Shown piece after piece: positions 1 to 64,000 of a stretch of DNA of 64,000 bases. Both the position numbers and the translations under genes were made by a program. The DNA comes from an uncultured Candidatus Rokubacteria bacterium (GTDB lineage Bacteria; Methylomirabilota; Methylomirabilia; Rokubacteriales; DASRDR01), in assembly GCA_963805625.1 (NCBI GenBank), contig CAWDVE010000021.1:64001-128000 (forward strand). The letters are read 5' to 3'. Below the pieces are notes generated by a model. The model was not told the origin of the DNA. It saw only the letters and a program-made list of their open reading frames with translations, and did no database searches. How positions within the stretch are numbered: position 1 is the first letter of the stretch; each line of letters opens with the position of its first letter.

Positions 1-516
1 AACGAGAATGGGGGGCCGGGGCCGCTGGAGCGGCCGGGGCCGGATGCTGACCCCGTCGAGCTGCCAGTGACGCCCGCGATGGGTGACCCCGTCCTCGGTC
101 CAGAGCCGGCGGATGATCTCGACACCCTCGACGAGCCGGCTCACCCGCTCGGCCATCGGCACGCCGAAGAGCGCGAACTCCTCGGACCGGTAGCCGAGGC
201 CCACCCCAAGCAGGAACCGCCCGCCGGTGATCACGTCGAGAAACGCGCCGATCTCGGCCACCTCGACCGGATTGTGCAACGGCAAGAGGATCAGGTTCGT
301 GCCCACCCAGAGCCCGTCGGCCTCGGCCGCGAGCCGCTGGAGGAACGGGAGGAGCGGGAAGTAGTGGAATCCCGGCGTGGCGTGGTGCTCTCCACCCCAG
401 ATCGAGTCGAACCCGAGCGCCCGGATGAGGCGCACCTGCTCGACCGTCTCGGCGAATCGGCGCGCGGGGTCATCCCCCGCCGGGTGTTGCGCGTTGAGGT
501 AGACGCCGAGTTGCAT
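1..516 (-). CDS. LLM-class flavin-dependent oxidoreductase (luciferase-like monooxygenase), C-terminus runs off the window
   Basis: Not in the ORF track; translated by hand from ATG 516: MQLGVYLNAQHP...GFDSIWGGEHH...LLPLHNPVEVAE...LDVITGGRFLLGVGLGYRSEEF...PLQRPRPPILV. These are typical LLM motifs. The + ORF 67..585 is its shadow. Confidence 0.9.
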   Translation of the reverse strand, partial: MQLGVYLNAQHPAGDDPARRFAETVEQVRLIRALGFDSIWGGEHHATPGFHYFPLLPFLQRLAAEADGLWVGTNLILLPLHNPVEVAEIGAFLDVITGGRFLLGVGLGYRSEEFALFGVPMAERVSRLVEGVEIIRRLWTEDGVTHRGRHWQLDGVSIRPRPLQRPRPPILV

Positions 517-587
517 TCGCCGCCCCCTGCTTTGCATCACGCCCTGGCGCGATCCGGCTCGCGCGGTCACCGTCGCGGGCCATAGGG

Positions 588-593
588 TACACT
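588..593 (+). promoter_or_regulatory. Putative -10 box (TACACT) of a leaderless lhr transcript
   Basis: TACACT lies 7 nt before ATG 601 and there is no Shine-Dalgarno. Confidence 0.45.
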
Positions 594-600
594 CAGTTTG

Positions 601-3600
601 ATGGATGCGCTGGCCGGCTTCCACCCCGCGATCCGCACGTGGTTCGGGCGCCGGTTCCCGGAGGGCCCGACGGATCCCCAGGCGCTCGGCTGGCCCGCGA
701 TCGCCGCCGGGGCGGACACGCTGATCGCGGCACCCACGGGCTCCGGCAAGACGCTGGCCGCCTTCCTCACCGGCATCGACCGGCTCTTTCGTACGGCGAC
801 CACGGAGTCCGACGCCGACCTCGCGACCGAGGTCGTCTACGTGTCGCCGCTCAAGGCCCTCGCCGCCGACATCCGGGAGAATCTCGAGCGCCCGCTCGAG
901 GAGATCCGGGCAGTGGCACGGGAGCTCGGGCTGGCCGTCCCGGACCTCCGCGTGGTCGCCCGCACGGGGGACACGACCCCCACCGCCCGCGCGGCGATGC
1001 TCCGGCAGCCGCCGCACCTCCTGATCACAACGCCCGAGTCGCTGTACCTCCTCGTCACCGCGGGCCGCAGCCGCGAGCGCCTTCGGGGCGTGCGCACCGT
1101 GATCGTGGACGAGATCCACGCGGTGGCGCGGGACAAGCGGGGGTCGCACCTCGCCCTCACGCTGGAGCGCCTCGACGCGCTGGCGAAGACCCGGCCGCAG
1201 CGCATCGGCCTCTCGGCCACCCAGCGGCCGATCGAGACGGTCGCCCGCCTCCTCGTGGGCGCGGGCGAGGGGCGAAGCCGGCCCGACGGCGCGCCGGCGT
1301 GCCGCATCGTCGATCTCGGCCACCGCCGGCAGCTCGACCTCACGATCGAGCTCCCGGACAGCGAGCTGGAGGCCGTCGCGTCCCACGAACAGTGGGGCGA
1401 GATCCTGGACCGGATCGCGACGCACGTGCGGGCACACCGCACGACACTGATCTTCGTGAACACCCGGCGCCTGGCGGAGCGGGTGGCGCATCTTCTCGGG
1501 GAGCGGCTCGGGGAGGGCCAGGTCGCGGCCCACCACGGCAGCCTGTCCAAGGACCGGCGGCTCCGGCTCGAGGCGCGGCTCCGGGCCGGTGAGCTGGCCG
1601 CGCTGGTCGCCACGGCGTCCCTCGAGCTCGGCATCGACATCGGGCCCATCGAGCTTGTGTGTCAGATCGGGTCGCCGCGCAGCATCGCGACGCTCCTCCA
1701 GCGGGTCGGCCGCTCGGGCCACGCCCGCGGCGCTGTCGCCCGGGGGCGGGTCTACCCCACCTCGCGCGACGAGCTCGTCGAGGCGACGGCGCTGCTCCGC
1801 GCCGTGCGTGCCGGCCAGCTGGATCGGGTTCTCCCGCCGCACGCCCCGCTCGACGTGCTGGCGCAGCAGATCGTGGCGGCGTGCGCCGCCGACGTCTGGC
1901 CCGAGGACCAGCTCTTCGAGCTGGTCCGGCGCGCGGCGCCGTACGCCGACCTCGACCGCACTGATTTCGACGCGGTCGTGGCGATGCTGTCGGACGGCAT
2001 CCAGACCGGGCGCGGGCGCCGGGCCGCGTACCTCCACCGGGACCGCGTCCACGGCATCCTGCGGGGCCGGCGGGGCGCCCGGCTCGCCGCGCTGACGTCG
2101 GGAGGCGCCATTCCGGAGACGGCCGACTACCGCGTCGTCACCGACCCGGACGACACGACGGTCGGTACCGTCAACGAGGACTGGGCGATCGAGAGCATGC
2201 AGGGCGACGTGTTCCTTCTCGGGAGCACGTCGTGGCGGATCCGTCGCGTCGAGGCCGGTGTGGTGCGCGTGGTGGATGCCGAGGGCGCGCCTCCTACGGT
2301 TCCCTTCTGGCTCGGGGAGGCGCCGGCGCGCACCGCGGAGGCCTCGGCCGCCGTGTCGGCACTCCGCGAGGCGCTGGACGATCGGCTCGTGACGTGCCCC
2401 ATCGCGGCCGCCGCGGAATGGCTCGCGCCCGAGGCCGGCGTCGACACCCGGGCCGCGACGGAGGTTGTCCGATACCTCGCGGCCGCCCGCGCGGCCCTCG
2501 GCGTCCTCCCGACCCAGCGCCACGTCGTCTTCGAGCGCTTCTTCGACGAGGCGGGCGGGATGCAGCTCGTCGTTCACGCTCCCTACGGGGGCCGGATCAA
2601 CCGCGCCCTCGGCCTCGCGCTCCGGAAGCGCTTCTGCCGGCGATTCGACTTCGAGCTCCAGGCCGCGGCCAGCGACGACGCGGTCGTGCTCTCGCTCGGC
2701 CCGGGGCAGAGCTTTCCGCTCGACGACGTGCCGCAGTTCCTGACCCCCGGGAACACGGCGGAGGTCCTCGCCCAGGCGCTGCTCCTATCACCGATGTTCC
2801 AGGTGCGATGGCGCTGGAACCTCGGCCGCGCGCTCGTGGTGCTGCGGCAGCGCGGCGGGCGGCGGACGCCGCCCCCGATCCAGCGCATGGAGGCGGACGA
2901 CCTCATGGCCGCGGTCTTCCCCGCGCTCGCCGGCTGCCAGGAAAATGCGGGCGCCGGGCCCATCGAGATCCCGGAGCACCCGATCGTGCGCCAGACGATG
3001 CACGACTGTCTCCACGAAGCGACCGACGTGGACGGGCTCGTCCGCCTGTTTGACGGCTTCCGGAGCGGGGTCGTGAAGCCCATCTTCCGCGAGACGACCG
3101 AGCCCTCGCCGCTCGCCCACGAGATCCTCAACGGCCGGCCCTACACCTTCCTCGACGACGCGCCGCTCGAGGAACGGCGGACGCGAGCCGTCGCGCTCCG
3201 GCGGGGGCTGCCCGAGACGGCGCGGGATCTCGCGCAGCTCGACCCGGACGCGATCGCGCGGGTCCGCGAGGAGGCACGCCCCGACTGCCGCAACGCCGAG
3301 GAACTCCACGACCTTCTACTCGAGCTGGCCGTCCTCCGCCCCGAGCCCGCGTATGAGCCCTGGTTCCGGGAGCTCGCCGTGACCGGGCGAGCCGCGACGG
3401 TGCTCACGGCCGCGGGCCCGCTCTGGCTCCCCGCGGAGCAGCGCCCGCGCGTGACGGCGCTGTTCCCCGGGGCCCGGATCGAGCCGGACGTGCGGGTTCC
3501 TGCCGGGATCGCACCGACGGCCGACGAGGAGGAAGCCCGGGCCTTCACGGTCCGGGGCCATCTGGCGCGCCTCGGGCCGTGCACGGCGGCGGAGCTGGCG

Positions 3601-4899
3601 GCGCAGACGGGCCTCGCCGAGGCGCTGATGCCCGCCCCCCTCGCCCGGCTCGAGGCCGAGGGCTTCGCGCTGCGGGGGCGGTTCGATCCCGCCCGGGCAG
3701 GCATCGAGGAATTCTGCGAGCGGCGACTCCTCGCTCGGATTCACCGGTACACGACGGAGCGGCTCCGCCGCGAGATCGAGCCCGTCACCGCGCAGGATCT
3801 GGTGCGCTTCCTCCTGCGATGGCAGCACGTCGCCCCAGACACCCAGCTCGAGGGGCGGCAGGGCCTCCTGACCGCGATCGAGCAGCTCCAGGGGTTCGAG
3901 ATCGCGGCGGGCTCCTGGGAGCCGTCCGTGCTGCCGGCGCGCGTCCGGGGCTACCGGCCCGAATGGCTCGACGAACTCTGTCTGTCGGGGCACGTCGCGT
4001 GGGCACGCCTCGCCGTCCGCAGCGCCCCGGCCGGCGAGCCCGGTGAGACCCCGGGACGGGGCGGCCTCACCCCGTCGCACGCCACGCCCGTCAGCTTCCT
4101 CGTGCGCGAGAACCTGCCATGGCTCCTGAGCGCTGCACGGGGCGACGCCGCCCCGGTCCTGCCCGGCCCCGGACCCACGCACGACGTGTTCGAGTGCCTG
4201 CGGACGCGGGGCGCTCTGTTCTTCCACGATCTCGTCCCGGCCACGGGCCGGCTCGGCGTCGAGGTCACGGACGCCCTGTGGGACCTGGTCGCCCGCGGAC
4301 TCGTGACCGCGGACGGATTCGGGAGCGTGCGCGCGCTCTTCAGCGCCCGCCATCGGTGGTCGCACCGCGCCGCCAGGCCCGGGTCGACTGAGCGCCTCCG
4401 GCGGAGCGGCTCGCGGGCGGGTGGCGGCGAAGGCCGCTGGGCCCTCGTGCCGGCGCCACCTCCGGCGAGCGCCGGTGACGTGGAGACGCTCGCGGAGGCG
4501 GTGGCCGAGCAGCTCCTCGCGCGCTGGGGGGTCGTGTTCCGGGATCTGGTCGTCCGCGAGACGCTCGCCGTGTCCTGGCGTGAGGTCCTCTGGGCGTTCC
4601 GGCGTCTCGAGGCGCGCGGCACGATCCGAGGCGGCCGCTTCGTCACGGGGTTCGTCGGCGAGCAGTACGCGCTGCCCGAGGCAGTGGAGGGTCTTCGCGA
4701 GACGCGCCGCCGCGAGCGCTCCGGCGAAATCGTGCGCGTCGCGGCGGTCGACCCGCTGAACCTAGTCGGCATCCTCACCCCGGGTCCTCGCGTCCCGGCC
4801 GTCCGCCGCCATGCTGTCGTTTACCACGACGGGGCGCCGGTGCCGGCGGGCGGCGCCGCCACGACGATTCGCCCCGCGGCCAGCCTCGGCTCCCGTTGA
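601..4899 (+). CDS. lhr: Lhr-family SF2 DEAD/H helicase, long form with winged-helix C-terminal region
   Basis: APTGSGKT, YVSPLKAL, DEIH, SAT, HHGSL, SLELGIDIG, QRVGRSGH; C-terminal LEARGTIRGGRFVTGFVGEQYA; ~1430 aa. Confidence 0.93.
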   Translation: MDALAGFHPAIRTWFGRRFPEGPTDPQALGWPAIAAGADTLIAAPTGSGKTLAAFLTGIDRLFRTATTESDADLATEVVYVSPLKALAADIRENLERPLEEIRAVARELGLAVPDLRVVARTGDTTPTARAAMLRQPPHLLITTPESLYLLVTAGRSRERLRGVRTVIVDEIHAVARDKRGSHLALTLERLDALAKTRPQRIGLSATQRPIETVARLLVGAGEGRSRPDGAPACRIVDLGHRRQLDLTIELPDSELEAVASHEQWGEILDRIATHVRAHRTTLIFVNTRRLAERVAHLLGERLGEGQVAAHHGSLSKDRRLRLEARLRAGELAALVATASLELGIDIGPIELVCQIGSPRSIATLLQRVGRSGHARGAVARGRVYPTSRDELVEATALLRAVRAGQLDRVLPPHAPLDVLAQQIVAACAADVWPEDQLFELVRRAAPYADLDRTDFDAVVAMLSDGIQTGRGRRAAYLHRDRVHGILRGRRGARLAALTSGGAIPETADYRVVTDPDDTTVGTVNEDWAIESMQGDVFLLGSTSWRIRRVEAGVVRVVDAEGAPPTVPFWLGEAPARTAEASAAVSALREALDDRLVTCPIAAAAEWLAPEAGVDTRAATEVVRYLAAARAALGVLPTQRHVVFERFFDEAGGMQLVVHAPYGGRINRALGLALRKRFCRRFDFELQAAASDDAVVLSLGPGQSFPLDDVPQFLTPGNTAEVLAQALLLSPMFQVRWRWNLGRALVVLRQRGGRRTPPPIQRMEADDLMAAVFPALAGCQENAGAGPIEIPEHPIVRQTMHDCLHEATDVDGLVRLFDGFRSGVVKPIFRETTEPSPLAHEILNGRPYTFLDDAPLEERRTRAVALRRGLPETARDLAQLDPDAIARVREEARPDCRNAEELHDLLLELAVLRPEPAYEPWFRELAVTGRAATVLTAAGPLWLPAEQRPRVTALFPGARIEPDVRVPAGIAPTADEEEARAFTVRGHLARLGPCTAAELAAQTGLAEALMPAPLARLEAEGFALRGRFDPARAGIEEFCERRLLARIHRYTTERLRREIEPVTAQDLVRFLLRWQHVAPDTQLEGRQGLLTAIEQLQGFEIAAGSWEPSVLPARVRGYRPEWLDELCLSGHVAWARLAVRSAPAGEPGETPGRGGLTPSHATPVSFLVRENLPWLLSAARGDAAPVLPGPGPTHDVFECLRTRGALFFHDLVPATGRLGVEVTDALWDLVARGLVTADGFGSVRALFSARHRWSHRAARPGSTERLRRSGSRAGGGEGRWALVPAPPPASAGDVETLAEAVAEQLLARWGVVFRDLVVRETLAVSWREVLWAFRRLEARGTIRGGRFVTGFVGEQYALPEAVEGLRETRRRERSGEIVRVAAVDPLNLVGILTPGPRVPAVRRHAVVYHDGAPVPAGGAATTIRPAASLGSR

Positions 4900-5023
4900 G
4901 GCCGGCGATCCCCGCCGCGTCCGCCGGGCGGACGGGCCCGCCTCGCGGAGGTCTCGGGGTTCAACCCCTGATGTGAGGCTGGTTCGTGGGCCCCGATCTC
5001 ACGGGCTACACTGAAATGCCGGC

Positions 5024-5581
5024 TCAGCGGGGCGGCGCGAGGAGCGCCTGGAAGAGCGCGCGACCGTCAGGCCCGGTCCACGGGCGCGGGCCGATGGCGC
5101 GCCCCACGATCGTCCCGTCACGCGCGATCAGGAAGACGGTCGGCGTGGCGTGGACCCCGTAGGCCTCGCTGACCGCGCCGTCGAGATCCAGCACGACGGG
5201 GGCGACATAGCCCCGCTCGGCGGCGGCTCGGGCCACCTTCGCCCGATCCTCACGGATGTCGACCAGGAGCACCGTCACGCCCTTCGGCTCCCACTCCCGG
5301 TGCACCTGGTTGATCGAGGGTAACTCCCTCGTACAGTACGGTCACCAAGTCGCCCAGAAGTAGAGGAGGACGACGCGCCCCCGGAGGGCGGCGAGGCGTA
5401 TGGACCGGCTGTCGAGGGTCGTCAGATCGAAGGCGGGCGCCTCGAACCGCGAGGTGGGCCGCCGGAGCTGGAGCGCGTCGAGCAGCGGCACGGGCACCGC
5501 CGCCCAGGCCGCGCCGAGGAGCAGGAGCGGCGCGCTCACGAGGACCGCGGCCCGCACGCGCCTCATCCGGGGCCATCGCAT
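5024..5581 (-). CDS. TlpA/ResA-like redoxin, probable selenoprotein (UxxC; in-frame TGA at 5344-5342)
   Basis: ORFs 5342..5656 and 5024..5305 are in the same frame. Read-through gives ...VVLLYFWATW-U-PYCTRELPSI...YGVHATPTVFLIARDG; hydrophobic N-terminal signal/anchor. Confidence 0.85.
5315..5331 (-). promoter_or_regulatory. Putative bacterial SECIS hairpin
   Basis: mRNA reads UGA-CCGUACUGUA-CGAGGG-AGUUA-CCCUCG: perfect 6-bp stem, 5-nt loop with G at position 2, loop 16 nt after the UGA. Confidence 0.7.
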
Positions 5582-5655
5582 GTGACCCATCATACGCGCT
5601 TGCGCCGGAGGGTCGGTCCGATCTCGCAGAGCGGGGTCGCTCGGATGCGGGCGCA

Positions 5656-6858
5656 TCAGTCTGCAGGGGCGAACGCCGGCGCGGCGGGCAGGCGCGCCGG
5701 GCGCACCAGCCCGGCCCCCATCCCGATGAGGGCGCAGGCGAGCACCACGAGCCCGAGCGCGGCCGGCAGCCCGAGCGCGTCCGCCACGAGACCGATCACC
5801 GCCGGCCCTGCCAGGAACCCGCCGTAGCCGGTCGTCGCCACCGCGGCGAGCGCCACCCCCGCCGGGAGCCCGGGCATCCGGCCCGCGGCACCGAACAGCA
5901 CTGGCACCGAGTTGGCGAGCCCCAGTCCCACCAGGCCCGCCCCGGTGATGGCGGCCGCGGGGCGGCCCACGATCAGAGCGGCAGCCAGCCCGACGGCCGC
6001 GAGGCCGCCGGACAGGCGGAGGAGCCGCACCGGACCGAGGCGGGTCGCGAGATAGTCGCCGCTGAACCGGCCCACCGCCATCGCGAGCGAGAACGCCGCG
6101 AATCCTGCCCCGGCCAGCGCCGGCGCCGCCCCGAGATCATCGTGAAGATAGACGGCGCTCCAGTCGCCCATCGCCCCCTCCCCCAGCAGCGCGCAGAACG
6201 TCAGGCTTCCGAGCCCGAGGAGCCGCCGCGGGGGCCAGGCGAAGACGGGCGCGTGCGTCGCGGCCGACAGAGACGTCGGCAGGAGCCCTCCGCGCATCGC
6301 GATGAGGACCGCGAGGCTCCCGAGCGTCACGGTCAGCACGTGCGCGACCGCCGCGACCCCGACGGCCATCGTCCCCACCGCCACGGCAGCGCCGACCAGG
6401 CCGCCCAGACTGAAGAGTCCGTGGAAGCTCGAGAGGACCGGCCGGCCGAGCGCCGCCTCGACCGCCACCCCCTGCGCGTTCATCGCCACGTCGAGCGTCG
6501 CGTTCGCGGCGCCGAGGAGCCAGAGGGCCACGGCGACGAGGACCGCGCTCGGCGCGAAGACCGGCAGCGGGAGCACCAGCGCCAGCGTGGCCGCTGCCAG
6601 GAGCGTGGCGCGCCGGCTCCCGCCCCGGGAGACGAGCCATCCTGCAGCCGGCAGCACCATCACGGCCCCGAGGGCCATCGCGAGGAGCACGCCGCCGAGG
6701 GCGCCGTCCCCAAGGCCGTGCGCTGTCTTGATCAGGGGGATGTAGGGCACCCAGCTGGCGAGCACGAGGCCGTTCACGAAGAAGACCGTGCCCACCGCAA
6801 CCCGCGAGGATCGGTACCACGACACACCCGGCGGCTGCGGCAGTCCGTCGAAGGGCAT
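5656..6858 (-). CDS. MFS transporter
   Basis: 400 aa, ~12 hydrophobic segments, DVAMNAQG and SSFHGLFSLG motifs. Confidence 0.88.
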   Translation of the reverse strand: MPFDGLPQPPGVSWYRSSRVAVGTVFFVNGLVLASWVPYIPLIKTAHGLGDGALGGVLLAMALGAVMVLPAAGWLVSRGGSRRATLLAAATLALVLPLPVFAPSAVLVAVALWLLGAANATLDVAMNAQGVAVEAALGRPVLSSFHGLFSLGGLVGAAVAVGTMAVGVAAVAHVLTVTLGSLAVLIAMRGGLLPTSLSAATHAPVFAWPPRRLLGLGSLTFCALLGEGAMGDWSAVYLHDDLGAAPALAGAGFAAFSLAMAVGRFSGDYLATRLGPVRLLRLSGGLAAVGLAAALIVGRPAAAITGAGLVGLGLANSVPVLFGAAGRMPGLPAGVALAAVATTGYGGFLAGPAVIGLVADALGLPAALGLVVLACALIGMGAGLVRPARLPAAPAFAPAD

Positions 6859-6934
6859 GGCGCCGGCGGTCAGCGCGGCGCCGTAAGTCCGGAGCGGAAG
6901 GTGCCGCGTCGCATCAGACCGTGATAGAGCGTGG

Positions 6935-9598
6935 CTACTCCCCGCTCTGCTGGAGGAGCTTCGCGACCACTCCGGTCCAGCCGGTCTGATGGCTCGCCCC
7001 GACGCCCGCCCCCGTGTCGCCGTGGAAGTACTCGTAGAAGAGGAGCAGGTCGCGCCACCGCGGGTCGGTCTGGAACTGCCGCGCCTCGCCGTGCACCGGC
7101 CGGCGGCCCGCCGGGTCCCGCAGGAAGATCCGCGTGAGGCGCCGCGACAGCTCGGCGGCGACGTCCCAGAGCGTCATCTGCTGGCCCGAGCCCGTCGGAA
7201 ACTCGACCTTGAACGCGCCCCGGTAGAAGTGATCGAAGCGCTGGAGCGCCTCGATCAGGAGGAAGTTCATCGGGAACCAGATCGGTCCCCGCCAGTTGGA
7301 GTTGCCGCCGAAGAGCCCCGTCGTCGACTCCGCCGGCTCGTAGGCCACCCGGTGCTCGGCTCCGTCCACCTGGAGCACGTAGGGATGGTCCTGGTGGAAC
7401 CGGGACAGCGCGCGGATCCCGTGGGGCGAGAGAAACTCCGATTCGTCCAGCATGTAGCGCAGCACCCGACGGAGGCGGTCCCCGCTCACGAGCGACAGAA
7501 GCCGCCGCGACTTTCCGTCGGGGCCGCGCTCCCGCACGAAGTGGTCGCGGAGGTCGGCCCGGTTCCGCAGGAACCACTTCATGCGACGCTCGAACTGCGG
7601 CAGCCCGCTGATGTTCTCCGGCTCGAGGACCTGCACGGCGAAGAGCGGCACTAGCCCCACGAGCGACCGGACCTTCAACGGCACGACCGCGCCGTCGGGC
7701 ATGTGGAGGACGTCGTAGAAGAAGCCGTCCTGCTCGTTCCAGAGTTCGACACCCTCGCCGCCCATGTCGGTCATCGCGTGGGCGATGTAGACAAAGTGCT
7801 CGAGGAACTTCGAGGCCATGTCCTCGTAGGCGGGGTTGTCCTCGGCGAGCTCGAGGGCGATCGCAAGCATGTTCAGGCAGTACATCCCGATCCACGCCGT
7901 GCCGTCGGACTGCTCGAGGTGGCCGCCGATGGGCAGCGGCGCCGACCGGTCGAAGACCCCGATGTTGTCGAGGCCGAGAAAGCCGCCCTGGAAGACGTTC
8001 TTCCCCTCGGGGTCCTTGCGGTTCACCCACCAGGTGAAGTTCAGGAGGAGCTTCTGGAAGACGCGCTCGAGGAACCGCCGATCGGCGACGCCCCGGATCC
8101 GCTTCTCGATCTTGTAGACGCGCCAGGCCGCCCAGGCGTGAACCGGCGGGTTCACGTCCCCGAACCCCCACTCGTAGGCGGGAACCTGGCCGTTCGGGTG
8201 CATGTACCACTCGCGGAGGAAGAGGATGAGCTGGTCCTTCGCGAAGTCGGGATCGACCAGCGCCAGCGCGATCGTGTGGAACGCGAGGTCCCAGGCCGCA
8301 TACCACGGATACTCCCACTTGTCCGGCATCGACACGACGTCGTCGTTGTAGAGATGGGTCCACTCGGCGTTCCGGCCGCCCCGGCGCTCCGGCGGGGGCG
8401 GGGGCTGGCCCGGGTCGCCCTCGAGCCAGCGCCGGACGTCGTAGTGGTACCACTGCTTCGACCAGAGCATGCCGGCGAGCGCCTGGCGCATGACGCCCCG
8501 CGCGTCCTCACCGAGCCGATCCGGGACCACGGTCGCGTAGAACTCGTCGGCCTCGCGCTGGCGCGCGGCGAAGGTCCCATCGAACTCCGGTCCGAAGGGC
8601 GCCGCCGGCCTCCCGTCGACGAGCCGGAGCCGCAGGACCGTCCGGCCGCCCGCCGGAATCGTGAGCCGGTGCTGGACCGCGACCTTCGTCCCCTCCTCGC
8701 CCGGGAGGAGCAGATCTTCCCGACCGTGGACGATCGCCTCGTGGAAAGCGTCCTTCCGCCCGGCGTCGGGCTGGCCGGCGCCGAACAGGCGCCCGACGTT
8801 CGTCTCGTTCTCGGTGAAGAGCAGCCGCGGTGCCCCCTCGGCGTAGAGACGGAAGTCCGGCGAGAGCTCCGGATGCTCCACGCGCACGACCGTGGCGCCA
8901 GCCAGGGCCTGGTCTCGGGTCAGGCGCGGCTTCCGCGCGTCGGGCTCCCAGGCCCAGGTGTTCCGGAGCCAGAGCATCGGCAGCACGGTGAGCGGCGCCG
9001 CCTCCGGGCCCGGGTTGTCCACCGTCACGCGGATGAGGACGTCATTCGGGCTCGCCTTCGCGTACTCCACCTGGACGTCGAAGTAACGGTCGTCGTCGAA
9101 GGCACCGGTGTCGAGGAGCTCGAACTCGGGCTTCTCGCGCCCGCGCCGCGCGTTCTCCTCGACGAGGCGCGCGTACGGGTACTCGTGCTGCGAGTACTTG
9201 TAGAGCGCCCGCATGTAGGAGTGGGTGGGCGTGGCGTCGAGGTAGAAGTAGTACTCCTTGACGTCCTCGCCGTGGTTGCCCTCGGGCCCCGTGAGGCCGA
9301 AGAGCCGCTCCTTCAGGATGGGGTCCCTCCCGTTCCAGAGCGCGAGGGCAAAGCAGAGGCGCTGGTGGTTGTCCGAGAACCCCAGGAGGCCGTCCTCACC
9401 CCAGCGGTACGCGCGCGAGCGGGCGTGGTCGTGCGGAAGGTAGTCCCACGCCGTCCCGTGGGCCGAGTAGTCCTCGCGGACGGTGCCCCACTGGCGCTCG
9501 GCCAGATACGGGCCCCAGCGCTTCCAGTGCGCCGTCCGCGCCTGCGCTTCGGCGAGGCGCAGAGTCTCGGCCGCCGGCGGCCGGCTACTAGCTGCCAC
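6935..9598 (-). CDS. MGH1/GH63-like glycoside hydrolase (glucosidase)
   Basis: [72 protein letters not shown]. Confidence 0.9.
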
Positions 9599-10397
9599 GG
9601 GCAAACTCCGGATAGAGCGTCATTCCGCCGTCGACGAAGAGGGTCTGCCCGTGGACATAGTCGGCGTCGTCCGACACGAGCCACGCCGCCGCTCGGCCGA
9701 TGTCCTCGGGTTGGCCGATCCGCCCGTACGGGATCGTCGTGAGGAGCTGCTCAACCGCCCCGGGGGTCTCCCACGCGGCGGTGTTTATCGGCGTCTGGAT
9801 GGCTCCGGGGGCGATCGAGTTCACCCGGATCCGGTGGGGCGCCAGCTCCTGGGCCACGGACTGCATGAACAGCATCATGCCGCCCTTGGACGCCGCGTAG
9901 TTGACATGCCCGGCCCAGGGAATACGCTCGTGGACCGAGGAGATGCAGACGATCTTCCCGGTGGCGCGGGAGACGTCGGGGCGCGGGCCTCGGCGGATCA
10001 TCTCACGGGCGGTCTCGCGCACGCAGAGGAAGGTGCCGGTGAGATTGACCTCGAGCACCGTGCTCCACTGCTCGAGCGTCATGTCGACGAGGGCCGCATC
10101 CCGCTGGATCCCGGCATTCGACACGAGGATGTCGATCGTCCCCCAGGCCGTGATCATCTGCTGAAACATCGACCGCACCTCGGCCTCGCGCGAGACGTCG
10201 GCCCGGACGGCCATCGCCCTCACACCCACCGTCTTGAGGTCGGCCACCACGCGCTCGGCATCCTCGGGGCGGCTCACGTAGTTGACGACGACGTCCGCGC
10301 CCGCGACGGCAAGCGCGCGGGCGACGCCCTCGCCGATCCCGGAGTTGGCGCCGGTCACGAGCGCCTTCTGGCCCTTGAGCGACTGGTGTCCAGTCAT
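9588..10397 (-). CDS. SDR oxidoreductase, glucose 1-dehydrogenase-like
   Basis: [38 protein letters not shown]. Confidence 0.88.
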
Positions 10398-10804
10398 GTC
10401 GGTCGGTCCCCCCTCTGGTCCATCGGTCCAGAGCTCCAGGCCTCCCCGCTTGGACTCGAGCCCCGGCCGGCGCGGCTCGGGCACCAGCGCCGACGCTCAG
10501 GCGGGTGGCCGGCCCACTCGATCGAGCAGGACCCGCCGGAACCGGCCGCCTCGCCTGCACGCCGTTGCCCCCCATGGTCGCAGATGAGCCTGGCCCGGGC
10601 TACTGGCCCACGGCTAGGGGACGCCGGCGGGGGCACGGTCCAGAGGCTACCGCTTTCGAACCCCTTGATTCCATCGACGCCGCGATGACCTCTTGACGCG
10701 GCTCCCACGCGGGACGATTCTCGGGCTCTATCTGTGGGACGCTTCGCGTCCCTGGGGCGGCGACGGAGCCGCGGACCGAGACTCCGCGATCAGGGAGGAT
10801 CCTC

Positions 10805-12031
10805 ATGGCGTCAGACGTGCCGAGCGGAACGACTCACACACCCATCTCGCGACGCGCGCTCATCACCGGCGTCGGCCTGGCGGCCGGCGCTGCGGTCATC
10901 GCACCTCGTCTCGCCAGGGCCCAGGGCGGGGCGATGGCGCCGCCGAGCACGGTCACGACCCCCCCGCGCGACTTCGGGCCGAATGGCGCGCCGACAACCT
11001 ACTTCACGGACCCGGACATCCTCAGCGTCGACCCGATGTTCGACGGCTTGGCTCAGCCCAACAGCGCCATCCAGCGCCTCTGGACCGGCGCCCTGTGGTC
11101 GGAGGGGCCGGCGTGGAGCGCCCAGGGGCGGTATCTCGTCTGGAGCGACATCCCCAACAACCGACAGCTCCGCTGGCTGGAGGACAACGGCCGCGTGAGC
11201 GTCTTCCGCATGCCGTCGAACAACAGCAACGGCAACTCCTTCGATTTCCAGGGGCGCCAACTGTCCTGCGAGCACCTCACGCGACGGGTTGTGCGTTACG
11301 AGAACGATGGGTCGATCACGGTCCTGGCGGACTCGTTCGAGGGCAAGCGCCTCAACTCGCCGAACGACGTGGTCCCCCACCCGGACGGGAGCTACTGGTT
11401 CACCGACCCCCCCTATGGCGGGCAACTCTACGAGGGAGCGCCCGACGCTGCGGGCGGCGCCAGCAACCAGAGCGGCCGGCTCAAGAACCGGCTCGGCCAG
11501 GCCGCCGAGATCGGCGTGGCCAAGCGGGAGCTGCCAACCAACTGCTACCGGATCGATCCGAGCGGGAAGGTCGACCTCGTGGTCACCGAAGCCCAGGTCC
11601 CGGACCCGAACGGGCTCTGCTTCTCCCACGACTACAAGAAGCTCTACGTCGCCAGCACCGGGAAGGGACCCGGGGACACCGGCCCGGGCGGTAAGGGCGA
11701 CATCCACGTGTTCGACGTGGGAAGCGACAACAAGCTATCCAATCAGAAGCTGTTCTCGGACTGCATGGTGGACGGGGTGAAATGCGGGCCGGATGGGGTC
11801 CGCTGCGACGTCGACGGCAACGTGTGGGCCTCCAGCAACGCGGGCCGCGCGGTGGGCTACAGCGGGGTGACCATCTGGACGCCCGAGGCCAAGCTGATCG
11901 GGCGCATCCGGCTCCCGGAGATCTGCGGCAACGTCTGCTTCGGCGGCCCCAAGCGGAATCGCCTGTTCATGGCTGCCAGCCAGTCACTCTACGCGGTGTA
12001 CGTCAACACCCAGGGGGCCGCGCCCGGCTAG
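10805..12031 (+). CDS. SMP-30/gluconolactonase family protein, Tat-exported
   Basis: SRRALI twin-arginine signal; WSEGPAW, LNSPND, PNGLCFS, PDGVRCDVDGN; GGAGG RBS. Confidence 0.9.
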   Translation: MASDVPSGTTHTPISRRALITGVGLAAGAAVIAPRLARAQGGAMAPPSTVTTPPRDFGPNGAPTTYFTDPDILSVDPMFDGLAQPNSAIQRLWTGALWSEGPAWSAQGRYLVWSDIPNNRQLRWLEDNGRVSVFRMPSNNSNGNSFDFQGRQLSCEHLTRRVVRYENDGSITVLADSFEGKRLNSPNDVVPHPDGSYWFTDPPYGGQLYEGAPDAAGGASNQSGRLKNRLGQAAEIGVAKRELPTNCYRIDPSGKVDLVVTEAQVPDPNGLCFSHDYKKLYVASTGKGPGDTGPGGKGDIHVFDVGSDNKLSNQKLFSDCMVDGVKCGPDGVRCDVDGNVWASSNAGRAVGYSGVTIWTPEAKLIGRIRLPEICGNVCFGGPKRNRLFMAASQSLYAVYVNTQGAAPG

Positions 12032-12058
12032 ACCGCGTCGGCCGATTCATCGGGCCTC

Positions 12059-12101
12059 CGCGAGCCCGGCGACGCTGCTCCCCGGCATCGCCGGGCTCGC
12101 G
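12059..12101 (+). terminator. Strong GC hairpin after the gluconolactonase gene (terminator or stabiliser)
   Basis: CGCGAGCCCGGCGA / TCGCCGGGCTCGCG form a perfect 14-bp inverted repeat; no U-tract. Confidence 0.45.
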
Positions 12102-12168
12102 CTCCCACGCCGAGGCTCGTCGCCACCCACGTCCCGGGCGCCCCGCGCCGGAGATTGAAGAGCCGACC

Positions 12169-13524
12169 ATGAGCATCCTCATCCGTGACGCGACGGTCAT
12201 CACGGTGGACCCTCAGCGGCGCATCCTCGACCCCGGCGCCGTCTACGTGGAGGGCGCGCGCATCGTCGACCTCGGCCCGAGCGACGAGGTCGTGCGGCGG
12301 CACCCGACCGCGGCGCGGGTTCTCGACGGCCGGCGCAAGGTGGTCATTCCCGGGTTCGTCAGCGCCCACAACCATGTCGGCTACACGCTCTTCCGCGGCC
12401 GGGCCGAGGATGCGGGCCTTGGCTGCGTCACCGGCCAGTACTTCCCCATGACCACCGTCGTCACGCGCTTGGAGCGCCTGGCCGTCGGCTCCCTCACCTA
12501 CGCCGAGCTCCTGCGGAGTGGCGTGACGACCGTGCTCGAGATGGAGGAAGACGCCGACGTCTACTCGCCGTTCGTCGAACGGCTCGGGATCCGGAGCCTC
12601 ATGGGGGTCATGACCCTCGACGTGGAGGTGGACGGCCTGCGCCACGACCGCTACCGCTACGACCCCGCCCTCCGGCAGGCCCAGCTCCGCCAGGCCGTCG
12701 AGTTCGCCGAGGCCTGGCACGGTAAGGCCGACGGCCGGATCTCGGCCATCATGGCGCCGAACATGACCATCAGCTCGTCCCCCGAACTGCTCCAGGCCTC
12801 CCGGGCGGCCGCCGACCGGCTGGGGCTCCGGCTGAGCATCCACCTCGGCTGGGGACCGGGCGAGGTGGCGGCGACGCGCCGGCTCCACGGCATGAGCCCG
12901 TTCGAGTATGCCCGGGCCAACGGTCTCCTCGCACCCGACGTCGTCGCCGCACACTGCTACGTCGTGGACGACGCCGACATCGCCCTCCTGGCCGAGACGC
13001 GCGCGGCCGTCGCCCACTGCCCGCTCATGAACGCGGTCCGCGGGCACATCGCGCCCCTCGGAGACTTCCTGCGCCGCGGGGTCACCGTGGGTCTCGGCAT
13101 CGACAACATGTTCGCCGACTACTTCGATGTCGTGCGGGCCTGCGTCCTCACGGCGCGCATTCGCGCCCACGACGCGACAACCATGCTCACCCCCGAGGTG
13201 CTCGGGCTCGCCACGATGGGCGGGGCGCGGGCGCTCGGTCTCGACCGCGAGATCGGGTCCATCGAGGCCGGCAAGCGCGCGGACCTGGTGGTGCTCGACT
13301 ACCGGGCGTTCGGCCTCACGCCGACGCTCGATCCCGTCCAGAACCTCGTCTACCACGCCCACGCGAAGGATGTGGAGACCGTGCTCGTCGACGGCCGGAT
13401 CGTGGTCGATGGACACCGGCTCGTCCACGTCGACGGCGCCGCGCTCGTCGACGGCGCCCAGGACGCCGCCACCGCCGCCTGGCGACGCTTCGTGGCGAAG
13501 TACGGCGGCATCATGGCGGGATAG
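12169..13524 (+). CDS. Amidohydrolase family protein (MtaD/AtzA-like)
   Basis: IPGFVSAHNH, SGVTT, AAHC, GLGID, GSIEAGKRADLVV. Confidence 0.88.
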   Translation: MSILIRDATVITVDPQRRILDPGAVYVEGARIVDLGPSDEVVRRHPTAARVLDGRRKVVIPGFVSAHNHVGYTLFRGRAEDAGLGCVTGQYFPMTTVVTRLERLAVGSLTYAELLRSGVTTVLEMEEDADVYSPFVERLGIRSLMGVMTLDVEVDGLRHDRYRYDPALRQAQLRQAVEFAEAWHGKADGRISAIMAPNMTISSSPELLQASRAAADRLGLRLSIHLGWGPGEVAATRRLHGMSPFEYARANGLLAPDVVAAHCYVVDDADIALLAETRAAVAHCPLMNAVRGHIAPLGDFLRRGVTVGLGIDNMFADYFDVVRACVLTARIRAHDATTMLTPEVLGLATMGGARALGLDREIGSIEAGKRADLVVLDYRAFGLTPTLDPVQNLVYHAHAKDVETVLVDGRIVVDGHRLVHVDGAALVDGAQDAATAAWRRFVAKYGGIMAG

Positions 13525-13553
13525 CGCCTCGAGTGCCGAGACAGGAGATGCCG

Positions 13554-14258
13554 ATGGCGGACACCGCTGCGCTGCGGGCCAGGATCAAGGTGTGCATGTT
13601 CGACCAGTACGGCACCGTGGTGGACATGCAGACGGGCCTCACGGCCGTCGCCGCCCCGTACCTCCGGAGCAAGGGCTGGACGGGCGATCCGCACTCGTTC
13701 GTGACCTGGTGGCGCCGCACGCACTTCGAGAACTCGATGATCGACGCGCTGCTGCAGCGCGAGCACACGCCCTACCGGGAGATCGGCCACCGGTCGGTGG
13801 CCTGGGTCCTGGAACGGGCCGGGATCCCGTACACGATGGACGAGGTGCGGCACCTGGTGGCGCAGATCGAGACGCTCCGTCCGTTTCCCGAGGTGCCCGA
13901 GGCCCTCGCCCGCCTCAAGGCCAGGTTCAAGATCGTCGTGCTCTCGAACGGGGATCCGGACATGCTCGAGGCCGCGAAGCTGCATCACGGGATCCCGTTC
14001 GACGCCGTCATCTCGGTGGCGGTCGCCAACGCGTTCAAGCCCCATGTCGCGACGTACACCCGGGCGGCCGAGATCGTGGGGGTCCCGATGCGCGACATCC
14101 TCTTCGTCGCCAACCACAACTTCGACTGCATCGGCGCGAAATCGGCGGGGATGCACACCGCCTACATCGACCGCCGCCGCCGGCCGTTCGGTGCGACACC
14201 GCACCAGCCAGACCTCATCGTCGCTGACACGAAGGAGCTCGCGGATGTCCTGTGCTGA
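13554..14258 (+). CDS. Haloacid dehalogenase type II (HAD)
   Basis: FDQYGTVVD, LSNG, FKP, VANHNFDCIGA; AGGAG RBS. Confidence 0.87.
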   Translation: MADTAALRARIKVCMFDQYGTVVDMQTGLTAVAAPYLRSKGWTGDPHSFVTWWRRTHFENSMIDALLQREHTPYREIGHRSVAWVLERAGIPYTMDEVRHLVAQIETLRPFPEVPEALARLKARFKIVVLSNGDPDMLEAAKLHHGIPFDAVISVAVANAFKPHVATYTRAAEIVGVPMRDILFVANHNFDCIGAKSAGMHTAYIDRRRRPFGATPHQPDLIVADTKELADVLC

Positions 14259-14283
14259 TGCTCGGGCGTGTGCCCGCCACCTC

Positions 14284-14626
14284 ATGACGCTCCTCTTCGC
14301 GGCTGTCCTCGGACTCTCGGAGAGCCCGATCGCGGGCGCCGGAGCCTTGCTCGGGTCACCCTACCTCGCCCAGGCCACCGGAAGCTCGACCGACCGATCA
14401 CGCTCGGAGGCACCGTCGTCGGTCTCCAGGGGACCGAGCTCCGCGTCGCCACCGCCGCCGGCCCGGAGGTGGTCCGGCTGGTCCAGCCCCTGGTGATCAC
14501 CGGAGTGACCCGAGTCTCCTCGTTCCCGGAGCCAGCGTCGTGGTCCGCGCCGTCCGGACGGCCGACGGGACCGCCAGCCCCTCGCGGCTCACGGTCGGGG
14601 TGGACGGCACGCGCCTGACCATGTGA
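14284..14626 (+). pseudogene. Frameshifted, internally deleted remnant of an exported OB-fold-like (DUF5666-type) protein
   Basis: Three reading frames give pieces in order: signal MTLLFAAVLGL..., TLGGTVVGLQGTELRVATAAGPEVVRL..., and LVPGASVVVRAVRTADGTASPSRLTVGVDGTRLTM*. Family assignment is from memory. Confidence 0.5.
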
Positions 14627-14640
14627 GCCGCGCCTCGGGA

Positions 14641-14649
14641 TGCTATGAT
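14641..14649 (+). promoter_or_regulatory. Extended -10 element (TGcTATGAT)
   Basis: Near-consensus TGnTATAAT, 14 nt before ATG 14664. Confidence 0.5.
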
Positions 14650-14663
14650 GCCGGCGGTGATAC

Positions 14664-16244
14664 ATGAGGCCAGCGGACTCCCCGCGTGACCGGCCTCCGA
14701 ACCTCCTCCTCGGTCGCCGGGACTTCCTCGGTCGCGTCGCGGCGATCGGGCTAGGCGCCGGGGCCCTGCCCTCCGCCACCGCGCGGGCCTCCCCCGACAC
14801 CACCCAGAAGCGCGAGCTCGTGGTGCTCCAGTGGAGCGACCTCACCGCGCTCGATCCCCACGCGGCGACCTACATGACCGACTGTCGCGTCGTTTACAAC
14901 CTCTTCGACACCCTCGTGCGCCGCCATCCCGACGGCACGCTCCACCCCGGCCTGGCGACCGCCTGGCGACGCACGGGGCCGACCACCTGGCACCTCACGC
15001 TGCGGCAAGACGTGCGATGGCACGACGGCACCCGGTTTACCACCGTCGACGCCAAGTACAGTCTCGATCGAACGTTCGACCCGTCCGTGAAGGCGGCCCG
15101 CCTCCTGCCGTTGCTCCAGACGATCGAGCGGACCGAGACGCCCGACCCGGGCACGCTCGTCATCCACACTAAGCGACCGGACGTGCTCATCCCGGCTCGG
15201 CTCGCCGGCTGGGGCCACATCGTCCCGTGGGCATACATCGACCGGGTCGGGTTCACCGGGTTCAACCAGCGCCCCGTGGGAACCGGGCCGCTCCGCTTCG
15301 TGTCGTGGACCAAGAGCGAGGAATGCGTTCTCGAGGCAAACCCAGATTACTGGGGTGGACGCCTCGACCTGGACCGCGTGGTCTTTCGCCCCGTGCCCGG
15401 TCCGGCAGCGCGCGTGAACGCGCTGCTCCATGGTGACGCGGATCTCATAACACAGCTCTCTCCCGAGCATGGCGAGCGCGTCGCCTCGAATTCGTCGACC
15501 CGGGTCGTCGGGGCGCCCTACGCGGGGCTCTACGTGCTCGCGGTCAACGTCTTGGTGGCGCCGCTGAACCAGCCGCTCGTCCGGCAAGCCCTGTCGTTGG
15601 CCGTCGATCGTGACACGATCGTGAAGGAAATCTGGCGGGGACGCGGTCTCGTGCCGAGCGGGCCGATCCCTCGGGGGGACAATCACTACGACTCGTCGCT
15701 GCCACCACTCCCGTATGCGCCAAGGGAGGCGCGGGATCGACTCCGCCGGGCCGGTTATCGGGGCGAGCCCATCTTCCTCGAGATGACGGTCGGCTACCTC
15801 GCGAACGACAAGGTGATGACCGATGCGATCGCCGAGATGTGGGAGGACGTCGGCGTCAATGTCGTCGTCGAGGTGATCGACGGCGCTGCCCGCCACGTGA
15901 AAAGCCGTCAGCAGACCTTCAAGGGGTTGTGGTGGTCGGATCCGACCTCGATCCTGCGCGATCCTGACGGTATGATGGGGCGGCTCCTGAGCCCCGGCCA
16001 GATGCACGACTACTGGCGTCACCCGGAGTTCGAACGGCTCCGTCTCGCCGCGCGCGCCGGTGAGGAAGCCGACCGAGGCGAGGCGTACCGGAAGATGACG
16101 GCGATCTTCCTGGAACACAACCCCTGGATCGTGGTGCTGCAGCCCTACGAGGACTACGGAGTTCGCCGCTACGTCGAGTTCACACCGAGCCCTGACCAGC
16201 GGCTGGAGCTCCGGCGCTACAACTTCCGGTTGCGCCGCCCCTGA
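14664..16244 (+). CDS. ABC transporter substrate-binding protein, family 5 (peptide/nickel), Tat signal
   Basis: RRDFL; LFDTLV, LRQDVRWHDG, PVGTGP, VRQALSLAVDR. Confidence 0.9.
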   Translation: MRPADSPRDRPPNLLLGRRDFLGRVAAIGLGAGALPSATARASPDTTQKRELVVLQWSDLTALDPHAATYMTDCRVVYNLFDTLVRRHPDGTLHPGLATAWRRTGPTTWHLTLRQDVRWHDGTRFTTVDAKYSLDRTFDPSVKAARLLPLLQTIERTETPDPGTLVIHTKRPDVLIPARLAGWGHIVPWAYIDRVGFTGFNQRPVGTGPLRFVSWTKSEECVLEANPDYWGGRLDLDRVVFRPVPGPAARVNALLHGDADLITQLSPEHGERVASNSSTRVVGAPYAGLYVLAVNVLVAPLNQPLVRQALSLAVDRDTIVKEIWRGRGLVPSGPIPRGDNHYDSSLPPLPYAPREARDRLRRAGYRGEPIFLEMTVGYLANDKVMTDAIAEMWEDVGVNVVVEVIDGAARHVKSRQQTFKGLWWSDPTSILRDPDGMMGRLLSPGQMHDYWRHPEFERLRLAARAGEEADRGEAYRKMTAIFLEHNPWIVVLQPYEDYGVRRYVEFTPSPDQRLELRRYNFRLRRP

Positions 16245-16293
16245 GGCGCGCTGTCCCGTCGAGCGCCGGCGCGCCCCACCCAGGCCCTCGAGG

Positions 16294-16971
16294 TCACTCC
16301 GCGAAGCGGTAGCCCTGGCCGTGAACCGTCAGGATGTGCGCGGGGCGCTCGGGATCCTGCTCGAACTTCTGGCGAAGCCGGAGGACGTGGGTGTCCACGG
16401 TCCGCGTGGTGGGGAAGCGCTCGTAGCCCCACACCTCGTCCAGCAGGCGCTCCCGTGTGAGGATCTCCCCCGGGTGCTCGACCAGGTAGCGCAGGAGGTC
16501 GAACTCCTTCCGCGTGAGCCGGACCTCGACCCCGGCCCGGAAGGCCTGGCGGGCCCGGAGGTGGAGGCGGACGTCGGCAAACTGGAAGACTTCCATCCGC
16601 TGGCGCGGGCCAGGGCGCCGGAGGACCGCGCGGACCCGGGCGAGCAGCTCCCGCAGCGAGAAGGGCTTCGTGATGTAGTCGTCGGCCCCGAGCTCGAGCC
16701 CGAGGACCCGGTCCGCCTCCTCGCCGCGCGCCGTCAGCATCACCACTGGGATGTCGATCCCCTTCCGCCGGAGCGTGCGGAGGACGTCCCAGCCGCTCAG
16801 GCCGGGCATGGCGACGTCGAGGAGGACGAGGTCGGGCCCCTCGCGAAAGGCGAGGTCGAGGCCCTCCTGGCCGCTCGACGCCGCCAGCGTCTGGTAGCCC
16901 TCGAACCGGAGGTTGTCCTCGAGCCCTCGTACCATCTGGGGCTCGTCGTCGACGATCAGGATCCGCGACAT
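16294..16971 (-). CDS. OmpR/PhoB-family response regulator
   Basis: ILIVDDE, LLDVAMP, GADDYITKPF, RTVDTHVLRLRQK, GQGYRF. Confidence 0.95.
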   Translation of the reverse strand: MSRILIVDDEPQMVRGLEDNLRFEGYQTLAASSGQEGLDLAFREGPDLVLLDVAMPGLSGWDVLRTLRRKGIDIPVVMLTARGEEADRVLGLELGADDYITKPFSLRELLARVRAVLRRPGPRQRMEVFQFADVRLHLRARQAFRAGVEVRLTRKEFDLLRYLVEHPGEILTRERLLDEVWGYERFPTTRTVDTHVLRLRQKFEQDPERPAHILTVHGQGYRFAE

Positions 16972-16994
16972 GCCGAGCCCGATCCCGGCGTCCG

Positions 16995-18521
16995 TCAGGC
17001 CGTGGCCCGGGACTGCGGGAGCCAGAGCGTGAAGCGGCTCCCCTCGCCCGGCCGGCTCTCGACGCTGACGCGGCCCCCGTGGGCCTCGGCGACATGCCGC
17101 ACCAGGGCGAGCCCCACGCCGCTCCCTCGCCGTCCCTGGGTCTCGCTCCGCCCGACGCGGTAGAACTTGTCGAAGATCCGGCCCTGCTCCTCGCGCGCGA
17201 TGCCGATTCCTTCGTCGCCGACCGTGAGGGCGAGCCCGCCGTCCCGGAGAGCCGCCTCCACGGTCAGGACCTTTCGCGCCTCGGAGTACTTGATCGCGTT
17301 GTCGATCAGGTTCGCGAGCGCCTGGCTCACAGCGTCGGCGTCCATCGGCACCTCGGGAAGGCCCGGCTGCACCGCCACGTCCATCTTGAATCCCTGCTGG
17401 GTGAGCACCCAGGCGAAGCTCTCGACCGTGTCCCGGACGAGCGGCTCCACGCTCACCGGCACCAGGTCGTAGGTGCGCCGGCCGCCCTCGATGCGCGAGA
17501 AGTCGAGCACGTTCTCGATCAGCCGGGACAGCCGCTCGCTCTCGTGGGCGATGACCCGGTAGTACTCCTGTCGCGTGGCTTCGTCGGTCACACGCCCCAT
17601 CTCGAGCGTCTCACCGAACACCCGGATCAGGGAGAGCGGGGTCTTGAGATCGTGCGACACGTTGGCGACGAACTCGGCCTTGAGCCGGGCCGTCTCGGTC
17701 TCCCGCCGGACCAGCCGGTATGTCGCGGCCAGCCCCGTGGCGATCACGACCAGCAGGAGCCCGAACGCGATCGTGAACAGCATCACCTGGCGGTCGACGG
17801 CCGCCCGCGGGGAGAGCCCTGCCGGTTGATAGAGCGCGAGCCGCCATGCCGGCAGCGCCTCGCTGAGCGGGACCTCGGCGACGACCTCGGGTTGCTCGGC
17901 GCCCGTCCGCCGGTAGACGGGCCGGTCGCGGTGATCGGTGACCGTGAGGAGCGGCGCTTCCGGCCCGCCGAGGGTGGGCTCGAGCACGTCGCGCCGGAGC
18001 ACCTCGGCATCCAGCACCAGGAGTGCGAGGAAGGCCGGCCGACCGCCGCCCCCGACCAGACAGCCCACGACCAGCTCGTCGTCGACGACCCGGTGCGCCT
18101 TGCCCCCCTGCACCCAAACGACTCGCGCGAGGTCGCCGAGCGGCCCCGTGAGCTCGAGCCCCGGCGCGCCGGCAGATGGATAGACCATCCGGCTGGTGGC
18201 GTCGAACAGGGCGAGCCGCGCGATGAGCGGTGTGTCCTTGATCAGAGCGTCGATGGTGTCACCGACGACGGCACCGCTCCGGGTCGCGGCCTCGAGGCGC
18301 CCCATGATCCCGTACTCCGCATGCCGGAGGGCGAGGTCGACCTTGTCCGCGACCATCACGGCCATGCTCCGCGATTGCTCCCGGAATAGGGCATCCGCCG
18401 ACCGGTGCCACTGACGCAGCGAGTGGTAGCCCAGAACGGCCAGGATCACCGCGGGAACGACGACGGCGAGGAGGGCGAAGGCAGCGAAGCGGACGAGGGG
18501 CGACCCGCGAGCGCCCGTCAT
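16995..18521 (-). CDS. Membrane sensor histidine kinase
   Basis: Two TM helices; SHDLKTPL H-box, NLIDNAIKYS, DEGIGI, GSGVGL. Confidence 0.93.
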   Translation of the reverse strand: MTGARGSPLVRFAAFALLAVVVPAVILAVLGYHSLRQWHRSADALFREQSRSMAVMVADKVDLALRHAEYGIMGRLEAATRSGAVVGDTIDALIKDTPLIARLALFDATSRMVYPSAGAPGLELTGPLGDLARVVWVQGGKAHRVVDDELVVGCLVGGGGRPAFLALLVLDAEVLRRDVLEPTLGGPEAPLLTVTDHRDRPVYRRTGAEQPEVVAEVPLSEALPAWRLALYQPAGLSPRAAVDRQVMLFTIAFGLLLVVIATGLAATYRLVRRETETARLKAEFVANVSHDLKTPLSLIRVFGETLEMGRVTDEATRQEYYRVIAHESERLSRLIENVLDFSRIEGGRRTYDLVPVSVEPLVRDTVESFAWVLTQQGFKMDVAVQPGLPEVPMDADAVSQALANLIDNAIKYSEARKVLTVEAALRDGGLALTVGDEGIGIAREEQGRIFDKFYRVGRSETQGRRGSGVGLALVRHVAEAHGGRVSVESRPGEGSRFTLWLPQSRATA

Positions 18522-19072
18522 CCGCGCTCGTCCAGGAGTCGGCGGATCATCGCCTCCGTCTCCGCGTAGGCACCCTCCCCGATGTGGGTGTAGCGGATCA
18601 CGCCCCTGCGGTCCACGAGAACGGCAGTGGGCCACGCCCAGGTGCTGAAGCGCTTCCAGATCGCGAAGTCATTGTCCTGCACGACGGGATAGCGGATGTC
18701 GAGCTCACGCACGGCAGCCGCGACGCGGTCGTGCGGCTTCTCCCAGAGGAACTCCGGTGAGTGGACGCCGACGATCGTGAGGCCCGCCCCCGCGTACCGC
18801 TCGTGCCAGGCGCGCAGCTGAGGGAGGACGTTCCGGCAATTGGTGCAGCCATGAGTCCAGAACTCAACGAACACGACGCGGCCCCTGAGGCCCGCCAGCG
18901 AGAGCGGCTCGCTGTTGAGCCACGGGCGGCCCGTGATCTCCGGCGCGGGCTGACCCACCCGCGCCCCCCGCTGCGCCTCCGTCGCCGGCGCCCAGAGCGC
19001 CGCGATCGCCACGACCGCGGCCAGCGTCACGACCGCGAGGGTTCCCCTCGCCGCGCCCCGTCCCTGTCGCAT
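18518..19072 (-). CDS. Exported redoxin (DipZ-like thioredoxin domain)
   Basis: FWTHGCTNC, GVHSPEF, YPVVQDND, AWPT, HIGEGAY; stop overlaps the kinase start. Confidence 0.88.
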   Translation of the reverse strand: MRQGRGAARGTLAVVTLAAVVAIAALWAPATEAQRGARVGQPAPEITGRPWLNSEPLSLAGLRGRVVFVEFWTHGCTNCRNVLPQLRAWHERYAGAGLTIVGVHSPEFLWEKPHDRVAAAVRELDIRYPVVQDNDFAIWKRFSTWAWPTAVLVDRRGVIRYTHIGEGAYAETEAMIRRLLDERG

Positions 19073-19228
19073 GGCCGGCACCTCCGGGGCGCGAGTCTAC
19101 CCGGACGCTACCGGCCCGGTGTCACAGAGGTGTGAAATCCGGCCCGCGCCGGCCGGTCATCTGGCTGGAGGAGGGCGCCAAGCAGGCGGCAGGACCCAGC
19201 GGCGGTCCTCCGGCGACCCGAGATCGGG

Positions 19229-20857
19229 CTAGAGCTCCCACGGCGGCTCGATGGCGAGCGGCACCTCGATGAGCGCGGGGCCGGTGTGTGCGAGCGCCTT
19301 GTCGAGGGCCGTCCGGAACGTCTCGGGGTCGAGCGAACGGTACGCTTCCAGCCCGAACGCCCGCGCCAACGCGAGGATGTCCGGACCGGCGAGGGCGTGC
19401 TCGCCCGTCCGGCCGTAGAGCTGCGTCTGGAGATACCGGATTGCCCCGTAGTCCTGGTCGTTCATCACGACATAGACGATGGGGAGACGGTACTTCGCGG
19501 CCGTGGCCAGCTCCGCCACCGTGAACAGGAGGCCGCCGTCGCCGACGACGGCGACAACCGCGCGGTCCGGGTGGGCGACCTTCGCCCCGATCGCCGCCGG
19601 GACGCCGTAACCGAGCGTCGCCGAGCCGATCGGGTAGAGGAACGTCCGGGGCGCCAGGATCGGAAGGTGCCACTCCATCCAGTAGTTGAGGCCGGTCTGG
19701 TCGCCGACCACGATCCCGTCCGCGGGCAGCGCCTCGCGGAGCGTCCGGAGCAGGCGGTCCACCGTCGAGGTGTAGCGGGGGCTCCGCGCGTCCCGCGCCT
19801 GGCGAAGCGCCGCCCAGTCCCACTCGGCCGCCGGCGCCCCGGGCGGCATCGCCGCGAGGATCCCCGCGACACCATCCCGGGCGTCGCCGATGATCCCGAG
19901 CGCCGGCACGTGCATGCGGCCGATCGTGCGCGGGTCGAGATCGATCTGGATCAGCGCCTGGTCCGGGCGGAACTCGAGATTGAGGAGCAGACCCTTGGTC
20001 GAGCGGTGAGAGAAACGGCAGCCCACGGAGAGAATCACGTCCGCCGCTTCCAGGGCGTCCTTGGTGGCGCGCCGGTTCGGCAGGACGCCGAGCCAGAGTG
20101 GATCGGTCTCGGAGATCGTGCCGCGTCCCATCACGGACGTGATCACCGGCGCCCGGAGCCGGCGCGCGAGGGCCTGGAACTCCCCTGTCGCCTCGGCCGC
20201 GATCACCCCGCCGCCTGCGACGAGGAGCGGCCGCCGAGCCCGGGCGAGGTAGCGGGCTGCCTCCTCCACCAGCCCGATGTCGCACGGTGGGCGCCGACCC
20301 TCGCCGGCGGGGGTGAGCCGCGCCGAGACGGGCGCGTTGAGCAGATCGGTGGGGATCGACAGCGTGACCGGGCCGGGCCGGCCGGTCCGGAAGAGGTGGA
20401 ACGCGCCCTGGACCGCACCGGGGATCTCCGTGCCGCTCCGGAGGGCGTCGGCCCACCGGCTGACCGGGCGGAAACACTCGATCTGGTTCGGCACCTCGTG
20501 AAGCGCGCCCATGTCCTGCCCGACCAGCGCGCTGGGAACGTCTGACATGAGGAGAAGCACGGGCTGCGAGCCCGCGTGGGCCTCGACGAGCGGTGTCAGC
20601 GCGTTGGTCGCGCCTGGCCCGGTCGTCACCACGACGACCCCGGGTCGCCCCGACGCACGGGCGTAGCCGTCCGCCATGAACCCCGCGCCCTGCTCGTGCC
20701 GCGCGAGGATGTGGGCGATCCGGTCCTGGCGGAGGAGGGCGTCGTAGATCGCGAGGTTGTGGACGCCCGGGATACCGAAGACGTGGCGCACACCTTCGGC
20801 GCCGAGCGCGGCCACGACCCACTCCCCGCCAGTGCGCGTCGCGGCGTCCGCGCTCAC
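19229..20857 (-). CDS. Thiamine-pyrophosphate-binding enzyme (acetolactate synthase-like)
   Basis: FGIPGVHN, RHEQGAGFMADGYAR, GPGATN, GDGG...ND. Confidence 0.9.
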   Translation of the reverse strand: MSADAATRTGGEWVVAALGAEGVRHVFGIPGVHNLAIYDALLRQDRIAHILARHEQGAGFMADGYARASGRPGVVVVTTGPGATNALTPLVEAHAGSQPVLLLMSDVPSALVGQDMGALHEVPNQIECFRPVSRWADALRSGTEIPGAVQGAFHLFRTGRPGPVTLSIPTDLLNAPVSARLTPAGEGRRPPCDIGLVEEAARYLARARRPLLVAGGGVIAAEATGEFQALARRLRAPVITSVMGRGTISETDPLWLGVLPNRRATKDALEAADVILSVGCRFSHRSTKGLLLNLEFRPDQALIQIDLDPRTIGRMHVPALGIIGDARDGVAGILAAMPPGAPAAEWDWAALRQARDARSPRYTSTVDRLLRTLREALPADGIVVGDQTGLNYWMEWHLPILAPRTFLYPIGSATLGYGVPAAIGAKVAHPDRAVVAVVGDGGLLFTVAELATAAKYRLPIVYVVMNDQDYGAIRYLQTQLYGRTGEHALAGPDILALARAFGLEAYRSLDPETFRTALDKALAHTGPALIEVPLAIEPPWEL

Positions 20858-21116
20858 CGGGCTATGCTCGCTGCTCGCGGGGACCGATCGGGCGGGCCGG
20901 CGGGCCCATGGTGTCTCGCAGCGTACCGGGGGGCCTCCCCGACCGTCAAGGCGCGGCCGTCCGTCGGGGCGCCGGCCCTGAGCAAGTCGAACGCGTCCAG
21001 CGTCATTCCGAGCGGACGGTCCTTACCGATGACGATCCGGGCCGCCCGAGGGGGATGGACGTCGCGCGCCGCGGCGTCCCCACGATACCACTCGTGGGGC
21101 GCCGCGCCGGGCACGC

Positions 21117-21416
21117 TCAGGCGAGATCCCGATCAAGGCGGAGGAGGACCTCCAGGAGAACCTTACGGCGGTCGCGAGGTGCGTCGAGTGTCCCCGCCCG
21201 CCGCCCGATCTGGTTACCGGCGGCGTCGACCGCAGGACCGAGGCCGGCCTCGACCATCCGGCCCGCCAGCCACTGGCGCGCCGACCGATCCTCGTCGGAG
21301 AAGGCGCGACGCGTGTACGGACGGTCGGGGCGCGTGAAGGTCTCGAGCGCGCGGAGATCACCGGCGAGCCGCTCGGCCGACGGCTGAGGCAGCCCGGCCG
21401 AGAGGGCGTCACTCAC
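21117..21416 (-). pseudogene. Internally deleted M20 Zn-dependent hydrolase (allantoate amidohydrolase/carbamoylase-like)
   Basis: N-terminus (TRRAFSDEDRSARQWL...DAAGNQIGR) joined directly to a C-terminal helix (KVLLEVLLRLDRDLA*); catalytic core absent. Confidence 0.65.
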
Positions 21417-21450
21417 GGGCCGTCCGCTGGCGGCCAGCAGCACGCGGTCC

Positions 21451-22338
21451 TCACGTGGGCAGGACGGCCGACGCGAGCGCGCCCGCAATCCCCGCCAGCG
21501 CTCGGCCCGCTGGCGTCTCCCCGTGGTCGAGGACGAAGGGCCGCCCGCGGTCGGCGGCCGCGGCGAGCCGCGGGTCGAACGGGACTCGCCCGAGGAAGGG
21601 CAGGCCGTGCTGGGCGGCCGTCGCCTCTCCGCCCGGGCCCTCGAAGAGCGGGCCAACGGTGCCGCACGTCGGGCACACGTAGCCGGCCATGTTCTCGACC
21701 AGCCCGAGGAGCCGCGCCCCGCGCTCGCGGGCGAGAGTCATGGCGCGGCGCACGACCAGGTGGGAGACGCCGGAGGGAATCGTGACCACGACCGCGCCGG
21801 TCAGCCCGGGCAGGAGGTCGAGGAGCGTCGGCAACCGATCGGCGCCCGGCGGGAGGTCGATGAGGAGAACGTCGAGCGTGCCCCAGGCGGTGTCGGCCAG
21901 GAACTCACGGAGGGCCGTGCCCTCCATGGTCCCACGCCAGGTGTGGGCCTCGGCCTGGGTGGGAGCGTCCCACTCGACGGGCGCGTCGTCGCCGGGCAGG
22001 AGCAGATCCATCGACAGGACGCGGATCCCCTCGGCGGAGACGGCCGGCTGCACGCCATCCCGCTCGACCCGGAGCGTCTGACCGCGCACGCCCAGCATCT
22101 TGCCGATGGACGGGCCGTTGAGGTCCGCGTCGAGGACGCCCACCCGGAGCCCGCGCCCCACGAGCGCCCCCGCGAGGTTCGCGGTGACCGAGCTCTTGCC
22201 GACGCCGCCCTTGCCGGAGACCACTGCCACACTGGCGCGGATCGGGGCCATCCGGGCGGCGAGCCGTGCCTGCTGCGCGACGACCTGCTCGCGGATGTTC
22301 GAGCCGCCGTCGCCGGCGATGTCGCGATAGCCCTTCAC
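21451..22338 (-). CDS. Mrp/NBP35 (ApbC) family Fe-S carrier ATPase
   Basis: SGKGGVGKS, DADLNGPS, DLPPG, ENM..CPTC; GTGA overlap with the upstream stop. Confidence 0.9.
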   Translation of the reverse strand: MKGYRDIAGDGGSNIREQVVAQQARLAARMAPIRASVAVVSGKGGVGKSSVTANLAGALVGRGLRVGVLDADLNGPSIGKMLGVRGQTLRVERDGVQPAVSAEGIRVLSMDLLLPGDDAPVEWDAPTQAEAHTWRGTMEGTALREFLADTAWGTLDVLLIDLPPGADRLPTLLDLLPGLTGAVVVTIPSGVSHLVVRRAMTLARERGARLLGLVENMAGYVCPTCGTVGPLFEGPGGEATAAQHGLPFLGRVPFDPRLAAAADRGRPFVLDHGETPAGRALAGIAGALASAVLPT

Positions 22339-23351
22339 ACCCCGCTCCCCTCGTCGCTCGTGTCGAGCGGAGCCGCGGCGGGGTCCCGGAGGTGCGCCCG
22401 GAACCGGCACATGAGGTCCTCGCCGAGGAAATCCCCGGACTGGCCGTGACGCTCCGTCTCGAAGTAGTGCCGGATGCGATCCAGGCGCTCCTGCGCCTCG
22501 GGGTTCAGGCTCACCGTGCGGATCTCGGCCTTCGCCGCGTCGAAGGCATCGAACGTGAGTTCGGTGAAGCCGAGCTCGCGGATGCGCTTGACCGCCTTCA
22601 TCATCGCCTGGTTGCGGAACCGGGTGAGGAGCGGCGAGGTGATCTCGGCCACACCCATCCGCCGCGCGCGCCGCTCGGCCGCCTTCCGGATGCCCTCACG
22701 GACGAACTCCGGCGCCGTCTGGAGCCGCGCCCAGGCCTCGGGCGTCCAGCGCACGGGCGTCTCCGGTGCCGCCTGCCAGAGCCGCTCGACGACCTCCACG
22801 GTGACCCGGTCGAGGCCCGCGCGCCGTGCTTCGATCTCGACGTCCCGCTGGAAGAGGCGCAGCACGAAGTCCGCCATCATGGCCGGGGCCTTCCCGAGAC
22901 GCGCGACGAGCCGGGCCTCCGCCTCCGGCGTCCAGAGGAGCGGCACCGCTGCCGTTTCGGTCTCGGCCTCCGCCTCGGCTTCCCGGATCAAGGCCGGCGT
23001 TACCGCGACCGCGCCGTGCTCGGCCGCCAGCTCCTCGCAGATCCGACGCGTCATCGGCCGCATGAACGGCGGGACGGCGTCGAGCAGCGCCAGCGCCTCG
23101 GGGGTCCACGGCGCGGCCGACTGCGGAACCTGGTAGGCGCCGCTCGCGGCCAGACCCATCATCTCGCCCTTGTAGCGGGTCATGAGCTCGGGTGTGATCA
23201 CGCGGACGCCCTCGGCGCGCGCCCGCTTCTCGGCCAGCCGCCGGACCATGCCGCGGAGGAACACCGGAGCGCGCGCGACCCGCGCCTCGGCCTCCGGCGT
23301 CCAGCGCACCTCGCCGGGTTGGGGGTCCGGCGGCGATCCGGCCGCGCTCAC
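22335..23351 (-). CDS. Protein made of four tandem PCP_red-like (BchB/ChlB C-terminal) domains
   Basis: Four repeats each starting WTPEA and ending (I/V)T: WTPEAEARVARAPVF, WTPEALALLDAVPPF, WTPEAEARLVAR, WTPEAWARLQTAPEF. Confidence 0.8.
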   Translation of the reverse strand: MSAAGSPPDPQPGEVRWTPEAEARVARAPVFLRGMVRRLAEKRARAEGVRVITPELMTRYKGEMMGLAASGAYQVPQSAAPWTPEALALLDAVPPFMRPMTRRICEELAAEHGAVAVTPALIREAEAEAETETAAVPLLWTPEAEARLVARLGKAPAMMADFVLRLFQRDVEIEARRAGLDRVTVEVVERLWQAAPETPVRWTPEAWARLQTAPEFVREGIRKAAERRARRMGVAEITSPLLTRFRNQAMMKAVKRIRELGFTELTFDAFDAAKAEIRTVSLNPEAQERLDRIRHYFETERHGQSGDFLGEDLMCRFRAHLRDPAAAPLDTSDEGSGV

Positions 23352-23773
23352 GGCTCGCGGCTCCACGCCGCCCGCGCGAGCATCACGGCCGTGACGACCG
23401 TGAGGAGGCAGAAGGCCCAGGCGCCGGCCCGCAGGGACACGTCGAGCCCGAGGACGGAGACGGTCTCGGCGCGGGGCATCCGGGCGATCCGCGCCACCTC
23501 GATCGCGCGGAGCGCGACGAGAAGCGTCAGGACGCGCGCGAAGTCCCGCCGCGAGAGCACCCAGCGGTCGAACCACGCGCGCTCCTTGACGAGGAGCCAG
23601 GGGAAGACGACGACGAACAGGGCGCCCACGACGAACCAGGCCGTGCCCCCACGCTCCATGCCCCGCGGGCCGAGTCCACCGCTGGCCAGGACGAGCCCCC
23701 CGAGCCAGTAGACGACGCCGTAGGCGACGTAGGTCCAGGCAGCCTGACGGTATCGCGCCTCCCGGGTGTCCAT
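23348..23773 (-). CDS. Hypothetical membrane protein (~4 TM)
   Basis: 141 aa, hydrophobic, translationally coupled to the downstream gene. Confidence 0.7.
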   Translation of the reverse strand: MDTREARYRQAAWTYVAYGVVYWLGGLVLASGGLGPRGMERGGTAWFVVGALFVVVFPWLLVKERAWFDRWVLSRRDFARVLTLLVALRAIEVARIARMPRAETVSVLGLDVSLRAGAWAFCLLTVVTAVMLARAAWSREP

Positions 23774-23780
23774 CGCCGGC

Positions 23781-25163
23781 TCACCCGTCCCCGGCCACGG
23801 GAGGCCGGCCGGAGGCCGGCGTGAACGGTCGCCCCGGCGAGATGCCCCAGCGGCTCCGCACCTCGGCGAGGAGCGCCGGCGTCACCGTCGCCTGCCCCTG
23901 GCCGCGCGCGTAGGCCTCGACCGCCTGGACCACCATCGCCCGGGCGAACCCGGGGATGGCGTCGAGCCGGGCGCGGGCCGCCGGCTCCCACCCGAGCGCG
24001 AAGCGCACCTCGAGCCCGAACGTCTGCTCGACCCCGAGCCGGATCAGCTCGCCGCCGTGGGCACCCGGCTGGTAGCCGCAGGCCGGGTCCTCGGCGAGGT
24101 AGTCGCCGTAGGTCGCGTAGGCGCGGCAGCGGCAGCCGCCGCAGATCTCGCGGAACTCGCAGGCGCCGCACCGGCCGCCGAGCGGGCCCGTGCGAAGATC
24201 CGTGAAGACCCGGGACCGCTCCCACAGCTCGGCGAAGCCAGTCTCGCGGAGGTTCCCCGCCGCCACCGGCATGTAGGGACACGGCGTCACGTCACCCGTC
24301 GGCGTGATGCGGCAGTAGTACTTGCCGGCGGGACAGGAGCCGTGGGCGTAGTTGGCGAGGAGCGGGGAGCGGGGGTCCAGCTCGTAGAGTACCCGCCGGA
24401 AGTGCGGCGCGCACTTGGCCCGGATCAGGAGGCCGCCGGCCCGGCCGATGGGCACGCTCCACGGATCCTCGCGCCGCTCGAGGACGGAACCCGGCGCGGC
24501 CCCGTCGGGCGCGCCGCCCGCCCCCTGGGCGCGCGCCAGGTACGTGAGGATCTCCTCGTACTGCGCCGGCGTGATGTCGGTGAGGCCCTCGCCCCGGCCC
24601 GTCCGCACCAGGAAGAAGAAGTTGAGCACGCGTGCCCCGAGCTCCCGCGAGAGGTCGATCATCGCGGGGATCTCCCCGACGTTCCAGTCGGTGACGCTCA
24701 TGTGAAGCGAGAAATCGATCCCCTCCGCCCGGAGCGCCTCCGTCGCCCGGACGGCGGCGCGCCAGGCCCCGGGCAGGTGCCGGAACTCGTCGTGGCGCCC
24801 CGGATCGGTCGAGTCGAGGGAGAGCGAGGCGCCCTGGACCCCGTGCGTCTTCATGAGGCGCGCTTGCTTCTGCCGGAGGAGGACCCCGTTGGTCCCGAGC
24901 ACGACCGTGAAGCCGTGCTCGCGCCCCTCGGCGGCGAGCTCGAAGATGTCCGGGCGGAGGAGCGGCTCTCCGCCCGTTAGGATGAGGAACGTTCCGGGAT
25001 TCACCCGGGCGATGTCGGCCATCACCCGCCGGCACTCGTCCGTCGAGAGCTCGCCCGCCGCGGAGGCGCCCGGCGCCGCGCTGATGTAGCAGTGGGCGCA
25101 GAAGAGGTTGCAGCGCTGGGTGAGGTTCCACGAAACCGCGTACGCCTTGTAGGTCATCGCCAT
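23781..25163 (-). CDS. Radical SAM/SPASM enzyme (AhbD/NirJ-like) with a C-terminal PCP_red-like domain
   Basis: CNLFCAHC, TGGEPL, SPASM cysteines (CPAG..C..PCP..CGAC...CGGCRC..DPAC), tail WEPAARARLDAIPGFARAMV. Confidence 0.88.
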   Translation of the reverse strand: MAMTYKAYAVSWNLTQRCNLFCAHCYISAAPGASAAGELSTDECRRVMADIARVNPGTFLILTGGEPLLRPDIFELAAEGREHGFTVVLGTNGVLLRQKQARLMKTHGVQGASLSLDSTDPGRHDEFRHLPGAWRAAVRATEALRAEGIDFSLHMSVTDWNVGEIPAMIDLSRELGARVLNFFFLVRTGRGEGLTDITPAQYEEILTYLARAQGAGGAPDGAAPGSVLERREDPWSVPIGRAGGLLIRAKCAPHFRRVLYELDPRSPLLANYAHGSCPAGKYYCRITPTGDVTPCPYMPVAAGNLRETGFAELWERSRVFTDLRTGPLGGRCGACEFREICGGCRCRAYATYGDYLAEDPACGYQPGAHGGELIRLGVEQTFGLEVRFALGWEPAARARLDAIPGFARAMVVQAVEAYARGQGQATVTPALLAEVRSRWGISPGRPFTPASGRPPVAGDG

Positions 25164-25196
25164 AGCCGAGCTCACTCTACAACCCGTCTTGCAGGA

Positions 25197-25625
25197 TCAG
25201 TGGCGCGATGCCGCCGGTCTCCACCACGGCTGGAAGGTCGCCTCGAATTCAGCGCTCGCCCATTCAAGGCCGTCCACCCGCACAATGTACACGCCGCGCT
25301 TGAAGGCGAGCAGAGGCTCCCGTTCACCCTGAACGGTATTGACTCGGTCGCCTCGCAGGTAGACCCATAGCCGTGAGCTCCATGGCGCGAGTAGGTGGGG
25401 CTCGGCGTAGTCAAGGATGGTCCCCTCTTCGCCCCATGCTCGAACCCGTAGTGGTGGGCCCAGGGTCTCGAGGACTTCTTCGGATGTCATACCGGGACGG
25501 ACAGATCGGATGGAGGCGGCGCTGACGCCCGGTGCGACCCGCCAGTACGGTCCGACGACGCTCACCGTGAGCCCGCCTGCCACCAGGAGCGCCGTCGTCA
25601 TCGGTCGCCATCCCGCGAGGCTCAT
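25197..25625 (-). CDS. Small hypothetical protein with SmpA/OmlA-like motif
   Basis: N-terminal hydrophobic stretch, then IRSVRPGMTSEEVLETLGPP. Confidence 0.5.
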   Translation of the reverse strand: MSLAGWRPMTTALLVAGGLTVSVVGPYWRVAPGVSAASIRSVRPGMTSEEVLETLGPPLRVRAWGEEGTILDYAEPHLLAPWSSRLWVYLRGDRVNTVQGEREPLLAFKRGVYIVRVDGLEWASAEFEATFQPWWRPAASRH

Positions 25626-25714
25626 CGGGACCAAGCCTCCCGCCAGTCTGTGAGGCCTGGGCCTCTCCCTCGCGTCCAGGCTGTTGAGCGGCTGCCCACA
25701 ACTCTCCGAAAACG

Positions 25715-27616
25715 CTAGCTCTGGGGCTTGTTCTTGATGTAGCCGGCGATGACCTCGTTCATCGTGACCCGCGCGTGGCCGATCCCCTCCTCGCACAGGG
25801 CGAGGTCGATGAAGCCCACCTGCTTCTCGCGCGCCACCTTCTCGATCGCCTCGCGCGTCATGTCCCGCATGAAGCCCGCCGGCACGCGGTTCAGCCGCGC
25901 GACCGCGTCGTCGGTCCAGGTGAAGGCGCCGTTCGGGTCGGTCACGTCCTTGAGCGTCGCCTGGGCGAACCGCGTGTTGGCGATGAGCGTGTCCCAGCCG
26001 TCGCCGAGCTTGTCGCGTCCGACGGTCTCCTCGATCAGCGGGAACGCGATCTCCTTGGTGATCACGGGAATCTTGCGCGTCCGCGCGTACTTCTCGATCC
26101 GCGCCTTCGCGCGCCGCCGGAGGTAGGCGTCGGTGACCTCGCGGAGGCCCTCCCGCGCGTCGTTGGCCCAGCGGACCGTCACGCCGGGCATGACCTCCTC
26201 CTCGGCGATCCCCCCCTCGGCCGTGGCGATCTGCTCCACCGCCCGGCGGTCGATGTGCGTGAACCCCTCCGGGCCGCCCGAGCAGACCGGGCACTTCACG
26301 ACGGGGTTCGGGCCCTTCACGACGTAGCCGCAGACCGAGCAGATCGCCGTCACCGCGGCGTCCTCCGCCCGGAGCTTCGCGACCGCCAGGTCCTCGGCCA
26401 GGATCTGCATCTTCTCCGCCATCCGGCCCGGCATGAAGATCGCCATCGCCTCGTCGATCACCTTGGAGGTGATGACCGTGTGCCCCTGCTCGATCGCGTA
26501 CCGGAGGAGCGCCGTCCGGGCCACCCCCGCCACCTGCTCGGGGACCCGCTTCATCCGCTCCCGGGCCTCGTCTGTCCAGGCGATGATCTCTTCGGCCTTA
26601 ACGTCGAGGGGCGGATAGAACTTGCCCGCGACCAGGAGCACGTTGCACGGCGCCAGGCGGAGGAGGTTCTCCGTGTTGGACCCGAGGTCCGCCTCACGCT
26701 CGTCCGAGTGCACGCCGATGCGGCCCAGGATCAGGAGCCAGGGCTGCTCCTTCCGGCAGAACTGCAGCACCTTCTCGAAGCACTTGCCGTCGAGCAGCGT
26801 GATCGCGAGATCGACCCCCTCGTCGGCCGCGAGCTTCCGGCCAATCTCGAGGTGCGACTGGTAGATCTTGGCCAGCCCGGTGTCGATGATCTCCTCGTGG
26901 AGCTGCTCCTGCTCCTTGAAGCGGAAGACCTTCGAGGCCTGCTCGGTCAGCACGCCGACGATCCCGTTGAACATGGCATAGTGGAGGTAGGGATCGTAGA
27001 CGGCGACCGCATGGACCGGCCGGTGGAGGGCCTTGCCGAGCGCGATCCCGACCTTGAGCCCGTGGAAGGACTGGGGGCTTCCGTCGAGCCCGACGACGAT
27101 CGCGCCCTGCTGCGCTTCGGGCGGCTCGGGGCTCCGGATCACCAGCGTGTCGACCGGCGTCTTGCGCACAAACCGCTCGGTCACGGAGCCGAGCTGGCTG
27201 TCGCGGACCGCGCCAAGCCCGAGGGCGCCCATGATCACGAGGTCGTAGTCCTTGCCCTGGACGTCCTCGATCAAGGCCTTGTAGTGCTTGCCGTCCATCA
27301 TCCGCGGCTCGAACGGGAGCCCGGCGGCTTCCGTCTTCTTTCGCATCACCTCGAGGTACGAGTCGGAGACCAGCTGGAGGCCCATCGCGATCAGCGAGTC
27401 GTGGATCTTCCGCTGGCGCTCGAGCTCGTGCTCGTCCCGGTACTCCTCGGGCAGCGTGTACTCCATCTGCTTGAAGCGGTAGTCGTGAAGCCGCGCCGCG
27501 TAGACGTGGCAGCCGGTCAAGGTCGAGCCGAAGGCTCGCCCGAGCTCCACGGCCAGGTCGATGGCGCGGTTGGAGTAGTCCGAGTTGTCGACCGGCACGT
27601 AGATCTTCCGGAACAT
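25715..27616 (-). CDS. Multidomain protein: 2x universal stress domain + 3x PCP_red-like + rubredoxin-like site
   Basis: USP motifs KIYVPVDNS/MGALG..LGSVTE and IVVGLDGS/LGSNTENLLR; CSVCGY..CPVC; three W(T/A)xx A repeats; GGGAGG RBS. Confidence 0.88.
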   Translation of the reverse strand: MFRKIYVPVDNSDYSNRAIDLAVELGRAFGSTLTGCHVYAARLHDYRFKQMEYTLPEEYRDEHELERQRKIHDSLIAMGLQLVSDSYLEVMRKKTEAAGLPFEPRMMDGKHYKALIEDVQGKDYDLVIMGALGLGAVRDSQLGSVTERFVRKTPVDTLVIRSPEPPEAQQGAIVVGLDGSPQSFHGLKVGIALGKALHRPVHAVAVYDPYLHYAMFNGIVGVLTEQASKVFRFKEQEQLHEEIIDTGLAKIYQSHLEIGRKLAADEGVDLAITLLDGKCFEKVLQFCRKEQPWLLILGRIGVHSDEREADLGSNTENLLRLAPCNVLLVAGKFYPPLDVKAEEIIAWTDEARERMKRVPEQVAGVARTALLRYAIEQGHTVITSKVIDEAMAIFMPGRMAEKMQILAEDLAVAKLRAEDAAVTAICSVCGYVVKGPNPVVKCPVCSGGPEGFTHIDRRAVEQIATAEGGIAEEEVMPGVTVRWANDAREGLREVTDAYLRRRAKARIEKYARTRKIPVITKEIAFPLIEETVGRDKLGDGWDTLIANTRFAQATLKDVTDPNGAFTWTDDAVARLNRVPAGFMRDMTREAIEKVAREKQVGFIDLALCEEGIGHARVTMNEVIAGYIKNKPQS

Positions 27617-27780
27617 GAAGGCCTCCCTTGGCGACGCCGGAATCACTTGAGCTCGAACTCGACCGCGCCCTCGCCTTCGCGCGAGGCGGGGACGCGGTGG
27701 CGCCCCGGCGGACTCTCACCGATGCGGCACTGGCTACTCTCCGGCGCGGCCACGCCCCGGCGCATCCTAGCGTCGTCGCC

Positions 27781-28167
27781 TCACGGCCCGCCTGGCCCAG
27801 GCTGTCCGGAGGCATCGGTCGGGTCCACCAGGTGGTCGAGCGCCAGCCAGAGCGCCTTGCTGTACCGGAACGACCAGAGCGGGAAGAAGACCGTGAAGGC
27901 GCCCCAGACGAGCACCTGCCACCGGGGGGACGGCGCGAGCCACGCCTCGAGCAGGAAGTAGCCGGCCACCGCGAGCCCCACCGTCAGGCCGTAGTTGATG
28001 TAGATCGCGCCGATGAAGTACCCGGTCTCGCGCTCGAAGAGGAGCCCACACGCCGGGCAGCGTGGCAGCATGCGAACGAGCCCGGTGAAGAGGGGCGCCC
28101 CGCCGCAGCGCGGGCACCGGAGCCCGACCGCTCGCCGGAGCGCCTGAGATACGCGGGCGCGGTCCAC
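27781..28167 (-). CDS. DUF983-like membrane protein
   Basis: CPRCG..LF..CPACG..FERETG followed by two TM helices. Confidence 0.75.
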   Translation of the reverse strand: MDRARVSQALRRAVGLRCPRCGGAPLFTGLVRMLPRCPACGLLFERETGYFIGAIYINYGLTVGLAVAGYFLLEAWLAPSPRWQVLVWGAFTVFFPLWSFRYSKALWLALDHLVDPTDASGQPGPGGP

Positions 28168-28189
28168 CTGGCGCCTCCGTCACACCCGC

Positions 28190-28603
28190 TCATCCATGAT
28201 AGAGCATCCAGTACACCACTACGCCCGTCACCGATACGTAGAGCCAGATCGGGAACGTGACCCGGGCCAGCCGCGCGTGGCGCGCGAACTGGGACCGGAG
28301 CGCCCGATAGAGGGTCGTCGAGACCAGCGGGACGATCGCGACGGCCAGCACGGTGTGGGTCAGCAGGATCAAGAGGTAGAGCGTCCGAAGCCCGCCCTCG
28401 CCGCCGTAGGGACGCGAGCCCACCTGGGCGTGATAGACAAGGTACGAGCAGAGGAACAGCACCGAGAGACCGACGGCCGTCAGCATGCAGGCCCGGTGCA
28501 CGGCGATGCGCCGCTGCCGGATGGCCACGAAGCCGACGAGCATCGCCACCGCCGCCGACGCGTTCAGCACCGCGTTGATGGTCGGCAGGATGGTGAGACT
28601 CAC
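28190..28603 (-). CDS. DUF420 (CtaM-like) oxidase-associated membrane protein
   Basis: LPTINAVLN, HRACM, FLCSYLVYH, IWLYVSVTGVVVY. Confidence 0.88.
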   Translation of the reverse strand: MSLTILPTINAVLNASAAVAMLVGFVAIRQRRIAVHRACMLTAVGLSVLFLCSYLVYHAQVGSRPYGGEGGLRTLYLLILLTHTVLAVAIVPLVSTTLYRALRSQFARHARLARVTFPIWLYVSVTGVVVYWMLYHG

Positions 28604-28634
28604 CGGCCGGTCAGCCTCGGGGTCACGACCCGCG

Positions 28635-28961
28635 TCAATGCTGCGGCGCCTCGACCTTCTTCGAGTCGGCCGTCTGGTGCGGCGCGTGGAGCGAGTCGGG
28701 CAGCAGCACCATCACCAGGAGCGCGCCGATCACCACCGGCGTGAGGGCGATGTAGCCCAGCGTCTTCACCTCGAGGCGGAGATGCATGAAGTAGAGCGCC
28801 ACCATCGCCGCCTTCGTGGAGGCCAGGATCACCAGCAACACGCCGACCGCCATCTTGGCGATGGGCAGGTAGATGACCGCGATCTCGATCACCGTGAGCA
28901 CCGCCAGGTACCAGAAGATGGCCATGTAGCTCGGCCCGTGCTTCGCGTGAGTGTCCGCCAT
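28635..28961 (-). CDS. Cytochrome c oxidase subunit IV
   Basis: LAVLTVIE, KAAMVALYFMHL. Confidence 0.88.
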   Translation of the reverse strand: MADTHAKHGPSYMAIFWYLAVLTVIEIAVIYLPIAKMAVGVLLVILASTKAAMVALYFMHLRLEVKTLGYIALTPVVIGALLVMVLLPDSLHAPHQTADSKKVEAPQH

Positions 28962-28986
28962 CGTCGCCTCCGTCCCGCTCGCGCGC

Positions 28987-29610
28987 CTACAGGAGGTAAA
29001 TGAACGTGAAGACCATGATCCAGACCAGGTCGACGAAGTGCCAGTAGAGCCCGGCGATCTCCGAGACCATGTAGTTGTACTGCATGTCCTTGACTCGGCT
29101 GATCACCTTGTAGATCGAGAGGAGGTAGATCACGCCGCCGGTCACGTGCAGCCCATGGAAGCCCGTGATGATGAAGAAGCTCGCCCCGAAGAGCGTGGAC
29201 CCCCAGGGGTTCCCGAAGATCTTGAGCCCGCGGTGAATCAGGTGTGTCCACTCGTAGGCCTGGAGCCCGACGAAGATCGCCCCGCCCAGCGCCGTGAGCA
29301 GGACGAACATCTTGGCGCGCGCCAGGTTCGAGCTCTTGAGATTCTCGAGCGCCTTCACCATGGTGACGCTCGAGCAGATCAGGAGGAACGTCATCAGGGC
29401 GGTGAGCTGGATGCCGAGCACCTGGGCTGGGTGCGGCCAGTCGACGCTGCCGGCTCGCAGGGCACCGTAGGAGGCCAGGAGCACGCCGAATCCCACGGCG
29501 TCGCCGGCCAGGAAGATCCACATTCCGAGCTTGCCCCAGCTCTCAGGCGTCAGGGGCGACTCGACCGGCTCGACGGCCGGATGGTGCAGCGCGGTAGCTG
29601 CGTCGCTCAC
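28987..29610 (-). CDS. Cytochrome c oxidase subunit III (second copy)
   Basis: KLGMWIFLAGD, TGFHGLHV, GLYWHFVDLVW. Confidence 0.9.
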   Translation of the reverse strand: MSDAATALHHPAVEPVESPLTPESWGKLGMWIFLAGDAVGFGVLLASYGALRAGSVDWPHPAQVLGIQLTALMTFLLICSSVTMVKALENLKSSNLARAKMFVLLTALGGAIFVGLQAYEWTHLIHRGLKIFGNPWGSTLFGASFFIITGFHGLHVTGGVIYLLSIYKVISRVKDMQYNYMVSEIAGLYWHFVDLVWIMVFTFIYLL

Positions 29611-29632
29611 GATCCGCTCTCCTTCCCTGCGG

Positions 29633-30322
29633 TCATACGAGGTAGACGAGCACGTACAAGACCGGCCAGAGCGCCACGACGAAGTGCCAGTAGATCGCGC
29701 AACACTCGAGCGCGACGTGCCGGTCTTGCGTGAACCGGCCCCGCCGGGCGAGCCAGAGCACCCCGCCCAGCCAGGCGGCCGCACCGAGCACGTGGACGGC
29801 GTGCACGCCGATCAGCGTGTAGAACGTGGCGCCATAGATGCCTGACGACACCCGGAGCCCGAAGTGCACCATCCGCGTCCACTCGACGCCCTGGATGACC
29901 AGGAAGAGGGCGCCGAGCCCCCACGTCCAGGCGAGCCAGCGCACGAGCCCCGTCCGGTCGTCGGCGCGGACGGCCCGGAGCGCCCGCACGAGTGTCCAGC
30001 TCGACGCGAGCAGGACGAGGGTGTTCACGGCCGTGAGCCCGACGGGGAGCCGTGGCTGGCCCGGCGGCGGCCATACCGCCGCTCCCAGGCGGAGCTGGAG
30101 GAAGGCGATCACCAGGCCACCGAAGAACATCGCCTCCCCGCCGAGGAGCATCAGCATGCCCAGGCGAGCGTTCGAGAGCGGCAGTCCCTCCGAGCTCGCG
30201 TGAGGCTCGCCATCCCCGTTGCCGTCATGGGGTCCCGGCGGAGCGGGCGGCCGCCCCCCGCGGTCCGGCACCCGATCGCGGGGCGCCTCGTGGGTCCGGA
30301 TCTCGACGTCGAGCACGGGCAC
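29633..30322 (-). CDS. Cytochrome c oxidase subunit III (first copy)
   Basis: LGMLMLLGGEAMFF, FYTLIGVHAVHV, YWHFV. Confidence 0.88.
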   Translation of the reverse strand: MPVLDVEIRTHEAPRDRVPDRGGRPPAPPGPHDGNGDGEPHASSEGLPLSNARLGMLMLLGGEAMFFGGLVIAFLQLRLGAAVWPPPGQPRLPVGLTAVNTLVLLASSWTLVRALRAVRADDRTGLVRWLAWTWGLGALFLVIQGVEWTRMVHFGLRVSSGIYGATFYTLIGVHAVHVLGAAAWLGGVLWLARRGRFTQDRHVALECCAIYWHFVVALWPVLYVLVYLV

Positions 30323-30330
30323 GAGCGAGC

Positions 30331-30471
30331 TCAGTTCCGCAGCCAGGCCACGGCGGCCGACGCGACCATGAGGAGAACGATCCAGGCCACGAGCACCACC
30401 GCCGTCCGGCGGTTTCGACTCGGAAGGCTGCGCGTGACCGTCGACCCGGCATCCGGCCTCGAGGCGGACAT
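30331..30471 (-). CDS. Small single-TM protein (46 aa) inside the cox operon
   Basis: Translated by hand: MSASRPDAGSTVTRSLPSRNRRTAVVLVAWIVLLMVASAAVAWLRN*. It fills the gap between ctaB and the first subunit III gene. Confidence 0.6.
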   Translation of the reverse strand: MSASRPDAGSTVTRSLPSRNRRTAVVLVAWIVLLMVASAAVAWLRN

Positions 30472-30495
30472 CGCGGGCGCGCGCTCGGGCACGGG

Positions 30496-31406
30496 CTAGC
30501 CGACCTTGTCCAGGGCCATGAGGACCAGCAGGAGCGGCAGATAGATGACGGAGGCGATGACCACCCGCCGGGCGGCCGGCGCCGAGGGACGGAGGGCCTG
30601 CGCCGTGCCGAAGGCCAGAAACACCGCGCCCAGGACAAGAGCTCCGAAGAAGTAGACGCCCCCCGTGAGCCCGACGAGGGTCGGCAGGAGACCGGCGGCG
30701 TGCAGGGCGAGACAGCCGGTCACGATCTGCCGCTCCGTGCTCCCGCCGTCCGGGTCGACGACCGGCAGGACGCGGATGCCGGCGCGCGCGTAGTCCTCGC
30801 GATAGAGCCGGGCGATGGCGAGGGTGTGGGGGAGCTGCCAGAGGAACAGGATGGCGAAGAGCACCCCGGCCCCCACGCCCAGCTCCCCGCGGGCCGCCAC
30901 CCAGCCCGCCACCGGCGGGAGGGCGCCGGGGATCGCGCCCAGCACCGTGCAGAGCGGGCTCACCTGCTTGAGCGGCGTGTAGACGCCGAGGTAGAGCACC
31001 GAGGTAACCGCGGTGATCGCGGCGGCGGCGGGGCCCGCCACCACCACGAGGTACGCGAGGCCGCCGACCGTCACCAGGCTACCGAAGGCGGCCGCCTCGA
31101 TCGGCTGGAGACGCCCGTCCGGGAGGGGCCGGGCACGGGTCCGCAGCATCTGCGCGTCCACGTCCCGCTCGAGGAACTGGTTGAGCGCCAGCGTCCCCCC
31201 GCCGCCAGGGCCGTCCCCACCAGGACCTGCACCAGCCGCAGGAGGTCGAGGTCCCCAGGCGCGCCGAGGTAGTATCCGACGAGCGTCGTCAGCACCACCA
31301 TCAGGACGACCCGGGGCTTCGCGAGGGCGAGAAAGTCCGCCGCCCGGCGGCGGGTCCCGGCCAGCGGGAGCGCTCCCTCCCGCACGATCGCCGTCGGTGA
31401 GGTCAC
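30496..31406 (-). pseudogene. ctaB: Protoheme IX farnesyltransferase (heme o synthase), frameshifted at the G6 run 31200-31195
   Basis: N-part LAKPRVVLMVVLTT...GTALAAG and C-part GTLALNQFLERDVDAQMLRTRARPLP...YTPLK...WQLPH are in different frames; one extra G fuses them. Confidence 0.85.
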
Positions 31407-32326
31407 GCCGCCACCTCCGTCCGCACCGCGGCCATCCGCGGCGCGGCACGCACGCCGGCGCCGAGGGCACGGCGACGGCCCAGCTGGAGCGCGAGGGCCA
31501 CCGCGCTCCCGAGGACGAGCGCTCCCACAGCCCGGTGCAGGACCGGCAGGGCGACGACGGCGACCTCCCCCCCCGGCACCCCGAGACTCGTGAAGCGAAC
31601 GGCGTAGGCGCCGAGACCGAGGAGCAGCTGGACCAGCACCAGGACCTTCACGGCACGCGCCCACCAGGCGAGGATCGGATCCTCCCGGGCGCCGCGGAGG
31701 ACGGCCAGGGCCGTCCCGACCAGGACGCCGGTCGCCACGATCGCCCCCGCCACGTGCCACCACACGGCCGTCCCGTGCGTGGTGAAGGCCCCGAGCACCA
31801 CCTGCCCGTAGACCACGGCCACCGCGAGGCTACCAAGCGACGCCAGTTGCGGGGCCCGCGCGGGCACGCTGGACGGAGCTTGCCATCCGCGGCCCGTGAC
31901 CACGGCGATCCCCACGAGGAGGGCGAAGAACAGCTGCGCCAGGCAGCCGTGGATGAGGGCTAGGGCGTCCCGCAGGAGCACGACACGCAGCCCCCCGATG
32001 AGCCCCTGGACGCAGACTAGAACGACGGCCAGGAGGCCCAGGCCGCGCACCCACCGGCGTGCGTCGACGAACCCGAGGACGGTGGCGAGAATGACGGTGA
32101 GCATCCCGATCGCGGCGCCCAGGAGCCGGTGACCGTGCTCGACCAGCACGCCCCCGACCATCCCCGACCAGGGAAAGAGGAAGGGATTGTAACCGAAGGT
32201 CGTCGGCCAGTCGGGCACGGCCAGCGCGGCCCCGGTGTTGGTGACGAGGCCGCCGGCTACGATCAGGCCGACGGTCGTCCCCGCGGTGGCGCACGCCAGG
32301 CGATGCGACCAGCCCAGAGCCTTCAT
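31403..32326 (-). CDS. ctaA: Heme A synthase (COX15/CtaA)
   Basis: GGLVT..LAVPDWP, EHGHR, QGLIGG, HGCLAQ and further conserved His residues. Confidence 0.85.
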   Translation of the reverse strand: MKALGWSHRLACATAGTTVGLIVAGGLVTNTGAALAVPDWPTTFGYNPFLFPWSGMVGGVLVEHGHRLLGAAIGMLTVILATVLGFVDARRWVRGLGLLAVVLVCVQGLIGGLRVVLLRDALALIHGCLAQLFFALLVGIAVVTGRGWQAPSSVPARAPQLASLGSLAVAVVYGQVVLGAFTTHGTAVWWHVAGAIVATGVLVGTALAVLRGAREDPILAWWARAVKVLVLVQLLLGLGAYAVRFTSLGVPGGEVAVVALPVLHRAVGALVLGSAVALALQLGRRRALGAGVRAAPRMAAVRTEVAA

Positions 32327-32355
32327 CCGTGTACCCGCGCGCTCGATCGCGGCGT

Positions 32356-34104
32356 TCAGTGCCCGTGCCCGCCCGCGCGGGCGCCGGCGACCACCTGGGT
32401 CTGGGGCAGGTAGTCCTCGATCATCCCGGGGACGCTGTACTCGTAGGGACCCCGGTAGACCGTCGGGATCGCCGCCCCCCAGTTGCCGTGGGGCGGAGGC
32501 GACTCCGCCGTCCACTCGAGCGTGTTGGAGTGCCAGGGATTCCGGTCCGCCTTCCGCCCATTGAACAGGCTCGCGACGAAGTTCCAGATGAACAGGATCT
32601 GCGCAACGCCGAGGATGAACGCGGACACCGACATGAACACGGCGATCGGCTGGAGGGACTGGAGGAACTCGTACTGCGTCGGATTGTAGATCCGTCGCAT
32701 CATCCCGCCCACCCCCAGGAAGTGCATCGGGAAGAACACGAGGTTGAAAAAGACGAACGTGAGGATCGCGTGGATCCGCCCCATCGTCTCGTTCATCTCC
32801 CGACCGAAGAGCTTCGGGTACCAGTACGTGATCGCAGCGAACATCGCGAAGATGATCCCCGCCACCACGTAGTGGAAGTGGGCCACGATGAAGTAGGTAT
32901 CGTGGATGAAGATGTCGACCGGCGTGTTGGCCATGAAGATGCCGCTCAGCCCGCCGATCGTGAACGCCGACAGGAACGAGATGGCATGGATCATCGGCGT
33001 CGTGAACCGGATCGAGCCGCCCCAGAGCGTCCCGAGCCAGTTGAACGACTTGATGGCGGACGGCACCGCGATGACCATCGTCGTCAGCATGAACGACGTG
33101 CCCAGCGCGGGGCTCATGCCGCTGACGAACATGTGGTGGCCGTAGACGATCCACGACAGGAACGCGATCGAGATCATCGAGTAGGCCATCGCCCGGTACC
33201 CGAAGATCGGCTTCCGCGAGAAGGTGGACAGGACGTCCGAGGTCACCCCCATGGCGGGCAGCACCAGGATGTAGACCTCCGGGTGGCCGAAGAACCAGAA
33301 GAGGTGCTGCCAGAGCAGCGGCTCACCGCCCCCCGACGGGTCGAACCAGTGGGTCCCGAGCGTGCGGTCGAAGAGCAGCATCGCCGCCGCCGACGTCAGC
33401 ACGGGCAGCGCCAGCAGGAGCAGGATGGCCGTGATGAACAGGGACCAGATCACGAGCGGCAGCCGGAATAGTGTCATGCCGGGCGCCCGCATATTGACGA
33501 CCGTCGTGATGTAGTTGATCGAGCCCATCATCGACGACACGCCGAGGAAGAACAAGCTGATGAGCCAGAGGTTCTGGCCCCAGTTCACCCCGGTGTACTG
33601 CGGATTCGCCGAGAGCGGCGCGTAGGCCGTCCACCCGGCCGCGGCGTGGCCGCCGGGCACGAAGAAGCCGGCCAGCATGATGACGCCCGACAGGGCGCCC
33701 GTCCAGAACGAGAGCATGTTGAGCTTGGGGAACGCCATGTCCCGGGCGCCGATCATGAGCGGGATCAGGAAGTTCCCGAAGCACCCCACCATGATCGGCA
33801 TGACCACGAAGAAGATCATGAGGGTGGCGTGCATCGTGAACAGCATGTTGTAGACCTCGGGCGGGATCACGCCCTCCGTCTCGCTGAAGAGCCAGTGGAG
33901 GCCGGGCACCGGCGTCTCGGGCCAGCCCAGCTCCCACCGGATCAGCATGGCCAGGAAGCCGCCGATCAGCAGCATGAACAGCCCGAGAAACAGGAACTGC
34001 CGGGCGATCATCTTGTGGTCGGTCGAGAAGATGTACGTGCGCACGAACCCGAGGTCGTGGTGCTCGTGGACGTCGTGCGCCGCTGCCGTCGTGCTCTGAG
34101 CCAT
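32356..34104 (-). CDS. coxA: Heme-copper oxidase subunit I, A1 type
   Basis: MHAT, RDMAFPKLN (D-channel), FGHPEVY, HHMF, AIK (K-channel), AHFHY, GMMRR. Confidence 0.96.
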   Translation of the reverse strand: MAQSTTAAAHDVHEHHDLGFVRTYIFSTDHKMIARQFLFLGLFMLLIGGFLAMLIRWELGWPETPVPGLHWLFSETEGVIPPEVYNMLFTMHATLMIFFVVMPIMVGCFGNFLIPLMIGARDMAFPKLNMLSFWTGALSGVIMLAGFFVPGGHAAAGWTAYAPLSANPQYTGVNWGQNLWLISLFFLGVSSMMGSINYITTVVNMRAPGMTLFRLPLVIWSLFITAILLLLALPVLTSAAAMLLFDRTLGTHWFDPSGGGEPLLWQHLFWFFGHPEVYILVLPAMGVTSDVLSTFSRKPIFGYRAMAYSMISIAFLSWIVYGHHMFVSGMSPALGTSFMLTTMVIAVPSAIKSFNWLGTLWGGSIRFTTPMIHAISFLSAFTIGGLSGIFMANTPVDIFIHDTYFIVAHFHYVVAGIIFAMFAAITYWYPKLFGREMNETMGRIHAILTFVFFNLVFFPMHFLGVGGMMRRIYNPTQYEFLQSLQPIAVFMSVSAFILGVAQILFIWNFVASLFNGRKADRNPWHSNTLEWTAESPPPHGNWGAAIPTVYRGPYEYSVPGMIEDYLPQTQVVAGARAGGHGH

Positions 34105-34152
34105 CGTGTCCCTACCTCCCTCGCGAGAGGGTCTCTGTCCGGCGGGGCCGGC

Positions 34153-34809
34153 CTAGGAAGGCCATTTTTCCTTGAGCCACTGCTGGTATTCCTCGGGCGT
34201 GTGGACGAAGAGGTAGCCCTTCATCCCGGAGTGGCCGAACCCGCACAGCTCGGCGCACGGGATCTCGTACTTTCCGGGCTTGGTCACCTCGACCCACTGG
34301 ACGATCTCACGGCCGGGTACCGCGTCCTGCTTGAAGCGCGCGGTCGGAATGAAGACGCTGTGGATCACGTCTCGCGCGCGCAGGTGCATGACCACCGGCT
34401 TGCCCGTCGGCACGTGCAGCTCGTTGTCGAACGACTGGTCGTCGGCCGTGTCGAACTTCCCGTCCGGCCCCGGGTACTGAACCTCCCAGTTGAACTGCTT
34501 TCCGGTGATGCGGACGTGGAGATCGGACTCGGGGATGCGGCTCTTGACCTTCGACCAGCTCGGGATCGAGAGGAAGGTGAGCACGACCAGGATCAGGGAG
34601 GGAACGATCGTCCACACCATCTCGAGGGTCGTGTTGCCGTGGCTGTAGACCGCCCTCCGGCCGGGCCGCTCCCGGTACACCACCAGGAAGGCCACCAGCA
34701 GCACCGTCACGAGCACGAACACGCCGCCGGTGATGTAGTAGATCAGATAGAAGAGGTCGTCGAGCTCCTTGCCGTACGTGGCAATGTTCTCAGGGAGCCA
34801 GCTCATCAT
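34153..34809 (-). CDS. coxB: Cytochrome c oxidase subunit II (CuA)
   Basis: LEMVWTIVP, DVIHS, CAELCGFGHSGM. Confidence 0.95.
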   Translation of the reverse strand: MMSWLPENIATYGKELDDLFYLIYYITGGVFVLVTVLLVAFLVVYRERPGRRAVYSHGNTTLEMVWTIVPSLILVVLTFLSIPSWSKVKSRIPESDLHVRITGKQFNWEVQYPGPDGKFDTADDQSFDNELHVPTGKPVVMHLRARDVIHSVFIPTARFKQDAVPGREIVQWVEVTKPGKYEIPCAELCGFGHSGMKGYLFVHTPEEYQQWLKEKWPS

Positions 34810-34884
34810 CGCAGTCGGCCCGTCCTTTTCGATCGAAGGGGGGTCACGGCCTCGCCGCGCGCCTGGGCTCGGGCCCCGAACTCC

Positions 34885-34928
34885 GGCGTGCGCTCCCGCG
34901 GACCGCCTCGGCTACGGGAGCGCACGCC
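34885..34928 (-). promoter_or_regulatory. Intergenic stem-loop between the cupredoxin gene and coxB
   Basis: GGCGTGCGCTCCCG (34885-34898) and CGGGAGCGCACGCC (34915-34928) form a perfect 14-bp inverted repeat. Confidence 0.6.
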
Positions 34929-34939
34929 ATTCCGGGGTC

Positions 34940-35638
34940 CTACTTCTTTAGCTCGAACGCGACCTTGGTGTCCTGCCCGGCCTTGACCTCGACCTCTTTG
35001 GTCTGCTTGCCGAGCACCGGGTGAACGACCTCGACCTTGTGCTTACCGGGCGGCACGTTCTCCAGCTTGAACGCGCCGTTGCCGTCGGTCACCGCCGTGG
35101 GGTTCTCGGTCACGAAGATCCACCCGTGCATCCAGCTGTGGGCGTCGCACTGGACCTTGACGAGCTCGGGCTTGTCGAGCTTCTCCACCATCTCCTTCTT
35201 GAACTTCGGCTGCGCCTTGTTGATCGGCGGATTGGCTGTGGAGAAGGTGTGGATGTTGTGGAGAACGCCGTCCGAGTTGAGGATCTTGAGCTCGCCGGGC
35301 GACATCACGAGGAGATCCGGATGAAACTCGCAGCCCTTCTGATCGAGGACGGCCGGCTTCGCCGGCTTGGCGCCCTTGGCATCGGTGACGGACACGAGCG
35401 CTTCGCTCAGCCCACCACCGGCGCCGACGACGACGTCGGCGACCTTCTTCTCCTGGCCGCAGACCTCGCTGTCCTTGTTGACCTTGATGACCTTGGGCGC
35501 AGGGGCGGCGCCGGTGAACTTCACCTCGCCGCTGATCGACCCTCCGCCCTGGGCGCTCAACGGCGGCCCTGAGATCAGGGCGACCCCCGCCGCGACGACC
35601 GCGACGGCCAGCACGCTAACGACGATCGACTGCCTCAT
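34940..35638 (-). CDS. Exported cupredoxin-like protein flanked by a carboxypeptidase-regulatory-like domain
   Basis: Signal peptide; DQKGCEF, NSDGVLHNIH, CDAHSWM (type-1 Cu ligands); AGGAGAAGGA upstream. Confidence 0.82.
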   Translation of the reverse strand: MRQSIVVSVLAVAVVAAGVALISGPPLSAQGGGSISGEVKFTGAAPAPKVIKVNKDSEVCGQEKKVADVVVGAGGGLSEALVSVTDAKGAKPAKPAVLDQKGCEFHPDLLVMSPGELKILNSDGVLHNIHTFSTANPPINKAQPKFKKEMVEKLDKPELVKVQCDAHSWMHGWIFVTENPTAVTDGNGAFKLENVPPGKHKVEVVHPVLGKQTKEVEVKAGQDTKVAFELKK

Positions 35639-35672
35639 TGAAGTCCTTCCTCCTTGTGATCGAGTATCCGAG

Positions 35673-37946
35673 CTACGCGGCCTCTTGCCGCCGGCGGGCC
35701 CATCGCGCCAGCCCGAGCTCGGCGGCCCCTGCCACGAGCGCCAGGATCGGTGGCATGACGAACTGCCGCTTCGAGGGTGGCGGCTCGAGCCGCGCATAGT
35801 ACCAGGTCGACACGGCCCCCTTCGGGCCGTCATCCCCTTCCGAGCCGTCCCAGGCCCAGAACGCTACCGGGAAGAACTCGCCGGGGCGGAAGGCAAAATC
35901 CGAAGAATCCGCCGTCTTGAGCGGGCGCCGGATCACGGCCCGGTACTGGCCGGCATCGTAGACCGCCTGCCCCTTGGCCTGGATCGCCTCCCCCGCCTGC
36001 GGCGTCATCTTGCCCACTCCCGTCGCCGTCGCCTCGCCGACATCCACGCCCGCGCGCCAGGTCAAGAGATAGACAGGGTGGCTCCCGTCCCCCATCAGGA
36101 AGTACGGACGGTCTCCCGTCCCTTGCCCCGTCGGAAGCTGGATGGCGACCATGTCCGGCTTCGGCGCCCCCTTCGTCGGATCGGACGCCGTGGGGTCGTC
36201 CCAGGTCAGATGGAATACCGCCTCCCGCTCAGTGTACACCGCCCGCACGGTGACCATGTCGACAGTCGGGTTGAAGTTGCGGGGGTCCGCGATGACCTGG
36301 CCGACCAAGGGGAAGGCGGCTCCGGGCCGCTTCACCCAGAACTCCGCGTTCGGATCGGCCGGCACGTCCCCCGTCGCAGGCGGGATCGACAGGAGGGGCG
36401 CCCAGTTGAGGCGCTCCGGCCCCAGCGACCGGACGTAGTTCGCGAGATCCCAGAGGCTCGCGTCCCGCACGTCCGTGTCCTTCTCGTCGGACTTCCGGTA
36501 GTCCTCGACCGAGTCGGCGATGGCCGGCATGGGCGTCCCCGCCACCCCGGTCAGGAGCCGCATGACCACGTCCTTCCGCTCCGAGCCACCCCGGAAGTTC
36601 CACGGCGCGTGGAGGTTGGCCGGACGGATCGGGTGACCCCAGTCGTCCTTGAGATCCGAGCCCGGCGCCGGATCGCCGCGGCCGGCCTGGCCGTGGCACT
36701 TGACGCACTCGAAGGCGTCGAACATCTTCTTGCCCCGGCGGAGGGACGTCTCGGAGGAGGCGACCTCCTTCGGGACCGCGACGGGCTCGAGCTTGGCGCC
36801 CTTGTAGGACTCGGCGAACGTCTTCACGTATGCCACGACCGCCGAGCGCTCCTTGTCCGGGAGCGACCTCCAGGAGGGCATCGACGTCCCGGGCATCCCG
36901 TCCGTCACGATCCGGAGGAGGTCCTGGTCGGACGCGAGCGGTCCGGCCAGGGTGCGGATCTTGTACTTCCCGGCCGTGAAGTCCCGGGGCCGGGGGACGA
37001 GGAGCTCGGCGGCGGGTCCGTCGCCCTTGCCGTCGGCACCGTGACATCCGGCGCAGCGCTTCTCGTAGACCTGCTTCCCGAGCGCGACGTCGCCGGACTG
37101 GGCGGCCGCCGGCCGCGGTCCGAGGATGGCGGCACCCTCCGCCAGGAGTCCCGACGCGGGGCCCGGAGCCGCCGCCGGCCGCGCCGCGTGCGACTCCATG
37201 ACCCTGGGGGGATGGCCCGTCGTCTCGTAGAGGTAGTAGATCACCTGCCAGATCTGCTCCTCGGTCAGCCGATCTTCCCAGGCTGGCATGGCCGAGTTCC
37301 ATGGCGTCGATTCCTTGGGGAGGCCGGGGCCGCCCTTGGCAATGCGCCAGAACACGAAGCCCTCGGAGAGCTGGGCGATCGTGTTCGGGCCGACGAAGTC
37401 GGCGGGCTGCGGGTTGAAGCCGTGGGCGAAGTGCCCCCGGCCGTCCAGGAGGTCGCCGTGGCAATACACGCAGTTCCGGATGTACGTCGCCGCCCCGGCC
37501 GCGAGGTGCTTCTCGCGGCTCGCGGGGTTCTGCTTGATGTCCTTCCGGATCGGCGTATCGGCGTGCTGGAGATTGACCTCCTTGCCGCGGAAGCTGATCG
37601 AGTCCGGCGGCGCCGGGTGGACCGCGCGGAGCTCGAGCGGTGCCTCGGCGCGCGCCGCCGCCTGGGAATAGGCGTAGTAACCGACCAGGATCGGGATGAC
37701 GACCCCGAGGAACAGGCGCAGCGGGCGGCGCCCGGGCTCGGCGAGCGTCGCCCAGATGGGCGCCACGAAGGCGCGCCAAGAGTCGGAGTCCGACGAGACA
37801 TAGACCAGAACGGCCATCAGCGTGACCGCCATGTAGAGCGAGAACACGCTGAAGGGCATGGGCGGGCGGATGCCGTACTTGAAGAGGAGGGCGGCCACGA
37901 TCAGGACCAGGGCAGCCTGGAGGAACTTCCCGCGCGGCGCTGGCAT
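35673..37946 (-). CDS. Membrane-bound triheme cytochrome c with C-terminal EB_dh (DOMON-like heme b) domain
   Basis: N-terminal TM helices; CVYCH, CAGCH, CVKCH; WDDPT..DMVAIQ..PYFLMG..FWAWDG..K..STW; C-terminal TM. Confidence 0.85.
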   Translation of the reverse strand: MPAPRGKFLQAALVLIVAALLFKYGIRPPMPFSVFSLYMAVTLMAVLVYVSSDSDSWRAFVAPIWATLAEPGRRPLRLFLGVVIPILVGYYAYSQAAARAEAPLELRAVHPAPPDSISFRGKEVNLQHADTPIRKDIKQNPASREKHLAAGAATYIRNCVYCHGDLLDGRGHFAHGFNPQPADFVGPNTIAQLSEGFVFWRIAKGGPGLPKESTPWNSAMPAWEDRLTEEQIWQVIYYLYETTGHPPRVMESHAARPAAAPGPASGLLAEGAAILGPRPAAAQSGDVALGKQVYEKRCAGCHGADGKGDGPAAELLVPRPRDFTAGKYKIRTLAGPLASDQDLLRIVTDGMPGTSMPSWRSLPDKERSAVVAYVKTFAESYKGAKLEPVAVPKEVASSETSLRRGKKMFDAFECVKCHGQAGRGDPAPGSDLKDDWGHPIRPANLHAPWNFRGGSERKDVVMRLLTGVAGTPMPAIADSVEDYRKSDEKDTDVRDASLWDLANYVRSLGPERLNWAPLLSIPPATGDVPADPNAEFWVKRPGAAFPLVGQVIADPRNFNPTVDMVTVRAVYTEREAVFHLTWDDPTASDPTKGAPKPDMVAIQLPTGQGTGDRPYFLMGDGSHPVYLLTWRAGVDVGEATATGVGKMTPQAGEAIQAKGQAVYDAGQYRAVIRRPLKTADSSDFAFRPGEFFPVAFWAWDGSEGDDGPKGAVSTWYYARLEPPPSKRQFVMPPILALVAGAAELGLARWARRRQEAA

Positions 37947-37949
37947 CGG

Positions 37950-38792
37950 CTAGGGCTTGGCCTTCGCGGCCGGCTGACCGGCGGGAGCCGGGGCCGGGCT
38001 ACCCTTGAGGGTCAGCAGGAACGAGACGAGGTCGATGTACTCCTTCGCCGCGAGCTGCTGGCCGAACGTCTTCGGCATGACGCCCGGCGGGAACCCGGAC
38101 ACGGTGCCCTTGGAAGCCGGGTCCAGGATCTTGCCCATGATGTACTCCGGCGTCTGGCTGCCGGCGATGTTGGACAGATCGGGCCCGACCGGGCTCGCCC
38201 CGATCGCGCCCGCCTTGTGACACGCGACGCAGGCGCCCTTGCCCGTGAAGACGGCCTGGCCCGCCTTCGGGTCTCCCGGCAGCTCGATCGACGCCGCGCC
38301 GGCGCCCCCCTGGGCCGTGGCGATCTGCGGCACGTCGTCGAGCTTGACGTCCACCGTCCCGCCGAGGCTCTCGAGGTAGGCCGTGACCGCCCACAGCTCG
38401 CTCCGGTTCAGGCCGATGGGCGGCTTCGACACGTTGGGCATGATGTTCGGGAAGCCCTCGACCACGTAGGCGCTCGGGGTGAGGAACGACTCGACCAGGT
38501 ACGCCGCCGCCTTGGTCCCGGGCTTCCGGGTCGCCGCGCGGGCGCCGACCCCCGCGAGATCCGGCCCGCGGCCGGCGCGGCCGATGCCGTGACACGTCGT
38601 GCATTGCCCCTTCTCGCGGAAGATCTTCTCGCCCGCGGCCACCAGCTGGTCGGGTGTGACGTTCCCGCCCTCGAGGGACAGCTCCTCGGGAGGCTTGGAC
38701 TCGATCTGGGGGATCGAGTTCGCGTACCAGCTGTAGCTGCCCATGACCGCGAGGGCGAACGCTCCCACCTTGACCGGCACGGGAACCGTCAT
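37950..38792 (-). CDS. Membrane-anchored diheme cytochrome c
   Basis: CTTCH..GPDL..MP and CVACH..GPDL..MP. Confidence 0.9.
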   Translation of the reverse strand: MTVPVPVKVGAFALAVMGSYSWYANSIPQIESKPPEELSLEGGNVTPDQLVAAGEKIFREKGQCTTCHGIGRAGRGPDLAGVGARAATRKPGTKAAAYLVESFLTPSAYVVEGFPNIMPNVSKPPIGLNRSELWAVTAYLESLGGTVDVKLDDVPQIATAQGGAGAASIELPGDPKAGQAVFTGKGACVACHKAGAIGASPVGPDLSNIAGSQTPEYIMGKILDPASKGTVSGFPPGVMPKTFGQQLAAKEYIDLVSFLLTLKGSPAPAPAGQPAAKAKP

Positions 38793-38797
38793 CGCGC

Positions 38798-40678
38798 TCA
38801 GCGCTCGGTACTGCCGCCGGCGATCGGGGCGGCGGCAGGGGTAGGGTGGCCCCCGGGGGCGCTCTCGGCCGCTGGATGGCCCTTCTCACCGAGTCCCCCA
38901 AGCCAAAAAATGAACATGACCATCAGGAAAAACAGGATGGTCGTGCCCGTGATCACGTTCGCCGCGTACCCGAGGGCCGGCGTCAGGGCATCGGGCGACC
39001 GATCCTGCATGACCCCGTAGATGTGCCAGTGCTGCCGGATTCCCGACCGCGCGAAGCCCATCAGGCCCATCAACCACGTGAAGGTCACGGCGAGAAGGAT
39101 GAGCACGTACTGGGAGCGCGGGGCGATGGTCCCCCAGCGGATCGTGCCCGTGGAACGGGCTCCCCGGAGCATCGGGATGTCGATCGCCATCACGATCACG
39201 ATGCACAGGAGGACCGAGCCCACCTGCAGCGGCGAGAAGCGCCGGATGCGGACGATCGCCTCCACGAAGTATCCGCCGAGTCCCAGGCCCACCACGGCGG
39301 CGGCAGCGAGCGCGAAGGTCGCGTACTGGAGCAGCATCCCTGTCCGCGCCCACGATACGGTGGGCTCCCGGTTCGCCCGGCGATACAGCAGGTAGGAGAA
39401 GAACGTCGTGAGGATCATGAGGTTCACGGCGGTGTTCTTCGCGCTCATGACCCCGAAGAAGCGGAGGAACCGGTGGTCCGACCCGCCCATGGCCCGGACC
39501 TCGCCGAGCGAGGCGATGAGGCTCCGTGGCGTGGCCCAGACCATGAACCCCAGCGCGATCACGAGGAGGAGGTACTTGATCCAAGGCCGGAAGCGCTCGG
39601 CGCCCGGGATGCGCTCCATCCCGAGCCAGAGGTAGTAGTTCGAGCCGAGGAACAGCACCCCGATGAGAATGGCCTGGACGATCCAGAGCCACGACATGAA
39701 GCCGCCCATCATCGTGATGCCCATCGTCTGGTTGTAGCCGTAGATCTCGAACCCGAGCCAGTACCCGGCGAACGGCAGGACCATCAGGGCCGAGAGCGCC
39801 ACGAAGTTCCCGATGTAGCCCATCCAGTCGTAGCGGGCCCGCTCCTCGTCGGTCTTGGCGCCGAGGAACCGGAAGGCCGCGTACCCGGCGGCGATCGTGC
39901 CCCCGAAGACGACGTTGGCGATGAGCCGGTGGATGTTGACCGGCATCCACGTGAAGTTGTTCACGGCCTGCCAGAGGGTCCCCGTGAACTTGCCGGCGTC
40001 GTCCACGCCCGCCGGCGAGATCATGAACGTCACCCACGAGTTCGACACGAACAGGATCGCGGTGCCGAGGAGGTTCGAGAGCACGCCGATCCCGACGTGG
40101 AGCCCCTTCCTCGGCCCCGAGAGCCAGTTCCAGCCGTAGTACCAGAGGTACACGGTGAACGTCTCGAGGAAGAAGAGGGCCGCGTACAGCCACATCGTGG
40201 GCGCGAAGATCCCGCTCATGAAGGTCCAGAACCTCGGATAAAGCGTGATCAACAGGAAGAGGAGCAGCCCCCCGAGCAGCGCCGTCGTCGAGAAGGCCGC
40301 AAAGGTGAGCTTGACGAATTCGTGGGAAAGCCAGTCGTAGCGCCGTCCCTCCTCGCGGTCCAACCCGATCCGCCAGCCCATGAACTCGATGATCACGGCG
40401 AAGATCGGGACCCCGAGGATGAACGCCGCGAAGTTCAGGTGGATCTGGGCAATCACCCAAATCGCCAGCCGGGAGCCGACGTAGGGAAACGCCCGGTAGG
40501 CGGCCTCCTTCTGCTCCTGGGCCCAGCCCGGGGTCACCAGGAGGGCGACCGCCGCGGCCGCCAAGAGGACCGGGAGGAGGCGCGGGAGTCGGGACGATCC
40601 CGTATCGCTCGGGATCAGGCGCGGTCGCGCGGTGGTCGTGCCGAGGCTCCTTCGGGGTCCAGGCACTGCGAGCGGCAC
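38798..40678 (-). CDS. Cytochrome bd-like (CydA superfamily) subunit without Q-loop; start codon uncertain
   Basis: AQIHLNF, FFLET, NSW..SPAG, IHRLIAN, GVMSAK, RQHW (equivalent to GRQPW); no cydB nearby. Confidence 0.85.
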   Translation of the reverse strand: MPLAVPGPRRSLGTTTARPRLIPSDTGSSRLPRLLPVLLAAAAVALLVTPGWAQEQKEAAYRAFPYVGSRLAIWVIAQIHLNFAAFILGVPIFAVIIEFMGWRIGLDREEGRRYDWLSHEFVKLTFAAFSTTALLGGLLLFLLITLYPRFWTFMSGIFAPTMWLYAALFFLETFTVYLWYYGWNWLSGPRKGLHVGIGVLSNLLGTAILFVSNSWVTFMISPAGVDDAGKFTGTLWQAVNNFTWMPVNIHRLIANVVFGGTIAAGYAAFRFLGAKTDEERARYDWMGYIGNFVALSALMVLPFAGYWLGFEIYGYNQTMGITMMGGFMSWLWIVQAILIGVLFLGSNYYLWLGMERIPGAERFRPWIKYLLLVIALGFMVWATPRSLIASLGEVRAMGGSDHRFLRFFGVMSAKNTAVNLMILTTFFSYLLYRRANREPTVSWARTGMLLQYATFALAAAAVVGLGLGGYFVEAIVRIRRFSPLQVGSVLLCIVIVMAIDIPMLRGARSTGTIRWGTIAPRSQYVLILLAVTFTWLMGLMGFARSGIRQHWHIYGVMQDRSPDALTPALGYAANVITGTTILFFLMVMFIFWLGGLGEKGHPAAESAPGGHPTPAAAPIAGGSTER

Positions 40679-40727
40679 CCGGGGGAGCCCGGACCGCTTG
40701 TTCCAATCGTCACAAGGACGTCGCCTC

Positions 40728-40757
40728 TTTGTAGGGCAGCGAGGGGGCCCCTGTCAA
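40728..40757 (-). promoter_or_regulatory. Putative sigma70 promoter of the respiratory cluster
   Basis: TTGACA (40757-40752), 18-nt spacer, TACAAA (40733-40728). Confidence 0.5.
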
Positions 40758-40877
40758 GAGCACGCATCGCCTCAAAACTTCGGTTACCGAGGAAGGCTCC
40801 GTCACCTCGTGGGGGGGATGTGGTCACCCTGACTGTCGGCTCGCAGCGCGGTCGCGGGTTCCCCCTTCGCGTCGCCG

Positions 40878-40907
40878 TTGCGATGCCGGGCGCCAGTCTG
40901 CTACGAT
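40878..40907 (+). promoter_or_regulatory. Putative promoter of the liv operon
   Basis: TTGCGA, 18-nt spacer ending in TGc, then TACGAT. Confidence 0.45.
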
Positions 40908-40966
40908 CCGCGCCACGCCGGGCGGCGCCCCGTAGCGGCGACGCCCGCCCCCCAGAGCCAGCACAC

Positions 40967-41830
40967 GTGACCGCCGAGGTCGTCGCCCAGGCCCTCCTCT
41001 CCGGCCTCCTCATGGGCTTCGTGTACGCCCTGGTCGCGGCCGGCCTCTCGCTCATCTTCGGCCTCATGGAGATCGTGAACTTCGCCCACGGCGAGTTCCT
41101 GATGCTCGCGATGTTCGCGACGTTCTGGGCCTGGGCCCTGGCGGGCCTCGATCCCGTCCTCACCCTCCCGCTCGCGACCGCCCTCCTGTTCGGGGTGGGC
41201 TGGATCGTCTACCGGGGCGTGATCAGCCGCATTCTGGCCGCCCCGATGCTGGCCCAGATCTTCGCGACCTTCGGGCTGTCCGTGTTTCTCCGAAGCGGCG
41301 CCCAGTTCCTGTGGACGCCGGACTTCCGGCTCGTCCAGAATCCCTGGATCCACGGACGTTTCTCGCTTCTGGGGCTCTTCGTCGGCGCCCCCCAGCTTGC
41401 CGCCGCCCTGACCGCCCTGCTGGCCTTCGGGCTCCTCTACTGGTTCATCACCCGCACCGAGACGGGGCTCGCCCTCCAGGCGACGGCCCAGGACCGCCAG
41501 GCCGCGGCTCTCATGGGGATCAATACCGAACGGATGTTCGCGCTCGGCTGGGGGCTCGGGGCGGCCTGCGTCGGGGCAGCCGGCGCGCTCCTCGCGAACT
41601 TCTTCTATGTGTTTCCGGACGTGGGGGCCGTCTTCGCGCTCCTCGCCTACGTCACGGTCGCGCTCGGAGGCTTCGGCAACGTCGCGGCGACGCTCCTCGG
41701 GGGCGTGCTGATCGGCCTGGTCGAGAACCTCGTCGGGCTCTGGGCACCGGCCTTCAAGTACGTCGGCGTCTTCTGTTTCTACCTCTTGGTGGTGCTCTGG
41801 CGCCCCCAGGGCCTCTTCGGGCGGTACTGA
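40967..41830 (+). CDS. livH: Branched-chain amino acid ABC permease
   Basis: YALVAAGLSLIFG..VNFAHGE, AALMGIN, LGGFG, RPQGLFG. Confidence 0.9.
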   Translation: MTAEVVAQALLSGLLMGFVYALVAAGLSLIFGLMEIVNFAHGEFLMLAMFATFWAWALAGLDPVLTLPLATALLFGVGWIVYRGVISRILAAPMLAQIFATFGLSVFLRSGAQFLWTPDFRLVQNPWIHGRFSLLGLFVGAPQLAAALTALLAFGLLYWFITRTETGLALQATAQDRQAAALMGINTERMFALGWGLGAACVGAAGALLANFFYVFPDVGAVFALLAYVTVALGGFGNVAATLLGGVLIGLVENLVGLWAPAFKYVGVFCFYLLVVLWRPQGLFGRY

Positions 41831-41834
41831 GGCT

Positions 41835-42839
41835 GTGGGGGACCGGGGCCGACGTGCGCTCCTGGCCGGGCTCGGCGCCGTGCTGGTCGCCTTCCCCTGG
41901 GTCTTCGTCCAGCCCTACCCGCGCGACGTGATGATCCGGATCTTCCTCTACGCGCTGCTCGCCCAGGCCTGGAATCTGCTCGGAGGTTACTGCGGCCAGG
42001 TCTCGCTCGGGAGCGCCGTCTTCTTCGGGATCGGCGCCTACACGTCCTCCGTGCTGTCGCTGTGGTGGGGCGTCTCGCCCTGGCTCGGGATGCTGGCCGG
42101 CATGGCGCTGGCCGTCCTGGTCTCCCAGGCGATCGGCTATCCCTGCTTCCGGCTCCGAGGTCACTACTTCGCGATCGCCACGATCGGCATCGGGGAGATC
42201 GTCCAGACTGTCGCGATCAACTGGGACGCGATCGGCGGCGCGCGGGGCATTTGGCTCCCGATCAAGCCGGAGACTCTGGTGAACTTCCAGTTCCACCGGG
42301 CCAAGTGGGCGTACTACTACGTCGCGCTCGCCCTCCTGGCCGCCGTGTTCGGCCTAACCGCCTTCGTCGAGCGCTCGCGGCTCGGGTACTACTTCCGCGC
42401 GATCCGCGAGGATCCGGACGCGGCCCAGAGCCTGGGCGTCCCCCTGACGCGCTACAAGCTCCTGGCGATCGCCGGCTCGGCCGCGTTCACGGCGCTGGGT
42501 GGCACCTTCTACGCGCAGTACGTCCTCTTCATCGACCCGGAGTCTGTGTTCCCGACGTCGCTCTCCATCCTGGTCTGCCTGGTCGCCGTACTAGGGGGCG
42601 TCGGCACACTCTGGGGTCCGGCCCTCGGGGCGGGCGTGCTCATCTCCCTGTCCGAGACGACACGCGTCTGGCTCGGAGGCACCGGGAAGGCCGTCGACCT
42701 CATGATCTACGGAGGTCTCATCGTCCTCGTCTCGGTCTTCCAGCCGGGCGGCCTCGTGGGACTTGTCCGACGGCTGGGCCGCCGTCCGGGGGGACCGGCG
42801 TCGCCGACGCCGGTCGCCGTGCCCCAGGGCATGGGATAG
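41835..42839 (+). CDS. livM: Branched-chain amino acid ABC permease
   Basis: WNLLGGYCGQVSLG, LRGHYFAIAT, AIREDPDAA, GGVGTLWGP. Confidence 0.9.
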   Translation: MGDRGRRALLAGLGAVLVAFPWVFVQPYPRDVMIRIFLYALLAQAWNLLGGYCGQVSLGSAVFFGIGAYTSSVLSLWWGVSPWLGMLAGMALAVLVSQAIGYPCFRLRGHYFAIATIGIGEIVQTVAINWDAIGGARGIWLPIKPETLVNFQFHRAKWAYYYVALALLAAVFGLTAFVERSRLGYYFRAIREDPDAAQSLGVPLTRYKLLAIAGSAAFTALGGTFYAQYVLFIDPESVFPTSLSILVCLVAVLGGVGTLWGPALGAGVLISLSETTRVWLGGTGKAVDLMIYGGLIVLVSVFQPGGLVGLVRRLGRRPGGPASPTPVAVPQGMG

Positions 42840-42853
42840 CCGGGGCCCGCGCG

Positions 42854-43624
42854 ATGGATCTCCGCGTGGATTCCCAAGTGGAGGGGGCCAGGAAGGGAGG
42901 GGCTGGGGCTCTCCTGGAGGTCCGCGCCGTCACCAAGCGCTTCGGCGGCCTCGTGGCGAACCAGGAGATCACCTTCGACGTGGCGCCGGGCGAGATCGTC
43001 GGCGTGATCGGGCCGAACGGCGCCGGGAAGTCGACGCTGTTCGACGTGATCACGGGCTTTCACCGGCCGGACAGGGGGGACATCCGCTTCGCCGGCGAGA
43101 CCCTCATCGGCCTCCGGCCGGATCAGATCAACCGCCGGGGCATCGGCCGGACATTCCAGAAGCTCCGCCCGTTCAGTGGCATGACGGTGCGGGAGAACGT
43201 CACGGTGGGCGCCCTCGCGCGCGCCGCATCCACCGGCGCGGCGCGCGTCGAGGCCGATCGCTGCCTCGCGCTGGTGGGGCTCGCCGACAAGGCCGGCGCC
43301 TTCGCCCGCGAGCTCTCGACCGGACAGCGGAAACGCCTCGAGATGGCGCGGGCGATGGCCACGCGGCCCCGGCTCCTCATGCTGGACGAAGTCACCGGGG
43401 GCGTGGACCAGCGGTCGATCCCCGGCTTGGTCGCCCTGATCAGCCGGCTCCGCGACGAGGGCGCCACCCTGGTCGTCATCGAGCACAACATGCGGGTCAT
43501 CATGAGCGTCGCGACGCGCATCGTCGCGCTCCATCTCGGGGAGAAGATCGCGGACGGTCCGCCCGCGGACGTCGTGCGCGACCGCCGACTCGTCGAGGCC
43601 TACCTCGGCGCGGCCTACCTCTAG
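42854..43624 (+). CDS. livG: Branched-chain amino acid ABC ATPase
   Basis: KRFGGL, GPNGAGKS, RTFQ, LMLDE, IEHNM, EAYLG. Confidence 0.9.
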   Translation: MDLRVDSQVEGARKGGAGALLEVRAVTKRFGGLVANQEITFDVAPGEIVGVIGPNGAGKSTLFDVITGFHRPDRGDIRFAGETLIGLRPDQINRRGIGRTFQKLRPFSGMTVRENVTVGALARAASTGAARVEADRCLALVGLADKAGAFARELSTGQRKRLEMARAMATRPRLLMLDEVTGGVDQRSIPGLVALISRLRDEGATLVVIEHNMRVIMSVATRIVALHLGEKIADGPPADVVRDRRLVEAYLGAAYL

Positions 43625-43627
43625 GCC

Positions 43628-44335
43628 ATGCTGCGAGTCGAGGGGCTCTCGGTCGCGTACGGGGACTTCCAAGTCCTCTGGGACGTCTCGCTCGAGGTCC
43701 GAGCGGGCGAGATCGTCGCCCTCCTCGGCCCGAACGGCGCGGGCAAGTCCACCCTCCTCAACAGCGTCTCCGGCCTCGTCCGCGCCCGGCAGGGGCGGAT
43801 CGAACTCGAGGGCCGGCGCGTCGACGGGCTGCCGGCCCACGAGCGGGTGGCCTTCGGCCTCGCCCACGTGCTGGAGCGCCGGCGGCTGTTTCCCTACCTC
43901 ACCGTCCGCCAGAACCTGCTCCTGGGGGCCTACCACCCGGCCGCGAAGCCCCACCGCGCGGAGAGCCTCGCCTGGGTGGAGGCGCTCTTCCCCCGCCTCC
44001 GGGAGCGCGAGAACCAGCCCGCCCACACGCTGTCCGGGGGCGAGCAGCAGATGGTGGCGATCGGGCGAGGCCTGATGGCCCGGCCGCGCCTCCTGCTCGT
44101 CGACGAGCCCACGCTCGGCCTGGCGCCCAGGGTGGTCGCCGACATCCTCGATGTGCTCCGCCGCATCAATGGGGAGCAGGGCGTCACGGTGCTCTTCATC
44201 GAGCAGAACGTCGAGGTCGCCCTGTCCCTCGCCCACCGCGGCTACATCCTCGAGTCGGGCCGCCTGCTGCTCGACGGCTCCGCCGCGGCCCTGCGGGCTT
44301 CCCCCGAGGTCCGGCGGGTCTTCCTCGGCCTCTGA
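43628..44335 (+). CDS. livF: Branched-chain amino acid ABC ATPase
   Basis: GPNGAGKS, LSGGEQQM, DEPTLGLAP, EQN. Confidence 0.9.
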   Translation: MLRVEGLSVAYGDFQVLWDVSLEVRAGEIVALLGPNGAGKSTLLNSVSGLVRARQGRIELEGRRVDGLPAHERVAFGLAHVLERRRLFPYLTVRQNLLLGAYHPAAKPHRAESLAWVEALFPRLRERENQPAHTLSGGEQQMVAIGRGLMARPRLLLVDEPTLGLAPRVVADILDVLRRINGEQGVTVLFIEQNVEVALSLAHRGYILESGRLLLDGSAAALRASPEVRRVFLGL

Positions 44336-44467
44336 GCCGCTCGGCGGGGCCGGGGGGCGCGATTGCTCCACCCGCCGCCGCTGTGCTACCGTGAAAGGTG
44401 CTAGTTCACGCTCGTCTCGTGATGAGCGTCACTCCGACCGATCGGTCATCCTGAGCGGAGGATCTCC

Positions 44468-44797
44468 ATGGCAGGTCAGGCCACGTTGCACCTCACCGAG
44501 GCCGCATTCGACCAGACTCTGGCCGAGCACCAAGAGGCGATCATCGTCGACTTCTGGGCGGAGTGGTGCGGCCCGTGCAAGGCGATCGCGCCGACCCTCG
44601 ACGAGCTGGCAGTGGAGTACGCGGGGCGCGTGACGATCGCGAAGGTCAACGTCGACGAGCATCCCGGCCTCGCGGCCCGCTTCCAGGTGCGCTCGATCCC
44701 AACCCTCCTCTTCTTCAAGGGCGGCCAGGTCATCGATCAGGTCATCGGCGCGGTCCCCAAGGCGCAGATCAAGAAGCGCTTGGACGCGGTCGCCTGA
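44468..44797 (+). CDS. trxA: Thioredoxin
   Basis: DFWAEWCGPCK, SIPT. Confidence 0.95.
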   Translation: MAGQATLHLTEAAFDQTLAEHQEAIIVDFWAEWCGPCKAIAPTLDELAVEYAGRVTIAKVNVDEHPGLAARFQVRSIPTLLFFKGGQVIDQVIGAVPKAQIKKRLDAVA

Positions 44798-44810
44798 GCG
44801 GAGCCCGCCG

Positions 44811-45851
44811 GTGAAGGCCGGCGAGGACCCTGACCCGGGGCTCTCACGCATCACGCTGGCAGAGCTCGGCGAGCGCGGGCTGATTGCCCGCCTCCGCCAC
44901 CGGCTCCCGCCGCCCGGGCCCGACATCCTGGTAGGAATCGGGGATGACGCCGCCGCGGTGAGCTGGGGCGGGGAGACTCTCCTGCTGACGACCGACACCT
45001 TGCTTGAGGGCGTCCACTTCCGCCGCTCCACCGCCACGCTCCGCGACATCGGCGCCAAGGCGATTGCGGTCAACGTCTCCGATATCGCCGCCATGGGCGG
45101 AGAGCCCCGCTATGCGCTGCTCGCCCTCGCGCTGCCCCCGAGCCTCACCGTGGACGAGGTCGACGAGCTGTACGCGGGGTTCCTGGACATGGCCCGGCAG
45201 CACGGCGTGACGCTCGTCGGGGGCGACACCTGCGCCGCTCCCGGCGGCGTGGTCCTCTCGGTGACCCTCGTCGGGCGCGTGACCGGCACGCCTCTTCGCC
45301 GCAGCGGCGCCCGGCCGGGCGACGCCATCCTGGTCACGGGGACCCTCGGGGCATCGGCGGCGGGCCTGGCCGTGCTCGAGCGAGGGCACGGCGGGTTGCC
45401 GCCGGCCGTCGTCGAGGCGGTCGTGCGCCCGCACCGGGTGCCGACTCCCCGCGTCGCTGAGAGCCGGCTCATCCAGGCCTCGGGCTGGGCGACGGCGATG
45501 ATCGACCTCTCGGACGGCCTCGTGACGGATCTCGGGCACATCGCGACCGAGAGCCGGGTGGGAGCGCGGATCGATATCGATGCCCTCCCGGTGAGTGAGG
45601 CAACCCGCGCGGTGGCCGGCGCCTTCGGCGTTGACCCCCTGGGCTGGGCGCTGAGCGGCGGCGAGGACTACGAGCTCCTCTTCACGGCGGCCCCGGACCG
45701 GGCGGCCGAGCTCGCCCGCGCGGTGGAGGCGCGGGCGGGCACGCCCGTCCACCGGATCGGGGAGGTACGGCCCCTGGACGAAGGCGTGCGGTTCCTCGAC
45801 CAGGGCGGCCGCCCGCATGTGGTCGAGCCCGGCTTCGACCACTTCGGCTGA
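44811..45851 (+). CDS. thiL: Thiamine-monophosphate kinase
   Basis: GIGDDAA, NVSDIAAMGG, GGDT, DLSDGL, GGEDYELLF, GFDHF. Confidence 0.94.
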   Translation: MKAGEDPDPGLSRITLAELGERGLIARLRHRLPPPGPDILVGIGDDAAAVSWGGETLLLTTDTLLEGVHFRRSTATLRDIGAKAIAVNVSDIAAMGGEPRYALLALALPPSLTVDEVDELYAGFLDMARQHGVTLVGGDTCAAPGGVVLSVTLVGRVTGTPLRRSGARPGDAILVTGTLGASAAGLAVLERGHGGLPPAVVEAVVRPHRVPTPRVAESRLIQASGWATAMIDLSDGLVTDLGHIATESRVGARIDIDALPVSEATRAVAGAFGVDPLGWALSGGEDYELLFTAAPDRAAELARAVEARAGTPVHRIGEVRPLDEGVRFLDQGGRPHVVEPGFDHFG

Positions 45852-45854
45852 GCC

Positions 45855-47177
45855 ATGGAGCGACTGGTCCTCGATCTTCTCCTGCTGGCGGCCTTCCTCG
45901 GTGTCTCGGCGCTCCTGGCCGGCGCCGAGGCCGCCTACTTCTCGCTCACCCGCCTGGGAAGCGCCCATCTCGAGCCGGAGGAGTCCCCGGAACACGCTCT
46001 CCTCGTGCGGGTCCTCCGCGACCCGCGCGACCTCCTGATCACGCTGCTCGTCGGCATCACCATCGTCAACATCGCGGCCTCGGCGCTCGCCACGCAGGTG
46101 GCCACGACCCTGTTCGGGTCCCGAGGCATCGGGATCGCGATTCCCGTCATGGTCTTCCTCATCGTCGTCTTCGGCGAGGTCCTCCCCATGACGATCGCGG
46201 TCGGCATGCCGCACCGCTTCGGCCTGCTCGTGGCGCGTCCCGTGCTGGCGCTCCAGTGGCTCCTCACGCCGGTCCGCCTCCTGCTGGGGACGTTCACCCA
46301 CTTCGTGTCGCAGGCGGCGGACGGGGAGGGTGTGGCCAAAGCGGCGATTTCGGAGGCCGAGCTCCGCACGCTGGTCGAGGTCGGCCACCAGGAGGGCGTG
46401 GTCCAGCGCAAAGAGCGCGAGATGATCCACGGTGTCTTCGAGCTCGGGGAGACCACTGTGGCCGAGGTCATGGTCCCGCGGACGGACGTCTTCGGCGTCG
46501 ACGTGGCGACGCCGCCCGACCGACTGCTGCCCGCCGTCCGGGCAAACCTGCACCACCGCGTCCCCGTCTACGAGGGAAGCCTGGATCACGTGCTGGGCAT
46601 CCTCCTGGTGAAGGAGCTCCTGCCGTACTACGCGGGTCTGCCGCCCGACTTCGACCTCCGCGCGCACCTCACCCCACCCTACTTCGTGCCGCAATCGAAG
46701 CGGGCTGACGCGCTCCTGCGCGAGTTCAAGGCCAAGAAGCTCCGGACGGCCATCGTCGTCGACGAGTACGGCGGGACGGCGGGGCTGATCACGCTCGAGG
46801 ACCTCCTGGAGGAGGTCGTCGGCGAGATCCGCGACGAGTTCGAGGCCGAGGAACGCCTGGCCCAGCCCGTGGATGAGCGCACGTGGCGCGTGGCGGCGAA
46901 GATGTCCATCGGCGACTTCAATGGCGTCACGGGACTGTCCATCTCCGACGAGCACTTCGACACGGTCGGAGGCTGGGTCCTTGACCTCTTCGGTCGCGTG
47001 CCCCACCGGGGGGAGAGCGTCGAGGCCGAGGGCATCCGGGTCACGGTGGAGACAATGCACCGGAACCGCATCCTCCAGGTGCTCGTCCGCCTGGCAGCGC
47101 CCGCGGGCTCGCGATCCGCCGCGCCGGACGGGACCCCGATGCCGGACACCGACGTCCGATCCGGGAGCGAGACGTGA
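45855..47177 (+). CDS. CNNM/HlyC-CorC family (DUF21-CBS-CorC) protein
   Basis: FGEVLP, VMVPR, VDEYGGTAGLITLEDLLEE, DTVGG. Confidence 0.9.
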   Translation: MERLVLDLLLLAAFLGVSALLAGAEAAYFSLTRLGSAHLEPEESPEHALLVRVLRDPRDLLITLLVGITIVNIAASALATQVATTLFGSRGIGIAIPVMVFLIVVFGEVLPMTIAVGMPHRFGLLVARPVLALQWLLTPVRLLLGTFTHFVSQAADGEGVAKAAISEAELRTLVEVGHQEGVVQRKEREMIHGVFELGETTVAEVMVPRTDVFGVDVATPPDRLLPAVRANLHHRVPVYEGSLDHVLGILLVKELLPYYAGLPPDFDLRAHLTPPYFVPQSKRADALLREFKAKKLRTAIVVDEYGGTAGLITLEDLLEEVVGEIRDEFEAEERLAQPVDERTWRVAAKMSIGDFNGVTGLSISDEHFDTVGGWVLDLFGRVPHRGESVEAEGIRVTVETMHRNRILQVLVRLAAPAGSRSAAPDGTPMPDTDVRSGSET

Positions 47178-48487
47178 GCCTCGGGGCCACCTTCGGCATC
47201 GTCCTACTGTGCCTGCTCGCCTCGGCGTTCTTCTCCAGCGCCGAGATCGCCTTCCTGGCCGCCAACCGGGTGCGACTCCGCCACCTGGCCGAGCAGGGGT
47301 CGCGCGTGGCGCGCGGGTATATGGCGGCGTTCCAGCAGCCGGAGCGGCTGCTGTCCACGGCGATGATGGGAGTGACGATCGCCCACGTGGTCTCCTCGGC
47401 GGTCGCGACCGCGGCCCTCCTCTACTGGGTCGGCGGCCAGGCCTCCCTGTGGGCCACGGTGATCCTCACGCCGCTGATGCTGGTGTTCGGTGAGATCCTC
47501 CCGAAGGCGCTGACCCAGCCCCGCGCCACCGAGGTGGCCGTCCGCACCTTCGACCCGCTCCGGGCCGTCGCCTGGCTCCTTGCCCCGATCGTGGGCATCG
47601 CGAATCTGCTCGTCCGCGCGATGCTGCGAGGTCTCGGGCACGGGGAGCGCCGGGATCCGTTCGTCTCCCGGGCCGACCTTCGCCTCCTCGTGGAACGCGA
47701 GCCGGAGGGGACGACCGACGTCCGCGAGGAAGAACGGGAGATGATCGAGGGGATCTTCGATCTCGTCGAGACGTCTGCGCGCGAGGTCATGGTCCCGCTG
47801 GTGGACGTGGTGGCGGTCCCCGAGGACGCGAGCATCGACGACGCGGTGGCGCTGGTGCGGGAGAGCGGGCACTCCCGGCTCCCCGTCTATCAGGAGCGCA
47901 TCGACAACGTCGTGGGGGTGGTCGCCGCGCTCGACATCCTGGGCCGAGGCGCGGCCGGCGAAACGATCCGGACTCTCATGCGCCCGGCGCACTACATCCC
48001 CGCCACCAAGCGGATCAGCGATCTTCTGCCGGAGATGCAGCGCCGGCGGATCCAGCTTGCCGTCGTGGTGGACGAGTACGGCGCCAGCCAGGGCATCGTG
48101 ACCGTCGGAGACATCATCGAGGAGATCGTGGGAGCGATCCCGGACGACCGCGAGCGGACGCCCTCCCAGCTCGTCCGGCTACCCGACGGAAGCTACCTCG
48201 TGGCCGGGCGCATGTGGATCGAGGAGGTTAACGAGGCGCTAGACTGGAGCCTCCCGACCAAGAAGGACTACGAGACGGTGGCAGGGCTGATCCTCGCCTC
48301 CCTCGGGCGCATCCCCCGGCCGGGGGAGCAGGTGACCATCGGCGGCTACGAGCTCGCGGTGGTGGACGCCGACGAGCGACGCATTCTCAAGGTGAAGATC
48401 CGGGGGCGCGAGCGGGCAGCCGACGCCGCCCCCGCCCGACCGCCCACGCAGCCGCCCACACAGCCGCAAGGAGGGCACTCAGCATGA
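47174..48487 (+). CDS. CNNM/HlyC-CorC family protein (second paralogue)
   Basis: SAFFSSAE, FGEILPK, HSRLPVY, VDEYG, ETVAG. Confidence 0.9.
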   Translation: MSLGATFGIVLLCLLASAFFSSAEIAFLAANRVRLRHLAEQGSRVARGYMAAFQQPERLLSTAMMGVTIAHVVSSAVATAALLYWVGGQASLWATVILTPLMLVFGEILPKALTQPRATEVAVRTFDPLRAVAWLLAPIVGIANLLVRAMLRGLGHGERRDPFVSRADLRLLVEREPEGTTDVREEEREMIEGIFDLVETSAREVMVPLVDVVAVPEDASIDDAVALVRESGHSRLPVYQERIDNVVGVVAALDILGRGAAGETIRTLMRPAHYIPATKRISDLLPEMQRRRIQLAVVVDEYGASQGIVTVGDIIEEIVGAIPDDRERTPSQLVRLPDGSYLVAGRMWIEEVNEALDWSLPTKKDYETVAGLILASLGRIPRPGEQVTIGGYELAVVDADERRILKVKIRGRERAADAAPARPPTQPPTQPQGGHSA

Positions 48488-49158
48488 CCGGCAGCATGGT
48501 GACGTTTCCCGCGAACGGGGCCACGACGTCGGGGTATCTCGCCACGCCGAAGAGCGGCGCGGGGCCGGGCGTCCTCGTGATCCAGGAGTGGTGGGGGCTC
48601 GTCCCCCATATCAAGCACGTCTGCGATCGCTTCGCGGCCGAAGGCTTCGTGGCGCTCGCGCCCGACATGTACCACGGGCAGACCGCCAGCGAGCCCGACA
48701 CCGCCGGGAAGCTCTTCATGGCGCTCAACATCGCCCGCGCCGAGAAGGACCTTCGCGGCGCCGCGACGTACCTCCTCACCCGCTCCTCCGCGAAGAAGGT
48801 CGGGGCGGTGGGATTTTGCATGGGCGGCCAGCTCGCGCTCTTCGCGGCGACGCTCAATCCCGCGGTCGGGGCGTGCGTGAACTTCTACGGCATCCACCCG
48901 AACGTCAAGCCCGACTACGCGAAGCTGGCCGGGCCCGTGCTCGGGCTCTACGCCGAGCGGGACGGCTTCGTGACGCCCACGGTCGCGCGGCAGGTCGACG
49001 CCGACATCAAGAAGGCTGGCAAGTCGTCCGAGATCCACGTCTACCCAGGGGTCGACCACGCGTTCTTCAACGACGAGCGCGCCGACGTCTACGATCGGGC
49101 CGCCGCCGAGGACGCCTGGCGGCGGACGCTCACCTTCTTCCGCCACCACCTCCGGTAG
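48484..49158 (+). CDS. Dienelactone hydrolase family protein
   Basis: QEWWGL, GFCMGG, HAFFN. Confidence 0.92.
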   Translation: MTGSMVTFPANGATTSGYLATPKSGAGPGVLVIQEWWGLVPHIKHVCDRFAAEGFVALAPDMYHGQTASEPDTAGKLFMALNIARAEKDLRGAATYLLTRSSAKKVGAVGFCMGGQLALFAATLNPAVGACVNFYGIHPNVKPDYAKLAGPVLGLYAERDGFVTPTVARQVDADIKKAGKSSEIHVYPGVDHAFFNDERADVYDRAAAEDAWRRTLTFFRHHLR

Positions 49159-49234
49159 CCGGCACCCCGCGCCGGACGCCACCCGAAACGCCGCAGGTAG
49201 CGGAGCGCGGGACCGTCCCGGTCGGCGACGATGC

Positions 49235-49696
49235 CTAGCCGCGTCCCGCGGCGGCGGCCGCCTTCCGCGCCTTCTTCGCTTCTTTGCCCTTGGGCTCGGT
49301 GGACTTCTTGCCCTTGTCGGCCTTTTCCTTGGGAGCCGCGGGCCGGTCGACCAACTCCAGGATCGCCACCGGGGCGGCGTCGCCGCGGCGCGTCCCCAGC
49401 TGGAGGATCCGGGTGTACCCGCCCCGCCGGTCCGCGTAGCGGGCGCCGACCGTGTCGAAGAGCCGGCGCACGACCACCACGTCCGGCACCAGGGTGAGCG
49501 CCTGCCGTCGCGCGTGGAGGGTGTCCTCCTTCGCGAGGGTGACCAGGTGGTCCGCCAACGGTCGGACCGCTTTCGCCTTGGCCAGCGTGGTCGTAATCCG
49601 CTCGTGGGTGAACAGCGCCGCCAGGAGGTTCCGGAACAGGGCCCAGCGGTGAGCCGTCAGCCGGCCCAGCTTGGAGCCGCCGCGCTTGTGTCTCAT
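49235..49696 (-). CDS. rplQ: 50S ribosomal protein L17
   Basis: MRHKR..KLGR..HR, GGYTRI, RRGDAA. Confidence 0.97.
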   Translation of the reverse strand: MRHKRGGSKLGRLTAHRWALFRNLLAALFTHERITTTLAKAKAVRPLADHLVTLAKEDTLHARRQALTLVPDVVVVRRLFDTVGARYADRRGGYTRILQLGTRRGDAAPVAILELVDRPAAPKEKADKGKKSTEPKGKEAKKARKAAAAAGRG

Positions 49697-50442
49697 GCGT
49701 CCCTCGTGGCCTCCACGGAGGCCGGGGTCGCCGTCGGCTCGTCGTCCTCCTCCTCCGCGCCCGCGGGCGTGAACAGGTCGAAGTGGTCGCGGAGAAGCTT
49801 CGACGCCTGGAGGAAGGCATGGTCCGGCCCGATGCTACCGTCCGTCGCGATCTCGACCACAAGCTTCTCGTAGTCGGTGATGTTACCGAGCCGCGACATC
49901 TCGACGTGGTAGTTCACGCGCCGGATCGGCGAGAACGCCGCGTCGAGGCCGATCGCCCCGGACGGGATTGCATCCCCGTGCCGGTCGGCGGAGACGTACC
50001 CCCGGCCGGCGCGGATGCCGATGTCCAGCGTGAGCTTCCCTCCGGCCGCCACGGTGGCGAGGTGCAGGTCGGGCGTCACCACCCCGATGCCCTCCCCGGT
50101 GAAGTCGGCACCGGTCGCGGCCCGCGGCCCCCGCACCTCGAGGTGAGCGCTCCCCGTCTCGGCGTTGCCGGCAAGCCGCACCACCATCTTCTTCAGGTTG
50201 AGCAAGAGGTGCGCGAGATCCTCCTCGACCCCGGAGATGCGCTCGGCCCCGGCGCTCACCCCGGCGACCTTGACCCACACCGGGGCGGTCCCCGGAATCG
50301 CCGAGAGCAGCACCCGGCGGAGCGAGCCGCCGACCGTCAGTGCGTAGCCCTTCTCGAACGGCTCGGCCGTCATGCGGCCAAAAGTCGCCGTCAAGTCTTC
50401 CCATTCAATGCGACGTGGACGTTGGAACATCAACCGCGGCAT
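49693..50442 (-). CDS. rpoA: RNA polymerase alpha subunit, NTD only (no alpha-CTD), divergent
   Basis: Lies between rpsD and rplQ; EPFEKGY..SLRRVLLS, GRGYV, DAAFSP, TDYEKL, TDGS; only 249 aa. Confidence 0.9.
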   Translation of the reverse strand: MPRLMFQRPRRIEWEDLTATFGRMTAEPFEKGYALTVGGSLRRVLLSAIPGTAPVWVKVAGVSAGAERISGVEEDLAHLLLNLKKMVVRLAGNAETGSAHLEVRGPRAATGADFTGEGIGVVTPDLHLATVAAGGKLTLDIGIRAGRGYVSADRHGDAIPSGAIGLDAAFSPIRRVNYHVEMSRLGNITDYEKLVVEIATDGSIGPDHAFLQASKLLRDHFDLFTPAGAEEEDDEPTATPASVEATRDA

Positions 50443-50455
50443 GCGCCCGCCCCTC

Positions 50456-51079
50456 TTACTTCGAGTACAGCTCGACGATGAGCTGCTCTTGCACCGGAAT
50501 CTGGATGTCGTCGCGGAGCGGCAGGCTCCGGACGGTCCCCGACTTTCCGGGGGCCGCCAGCTCGAGCCACTGGGGCACGTGGCCCCGACCGGCCGACAGG
50601 TTGTCGGCCACCCGCTCCTGGAGCTTCGAGGTCGTCCGCAGCTGCACCTGGTCGCCCACGCGCACCAGGAACGACGGGACCGACACGCGGCGCCCGCTCA
50701 CCTGGAAATGACCGTGCGCCACCATCTGACGCGCCTCCGCCCGGGAGGCGGCGAAGCCCAGCCGGAAGACCACGTTGTCGAGCCGTCGCTCGAGCAGCCG
50801 CAGCAGGTTCTCGCCCGTCACGCCCTTCTGGCCGTCCGCCTGGGCGAAGTAGCGCCGGAACTGACCCTCGAGCAGGCCGTAGATGCGCTTGGCCTTCTGC
50901 TTCTCACGCAGCTGCTGCCCGTAGGCCGACTGCTTGGACCGGCCCAGGCCATGCTGGCCCGGCGGGTAGTTGCGGCGCTCGATGGCGCACTTGTCCGTGA
51001 AGCAGCGGGAGCCCTTCAGGAAGAGCTTCAGTCCCTCCCGCCGGCACAGGCGGCAGACCGCATCGTTGTACCTTGCCAA
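50456..51079 (-). CDS. rpsD: 30S ribosomal protein S4 (zinc-binding type)
   Basis: [27 protein letters not shown]. Confidence 0.97.
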
Positions 51080-51094
51080 CTCCTATCCTCCTCG

Positions 51095-51499
51095 TTACAC
51101 CCGGCGGCGCTTGGGCGGCCGGCAGCCGTCGTGCGGGATCGGCGTGACGTCGTGGATCGCCGTGATCTCCAGGCCCACCGCCTGGAGCGAGCGGATCGCT
51201 GCTTCCCGGCCCGCGCCGGGGCCCTTCACGTAGACCTCGACCTGCTTGAGTCCGATCTCCATCGCCTTCCGCGCCGCCGACTCGGCTGCCATCTGCGCGG
51301 CGAACGGGGTGCTCTTGCGGGAGCCCTTGAAGCCCACGCTCCCCGCGCTCGCCCACGCCACCACTCCGCCCATCTTGTCCGTGAGCGTCACGACCGTGTT
51401 GTTGAAGGTCGCCTGCACGTGCGCGATACCCGTGCGGACCTCCCGTCGTTCCTTCCGCTTCCCGCTCTTGCGCGGCTTGCCGGTCCCCGCCTCAGCCAT
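51095..51499 (-). CDS. rpsK: 30S ribosomal protein S11
   Basis: [23 protein letters not shown]. Confidence 0.97.
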
Positions 51500-51505
51500 G
51501 TCGTC

Positions 51506-51907
51506 CTACGCCTTCCCCGTCGTCGGGTTCTTGCTCGTGGCCTTCTTCCGGATGCCGACACCGCGCCGCGGGCCCTTCCGGGTTCGCGCGTTGGTGTGGG
51601 TCCGCTGCCCGCGGACGGGCAGGCCCTTTCGGTGCCGAACCCCGCGGTAGCTGCCGATGTCCATGAGCCGCTTGATGTTCATGGTGACCTCGCGCCGCAG
51701 GTCGCCCTCGACCCGCTGCTCGCGATCGATCACCTCACGGACGCGCGCGGTCTCGTCCTCGGTCCATTCCCGGACTCGGCGGTTCATATCCACGCCGGCC
51801 CGGGCCAGGATGCGACGAGCCGACGAGCGCCCGATGCCCAGGATGTACGTCAAGGAAACCTCACCCCGCTTGTCCCGAGGCAGATCCACTCCAGCCACGC
51901 GTGCCAT
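51506..51907 (-). CDS. rpsM: 30S ribosomal protein S13
   Basis: [28 protein letters not shown]. Confidence 0.97.
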
Positions 51908-51930
51908 ATGCCTGTCCTCTCCGCCGCGCG

Positions 51931-52044
51931 TCAGCCCTGGCGCTGCTTGTGGCGCGGGTTCGTGCAGATGACGCGCACGACGCCCTTGCGCCGAATCACC
52001 TTGCACTTCTCACATCGCGTCCTGACCGACGGTCGTACCTTCAT
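51931..52044 (-). CDS. rpmJ: 50S ribosomal protein L36
   Basis: Translated by hand: [37 protein letters not shown]. Confidence 0.96.
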
Positions 52045-52081
52045 CGAGTGCTCCGTCCGCTCTTCTTCACCCAGGCTCCGG

Positions 52082-52348
52082 CTACTTGAACCGGTATGTG
52101 ATCCGGCCCCGCGTCAGGTCGTAAGCCGACAGCTCGACCTTGACCCGGTCCCCGGGCAGAATCCGGATAAAGTGCATGCGCATCTTGCCCGAGACGTGCG
52201 TCAGCACACGGTGCCCATTGTCCAGCTCGACGCGAAACATGGCGTTCGGCAGGGGCTCGACCACCTTGCCTTCCACCTCGATCGCGTCGTCCTTCGGCTT
52301 CTTGCCCTCTCGCTCCTCGGGGAACTGGCCGCGCCGGCGCCTCGCCAT
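52082..52348 (-). CDS. infA: Translation initiation factor IF-1 with N-terminal extension
   Basis: [33 protein letters not shown]. Confidence 0.96.
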
Positions 52349-53112
52349 CAGGCCGCCTCCCTCACGTCCGCGGTAAGCACGTCCGGGCCGTGCTCCGTGA
52401 CCGCCACGGTGTGCTCGAAGTGCGCCGCCAGGCTCCCGTCCGCGGTCACCGCCGTCCACCGGTCCGCCAGCACGCGCACCTCCCAGTGCCCCATCGTGAC
52501 CATGGGCTCGAGGGCGAGCACCATGCCGACCCGGAGGAGCGGCCCCCGGCCGGGCTCCCCGAAGTTCGGCACCTGGGGGTCCTCGTGAAGCGCCCGGCCG
52601 ATGCCGTGGCCCACGAAGGCTCGCACCACCCCGAAGCCCGCTCCCTCCACGTGCTGCTGGACCGCCGCCGACACGTCACCAAGGCGCTGCCCGGGGCGGC
52701 ACTGCGCGATGGCCAGCAGGAGGGACTCCCGTGTCACCTCCAGGAGGCGGCGGACCTCGTCGGTGACCTCGCCGACCGGCAGAGTCACCGCCGCGTCGGC
52801 GTAGTAGCCCTCCACGATCGCCCCCAGGTCGAGGCCGATGATGTCCCCCTCCCGAAGCCGGCGCCGCGCCGCGGGAATCCCGTGGACGACCTCCTCGTTG
52901 ATCGAAGCGCAGATCGTGGCCGGGAATCCCCGGTACCCCTTGAAGGCCGGCTTCGCCTTGCGGTTCCGGATCAGGGCCTCCACCTCGCGATCGATCTCGA
53001 GGGTCGAGACGCCCGGCTTCACCATATCGCGGCACACTCGGAAGGCGTCCGCCAGGATCCGGCCGGCCTCCCGCATGTGGGCAATCTGGGTAGGCGACTT
53101 CAGCTCGATCAC
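52348..53112 (-). CDS. map: Methionine aminopeptidase type I
   Basis: [26 protein letters not shown]. Confidence 0.96.
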
Positions 53113-53759
53113 CGCGGGCCCTCGGTCGCCTTGACGAGGTCGGCGTGGACTGTATCCATCGGTCCGGCGCCGGAGATCGTCGTCAGGAGGCCGCGCCGCC
53201 GGTAGTACTCGACGAGGGGCCGGGTGTCCCGGGCGTACACGGCGAGCCGCCGCCGGACGGTGGCTTCCTCGTCGTCCGTCCGCTGGTAAAGCTCCCCGCC
53301 ACAGTGGTCGCAGCGGCCCGCCACGTGGGGCGCCGAGAGCGTGATGTGGTAGTTCCGGCCGCAGCTCCGGCAGACCCGACGCCCGCTGAGCCGCGCCACC
53401 GGCTCCTCGTCCGCGACCTGGAAAAGCACCACCCGGTCGAGCGGCGTCCCCTCGGCCTCGAGCAGCTGGTCGAGCGCCTCCGCCTGCGCCGCCGTCCGCG
53501 GGAAGCCATCCAGGACGAACCCCTTCCGGCCGTCCGGCTGGGCCAGCCGTTCGCGGACGAGTCCGATGATCACCGCGTCGGGGACCAGTTCGCCCGCATC
53601 CATGTAGCGTCGCGCCTCGAGCCCGAGCCGCGTGCCCTTGGCGACCGCCTCCCGCAGCATGTCCCCGGTCGCGACCTGCGGCACGCTCCAGCGCGTGGCG
53701 AGCCGACGCGCCTGCGTCCCCTTCCCTGCCCCTGGCGGCCCCAGCAGCACGACCCGCAT
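53109..53759 (-). CDS. adk: Adenylate kinase (zinc-lid type)
   Basis: GPPGAGKGT, LDGFPRT, CRSC..CDHC. Confidence 0.96.
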   Translation of the reverse strand: MRVVLLGPPGAGKGTQARRLATRWSVPQVATGDMLREAVAKGTRLGLEARRYMDAGELVPDAVIIGLVRERLAQPDGRKGFVLDGFPRTAAQAEALDQLLEAEGTPLDRVVLFQVADEEPVARLSGRRVCRSCGRNYHITLSAPHVAGRCDHCGGELYQRTDDEEATVRRRLAVYARDTRPLVEYYRRRGLLTTISGAGPMDTVHADLVKATEGPR

Positions 53760-53760
53760 C

Positions 53761-55083
53761 TCAGGCACGGACCTTCGTGCGGCGACGCAGGAAGCCCTCG
53801 TAGTGCCGCATCAGGAGGTGCGACTCCATCTGCCGCACCGTGTCGAGAGCGACGCCCACGACGATCAGGAGGCTCGTGCCCCCGAAGTAGAAGGGCACGT
53901 TGAACGCCCGGATCAGGAAGTCCGGCAACACGGAGATCAGGGCGAGAAACATCGCGCCGGGCAGCGTGATCCGCGTGAGGACCCGGTCGATGAACTCGGC
54001 CGTCTTCTTGCCGGGCCGCACCCCTGGGATGAATCCGCCGTACTTCTTCATGTTGTCCGCGAGATCGTTCGGATTGAAGATGATGGCGGTGTAGAAGTAC
54101 GTGAAGAAGACGATGAAGCCCATGTAGAGGATGTAGTAGAGCCCGTGGCGCGGGAGCGGCCCCGGGGACAGCGCGTCGGACACCACCTGCATCCACCAGG
54201 TGGGAATGAATCGCGCCAGCGTCGCCGGGAACAGGATCAGCGACGAGGCAAAAATCACCGGAATCACACCGGCCGTGTTGATCCGGAGCGGGATGTGGGT
54301 CGACTGCCCCCCATACACCCGCCGGCCGACGACCCGCTTGGCGTACTGGACCTGGATTTTTCGCTGCCCCTCCTGCATGACGATGACCGCCGCGGTCACC
54401 GCGAGCATGAGCGCGACGACCCCGAGGAGCGCGAGGGGCTTCATCTCCCCCGTCCGCAGCAGCTGGTAGGTCCCTTCCAGGGCCGAGGGCAGCCGCACCA
54501 CGATGCCGGCAAAAATGATCAGCGAGATGCCGTTCCCGATCCCCTTCTCGGAGATCTGCTCGCCGAGCCACATGATCAGCGCGGTCCCCGACGTCAGGGT
54601 CATCATCGTGATCAGGCGGAAGGCCCAGCCCTTGTTCGGCACCAGGGTGGCCCCGCCCGCGTCCATGCTCTCGAGCCCGATGGCGATGAACAGGGACTGG
54701 AACGCCGAGAGCACGATGGTGCCGTAGCGCGTGTACTGGGTGATCTTCTTGCGACCCGCCTCCCCTTCCTTGGCCAGCCGCTCCAGCGCCGGCACGACGA
54801 CCGTCAGGAGCTGGAGGATGATCGAGGCGGAGATGTAGGGCATGATCCCGAGTGCGAACACCGTGAGGCTGCGGAGGTTGCCGCCCGAGAAGAGGTCGAC
54901 CAGTCCCAGCAGGGTTCCCTGGACGCTGTCGAAGAACCGCGAGAGCGCCGCCGCGTCCACGCCCGGGGTGGGTACGTGCGCGCCGAGCCGGTACGCGGCC
55001 AAGAGTCCGGCCGTCACCAGGAGCCGGCGCTTGAGCTCCGGGATCTTGGTGACGTTCTGGAGGTTCTGGAGGATCTCGATCAC
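53761..55083 (-). CDS. secY: Preprotein translocase SecY
   Basis: LGIMPYISASII, GIGNGISLIIF, GGTSLLIVVGV. Confidence 0.97.
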   Translation of the reverse strand: MIEILQNLQNVTKIPELKRRLLVTAGLLAAYRLGAHVPTPGVDAAALSRFFDSVQGTLLGLVDLFSGGNLRSLTVFALGIMPYISASIILQLLTVVVPALERLAKEGEAGRKKITQYTRYGTIVLSAFQSLFIAIGLESMDAGGATLVPNKGWAFRLITMMTLTSGTALIMWLGEQISEKGIGNGISLIIFAGIVVRLPSALEGTYQLLRTGEMKPLALLGVVALMLAVTAAVIVMQEGQRKIQVQYAKRVVGRRVYGGQSTHIPLRINTAGVIPVIFASSLILFPATLARFIPTWWMQVVSDALSPGPLPRHGLYYILYMGFIVFFTYFYTAIIFNPNDLADNMKKYGGFIPGVRPGKKTAEFIDRVLTRITLPGAMFLALISVLPDFLIRAFNVPFYFGGTSLLIVVGVALDTVRQMESHLLMRHYEGFLRRRTKVRA

Positions 55084-55538
55084 GCCGGCAGCACCTCGGC
55101 GCGGCCGCCGGCCGCCGCGATCTTGGCCGCCGCCGCCTTCGAGAAGGCGTGGGCGCGGACGGTGAGCACAGTTCCGGCGGCGAGTTCGCCGTCGGCCAGC
55201 ACCTTGACCAGGCGACTCGCCCGCGTGGCCAGGAGCCCCGCGCCGACGAGGGCCTCGGGCCCGACGTCGCCGCCCTTCGGGAAGCACCGGGCAAGGTCGC
55301 TCACGTTGACCACCGTGAACTCGCGATGGAACGGGTTCTTGAAGCCCCGCTTGGGGATCCGCCGATAGAGCGGCATCTGCCCGCCCTCGAAGCCGGGTCC
55401 CTTGCCGCCCCCCGAGCGCGCCTTGTGCCCCTTGTGCCCCTTCGTTGAGGTCTTGCCGTGGCCCGACGCGGGGCCGCGGCCCACGCGCTTGCGCCGCTTC
55501 CGGGCCCCGCGCGGAGGCCGGAGATCGCCGAGCTTCAT
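55080..55538 (-). CDS. rplO: 50S ribosomal protein L15
   Basis: RVGRG..GKT, FEGGQMPL.RR.PKRGF. Confidence 0.97.
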   Translation of the reverse strand: MKLGDLRPPRGARKRRKRVGRGPASGHGKTSTKGHKGHKARSGGGKGPGFEGGQMPLYRRIPKRGFKNPFHREFTVVNVSDLARCFPKGGDVGPEALVGAGLLATRASRLVKVLADGELAAGTVLTVRAHAFSKAAAAKIAAAGGRAEVLPA

Positions 55539-55795
55539 GCGGAGCGCTCCTTCGACGTTGGCGATTTCGTGTCGCGATGGCTCCGCCCGGCCACCGGCGT
55601 GTCGTGGCTCTCGACAGGCTCGACCCGGACGGCGTATGGCACGCGCGCGATCATGCCCCGGATCACAGGCGTGTCGTCGTGGACCACCGTCGCGCGGATC
55701 CGGCGGAGACCGAGGGCCTGGAGCGTCCGCACGTGGCCCGGCTTCAGCCCGATCGAGCTGCGCGTGAGGGTGACCTTAAGCTTCCTGCTTGGCAA
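55535..55795 (-). CDS. rpmD: 50S ribosomal protein L30
   Basis: [21 protein letters not shown]. Confidence 0.93.
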
Positions 55796-56306
55796 GGACG
55801 GCCTCCTCCGCTTCCTGCAGGCCCTTCCGCCGGAGCCCCTGGAGATCCTGGAGCTTCCGGATCCGCCGGAGCGCGTCCAGCGTCGCCTTCAGCACGTTGT
55901 GCGGGTTGTGCGAGCCCAGCGTCTTGGTCAGGACGTCCTGGATGCCGGCGGCCTCGAGCACCGCCCGGACCGCGCCGCCGGCGATCAGACCCGTCCCCTG
56001 TGTCGCCGGACGCAGGAACACCCGCCCCGAGCCGTAGTGGCCGGTGATCTCGCAGGGCAGCGTCGTGTCGCGGATCGGCACGTAGAGCAGGTCCTTCTTC
56101 GCGTGCTCGACAGCCTTCCGGATCGCCTCGGGCACCTCGTGCGCCTTGCCCAGGCCCACCCCCACGTGCCCCCCGCCGTCACCCACGACGACGAGCGCGG
56201 TGAAGGAGAATCGGCGCCCGCCCTTCACCACCTTGGCCACGCGGTTGATGGCGACCACCTTGTCCTTCAGCTCGAGCCCGCTCGGATCGATGCGCCCCTC
56301 CGCCAT
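55776..56306 (-). CDS. rpsE: 30S ribosomal protein S5
   Basis: [22 protein letters not shown]. Confidence 0.97.
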
Positions 56307-56330
56307 GTGCTCTCCAGTCGTACCAGGTCG

Positions 56331-56696
56331 CTAGAACACGAGACCCGCGGCACGCGCCGCGTCCGCCAGGGCCTTCACGCGGCCGTGGTACTTGTATCCG
56401 CCGCGGTCGAACACGACCGCCGCGACTCCGCCGGCCTTGGCCTTCCGGGCGATCAGCTCACCCACCGCCTTCGCCGCCGCCACGTTGCCGCCCGAGCGCA
56501 GCGTGTCCTTGAGCTCGGGCGACAGGCTACCCGCGGCCGCGACCGTGACGCCCCGGTCGTCGTCCACCACCTGGGCGTAGATGTGCTTGACGCTCCGGAA
56601 CACCACCAGGCGAGGGCGCCCCTCCGACCCGCGCACGACGCGCCGGATGCGGCGGTGCCGATTCGCCCGACCTTCCACGCGCTCTGTCACACCCAC
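56331..56696 (-). CDS. rplR: 50S ribosomal protein L18
   Basis: [21 protein letters not shown]. Confidence 0.97.
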
Positions 56697-56723
56697 CGTC
56701 GTCTCTCCTCGGGGAATCGCCGG

Positions 56724-57263
56724 CTACTTCGCGCCGGTCTTCCCGACCTTCTTGCGGACCACTTCGCCCGCGTACCGGACACCCTTGCCCTTGTAGGAGT
56801 CGGGCGGGCGGAGGGCCCGGAGCTGCGCGGCCGTCTGACCGACGAGATACTTGTCCACGCCGCGGAGCGTGATCGCCGTCTGCTTCTCGACCTCGGCGGT
56901 CACCCCCTCCGGCAGCGCGAACACGATCGGGTGCGAGTAGCCCAGGGCGAACGTGAGGTTGCGCCCGGCCTGCTGGACCCGGTAGCCGATCCCCTGGATC
57001 TCGAGCTTCCGCTCGAAACCCTGGGTGACGCCCTGAACCATGTTCGCGACCAGCGCACGGGTGAGCCCGTGAAGCGCCCGCGCTGACCGGCTCTCGGCCC
57101 CGCGCCCCACCACCAGCGTGCCGTCGGCGACCTTCACCGAGCAGAGCTCATGGACCTTGAGCTCGAGGCGGCCCTTGGGACCCTTGACCTCGACCTGCTG
57201 CCCCTGGACGCCCACCTGCACGCCCTTGGGGATCGCGATCGGCTTCCTGCCTATCCTCGACAT
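56724..57263 (-). CDS. rplF: 50S ribosomal protein L6
   Basis: [22 protein letters not shown]. Confidence 0.97.
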
Positions 57264-57303
57264 CGCCCCGTCCCTCGCCCCACACGCGGCCCCGCGGGCC
57301 GCG

Positions 57304-57705
57304 CTACCAGACGTAGCAGAGAACCTCCCCACCCACCTTGGCCTTGCGGGACTCCCGGTCCGTGAGCACGCCCTGCGGGGTGGACAGGATCGCCACGCCC
57401 ATCCCTCCGAGCACGCTCGGGATCCGGTCCGCGCCCACGTACCGTCGCCGCCCCGGCTTCGAGACACGCCGGAGCCCGCTGATCACCCGCTCCTGCCCCG
57501 GCCCGTACTTCAGGTAGATGCGCAGCACGCCCTGCCGCTTGTCCTCGATGAGGCGGAAGTTCTTGATAAACCCCTCCTCCTTGAGGATCTCCGCGAGCCG
57601 CACCCGCAGCTTCGAGGAGGGGATGTCCACCTTCTCGTGCTCGGCCAGGCTGCCGTTGCGGATTCGCGCCAGCATGTCCGCCACCGGATCCGTCACCATC
57701 GCCAT
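57304..57705 (-). CDS. rpsH: 30S ribosomal protein S8
   Basis: [28 protein letters not shown]. Confidence 0.97.
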
Positions 57706-57727
57706 GGATCGCTCTCCCTCGGGGCGG

Positions 57728-57913
57728 CTACCAGGAGGCCTTCACCACGCCCGGGATCTCGCCCCGCAGGGCCAGGTTCCGAAAGCAGATTCGGCACAGC
57801 TGGAACTTGCGGAGATACCCGCGCGGGCGCCCACACAGCCGGCAACGCGTGTAGCTGCGCGCCTTGAACTTCGGAACACTCCGCTGCTTGTTGATCAGGG
57901 ACGTCTTTGCCAT
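57728..57913 (-). CDS. rpsN: 30S ribosomal protein S14 (type Z)
   Basis: RCRLCGR..CRICFR..KASW. Confidence 0.96.
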
Positions 57914-57929
57914 TGGCTCGTTCTCCGCC

Positions 57930-58652
57930 CTACTCGCGGAACGGCACGCCGAGGTGCGTCAGGAGGGCCTTCGCCTCCTCGTCCGTCGCGGCCGTCGTGC
58001 AGATGATGATGTCCATCCCGCGGATCTTGTCGATCTTGTCGTAGTCGATCTCCGGAAAGATGATCTGCTCCTTGAGCCCGAGCGCATAGTTTCCTCGCCC
58101 GTCGAACGACTTCGGGGACACCCCCCGGAAGTCGCGCACCCGTGGGAGGGCCACGCTGACCAGGCGGTCGAGGAACTCGTACATCCGCGCGCCGCGCAGC
58201 GTCGTTTTCGCCCCCACCGGCATCCCGGTTCGCACCTTGAAGGCGGCGATCGATTTCTTCGCCTTCGTGATCACGGCCTTCTGGCCGGTGATCGCCACCA
58301 TGTCGGCGGCGGCGGCGTCCAGCGCCTTCGCGTTCTCCTTGGCCTCGCCGAGCCCCATGTTGAGGACGATCTTCTCGAGGCGCGGCGCCTGGTGCGGGTT
58401 CCGGTAGCCACGCTCCTGCATGAGGGCGGGCACGATGGCGGCTCGGTAGCGCTCGCGCAGCCGCGGCGGGATCTGCCCCATGCTGCGCGACTTGGCCGCA
58501 GGCGCCGCAGGCGCAGCCTTCGCCGCCGCCGGCCCCCCCTTGCCACCGCGCGCGGGCGCCCCCGACTTGCCGCCTCCGGCCGGCTTCGCGCCGGCCGCCT
58601 TCGCGCCGCCCGCCTTGGCCGGAGCGCCCTCAGGCTTGTCTGCCTTCGCCAT
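57930..58652 (-). CDS. rplE: 50S ribosomal protein L5 with long A/G/K/P-rich N-terminal extension (alternative start 58481)
   Basis: [27 protein letters not shown]. Confidence 0.96.
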
Positions 58653-58663
58653 CGCGTCTCTCC

Positions 58664-58999
58664 CTAGCTCTTGTCCACGAGCTCGCCGCAGCGCCGGCAC
58701 ACGCGCGCACGGCGGTCGTTCGCCAGCACCCGAATGCCGATCCGGGTCGCCTTGTCGCACTTGCCGCAGACCAGCATCAGGTTCGAGACGTGCAGCGGTG
58801 CCTCGCGCTCGATGATCCCGCCCTGGCGGAGCTTCTGCGTCGGACGCTGGTGCCGCTTGACCATGTTGATGCGCTCGACGACGACGCGTTCTCGGGCTGG
58901 GAGCACGAACAGGACCTTGCCGCGCTTCCCCTTCTCCCGTCCCGCGATGACCAGGACCGTGTCGTTCTTCCGGATTGCCAACGCTCGCGATGCAGGCAT
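58664..58999 (-). CDS. rplX: 50S ribosomal protein L24
   Basis: [24 protein letters not shown]. Confidence 0.96.
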
Positions 59000-59013
59000 T
59001 GATTCAGAGCTCC

Positions 59014-59382
59014 TCACAGAACCTCGGGGGCGAGCGAGATGATCTTCAGGAACTGCCGATCCCGGAGCTCGCGCGCCACAGGTCCGAAGATGCGCGTCCC
59101 GATCGGGTTGTTCTGCGGGTTCAGGAGCACCGCGGCGTTGCGATCGAACTTGATGTGCGAGCCGTCGGGCCGCCGGATCTCCTTCGCCGTTCGCACCACG
59201 ACCGCGCGCGCCACGTCGCCCTTCTTCACGGACCCGTCGGGGGTCGCTTCCTTCACCGCCACGATGATCGTGTCCCCAATCGACGCGTACTTCTTGTTCG
59301 AGCCGCCCATCACCCGGATGCACTGCACCTTCTTGGCGCCCGAGTTATCGGCGACGTCCAGCATCGTCCGCGGTTGAATCAT
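59014..59382 (-). CDS. rplN: 50S ribosomal protein L14
   Basis: [22 protein letters not shown]. Confidence 0.98.
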
Positions 59383-59406
59383 GGCTGTGCGCTCCCCGGG
59401 GCGGGC

Positions 59407-59649
59407 TCAGAAGGCCCGCCCGAGGATCTCCTTGATCCGCCAATGCTTGTCCTTGGACAGCGGGCGGGTCTCCACGATGAGCACGCGGTCCCCCACGTGC
59501 GCCTCGTTCCGCTCGTCATGCGCCTTGAACCGCGTCGTCCGCTTGATGACGCGCTCGTACTGCGAATGGCGGAAGGAGCGCTCCACCACGACCACTCGCG
59601 TCTTGCTCATCTTGTCGCTGACCACCAGACCGACCCGGGTCTTCAGCAC
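59407..59649 (-). CDS. rpsQ: 30S ribosomal protein S17
   Basis: [22 protein letters not shown]. Confidence 0.96.
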
Positions 59650-59666
59650 GCCTCGCCTCCCCGCGC

Positions 59667-59873
59667 CTAGCCGCGCTGCAGCCCGAGCGTGCGCTCGCGC
59701 AGCAGTGTTTGGACACGGGCGAGCTCGCGCCGGGCCTGGCCGATGCGCGACGGGTTCTTCGCCATCGCCATCGAGACCTGGAAGCGGAGGTTGAAGACCT
59801 CCTCCCGGAGCTCGCGGGCCTTTTGCCCGAGCTCGGTCTCGCTCAGATCGCGCAGCTTTGTCTTTCCCTTCAT
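59667..59873 (-). CDS. rpmC: 50S ribosomal protein L29
   Basis: [15 protein letters not shown]. Confidence 0.95.
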
Positions 59874-59910
59874 CGCCTCGCCTCGCTCAGCCCTCTGACG
59901 GCCTGTGGGC

Positions 59911-60324
59911 TCATGCTTGCTCGCGCTTGATCATCTTCGTTCGGATGGGCAGCTTGTTGGCCGCCAGGCGGAACGCCTCCCGCGCGATCTCCTCGGTCAG
60001 CCCCTCCATCTCGTACAGGATCCGGCCGGGCTTGACGACCGCCACCCAGTACTCGGGGTTCCCCTTGCCCTTCCCCATCCGCGTCTCGGCGGGCTTCTTG
60101 GTGAAGGGCTTGTCCGGGAAGACCCGGATCCAGATCTTGCCCCCCCGCTTGACCGCTCGCGTCAGGGCCACGCGGCCCGCTTCGATCTGGCGATTCGTGA
60201 GCCAGCACGGCTCGAGGGCCTTCAGCCCGAAATCGCCAAACGCGAGCGTCGCGCCCCGTTGGGCGGTCCCCTTCATCCGGCCTCGCTGGGCCTTGCGGTA
60301 CTTGACGCGCTTGGGCTGGAGCAT
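59911..60324 (-). CDS. rplP: 50S ribosomal protein L16
   Basis: [15 protein letters not shown]. Confidence 0.98.
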
Positions 60325-60333
60325 CGCGTCCGG

Positions 60334-60984
60334 CTACCCGAGCTCGGCCGCCCGGGCCGCGGGCAGCACCTCGCCCTTGAAGATCCACACCTTCACGCCG
60401 ATCGTCCCGTACGTCGTGTGCGCCGTGGCGACCCCGAAGTCGAGATCCGCCCGAAGCGTCTGGAGCGGCACCCGGCCGTCGCGGTACCACTCGCGGCGGG
60501 CGATCTCGGCCCCGCCGAGCCGCCCCGCGCAGGCGATCCGCACCCCCTCGGCCCCGAGCCGGACCGAGCTCTGCACCGCCTTCTTCATCGCGCGCCGGAA
60601 GGCCACCCGCTTCTCCAGCTGGAGCGCGATGTTCTCGGCGACGAGCTGCGAGTCGAGCTCCGGATGCACGACCTCCTGGATGTCGAGGTGGATCTCCTTC
60701 CCCGTTCGCATCTGCAGCTCGCTCTTGAGCTTCTCGACCTCGGCACCCTTCCGCCCGATGATGATCCCGGGCCGCGCCGTGTGGACGGTGATCCGCGCCC
60801 GGTTGGCCGAGCGCTCGACGTCGATCCGCGAGATGCCCGCGTGGTAGAGCGCGTCCTTGATGTATCGCCGGATCTTGATGTCCTCGTGGAGCAGGTTCGC
60901 GTACTCCTTGGAAGCGAACCAGCGTGAGCTCCACGTTCGCGTCGTCCCCAGCCGGAACCCGATCGGGTGGACCTTCTGCCCCAT
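60334..60984 (-). CDS. rpsC: 30S ribosomal protein S3
   Basis: [23 protein letters not shown]. Confidence 0.98.
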
Positions 60985-61415
60985 TACGCGCTCCTCGTCG
61001 TCGTCTTTGCCGGTCGGCGGCCGCCACTCGGACGCGCGCGCGTCGCCCCGGCCGGCCGTTGCCGCGCCGGAGCGGTGCCAGCCCCGGCCTCGGCCAGAGC
61101 CACCGTGATGTGGGCAAGTCGATGTCGGATCCAGAACGCCCGGCCCATCGCCCGTGGCTGGATCCGCTTGAGCGACGGGCCCTCGTCGATCACTGCGTTC
61201 ACCCGGAGGTCATCCAAGCTTCGCACCTGGTGGTTGTGCTCGGCGTTTGCGACGGCGGATCGCAGAACCTTCTCGATGTGCCGGGCCGCCACCTGGGGCG
61301 AGTACTGCAGGATCGCCAGCGCCTCCGCCACGGTCTTGCCGCGCACGAGGTCCGCGACCAGACGCGCCTTGCGGGGCGACACCCGGATGTAACGTGCGAC
61401 GGCCTTGGTGAGCAT
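60984..61415 (-). CDS. rplV: 50S ribosomal protein L22
   Basis: [23 protein letters not shown]. Confidence 0.97.
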
Positions 61416-61427
61416 CCGATCTCCGTC

Positions 61428-61712
61428 CTACTTCAGCGCCGTCGACTTCTCGGTGTGCGAGCCGTGCGCCCGGAACGTCCGCGTCGGCGAGAACTCACCG
61501 AGCTTGTGACCGACCATGTTCTCCGTGACGTAGACCGGGATGAACTTCCGGCCGTTGTGGACGGCCAGCGTGTGCCCGACGAAGTCCGGGCTGATCGTCG
61601 ACCGCCGGGACCAGGTCTTGATCACTTTCTTCTGCCGGGAGGCATTGAGTGCCTCGACCTTCTCCATGAGATGTGTGTCGATGAACGGGCCCTTGCTGAC
61701 CGAGCGTCCCAC
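61428..61712 (-). CDS. rpsS: 30S ribosomal protein S19
   Basis: [16 protein letters not shown]. Confidence 0.98.
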
Positions 61713-61721
61713 GTCGTCCTC

Positions 61722-62549
61722 CTACCGCCGCCGCCCGCGGCGGGCGACGATGTACCGGTCCGACGGCTGGCGCCGCCGCGTCTTGGCACCCTTGGTCGGC
61801 TTGCCCCACGGGGTCATGGGGTGGTTGCCCTTACCACGTCCCTCACCGCCACCCATCGGGTGGTCGACGGGGTTCATCGCGACGCCCCGCACCGTCGGCC
61901 GGATCCCGAGCCAGCGGCTGCGGCCCGCCTTGCCCACCGTCACGTTCTCGTGGTCGAGGTTCCCCACCTGCCCGATCGTCGCCATGCAGGTCTGGCGGAT
62001 CAGCCGGATCTCGCCGGAAGGGAGTTTGACGTGGGCCATCTCCCCTTCCTTGGCCACGAGCTGCGCCCCGGTGCCGGCGCTCCGGCACAGCTGCCCGCCC
62101 TTGCCCGGCTGGAGCTCCACGTTGTGGATCGTGGTGCCCGCCGGGATGGCGCGAAGCGGGAGCGCGTTGCCCGGCAGGATGTCGGCGCTCGGCCCCGAGA
62201 CGACAGTGTCGTCCACCTTGAGCCCGTGGGGGGCGAGAATATAGCGCTTCTCCCCGTCGCGATAGTGCAACAGCGCGAGGTGGGCGCTGCGGTTCGGGTC
62301 GTACTCGATCGCCGCCACCTTCGCCGGCACCCCGAGCTTCTCGCGGCGGAAGTCGACCGCGCGGATCTTCCGCTTGTGCCCGCCGCCGATGTGCCGCGTC
62401 GTGATGCGACCCTGCGAGTTCCGGCCCCCGCTCCGCTTCTTGGTGTCAACGAGCGCCTTCTCCGGGCGGACCTTCGTGATCTCGTCGAAGGCCAGAATCG
62501 TCTGGAACCGTCGACCGGCCGATGTCGGCTTCAGCGTCCTGACTGCCAT
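61722..62549 (-). CDS. rplB: 50S ribosomal protein L2
   Basis: [25 protein letters not shown]. Confidence 0.98.
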
Positions 62550-62586
62550 GGTCCCGTCCTGTCTCCGTGCCTTCTGGGCGTTTCGC

Positions 62587-62874
62587 TTACGACTCGAAGA
62601 GCTCGATCTTGTTGTCGGGGGCGAGCTGGACGACGGCCTTCTTCCACGACGCACGTCGGCCCACGAAGCGGCCCATCCGCTTCTCTTTGCCGTAGACCAC
62701 CTGCGTGCGCACGTCGGTCACCTTCACCTTGAAGATCGTCTCGACCGCCCGCCGGATGTCGACCTTGTTGGCGTCCACCGCCACCTGGAAGCTCACCTGG
62801 TTGCGCTCGTCCTTGAGCGTCGTGGCCTTCTCGGTCACGAGCGGCCGTAGCACCACCTGCCGGGGGTCTCTCAT
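62587..62874 (-). CDS. rplW: 50S ribosomal protein L23
   Basis: PLVTEKA, ANKVDI, WKKAVV. Confidence 0.96.
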
Positions 62875-63521
62875 GCCTGGAGCCCTTCCTGCGTCGCGAC
62901 CAGGGCCTGGCGCTCCGCCACGATCCGGTCGTGCCTCAAGAGCTCGGCCACCGACACGTGCCCCGGGCGCCCGAGCGTCAGCCACGGCACGTTCTGGCAC
63001 GCGCGCACCAGCCCGGCGCTGGGCTCGACCACCATGAGGAGCGTCCGCGTCCCCGTGACGCCGAGCCCGGCCAGCAGCCCGACCAGCGCCTTTGTCTTCG
63101 GCTGCGTCAGCTCGAGCCGCTCCACCACCGTGAGCTGCCCGCCGGCGACCTTGTCCGTCCAGGCCGCCCGGAGCGCGCCGCGCCGCGCCTGTCGTGGCAT
63201 CGCCTGCGCGTAGCTCCGGGGCGTGGGCCCGAAGGGCTTGCCGCCCCCCTTCCACTGGGTCGCTCGGATCGAGCCCTGTCGCGCCCGGCCGGTGCCCTTT
63301 TGCTTCCAGGGCTTCTTGCCGCCGCCCGACACCTCGCTCCGGCCCTTCGTGTCGTGGGTGCCGGCCCGGCGCCCGTTCAGCTCCCGCACGACGGCCTGGT
63401 GGAGCAGCGCGCCGTGGATCGGCGCCCCGAACACGGCCGCGTCGAGATCGAGGGTGCCACGGGCCTTGCCGCTCGCGTCGACGACGTTGACCGTCACCGT
63501 GCTCGCCATGGCCGCGCTCAC
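62871..63521 (-). CDS. rplD: 50S ribosomal protein L4 (alternative start ATG 63509)
   Basis: KPWKQKGTGRARQGS. Confidence 0.97.
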   Translation of the reverse strand: MSAAMASTVTVNVVDASGKARGTLDLDAAVFGAPIHGALLHQAVVRELNGRRAGTHDTKGRSEVSGGGKKPWKQKGTGRARQGSIRATQWKGGGKPFGPTPRSYAQAMPRQARRGALRAAWTDKVAGGQLTVVERLELTQPKTKALVGLLAGLGVTGTRTLLMVVEPSAGLVRACQNVPWLTLGRPGHVSVAELLRHDRIVAERQALVATQEGLQA

Positions 63522-64000
63522 GCCTTCTTCGCAGCGTGCTGCTGCGCCTTCGAGAGCTTGACGCTCTTTCGCACCAGCAGGAGCCCACCCGTGGCGCCCG
63601 GGACGGCCCCCCTGATCACGAGCAGGTGCTGCTCGGGGAGCACGCGGACCACCTCGAGGTGCGGCGTCGTGACCCGGACCGCTCCCATGCGCCCCGGCAG
63701 CCGGTGACCCGGGAACACCCGCGAGGGATCCGACGAGGCGCCGATGGAGCCCGGCGCCCGGTGGAACATCGAGCCGTGGCTGGCCTCACCGCCCGTCCAG
63801 CCGTGGCGCTTGATGCCGCCCTGGAAGCCCCGGCCCTTCCGGAGCCCCGTGACGTCCACGAGCTCGCCCGGCTTGAAGAGGTCTACCGAGAGCGTCTGCC
63901 CCACCTGGTAGCCGTCCACCGACTCGAGTCGGACCTCGCGCAGGATCCGCACGGCCCCGACTCCGGCCTTCTTGAAGTGGCCGGCCATCGGCTTCCGGAC
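63518..64000 (-). CDS. rplC: 50S ribosomal protein L3 (N-terminus outside the window)
   Basis: KGRGFQG.IKRH, HRAPGSIG, GAVPG. Confidence 0.97.
   Translation of the reverse strand, partial: VRKPMAGHFKKAGVGAVRILREVRLESVDGYQVGQTLSVDLFKPGELVDVTGLRKGRGFQGGIKRHGWTGGEASHGSMFHRAPGSIGASSDPSRVFPGHRLPGRMGAVRVTTPHLEVVRVLPEQHLLVIRGAVPGATGGLLLVRKSVKLSKAQQHAAKKA

What the first reader, a model, noticed from the sequence alone, without database searches (positions are those of the whole stretch)
21451..27616. Module built on eight PCP_red-like domains (USP fusion, radical SAM fusion, 4x repeat protein, Mrp ATPase) attached to a terminal-oxidase cluster
Seen: the same ~45-aa helical motif (W-[TE]-x-[EDA]-A-x3-L-x2-[AVI]-P-x-F...[IV]-T) occurs 3 times in the USP protein, once at the end of the radical SAM/SPASM enzyme and 4 times in a stand-alone protein. 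These genes sit with a 4-TM protein and an Mrp/ApbC ATPase, partly linked by GTGA overlaps. Known: the motif resembles the PCP_red domain of the dark protochlorophyllide reductase subunit BchB/ChlB; AhbD/NirJ-type SPASM enzymes modify hemes; Mrp/ApbC delivers Fe-S clusters. Inference: the domain acts as a shared docking or tetrapyrrole-binding tag that assembles a cofactor-maturation complex, possibly making a modified heme for the adjacent bd-like oxidase or EB_dh cytochrome. There are no photosynthesis genes in the window. I recall similar gene sets near Nitrospira bd-like oxidases, but I know of no functional description.
Basis: partly seen in the sequence, partly recalled or inferred. Interest (0 to 1): 0.85.

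Follow-up and report, generated by a model that had tools for sequence, protein, structure and literature searches.

The report
Heme-tailoring kit for bd-like oxidase
A gene set that repeats a small chlorophyll-enzyme domain eight times is inherited almost in lockstep with the still-uncharacterised "bd-like" respiratory oxidase of nitrite, manganese, iron and sulfur oxidisers, and it likely makes and loads a special heme for that enzyme rather than ordinary heme.

Summary
Observation confirmed. There are 8 Pfam PCP_red domains (3 in the tandem USP, 1 on the radical SAM/SPASM enzyme, 4 in the repeat protein), two GTGA overlaps, and no BchN/B in this Rokubacteria-type genome.

The conserved core is USP + radical SAM, not the whole five-gene string. 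It tracks the Q-loop-less OR-N CydA, not the aa3 oxidase. USP and CydA agree in 133/151 Methylomirabilota, 149/151 genomes of a gammaproteobacterial order and 108/111 Nitrospirota, often unlinked.

The enzyme forms its own AhbD/NirJ-related clade and coexists with separate AhbD, HemN+HemJ or ChdC routes, so plain heme b supply is unlikely. Proteobacterial copies carry a private HemY. The USP keeps both ATP motifs and four near-invariant histidines on helical inserts. The repeat protein is a split-off tail of the enzyme. The Mrp is a lineage-limited subtype paired with a PCP_red protein.

Best reading (0.5): a dedicated heme-tailoring and loading kit for OR-N oxidases. The 'docking tag' role is unproven, and some USPs lack the domain. 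This scan noted the module before on other genomes (at least 7 notes, mostly read as anaerobic heme b supply). My paper searches found no description.

The parts
25715..27616 (-). Tandem USP (633 aa): USP-USP-PCP_red-rubredoxin knuckle-PCP_red-PCP_red; both USP domains keep the G-2x-G-9x-G-S ATP motif; helical inserts carry H44/H72 and H212/H240, plus H303
26444..26578 (-). PCP_red 1 (USP residues 347-391), the most conserved USP copy
26282..26341 (-). Rubredoxin-like knuckle (C426, C429, C442, C445); absent from many homologs
26036..26170 (-). PCP_red 2 (degenerate, 25.9 bits)
25784..25918 (-). PCP_red 3
25197..25625 (-). 142-aa ORF with a weak BamE/SmpA-like match and low GC3; likely a recent insertion, not part of the module
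23781..25163 (-). Radical SAM/SPASM enzyme (CxxxCxxC at 18/22/25; SPASM cysteines 251, 277, 295, 332, 335, 341, 344, 362), new AhbD/NirJ-related clade, ending in PCP_red 4 (23990-23856)
23348..23773 (-). 141-aa hydrophobic membrane protein, no Pfam/NCBIfam family; atlas neighbours are unnamed Methylomirabilota clusters
22335..23351 (-). Repeat protein (338 aa): PCP_red 5-8 (starting 23303, 23108, 22934, 22748) plus a helical C-terminal domain; homologous to the fused tail of proteobacterial rSAM enzymes
21451..22338 (-). Mrp/ApbC-type ATPase (295 aa), special subtype without the N-terminal extension of the housekeeping copy; deviant Walker A and CxxC (222/225) kept
38798..40678 (-). Q-loop-less CydA-like (OR-N type) subunit, the likely client; conserved H80, H194, H250, H402, H552
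35673..38792 (-). Diheme cytochrome c (38792-37950) and cytochrome c/EB_dh fusion (37946-35673) that accompany the CydA-like gene; cannot be separated from it as possible clients
27781..35638 (-). Cupredoxin-like gene and aa3 oxidase/ctaAB/DUF420/DUF983 block lying between the CydA cluster and the module; local context of Rokubacteriales

Best explanation
The genes at 21451-27616 encode a USP and radical SAM core that is co-inherited with the OR-N 'bd-like' CydA complex and likely works as a dedicated kit that tailors a non-standard heme and loads it into that complex. Shown: domain content, gene order, co-occurrence, and the separate clade. Inferred steps: (1) a coproporphyrin(ogen)- or coproheme-stage tetrapyrrole is drawn from the cell's pathway, and a HemY oxidises the ring (a private copy in Proteobacteria, the housekeeping one here); (2) the AhbD/NirJ-related enzyme alters ring A/B side chains by radical chemistry, with its C-terminal PCP_red acting as a lid or hand-over surface; (3) the ATP-binding tandem USP holds the tetrapyrrole or its metal on paired histidines and passes it on; (4) in Nitrospiria and Methylomirabilota a special Mrp, with a PCP_red partner, supplies or repairs the enzyme's Fe-S clusters; (5) the repeat protein is a detached copy of the enzyme's tail. 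The aa3 oxidase is a neighbour, not the client.
For: Co-occurrence of USP and OR-N CydA (both/neither/USP only/CydA only): Methylomirabilota 87/46/11/7 of 151; gammaproteobacterial order 20/129/2/0 of 151; Nitrospirota 38/70/2/1 of 111. In that gamma order the same 22 genomes carry USP, rSAM and HemY. 36 of 38 genomes whose USP locus showed no CydA have one elsewhere. In 9 Nitrospirota with both genes on contig C1, USP is over 200 kb from the nearest listed CydA. rSAM is the next gene in 57 of 68 distant loci with room. 12 of 16 genomes without it there have it elsewhere, 3 of them near CydA. Heme b routes are already present: a separate, better AhbD in 5 of 5 tested Nitrospirota (438-529 bits against 295-320), three of them checked by neighbours, two beside hemE; HemN over cut-off in 2 of 2 gamma genomes and HemJ in 4 of 5 Proteobacteria; ChdC-family genes in 3 of 3 Nitrospirota/Methylomirabilota tested; HemE-HemY, ferrochelatase and a partial ChdC-like match in this genome. 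38 module enzymes fall on one side of a branch against 11 AhbD-like/TIGR04053 rows (SH-aLRT 100, quick tree; 0.89 with NirJ added). They have a NirJ-type N-terminus (N13, Y26) and an AhbD-type SPASM half. HemY is in 29 of 32 proteobacterial loci with room and 0 of 24 others. USP H44 and H72 are kept in 58/60, H212, H240 and H303 in 60/60, on predicted helical inserts.
Against: No substrate, product or binding was measured. Co-inheritance cannot tell CydA from its cytochrome c and EB_dh partners as the client. Kin are not independent, fragmentary genomes blur the tables, and CydA thresholds differed between groups (1e-60, 1e-60, 1e-140). The best family scores are still to AhbD/NirJ2 (286-333 bits, cut-off 500), and the SPASM half and CAPH motif are AhbD-like. 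The module HemY scores better to protoporphyrinogen oxidases 2ivd/1sez than to B. subtilis 3i6d and keeps their Arg, which argues against a coproporphyrin supplier. A CydAA' with only b hemes reduces oxygen (Murali preprint, passages), so a special heme is not required in the superfamily. The module rSAM was not found in 4 of 16 USP genomes.
Confidence: 0.5

Rival explanations
1. The module is a private heme b supply and loading line: the enzyme is a divergent AhbD (or acts like HemN on the porphyrinogen), HemY finishes the ring, and the USP channels ordinary heme b into the OR-N complex, especially at low oxygen.
For: Top family matches are AhbD/NirJ2; AhbD-type CAPH and SPASM cysteines; the module HemY resembles protoporphyrinogen oxidases; heme b ligands are reported conserved in bd-like oxidases (PMC3578206, passages); most earlier scan notes read it so.
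Against: It is redundant with a better AhbD in 5 of 5 genomes and with oxygen-independent HemN (2 of 2) and HemJ (4 of 5) in Proteobacteria. It forms a separate clade with fixed changes at E13N, R26Y and the CAPHYY tyrosines. A general heme supplier would not be expected to track one oxidase family this tightly.
Confidence: 0.25
2. The radical SAM enzyme acts on the oxidase itself, making a protein cross-link or a covalent heme attachment in CydA or a partner cytochrome, with USP and PCP_red domains acting as chaperones and docking tags.
For: SPASM enzymes include peptide maturases, and PqqE/MftC-type models match weakly. Tight co-inheritance fits any dedicated maturase. The OR-N CydA has extra conserved histidines and Arg where canonical CydA has a heme-ligand Glu (the canonical residue is recalled).
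Against: Scores to heme enzymes (about 300 bits) far exceed peptide maturases (at most 145); a private HemY is explained only by a free tetrapyrrole substrate.
Confidence: 0.1
3. One reading: PCP_red is a docking tag for Mrp-type ATPase dimers, and the whole set is one Fe-S/heme assembly complex organised by that tag.
For: The module-type Mrp is followed by a zinc-ribbon/PCP_red gene in 16 of 16 loci outside this phylum, against 0 of 4 housekeeping Mrp loci. The repeat protein is fused to the rSAM in Proteobacteria. The domain's other known host, BchB, works with the related ATPase BchL (contact with BchL is recalled, papers not held).
Against: No module-type Mrp was found in 17 proteobacterial genomes, whose USP and rSAM carry the most PCP_red copies, nor in 8 of 9 non-Nitrospiria-like Nitrospirota. 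Five USPs lack the domain. Copy number varies from 0 to 6.
Confidence: 0.1
4. The USP is a copper or redox/heme sensor or metallochaperone for the OR-N complex, and the heme enzyme is a loosely attached passenger.
For: A CopD-like gene is in 22 of 80 loci and SCO in others; a cupredoxin-like gene with a conserved C-x2-H-x2-M lies nearby; Cys-Pro motifs occur in 11 of 59 USP homologs; a copper site was proposed for a Nitrospira bd-like oxidase (PMC6606698, passages).
Against: USP and rSAM profiles are identical in the gamma order (22 of 22); the minimal module is USP core plus rSAM.
Confidence: 0.05

Closest known systems
AhbD heme b synthase (TIGR04545) / NirJ2 (TIGR04055)
   Same: Radical SAM + SPASM layout, CAPH motif and auxiliary-cluster cysteines; best family scores; 34-40% identity to AhbD-like paralogs.
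   Different: Scores 286-333 against a cut-off of 500; separate clade; N13/Y26 where AhbD has E/R; C-terminal PCP_red; coexists with better AhbD genes; paired with a USP, not with ahbABC.
Heme d1 maturation (NirJ and the nir operon) for cytochrome cd1
   Same: Likely logic: a dedicated radical SAM tailoring step making a heme for one respiratory enzyme (PMC7242693, passages); NirJ-type WN..HCY N-terminus.
   Different: NirJ model scores only 164-195 bits against 515; 26-34% identity; no nirDLGH/nirF/nirN seen in the loci; true NirJ is present separately in 9 of 9 gamma genomes tested.
PCP_red domain of DPOR BchB/ChlB and cyanobacterial Asr4154 (PF08369)
   Same: Same domain by profile, sequence and fold; sits on a tetrapyrrole enzyme that has Fe-S clusters and a P-loop ATPase partner.
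   Different: No BchN/B core in the genome; fused to USP, rSAM and zinc-ribbon proteins, up to six copies per chain.
Tandem ATP-binding USPs (Rv2623, TTHA0350, UspE)
   Same: Fold (Foldseek E 2e-16) and both ATP motifs.
   Different: About 30-residue helical inserts with paired near-invariant His, a PCP_red/rubredoxin tail, sometimes a PNPOx-like barrel; phyletic profile tied to one oxidase family.
Mrp/ApbC/NUBPL Fe-S carriers (PF10609)
   Same: Deviant Walker A, CxxC, Pfam score 240 bits.
   Different: Second copy beside a canonical Mrp; short helical leader instead of the housekeeping N-terminal extension; altered WRGP segment; paired with PCP_red genes.
OR-N family 'bd-like' CydA complexes (Nitrospira NIDE0901 type; Manganitrophus terminal oxidase clusters)
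   Same: Q-loop-less CydA with cytochrome c, EB_dh-domain and cupredoxin-like neighbours.
   Different: The passages read mention no radical SAM or USP maturation genes; this module would be the missing biogenesis kit.

Membership tests
PCP_red domain (PF08369) | Pfam profile over the curated cut-off | tested here: met
   80.9, 44.9 and 146.4 bits for the three proteins, cut-off 32.5; 6 of 8 single domains over it alone
PCP_red domain (PF08369) | Three-helix fold like 2kru/2l09 | tested here: met
   2l09 Z 10.2, rmsd 2.2, 62 aligned; 2kru Z 7.9, rmsd 4.3, on a low-confidence model
DPOR (BchLNB/ChlLNB) | Nitrogenase-like N/B subunits | tested here: not met
   PF00148: no match in the 99.9%-complete genome
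AhbD heme b synthase | TIGR04545 score of 500 or more | tested here: not met
   298 for the window protein, 286-333 for 5 homologs
AhbD heme b synthase | CxxxCxxC plus SPASM auxiliary-cluster cysteines and CAPH | tested here: met
   invariant in 47 rows; aligned to AhbD-like paralogs
AhbD heme b synthase | Groups with AhbD in a tree | tested here: not met
   38 module rows on one side against 5 AhbD-like, 5 TIGR04053 and 1 other, SH-aLRT 100 (quick tree, no characterised AhbD included)
AhbD heme b synthase | Coproheme to heme b activity | not testable with these tools
   needs an assay
NirJ (heme d1) | TIGR04051 score of 515 or more | tested here: not met
   168-195 bits for the module enzymes
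TIGR04053 radical SAM family | Score of 395 or more | tested here: not met
   244-284 bits; the two C14 paralogs do pass, at 438 and 447
ATP-binding tandem USP | Two USP folds, each with G-2x-G-9x-G-(S/T) and the beta-1 Asp | tested here: met
   (motif definition recalled; the window's second motif has a 10-residue spacer, most homologs 9)
ATP-binding tandem USP | Measured ATP binding | not testable with these tools
   needs an assay
Mrp/ApbC Fe-S carrier | PF10609 over cut-off, deviant Walker A, C-terminal CxxC | tested here: met
Mrp/ApbC Fe-S carrier | NCBIfam ApbC/MrpORP equivalog cut-off | tested here: not met
   159.5 against 348 and 240.6 against 450
OR-N cytochrome bd-like CydA (client) | CydA N-terminal half only, no Q-loop match, cytochrome c/EB_dh neighbours, close to Nitrospirota bd-like proteins | tested here: met
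   Pfam positions 2-240 of 418 only; 44-56% identity to Nitrospirota copies
OR-N cytochrome bd-like CydA (client) | Subfamily (OR-N1/N2/...) by reference tree | not tested
   reference alignments are in supplements that were not held
CgoX-type HemY (module HemY of Proteobacteria) | Closer to B. subtilis 3i6d than to M. xanthus 2ivd | tested here: not met
   module copies rank 2ivd first; housekeeping copies of G000 and G182 rank 3i6d first

The most novel reading that the evidence does not exclude
OR-N bd-like oxidases use a heme not yet described, made by a third branch of the AhbD/NirJ radical SAM family, and a universal stress protein serves as its ATP-driven chelatase or heme chaperone through two His-bearing helical hairpins. 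That would be a heme d1-style private cofactor pathway behind the respiration of Nitrospira, Manganitrophus, Gallionellaceae and sulfur-oxidising symbionts, and a new catalytic role for the USP fold.
Probability: 0.35. Interest if true: 0.92.

Novelty: new variant of a known kind. Interest (0 to 1): 0.74.

Why it matters
The terminal oxidase of Nitrospira and related lithotrophs is a long-standing open question: the OR-N bd-like enzymes are proposed but uncharacterised (passages). A two- to three-gene core that follows this family across three phyla, even when unlinked, names the genes one would have to co-express to obtain holo-enzyme and predicts which heme to look for. It also gives testable roles to a domain of unknown function (PCP_red), a USP subfamily, a radical SAM clade and an Mrp subtype.

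Tried and rejected
Complex prediction of USP(1-410) + heme + rSAM(1-444) with paired 47-row alignments returned no answer (score 0.00, controls not folded); it is no evidence either way. The single-sequence model of the repeat protein was poor (pLDDT 52, pTM 0.24), so packing of the repeats and the fold of its C-terminal domain stay open. Its PCP_red units also align with AAA+ lid domains (MCM, RuvBL, BchI; Z 6-8), too weak for helical bundles to call kinship. A search for Mrp-PCP_red fusions listed only the 120 closest of 7996 hits, none fused; this is not a test of absence. The atlas gave no named family for TM4 or the repeat C-terminal domain. Rejected: photosynthesis/DPOR remnant. Rejected: the aa3 oxidase as client (CoxA in 4 of 80 distant loci; 5 of 5 USP-negative Rokubacteriales still have a CoxA, but at 44-47% identity, so of another type). 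Rejected: the module Mrp as the housekeeping carrier. The careful IQ-TREE search did not finish; the quick tree is used. Paper searches for PCP_red (6 unrelated listings), PF08369 (3 trait-survey listings), PCP-red + protochlorophyllide, and two gene-combination searches (each) found no description. Subscription papers are not covered, and the DPOR ternary-complex paper, the PF08369 NMR paper and the OR-N supplements were not held, so the role of the domain in BchB is recalled only and OR-N operon figures may already show these genes.

Full report
OBSERVATION. The window lies on contig C21 of a 7.27 Mb genome whose USP homologs are labelled Rokubacteria/Methylomirabilota. On the minus strand, after a CydA-like / cytochrome c / EB_dh / cupredoxin-like block and an aa3 oxidase block, come USP (27616-25715), a 142-aa ORF (25625-25197), a radical SAM/SPASM gene (25163-23781), a 141-aa membrane protein (23773-23348), a repeat protein (23351-22335) and an Mrp ATPase (22338-21451). 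Pfam finds PCP_red 3 + 1 + 4 times. The genome holds a ninth copy on C16, in a zinc-ribbon protein, and no BchN/B. The GTGA overlaps are real. The small ORF has low GC3 and no homolog in loci of other genomes, so it is probably an insertion.

ANATOMY. The USP model (pLDDT 88, pTM 0.65) is a tandem USP most like Rv2623 and TTHA0350. Both domains keep the ATP motif. Each carries a helical insert with two histidines 28 residues apart: H44/H72 (58 of 60 rows) and H212/H240 (60 of 60); H303 is also invariant. The enzyme scores best to AhbD and NirJ2 but far under their cut-offs (298 for the window protein, 286-333 for five homologs, against 500). Its N-terminus is NirJ-like (N13, Y26 where AhbD has E, R), and its CAPH motif and SPASM cysteines are AhbD-like. 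In a quick tree, 38 module enzymes stand on one side against 11 AhbD-like and TIGR04053 rows (SH-aLRT 100); support is 0.89 with five NirJ added. No biochemically characterised AhbD was in either tree. The repeat protein's C-terminal domain matches the tails of proteobacterial rSAM enzymes that carry about three further PCP_red copies (E 1e-7 to 1e-16), so it is a detached part of the enzyme. The Mrp is a second copy beside a canonical one.

WHAT IS CONSERVED. rSAM follows USP in 57 of the 68 distant loci with at least 1.5 kb downstream (L116 is a further, frameshifted case) and in 33 of the 40 phylum loci. Of 16 genomes without it there, 12 have it elsewhere, three of them near the CydA gene. 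Other genes vary. HemY is in 29 of 32 proteobacterial loci with room and 0 of 24 others; a CopD-like gene is in 22 of 80, an Mrp in 5 of 80 (one of them housekeeping-type), CoxA in 4 of 80. The repeat protein is in 6 of 40 phylum loci and Mrp in 34 of 40. Five Nitrospirota USPs end after the USP core, keep the four histidines, and are still followed by rSAM + PCP_red. PCP_red is therefore constant on the enzyme and optional on the USP. The module-type Mrp occurs, unlinked, in Nitrospiria and is followed by the zinc-ribbon/PCP_red gene in 16 of 16 loci, against 0 of 4 housekeeping loci. It was not found in 17 proteobacterial genomes or in 5 USP-negative Rokubacteriales.

WHICH ENZYME IT SERVES. 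USP against OR-N-type CydA, as both/neither/USP only/CydA only: Methylomirabilota 87/46/11/7; the order of G158 20/129/2/0; Nitrospirota 38/70/2/1. In the gamma order, exactly the same 22 genomes have USP, the rSAM and a HemY. Linkage alone does not explain this: 36 of 38 genomes whose USP locus showed no CydA have one elsewhere, and in nine Nitrospirota with both on contig C1 the USP is more than 200 kb from the nearest CydA listed at E 1e-140. Limits: relatives are not independent, many genomes are fragmentary, thresholds differed, and the cytochrome c and EB_dh genes travel with CydA and could be the true client.

WHY NOT PLAIN HEME B. The module coexists with every known route. This genome has HemE-HemY, a ferrochelatase and a partial ChdC-like match; three other Nitrospirota/Methylomirabilota have ChdC-family genes. 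Two gamma genomes have HemN over the cut-off and no ChdC, and HemJ is in 4 of 5 Proteobacteria; their single HemY lies in the module island. Five of five Nitrospirota tested have a separate, better AhbD (438-529 bits, two over the cut-off), two of them beside hemE. Against my reading: the module HemY looks more like protoporphyrinogen oxidases and keeps their Arg (the role of that Arg is recalled); the enzyme's second half is AhbD-like; a b-heme-only CydAA' is active; and 4 of 16 USP genomes gave no module rSAM.

MECHANISM. Most likely (0.5), a kit that tailors a non-standard heme and loads it into the OR-N complex: ring oxidation by HemY, side-chain radical chemistry by the rSAM with PCP_red as lid or hand-over surface, ATP-dependent holding or metallation by the USP histidines, and Fe-S supply by the special Mrp in some lineages. 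All chemical steps are inferred. Rivals: a private heme b line (0.25), modification of the oxidase protein (0.1), one complex organised by PCP_red docking on Mrp (0.1), and a copper or sensor role (0.05).

WHAT IS KNOWN. Passages read: the Murali preprint 10.1101/2021.01.16.426971 (OR-N defined; 0 hits for radical SAM or universal stress), PMC12342949 (OR-N oxygen affinity unknown), PMC9040806 (poorly characterised terminal oxidases), PMC3578206 and PMC6606698 (bd-like gene clusters), PMC7242693 (AhbD, NirJ, PgoX), PMC13474568 and PMC12022308 (DPOR; no passage on the BchB C-terminal domain found). Searches found no description of the module; some searches were seen as listings. Three papers or supplements were not held. 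The scan has noted this module before on other genomes, mostly as an oxygen-independent heme b helper. The genome-wide profile, the coexistence with AhbD and HemN/HemJ, the PCP-less USPs and the rSAM-repeat fusion are what I tested here, and they shift the reading towards a dedicated, probably modified, heme.

VERDICT. Real, widespread, undescribed in the papers I could search; a new variant of a known kind (a dedicated cofactor-maturation set, like the heme d1 genes). Interest 0.74, because it makes the OR-N oxidase question directly testable.

Noticed in passing
G000:C16:172665-173450 (L001): Ninth PCP_red gene: zinc ribbon + GCPF motif + PCP_red, next to a small membrane-protein gene; its homologs follow the module-type Mrp in Methylomirabilia and Nitrospiria.
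   Followed up: yes
window 25197-25625: Low-GC3 142-aa ORF with a weak BamE-like match, inserted between USP and rSAM; no homolog in the other loci held.
   Followed up: partly
P0133, P0176, P0199, P0206; L205, L207: A PNPOx-like split-barrel domain is fused to some USPs, and a similar gene follows the rSAM in two Nitrospirota loci; possibly another heme- or flavin-binding member of the module.
   Followed up: no
L051, L052, L067, L104, L221: The module or its island sits beside two di-heme peroxidase genes, a Rieske subunit and an AioA-like molybdoenzyme (resembles iodate reductase clusters; label recalled).
   Followed up: no
L058, L062, L080, L089, L090, L095: In betaproteobacterial loci a beta-propeller gene with a weak nitrous oxide reductase propeller match lies between the OR-N cluster and USP.
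   Followed up: no
L231-L239: All 9 module-bearing gammaproteobacterial genomes tested have a true NirJ (heme d1), and anaerobe-type Nitrospirota also carry OR-N + module; a nitrogen-oxide substrate for OR-N is worth testing. No baseline was measured.
   Followed up: no
G000:C14:118497-119549 and 136839-137855 (L013, L012): Two TIGR04053 radical SAM genes flank a second heme-copper oxidase-like cluster.
   Followed up: partly
L084:6523-8967 and 20 other loci: An ~820-aa HEAT-repeat gene sits just upstream of the cupredoxin-like gene and USP in many proteobacterial loci.
   Followed up: no
L253:3133-3777, L254:1-443: A gene resembling heme-oxygenase-like TenA/PqqC-type proteins (label by eye) follows Mrp and the zinc-ribbon PCP_red gene in two Nitrospirota.
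   Followed up: no
window 21117-21412: Fragment resembling the start of an amidohydrolase gene right after Mrp; the intact-looking gene of similar length follows Mrp in relatives such as L144.
   Followed up: no
L111 / G175 / G086: A record titled as an acidobacterium is the same genome as a handle placed in the window's own order, so record titles are not reliable for phylum counts.
   Followed up: partly

Follow-up and report, generated by a model that had tools for sequence, protein, structure and literature searches.

A cytochrome bd-like module preceding an aa3 oxidase operon in Rokubacteriales, a possible quinol-to-cupredoxin electron donor

Gene content and layout of the locus

Analysis of a 64,000-nucleotide stretch of a Rokubacteriales genome (the window) identified a front-to-back train of 20 minus-strand genes, in which a cytochrome bd-like module (CydA-like protein and two multihaem c proteins) is followed by a cupredoxin gene, the genes of an aa3 oxidase and a block rich in PCP_red domains. 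ORF listing, translation and Pfam/NCBIfam scans agreed with the original prediction, which had given about 20 consecutive genes on this strand with these identities.

40728..40757, minus: predicted sigma70-like promoter ahead of the CydA-like gene (TTGACA, 18 nt, TACAAA)
38798..40678, minus: OR-N membrane haem protein resembling CydA; the start codon is uncertain and the analysis began at 40570
37950..38792, minus: dihaem class I cytochrome c, 2 CxxCH (family scan, motif count)
35673..37946, minus: membrane-anchored trihaem c protein with EB_dh haem-b domain (PF09459), 3 CxxCH; alternative-NxrC-like fusion
34940..35638, minus: type-1 copper protein resembling plastocyanin, set into a split beta-sandwich; predicted to carry electrons to CuA in the periplasm
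34810..34939, minus: cup-coxB gap, 130 bp, with GC-rich hairpin lacking a U-tract; conserved in its own genus
34153..34809, minus: CoxB, CuA motif intact, no fused cytochrome c (scans, motif count)
32356..34104, minus: CoxA of an A1-type heme-copper oxidase, with GHPEVY and the His, D-channel and K-channel motifs
31403..32326, minus: CtaA haem a synthase (family scan)
30496..31406, minus: CtaB haem o synthase; a G run near 31195 contains a one-base frameshift
30331..30471, minus: 46-aa ORF, single TM segment, no family (ORF listing)
29633..30322, minus: subunit III, first copy (family scan)
28987..29610, minus: subunit III, second copy (family scan)
28635..28961, minus: subunit IV (family scan)
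28190..28603, minus: DUF420 (family scan)
27781..28167, minus: DUF983 (family scan)
27643..27765, minus: remnant of a second cupredoxin gene (comparison with relatives)
25715..27616, minus: USP, rubredoxin-like and PCP_red repeat protein (family scan)
25197..25625, minus: 142-aa extra ORF inside the PCP_red block, weak BamE-domain match
23781..25163, minus: radical SAM/SPASM protein resembling AhbD/NirJ2, with a PCP_red tail; scores under the NCBIfam cut-offs
23348..23773, minus: small membrane protein, no family (family scan)
22335..23351, minus: PCP_red repeat protein (family scan)
21451..22338, minus: Mrp/ApbC-type Fe-S carrier ATPase (family scan)

Intergenic gaps do not exceed 48 bp, except for three of 130 (cup-coxB), 164 (DUF983-usp) and 89 bp, and no minus-strand terminator-like site was found in any of them. 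A strict promoter scan returned no sites and missed the one at 40728..40757, while 32 of 77 loci have both boxes, with a variable spacer, ahead of the CydA-like gene. In 34 of 45 loci the cup-coxB gap is no longer than 50 bp, and one relative (L021) has a promoter-like site and hairpin immediately before coxB. We infer that the operon is co-transcribed. No more than 5–9% of words were present in 19 RNA runs; RNA contigs of relatives (four runs) span the coxB-cup, cup-trihaem and trihaem-dihaem junctions, but these were not counted as evidence, as contigs cannot prove one transcript and DNA carry-over is possible.

The oxidase carries the six His ligands, GHPEVY, D- and K-channel residues and CuA motif of the A1 type. 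It shares with A1-type aa3 cytochrome c oxidases the CoxA and CuA motifs, CtaA, CtaB and subunits III and IV, and differs from them in its two subunit III genes and in its likely donor, a cupredoxin in place of a fused or soluble cytochrome c. CoxB contains no CxxCH, in agreement with the earlier claim that no cytochrome c is fused to it. The ctaB frameshift is likely a long-read assembly error, since the gene is in frame in all four close relatives aligned. A second cupredoxin gene stands at the position of the remnant in eight of nine relatives examined.

In the terminal block, the USP/PCP_red gene travels with the bd-like module and its product likely has a maturation or regulation role; the USP, radical SAM and Mrp proteins would likely mature the module. 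The 142-aa ORF, a likely recent insertion, was found in the host genome alone; a 98%-identical relative lacks it.

The CydA-like protein and its redox partners

The CydA-like protein belongs to the cytochrome bd superfamily by homology (PF01654, E 1e-13), by the fold of its model (CydA, Z 33.5, rmsd 3.6, 356 aligned) and by its His19 ligand equivalent (H44, in 33 of 36 aligned sequences). A PDB search with the sequence alone gave no matches; with a profile it recovered canonical CydA only (5doq_A, E 3e-16) and no OR-N chain. The model also matches ActF (Z 23.1) and PsrC (Z 15.5), sharing their four-helix-bundle fold, but this resemblance was not used as functional evidence. The protein consists of a signal segment and 13 long helices, and a motif count found no CxxCH, the hallmark of OR-C.

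In bd oxidases, Glu99 and Glu107 belong to the proton channel, and His19 and Glu107 are part of the oxygen site; Glu445 is a haem ligand in the canonical enzymes. The equivalents of His19, His126, His186, Glu107 (E136, 27 of 36 sequences) and Arg448 are kept, whereas the Glu99 position is occupied by Tyr129 (32 of 36). The helix expected to hold Glu445 has no Glu in either alignment register, and the claim is restricted to that helix because aligners disagree on the positions of Met393 and Glu445. The accessible text of a review (PMC8951039) yielded no passage on Glu445. These losses are family-wide and include Nitrospirota members taken as oxygen reductases in published papers. The Q-loop with Lys252/Glu257 is absent, helices standing in its place, and no quinol site was identified in the protein, the Met393 equivalent being ambiguous between aligners. 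No CydB gene lies beside the CydA-like gene and the genome has one PF01654 match, that is, no second CydA. The feature set of canonical quinol-oxidising bd oxidases (qOR: Q-loop with Lys252/Glu257, CydB, and Glu99/Glu107/Glu445 together) is not found here.

With about 14 TM helices, no quinol site and alternative carriers in its operon, the protein falls into the OR-N (OR-N1/OR-N2) group, with which it shares N-terminal CydA homology including the His19 equivalent, the lack of a quinol-binding loop and of CxxCH, the layout of 13 helices plus signal segment, and a single CydA. Its closest Atlas clusters are mostly from Nitrospirota. Assignment to OR-N1 or OR-N2 was dropped, as the quick CydA tree lacked type sequences and placed E. 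coli on a very long branch. The single-CydA operon agrees with the available text of Murali et al. on N2, and no OR-N1/N2 text was found in the supplements of PMC12342949.

The trihaem c/EB_dh protein has three predicted TM segments and matches 6h5l_B (E 5.6e-45) and the NXR subunit C chain 7b04_C (E 4.4e-6). The cupredoxin was not called by Pfam, but residues 65–148 of its AlphaFold model match plastocyanin (Z 11.9, rmsd 1.7, 84 aligned) and all 46 homologues have the type-1 copper ligands H98/C135/H138/M141. Its sole hydrophobic segment is N-terminal, which suggests a diffusible carrier; the supercomplex with aa3 raised by the original prediction is hypothetical.

The module, at the front end of the operon, is a member of a published family. 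A gene set with the same members (a bd-like protein, cytochromes c with one and two haems, an EB_dh haem-b domain and a cupredoxin) is described for Nitrospira, as bd-like_3 with alt_NxrC_2 and two cytochromes c (PMC6606698), for Nitrospina and Kuenenia (PMC3578206), and for Manganitrophus, where Yu et al. (bioRxiv 10.1101/2021.11.15.468770) named it terminal oxidase TO_1. In addition, a contig retrieved with a Nitrospirota-named query carries homologues of the dihaem and trihaem genes behind a CydA-like gene of 44% identity. Our locus differs from the Nitrospira-type clusters in having no NXR genes, in the apparent fusion of monohaem c and alternative NxrC, and in the aa3 oxidase that follows, Nitrospira reportedly being without aa3. 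It differs from OR-N as described in lying inside a heme-copper oxidase operon, in the slot that complex III holds in sister taxa. No description of this operon or of the exchange of complexes in the slot was found in the titles and abstract openings searched outside subscription journals; the supplement of Murali et al. may show the context.

Exchange of complexes at the oxidase operon and complex III in relatives

In 11 of the 13 Methylomirabilales genomes whose orthologous oxidase locus was compared, petC-petB-petD-octahaem c genes stand directly before the orthologous cup-coxB-coxA-ctaA (two of the 11 loci are cut by contig ends). The other two have no upstream complex, and the bd-like module is at the oxidase locus in none of the 13. 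The CoxA of Methylomirabilales and the module-linked CoxA of Rokubacteriales form sister groups (FastTree, support 93), and five of the 11 Rieske-linked genomes wholly lack a CydA family gene. Conversely, no close orthologue of the Methylomirabilales petB was found in 41 Rokubacteriales or in 22 module-bearing Gemmatimonadota, distant matches occurring in 10 and eight of them, respectively.

Linkage of coxB to the module was seen in 50 of 56 long-enough loci and in all 22 module-bearing genomes among 81 Gemmatimonadota, and the tight gene order is conserved across two phyla. The module is absent from 14 of 66 Rokubacteriales and the operon's CoxB from the same 14, although this joint absence may stem from physical linkage alone and related genomes are not independent. 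Where the operon is split, the cupredoxin remains with one or other half. Exceptions to linkage include three genomes with the module but without the operon's oxidase (G039, G188, L041), five Methylomirabilales that carry the module besides a Rieske-linked operon, and one Gemmatimonadota genome (G109) with oxidase but no module. The original prediction would have been refuted by halves that are separately transcribed and unlinked in relatives; the halves are apart in Methylomirabilales and a few Rokubacteriales, which speaks in part against it. The neighbourhood comparison left out homologues from Acidobacteriota, Fibrobacterota, Rhodothermales and Poribacteria.

The cluster itself encodes neither NrfD with ActB nor Rieske with cytochrome b subunits, so the earlier statement that bc1 and alternative complex III (ACIII) are lacking stands for the cluster. 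It does not stand for the genome, which encodes a complete actABCDEF and Rieske/cytochrome b elsewhere. ActC was found in 27 of 27 high-quality relatives and 22 of 22 module-bearing Gemmatimonadota, and the idea that carriers lack bc1 or ACIII is ruled out, ACIII being present in all good carriers. No oxidase lies behind the ACIII genes in any of six module-bearing genomes checked, while ACIII is followed by caa3 in G045. G044, G135 and G137 have both ACIII and the Rieske-linked operon, so a dedicated donor is compatible with ACIII. Also present in the host, and separate from this operon, is a NarG/NxrA-type enzyme that includes an EB_dh subunit. The C19 oxidase, for which the label NOR would be wrong or premature, has a short subunit II-like gene upstream.

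Possible function of the bd-like module

The module shares its operon position with ACIII (6F0K, 6BTM) and Rieske/cytochrome b, which precede aa3/caa3 operons, but has no Rieske protein, NrfD, Fe-S/molybdopterin subunit or identified quinol site, and a true ACIII is encoded separately. The original inference from position was strengthened by the exchange in Methylomirabilales and weakened by the complex III of the carriers. The operon slot supports a possible complex III-like function: as the module stands in the slot held by Rieske/cytochrome b in the sister order, it likely donates electrons to the oxidase and would not reduce O2. Our best explanation, to which we give a probability of about 0.4, is that the module is a quinol-to-cupredoxin donor feeding aa3. 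Electrons would pass from quinol to the b haems of the CydA-like protein, on to the dihaem and trihaem c/EB_dh proteins, and through putative partner contacts to the cupredoxin, CuA and O2, forming a branch parallel to the ACIII-to-caa3 branch encoded elsewhere.

Donation to aa3 is favoured by the exchange in the slot, the lack of close petB orthologues, the coxB linkage, the loss of Glu99 and Glu445 with His186 kept, and the lack of CydB. It is also favoured by the conservation of the module in obligately anaerobic anammox bacteria and by an ACIII-like role already proposed for it (PMC3578206, PMC6606698). Against it stand the missing quinol site, the retained oxygen-site equivalents of His19 and Glu107, an ACIII in all good carriers that could supply both module and aa3, the genomes in which module and oxidase occur apart, and the same Glu losses in presumed Nitrospirota oxygen reductases.

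The standard interpretation of OR-N is somewhat less probable here. It makes the module a second oxygen reductase that takes electrons from cytochrome c, shares c-type and copper carriers with aa3 and, like aa3, is supplied by the stand-alone ACIII. This view agrees with the CydA fold, the retained His19, His126, Glu107 and Arg448 equivalents, the near-universal ACIII with no oxidase behind it, the modules without aa3, and the grouping of OR-N with oxygen reductases by Murali, Gennis and Hemp (bioRxiv 10.1101/2021.01.16.426971) and the naming of TO_1, although experimental confirmation of this activity is lacking according to the available text of PMC10839748. Missing Glu99, Glu445, CydB and second CydA, and the report from anaerobic anammox bacteria, argue against it, and alone it leaves complex III in the same slot unexplained.

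More doubtful is a branch point as proposed for nitrite oxidisers, where the EB_dh haem b and the c haems would receive high-potential periplasmic electrons, to be split between aa3 (downhill) and, driven by proton motive force, the quinone pool (uphill). The resemblance of the EB_dh domain to NXR subunit C, the separate NarG/NxrA-type enzyme and the link of the homologous cluster to reverse electron flow in Nitrospira and anammox bacteria (PMC6606698, PMC3578206) are consistent with it, but the operon has no molybdoenzyme or other dehydrogenase gene, and a quinone site would be needed just as for donation to aa3. It is improbable that the module merely shares a promoter with aa3 while serving peroxide or NO detoxification or haem handling. 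The unlinked halves in Methylomirabilales and the promoter-like site and hairpin before coxB in L021 speak for this; tight gene order across two phyla and a cupredoxin that stays with either half speak against it.

Extending donation to aa3 to the whole family is more tentative: OR-N bd-like modules may constitute a third kind of complex III built on a cytochrome bd scaffold, and not oxygen reductases, taking electrons from quinol and delivering them to aa3 by way of c haems and a blue-copper protein. They would be genetically interchangeable with Rieske/cytochrome b and would run backwards in anammox bacteria and nitrite oxidisers. The annotation given to OR-N proteins in Nitrospira, Nitrospina, Manganitrophus, anammox bacteria and soil MAGs is high-affinity bd oxidase, and the available text of the cited papers reports no assay. 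The exchange in the slot offers a concrete, testable alternative with a likely acceptor, cupredoxin and CuA. If donation to aa3 is wrong, the locus is still a compact two-oxidase operon that makes OR-N accessible outside nitrite oxidisers. If true, a protein of the bd fold has gone from being a terminal oxidase to serving as a complex III-like donor. Microaerobic capacity would then be overestimated by cydA counts in abundant soil phyla, and there would be a candidate function for the membrane anchor of nitrite oxidation.

Gene content of the cluster

ORF listing and domain scans confirmed the 20 minus-strand genes and gene content of the original prediction, with small intergenic gaps, in which a CydA-like gene, a dihaem c gene and a trihaem c/EB_dh gene (the bd-like, or OR-N, module) precede a cupredoxin gene and aa3 oxidase genes. 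An additional ORF was found inserted at 25197-25625 of the window, ctaB contained a probable sequencing frameshift, and 27643-27765 held the remnant of a second cupredoxin (type-1 copper protein) gene that was present in 8 of 9 relatives, its deletion being common to the source genome and a 98%-identical genome. A promoter-like TTGACA-N17/18-TA(C/A)AAA element stood upstream of the first gene in this cluster and in 32 of the 77 loci with enough upstream DNA (3 of 80 were too short). Because the gaps are small and this single promoter is conserved, one transcript for the whole train is plausible from sequence. The cupredoxin-coxB gap of locus L021 carried a hairpin followed by a promoter-like TTGACA-17-GATAAT, which suggests that the oxidase genes may be under separate control in that lineage. 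Elsewhere in the window, a short fragment between mrp and an acetolactate-synthase-like gene (21023-21412), presumably resembling the start of a Zn-dependent hydrolase, is probably a truncated gene. A ribosomal protein/rpoA cluster at 49235-51499, whose genes we take to be rplQ-, rpoA-, rpsD- and rpsK-like, included an RpoA-like ORF of just 249 aa that seemingly lacks its C-terminal domain.

The oxidase half is ordinary. CoxA possessed the A1 motifs; in CoxB the CuA motif was intact and no haem c site was present. The gene upstream of coxB was modelled as a plastocyanin-like domain within a split beta-sandwich (pTM 0.88; Z 11.9 to plastocyanin), and its four type-1 copper ligands were invariant in all 46 sequences compared. 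Since its sole hydrophobic segment is N-terminal, this cupredoxin probably acts in the periplasm as a soluble carrier.

Identity of the front module

The CydA-like protein showed a CydA fold in the predicted model (pTM 0.88; Z 33.5 to 5ir6_A). Relative to E. coli CydA, equivalents of His19, Glu107, His126, His186 and Arg448 were retained, the Glu99 position was a Tyr, the Q-loop was replaced by helices, and the aligned helix of Glu445, which we take to be a haem ligand, contained no Glu; the residue matched to Met393 varied with the aligner. No quinol site was identified in the module at the sequence and alignment level. The trihaem protein matched NXR subunit C and 6h5l_B, presumably a Kuenenia-type dihaem cytochrome. 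A second, paralogous OR-N module flanked by cupredoxins, with a CydA 50-54% identical and carrying an insertion, was present at L113 (G039:C50) and L137 (G100:C8), and the L113 copy has its own Mrp/radical SAM/PCP_red genes.

The front half is an already known module of a known family. The roles of His19, Glu99, Glu107, His126, His186 and Met393 in bd-type proteins are described by Murali et al. (bioRxiv 10.1101/2021.01.16.426971), and the residue and loop pattern of our protein agrees with their OR-N1/N2 group. The gene set likewise matches Nitrospira bd-like_3/alt_NxrC_2 (PMC6606698), Manganitrophus TO_1 (bioRxiv 10.1101/2021.11.15.468770) and the Nitrospina/Kuenenia cluster (PMC3578206), the last of which proposes that such proteins might act like alternative complex III (ACIII), given quinone binding.

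A tail block of USP/PCP_red, radical SAM and Mrp genes travels with the bd-like module. In all 9 long Rokubacteriales loci the first two lay downstream of the oxidase, and in 8 so did Mrp, the remaining locus breaking off where its contig stops. The radical SAM gene was upstream of the CydA-like gene in 15 of 80 loci, most of them from Gemmatimonadota and Methylomirabilales. The block was not beside the oxidase operons of L107 and L108, two Methylomirabilales loci with downstream DNA fully listed. It is likely the maturation system of the module, and its AhbD-like enzyme points to haem handling.

Linkage of the module and its place in Methylomirabilales

The predicted linkage of the two halves held in most loci surveyed and failed in Methylomirabilales, where they are unlinked. 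coxB was in line with the module in 50 of the 56 loci having at least 5.5 kb downstream and not in the other 6 (24 of 80 loci were too short). Among 81 Gemmatimonadota genomes 22 carried the CydA-like gene, 21 with a coxB match just downstream and the last likewise on inspection; G109 possessed the oxidase without the module. The CydA-like gene was absent from 14 of 66 Rokubacteriales genomes, all of which also lacked this CoxB, a co-absence drawn from non-independent kin, which physical linkage alone would yield and to which no statistic is attached. CoxB matches occurred in 49 of the 52 Rokubacteriales carriers, that of G039 being a paralogue; the G174 locus ends at a contig end and G143 has a paralogue only. 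G039 and G188 kept the module and cupredoxin and had no oxidase.

The oxidase locus was fetched from 14 Methylomirabilales genomes, one of which yielded a paralogue where its contig stops. Of the other 13 loci, 11 had petC-petB-petD-octahaem c genes (Pfam identities) immediately before cupredoxin-coxB-coxA, in the place of the module, two of these loci running into contig ends; the remaining 2 had no complex upstream. Examples are L107:1917-6893 (G044:C15), L140-L143 and L145-L150, in which an octahaem protein (8 CxxCH, 908 aa) occupies the cytochrome c1/f position. A FastTree phylogeny placed the Methylomirabilales CoxA clade as sister to module-linked Rokubacteriales CoxA (support 93), followed by module-linked Gemmatimonadota CoxA (support 91), with caa3 paralogues apart. 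Five of the 11 genomes with the Rieske-linked operon lacked a CydA-family gene and five had the module elsewhere, and in the three of these Methylomirabilales module loci whose downstream ORFs were listed a small monohaem c, not a cupredoxin, followed the module. Searches of 41 Rokubacteriales and of the 22 module-bearing Gemmatimonadota revealed no close orthologue of this petB. Cupredoxin remains with whichever half persists after splitting, as expected of an interface carrier. Separately, at L165 (G060:C53), in a Gemmatimonadota genome that lacks the module, a different aa3 operon (CoxA 52% identical) is preceded by Rieske-cyt b-octahaem genes.

Complex III and the role of the module

Carriers had been expected to lack bc1 and ACIII, an expectation that failed, as the source genome (contamination estimate 6.3%) encodes both types elsewhere:

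C10:564127-571345, complete actABCDEF (ActC E 1.8e-120 to 6f0k_C)
C13:322893-324449, Rieske/cytochrome b pair

The genome also has a caa3 oxidase, on C17, as well as other heme-copper oxidases. ActC matches were found in 37 of 41 relatives (35 of them close orthologues) and in 27 of 27 high-quality relatives. Of 81 Gemmatimonadota, 73 had an ActC match, among them every one of the 22 module carriers. The module thus comes on top of ACIII and does not replace it. ACIII and the Rieske-linked operon occurred together in three genomes, so possession of ACIII does not make a dedicated donor for this oxidase superfluous.

Other respiratory loci of the source genome were a second NrfD-type complex (L096, G000:C10:1780371-1787932; pentahaem c, molybdopterin, Fe-S, NrfD, tetrahaem c/EB_dh) and a NarG/NxrA-like enzyme of the Tat type, together with its beta subunit and an EB_dh gamma subunit (L099, G000:C19:307600-322900). 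The latter locus adjoins multihaem genes resembling NrfA/NrfH and a heme-copper oxidase whose subunit II is short. At L109 (G044:C15:1893-15944) a NarG/Nxr-like alpha and beta pair with a trihaem/EB_dh homologue lies directly upstream of the ACIII operon.

The best reading, tentatively held at a probability of about 0.4, is that the module is a quinol-to-cupredoxin donor feeding aa3, which would run in parallel to ACIII-caa3 from quinol through b haems, c haems, cupredoxin and CuA to O2. Against it stand the missing quinol site, the retained His19/Glu107 equivalents and the modules that persist without aa3. A further objection is that a single cluster with all three parts may have given rise to the two arrangements through differential loss. 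That the module is a second oxygen reductase seems somewhat unlikely, its service as a reverse-flow branch point is improbable, and mere co-regulation with aa3 is very doubtful. A stable form of the originally suggested supercomplex with aa3 is unnecessary if the carrier is soluble, and we consider this putative assembly rather unlikely.

No description of Rieske/cytochrome b genes standing in the place of the module was found in searches of the open-access literature. This exchange of position is a comparative clue by which the function of OR-N proteins can be put to the test.

What the first reader, a model, noticed from the sequence alone, without database searches (positions are those of the whole stretch)
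49693..50442. rpoA in the alpha operon lacks the alpha-CTD and has a degenerate NTD surface: possible asymmetric alpha heterodimer
Seen: the ORF is 249 aa and ends ..DHFDLFTPAGAEEEDDEPTATPASVEATRDA*. Its stop overlaps the rplQ ATG (ATGA, with a GAGGG RBS), so there is no room for a frameshifted CTD. The near-invariant GN(S/A)LRR reads GGSLRR and GV.HE(F/Y) reads GVSAGA, while LNLK, GRGY, DA.FSP and TDYEKL are kept. Known: the alpha-CTD binds UP elements and activators such as CRP/FNR. From memory of the E. coli structure, N41 and H66-Y68 contact beta, and the retained segments include beta'-contact residues. Francisella uses two different alpha subunits, and archaea/eukaryotes use an asymmetric pair (RpoD/RpoL, Rpb3/Rpb11). 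Inference: this copy is a CTD-less, alphaII-specialised subunit with a second rpoA elsewhere, or this lineage's polymerase has no alpha-CTD at all.
Basis: partly seen in the sequence, partly recalled or inferred. Interest (0 to 1): 0.82.

Follow-up and report, generated by a model that had tools for sequence, protein, structure and literature searches.

The report
One-tailed polymerase from two unlike alphas

Summary
Confirmed. The operon rpoA (249 aa) has no CTD, and this is no assembly error: three independent metagenomes bridge the junction, and 19 of 19 family relatives lack the CTD too. A second rpoA (330 aa, with CTD) lies 88 kb away between comEC and mltG. 118 of 145 genomes of the order carry two or more rpoA matches; 49 of 55 in sister orders carry one. 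The copies lost complementary motifs: the beta-side HE[FY]S loop is kept in 58/59 stand-alone and 0/59 operon copies; the beta'-side R191-G193-D197-Y198 loop in 0/59 and 59/59. Both are under purifying selection. Best reading (0.8): an oriented heterodimer, stand-alone copy on beta, tail-less operon copy on beta', giving one alpha-CTD per enzyme; binding is inferred, not shown. Unlike Francisella, both copies keep R45 and one lost its CTD, once, in two sister families. Paper searches found no report; this scan noted the same system before in other Rokubacteria genomes.

The parts
49693..50442 (-). Operon rpoA paralog, 249 aa, NTD plus acidic linker remnant, no CTD; inferred beta'-side (alphaII) subunit
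   Evidence: AlphaFold2 model of residues 2-229 mean pLDDT 90; Foldseek alpha subunits TM about 0.85
50242..50253 (-). Residues 64-67 (AGAE), at the place of E. coli H66-E67-Y68-S69: the lost beta-side loop motif
   Evidence: HE[FY]S in 0 of 59 operon copies, 58 of 59 stand-alone copies, 18 of 18 sister-order copies; E. coli 65-75 is protected by beta (PMC3294249)
50314..50328 (-). Residues 39-43 (GSLRR): N41-equivalent is G here (polymorphic); R45-equivalent kept
   Evidence: N41 in 8 of 19 family copies; R45 in 58 of 59 operon and 59 of 59 stand-alone copies
50191..50202 (-). Residues 81-84 (LNLK), E. coli L83-K86: kept beta'-assembly motif
   Evidence: K86 in 53 of 59 operon copies, 1 of 59 stand-alone copies (mostly R); K86A blocks beta' binding in E. 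coli (PMC3294249)
49870..49893 (-). Residues 184-191 (RLGNITDY), E. coli R191-L198: kept beta'-side loop
   Evidence: R191+G193+D197+Y198 in 59 of 59 operon copies, 0 of 59 stand-alone, 18 of 18 sister-order; E. coli 195-210 is protected by beta'
49696..49767 (-). Residues 226-249: acidic linker remnant where the CTD would follow
   Evidence: G[AT]EE[ED][ED] present in 113 of 120 homologs
49235..49696 (-). rplQ (L17); start overlaps the rpoA stop (ATGA)
50456..51079 (-). rpsD (S4), directly upstream; marks the canonical alpha operon. The partner gene lies outside the window at G000:C21:25502-26494 (minus), 330 aa, between comEC and mltG

Best explanation
This gene is one of two RNA polymerase alpha paralogs that have lost complementary docking loops, and the two likely assemble as a fixed pair in which this tail-less operon copy would bind beta' and the stand-alone copy would bind beta and carry the enzyme's only alpha-CTD. 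Shown: two genes, one rpoB and one rpoC; mirror-image motif losses; purifying selection on both; co-inheritance across the order. Inferred history: rpoA duplicated in the ancestor of the order; the operon copy lost the beta-side H66-S69 loop, the relocated copy lost the beta'-side R191-Y198 loop and changed L83/K86, making both necessary; the operon copy's CTD first drifted (kept DNA-contact residues, changed the 258-264 face) and was then deleted once in the ancestor of two sister families. Inferred consequence: only one UP-element subsite or activator contact per enzyme, always from the beta-side alpha.
For: Two rpoA, one CTD, one rpoB, one rpoC in the genome. 118 of 145 order genomes have two or more rpoA matches, 24 one, 3 none; 49 of 55 sister-order genomes have one. 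Singles look like assembly gaps: 5 of 5 tested genomes with only the stand-alone copy also lack rplQ; of 5 with only the operon copy, 4 lack mltG and the fifth has mltG at a contig end and a CTD scrap at another contig end. Motif counts: HE[FY]S 58/59 stand-alone, 0/59 operon, 18/18 outgroup; R191+G193+D197+Y198 0/59, 59/59, 18/18; K86 1/59, 53/59, 18/18. Of 70 NTD positions identical in E. coli and the outgroup, 9 are kept only in the stand-alone copy (H66, E67, S69, D77 among them) and 7 only in the operon copy (L83, K86, R191, T196, D197 among them). Published E. coli footprints put 65-75 on beta and 195-210 and K86 on beta' (PMC3294249). dN/dS 0.07-0.41 (operon, 18 pairs) and 0.02-0.23 (stand-alone, 16 pairs). 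Each paralog is one clade (100/99) and the two are sisters (94/89); their subtrees largely mirror each other. The stand-alone gene has a TATAnT -10 box in 57 of 59 upstream regions, against 1.8 in shuffles. Weak hint: the stand-alone model fits the first alpha chain better than the second in 4 of 4 PDB entries listing both (TM 0.78-0.80 vs 0.69-0.71); the operon model has lower rmsd to the second chain in 2 of 2. Precedent: Francisella alpha1/alpha2 heterodimer shown in vitro.
Against: No binding or proteomic data. R45, the residue used to orient E. coli and Francisella heterodimers, is kept in both copies. K86-to-R is conservative, and E. coli R191C still assembles though unstably (PMC8092217), so a stand-alone homodimer may work in part. 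The mapping to surfaces rests on published footprints and my recall of structures, not on computed contacts; some asymmetric changes do not fit the footprints (N at 184 and S at 210 are kept better in the stand-alone copy although inside the beta' footprint; E17, L43, A112, D118, D120, I223 lie outside or in the dimer core). The chain-preference hint rests on one model each, recalled chain naming, a low-confidence loop (62-71 under pLDDT 50) and no ordinary-alpha control. The sister relation of the two paralogs is just under the star mark and was tested against only two distant outgroup sequences.
Confidence: 0.8

Rival explanations
1. The stand-alone alpha forms a working homodimer (two CTDs), and the tail-less operon copy is an optional alternative subunit that swaps into the beta' position to make a second, one-tailed enzyme form; the ratio would tune UP-element and activator use.
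For: R45 and most core residues kept in both; K86R is conservative; R191C assembles in E. coli; the two genes have separate promoters (operon versus own -10 box); Francisella alpha1 gives weak homodimer activity.
Against: The whole R191-Y198 loop is variable in sequence and length in 59 of 59 stand-alone copies; no tested genome keeps one copy while its partner's neighbourhood is assembled; the operon copy is under purifying selection everywhere.
Confidence: 0.13
2. The two form a heterodimer, but unoriented or in the reverse orientation, with beta and beta' having adapted to the changed surfaces.
For: R45 kept in both; beta and beta' show a few order-specific changes near the recalled alpha-contact segments.
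Against: Those beta segments are otherwise highly conserved with the single-copy sister orders; the losses are near-absolute and complementary; in one family member the whole 63-72 loop is deleted from the operon copy.
Confidence: 0.05
3. The short gene is an assembly error or a decaying pseudogene, replaced by the stand-alone copy.
For: Long-read MAGs of this group do hold frameshifts in rpo genes; the operon copy evolves faster than the stand-alone one.
Against: Junction bridged in three independent runs; same length in 18 of 19 relatives and 120 homologs without CTD; dN/dS well under 1; invariant beta'-side motifs.
Confidence: 0.01
4. The lineage's polymerase has no alpha-CTD at all, or the CTD is supplied by a separate split-off gene.
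For: CTD-less alphas occur in reduced-genome symbionts and Parcubacteria (PMC8321222).
Against: The stand-alone rpoA has a canonical CTD; PF03118 gives one match in this genome and no strong free-standing match in 21 family genomes (one weak 24-bit match in G017 not followed).
Confidence: 0.01

Closest known systems
Francisella RNA polymerase alpha1/alpha2 heterodimer (Mukhamedyarov et al. 2011, PMC3294249; PDB 6WMP chains A and B)
   Same: Two rpoA paralogs from a lineage-specific duplication, one in the ribosomal operon and one elsewhere, long stem branches, asymmetric loss of large-subunit contacts.
   Different: In Francisella the orientation marker is R45 (Arg46 in alpha1, Gln42 in alpha2) and both keep K86 and a CTD. 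Here both keep R45; the split is in the 66-69 and 191-198 loops and K86; the paper's figure legend labels the operon copy RpoA1, the inferred beta binder, whereas here the operon copy is the inferred beta' binder; and one copy has no CTD. Independent origin in another phylum, across a whole order.
Archaeal RpoD/RpoL (Rpo3/Rpo11) and eukaryotic Rpb3/Rpb11, AC40/AC19
   Same: Asymmetric alpha-like pair in which the smaller, reduced subunit takes the non-beta side (PMC3294249; PMC13374769).
   Different: Not homologous events: here both subunits keep the insert domain (PF01000) and one keeps a bacterial CTD; no Rpo10/Rpo12 search was made.
Canonical bacterial alpha homodimer (E. coli RpoA, TIGR02027), as in the sister orders
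   Same: Same fold, operon position rpsK-rpsD-rpoA-rplQ, core residues R44, R45, GRGY, D174, SP.
   Different: Scores under the TIGR02027 cut-off (203 vs 228 bits); lacks PF03118 and HE[FY]S; the genome has no alpha with both docking loops.
CTD-less alphas of Hodgkinia, Tremblaya, Parcubacteria and Euglena plastids (PMC8321222)
   Same: Natural loss of the alpha-CTD.
   Different: Those are reduced genomes that lose the CTD from their only alpha; this is a 7.3 Mb genome that keeps one canonical CTD on the paralog and still encodes Crp-type HTH proteins (6 matches, 3 over the cut-off).

Membership tests
Canonical bacterial RpoA (homodimeric alpha) | NTD with dimerisation and insert domains | tested here: met
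   PF01193 E 9e-19, PF01000 E 5e-16; model pLDDT 90, Foldseek TM about 0.85 to alpha chains
Canonical bacterial RpoA (homodimeric alpha) | C-terminal domain PF03118 | tested here: not met
   No match in the operon copy; only match in the genome is the stand-alone copy
Canonical bacterial RpoA (homodimeric alpha) | One polypeptide carries both beta-side (66-69) and beta'-side (K86, 191-198) motifs | tested here: not met
   0 of 59 operon and 0 of 59 stand-alone copies carry both loops; 18 of 18 sister-order copies do
Francisella-type alpha heterodimer (works-like comparison) | Two non-identical rpoA paralogs kept across a lineage, one outside the operon | tested here: met
   118 of 145 order genomes with two or more matches; 39% identity between this genome's copies
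Francisella-type alpha heterodimer (works-like comparison) | Origin by duplication within the lineage, with faster evolution | tested here: inconclusive
   Paralogs are sisters at 94/89 with long stems, but only two distant outgroups; the wider search was not run
Francisella-type alpha heterodimer (works-like comparison) | R45 lost in the beta'-side subunit | tested here: not met
   R45 in 58 of 59 operon and 59 of 59 stand-alone copies
Francisella-type alpha heterodimer (works-like comparison) | Heterodimer forms, homodimers do not, both needed for activity | not testable with these tools
   Needs reconstitution or two-hybrid assays
Archaeal/eukaryotic Rpo3-Rpo11 pair | Small subunit lacks the insert domain; no bacterial CTD on either | tested here: not met
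   Both copies carry PF01000 and one carries PF03118; the defining feature is recalled

The most novel reading that the evidence does not exclude
An abundant order of free-living soil bacteria has independently rebuilt its RNA polymerase on an obligate, oriented pair of unlike alphas, and living genomes preserve the steps: reciprocal loss of docking loops in the whole order, a half-degenerate second CTD in two families, complete CTD loss in two others, and deletion of the whole beta-side loop in one. This would be a natural one-tailed bacterial RNA polymerase and a bacterial replay of the homodimer-to-Rpo3/Rpo11 transition.
Probability: 0.65. Interest if true: 0.75.

Novelty: new variant of a known kind. 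Interest (0 to 1): 0.62.

Why it matters
The alpha homodimer is treated as universal in bacteria, with Francisella the one studied exception (a 2026 review, PMC13374769, still describes bacteria as homodimeric and does not mention Francisella). A second, independent, order-wide case with different orientation markers shows which surfaces each alpha position really needs, and gives a graded series for how a symmetric scaffold becomes the asymmetric one of archaea and eukaryotes. A natural enzyme with one CTD, fixed on the beta side, in a 7 Mb genome makes testable how many CTDs complex regulation needs and whether alphaI- and alphaII-CTDs are interchangeable. Practical point: rpoA is not a single-copy marker in this order.

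Tried and rejected
Complex prediction of operon NTD + stand-alone NTD + beta fragment 725-1235: verdict 'no answer'; not used for or against. Laying RNA contigs on the stand-alone gene gave no result, so its transcription is not shown; RNA run X15 has contigs on the operon gene including one at 49683-49967, but contigs from an RNA library do not prove transcription. The search of 50%-identity representatives never ran, so a transfer origin of the stand-alone copy was tested only on a small tree. N41G as a specialisation marker: rejected, polymorphic. Split-off CTD gene: none found. Loss of Crp-type regulators with CTD loss: not seen (6 and 6 matches in two CTD-less genomes, 4, 4 and 9 in three others). 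G055's second rpoA as ortholog of the stand-alone copy: AU test rejects at p=0.021 (group chosen after seeing the tree), so probably a separate, convergent duplicate. The consensus promoter scan found only the divergent mltG promoter (TTGACA-17-TAGAAT). Papers not held: Francisella structure paper and two E. coli UP-element papers; statements on them are recalled.

Full report
Observation. The window ORF 50442..49693 (minus) encodes 249 aa between rpsD and rplQ; its TGA overlaps the rplQ ATG. Pfam finds the dimerisation and insert domains but no CTD.

A second alpha. The genome (7.27 Mb, 28 contigs) has two rpoA matches and one CTD match, one rpoB and one rpoC. The second rpoA, C21:25502-26494 (minus), 330 aa, lies on the same contig 88 kb away between comEC and mltG and is 39% identical to the first over 233 columns. 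Record titles of the closest loci read Candidatus Rokubacteria, Rokuibacteriota or Methylomirabilia/Methylomirabilota (8 of 9; the ninth is a frameshifted copy in a bin titled Actinomycetes). The order names Rokubacteriales and Methylomirabilales are recalled labels; the handles carry none.

Distribution. Among 200 phylum genomes at least 80% complete, 118 of 145 in the order have two or more rpoA matches, 24 one and 3 none; among 55 in sister orders 49 have one, 5 two and 1 none. Of those 5, three are split or partial genes, one is an order-type contig in a foreign bin and one (G055) is a true second gene. Matches are not copy numbers and kin are not independent. Single-copy order genomes look like gaps: 5 of 5 tested with only the stand-alone copy lack rplQ; 4 of 5 with only the operon copy lack mltG and the fifth has it at a contig end. 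I tested 9 of the 24 singles plus G013.

Reciprocal losses. I aligned 59 operon copies, 59 stand-alone copies and 18 sister-order single copies to E. coli RpoA. Left out of the counts: duplicates of the same locus, G010's frameshifted stand-alone gene, G068's truncated gene, a foreign-looking alpha in G018, the order-type contig in G046 and G055's second copy. HE[FY]S (66-69): 18/18 outgroup, 58/59 stand-alone, 0/59 operon. R191+G193+D197+Y198: 18/18, 0/59, 59/59. K86: 18/18, 1/59 (mostly R), 53/59. R45: 18/18, 59/59, 58/59. N41: 18/18, 46/59, 41/59. Among the 120 best homologs of the window protein, none has HE[FY], all have K86 and R191, 70 have N41. Of 70 NTD positions shared by E. coli and the outgroup, 34 are kept in both paralogs, 9 only in the stand-alone, 7 only in the operon copy, 8 in neither. 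In E. coli, beta protects alpha 30-55 and 65-75, beta' protects 175-185 and 195-210, and K86A blocks beta' binding (PMC3294249). So each paralog has lost one docking loop and kept the other. The fit is not perfect: positions 184 and 210 are kept better in the stand-alone copy though inside the beta' footprint, several asymmetric sites lie elsewhere, and E. coli R191C still assembles, unstably (PMC8092217 passages). Dimer-core positions also differ between paralogs (L43 is F/Y and A28 is I/V/L in the stand-alone copy; F35 is Y in the operon copy), which would suit a preferred heterodimer, but this is inference.

The CTD. All 39 operon copies from families f2 and f3 keep a CTD (323-347 aa); all 19 from this family (f1) and the one from f4 lack it. 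A tree of S4+L17+S11 for 25 genomes makes f1 and f4 sisters (93/87), as does the stand-alone alpha tree (99/91), so one loss suffices; the operon-alpha tree places f4 elsewhere (96/83), which would need two. In f2/f3 the operon CTD keeps R265 (39/39), N294, G296, K298 (39/39 each), the UP-element contacts R265, N294, K298 being named in PMC5101437, but E261, T263, V264, C269 and L290 are replaced, while the stand-alone CTD is canonical in 58 of 59 (one truncated by a contig end). That 258-264 is the sigma-4-facing surface is recalled. PF03118 shows no strong free-standing CTD in 21 family genomes.

Both genes are live. dN/dS (my Nei-Gojobori script; high GC can bias it) is 0.07-0.41 for the operon copy (18 pairs) and 0.02-0.23 for the stand-alone copy (16 pairs); the f2 operon CTD also has dN well under dS in 6 of 6 pairs. 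A TATAnT box lies within 100 bases upstream of 57 of 59 stand-alone genes, against a mean of 1.8 in 200 shuffles. Each paralog is one clade (100/99) and they are sisters (94/89) with the trait columns removed, which favours duplication in the order's ancestor over transfer, on thin outgroup sampling.

Structure. AlphaFold2 folds both NTDs as alpha subunits (pLDDT 90 and 81). The stand-alone model fits the first alpha chain better than the second in 4 of 4 PDB entries listing both (8i23, 8f1j, 9mse, 4jk1; TM 0.78-0.80 vs 0.69-0.71); the operon model has lower rmsd to the second chain in 2 of 2 (4oin 2.6 vs 3.7; 3dxj 3.4 vs 3.8). This agrees with the inferred orientation but is weak: one model each, recalled chain convention, some A chains behave like second chains, no control.

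Mechanism. Shown: two genes, complementary motif loss, selection, co-inheritance, one CTD in the genome. Inferred (0.8): the core is stand-alone alpha on beta, operon alpha on beta', plus beta, beta' and omega, with one CTD tethered on the beta side; promoters needing two CTD contacts would not be served as in E. coli (from recalled E. coli genetics). Main rival (0.13): a partly working stand-alone homodimer with the short copy as an alternative subunit.

Known and new. Francisella's heterodimer is the shown precedent (PMC3294249; I read parts 1-3 of 5: abstract, background, results, discussion; its supplements were not opened and list other genomes with two rpoA). Its survey of 1055 genomes names Chloroflexus, Streptomyces avermitilis and two recent identical duplications. 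Searches for Rokubacteria+rpoA, Rokubacteria+RNA polymerase+alpha subunit and Methylomirabilota+rpoA gave 0 papers; a looser search gave 210 papers, of which the 15 listed held no Rokubacteria term; listings named no other studied bacterial case; passages of a 2026 review describe bacteria as homodimeric, with no hit for Francisella or Rokubacteria (PMC13374769). The library lacks most subscription journals. PMC8321222 was read as passages. Five earlier notes of this scan reached the same reading on other genomes; my reading was written before the first look-up and they are not counted as support.

Verdict. Real, lineage-wide, a new variant of a kind known from one genus: different orientation markers and a lost CTD. 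Interest 0.62.

Noticed in passing
L220:14049-15101 (G055:C3, minus): A sister-order genome has a canonical operon rpoA plus a second 351-aa rpoA 4 kb downstream in the order rpsD-rpoA-rplQ-larA-like-rplF-rpsK-rpoA2-EF-G-like-rimP. The second copy keeps HEF and K86 but has lost the R191-Y198 loop, like the stand-alone copy here; AU test rejects joining them (p 0.021), so possibly a convergent early stage.
   Followed up: partly
L100:1205-1915 (G204, family f4): Operon alpha of 237 aa: no CTD and an in-frame deletion of the whole 63-72 beta-side loop; single genome, 84% complete.
   Followed up: partly
L226 (G055:C95:641-2344, plus): A 1566-aa open frame with three partial matches to rpoB (positions 468-1237), apart from the normal rpoB; possibly a phage-type or mobile RNA polymerase subunit.
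   Followed up: no
L025 and L145 (G010): Operon rpoA reads into the rplQ frame (402 aa) and the stand-alone rpoA is in three frames; probably long-read indel errors, as in rpoB/rpoC of several relatives.
   Followed up: partly
L026 (G018:C358), L102 (G046:C124), L044: Likely mis-binned contigs: a foreign-looking alpha in an order genome, an order-type operon alpha in a sister-order bin, and an order-type frameshifted operon in a bin titled Actinomycetes.
   Followed up: partly
L006:10594-10622 (G000:C21, plus): Near-consensus sigma-70 promoter (TTGACA-17-TAGAAT) for mltG, back to back with the stand-alone rpoA's TATAAT box, which has no consensus -35.
   Followed up: no
L156 beta residues about 750-770; L157 beta' about 553-588: Order-specific sequence in beta (a K-K-x-D-P-V loop) and beta' near segments recalled as alpha contacts; possible co-adaptation with the two alphas.
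   Followed up: no
G017:C121:2474-2557 (plus): A weak second PF03118 match (24 bits) in a 265-aa frame; not examined.
   Followed up: no
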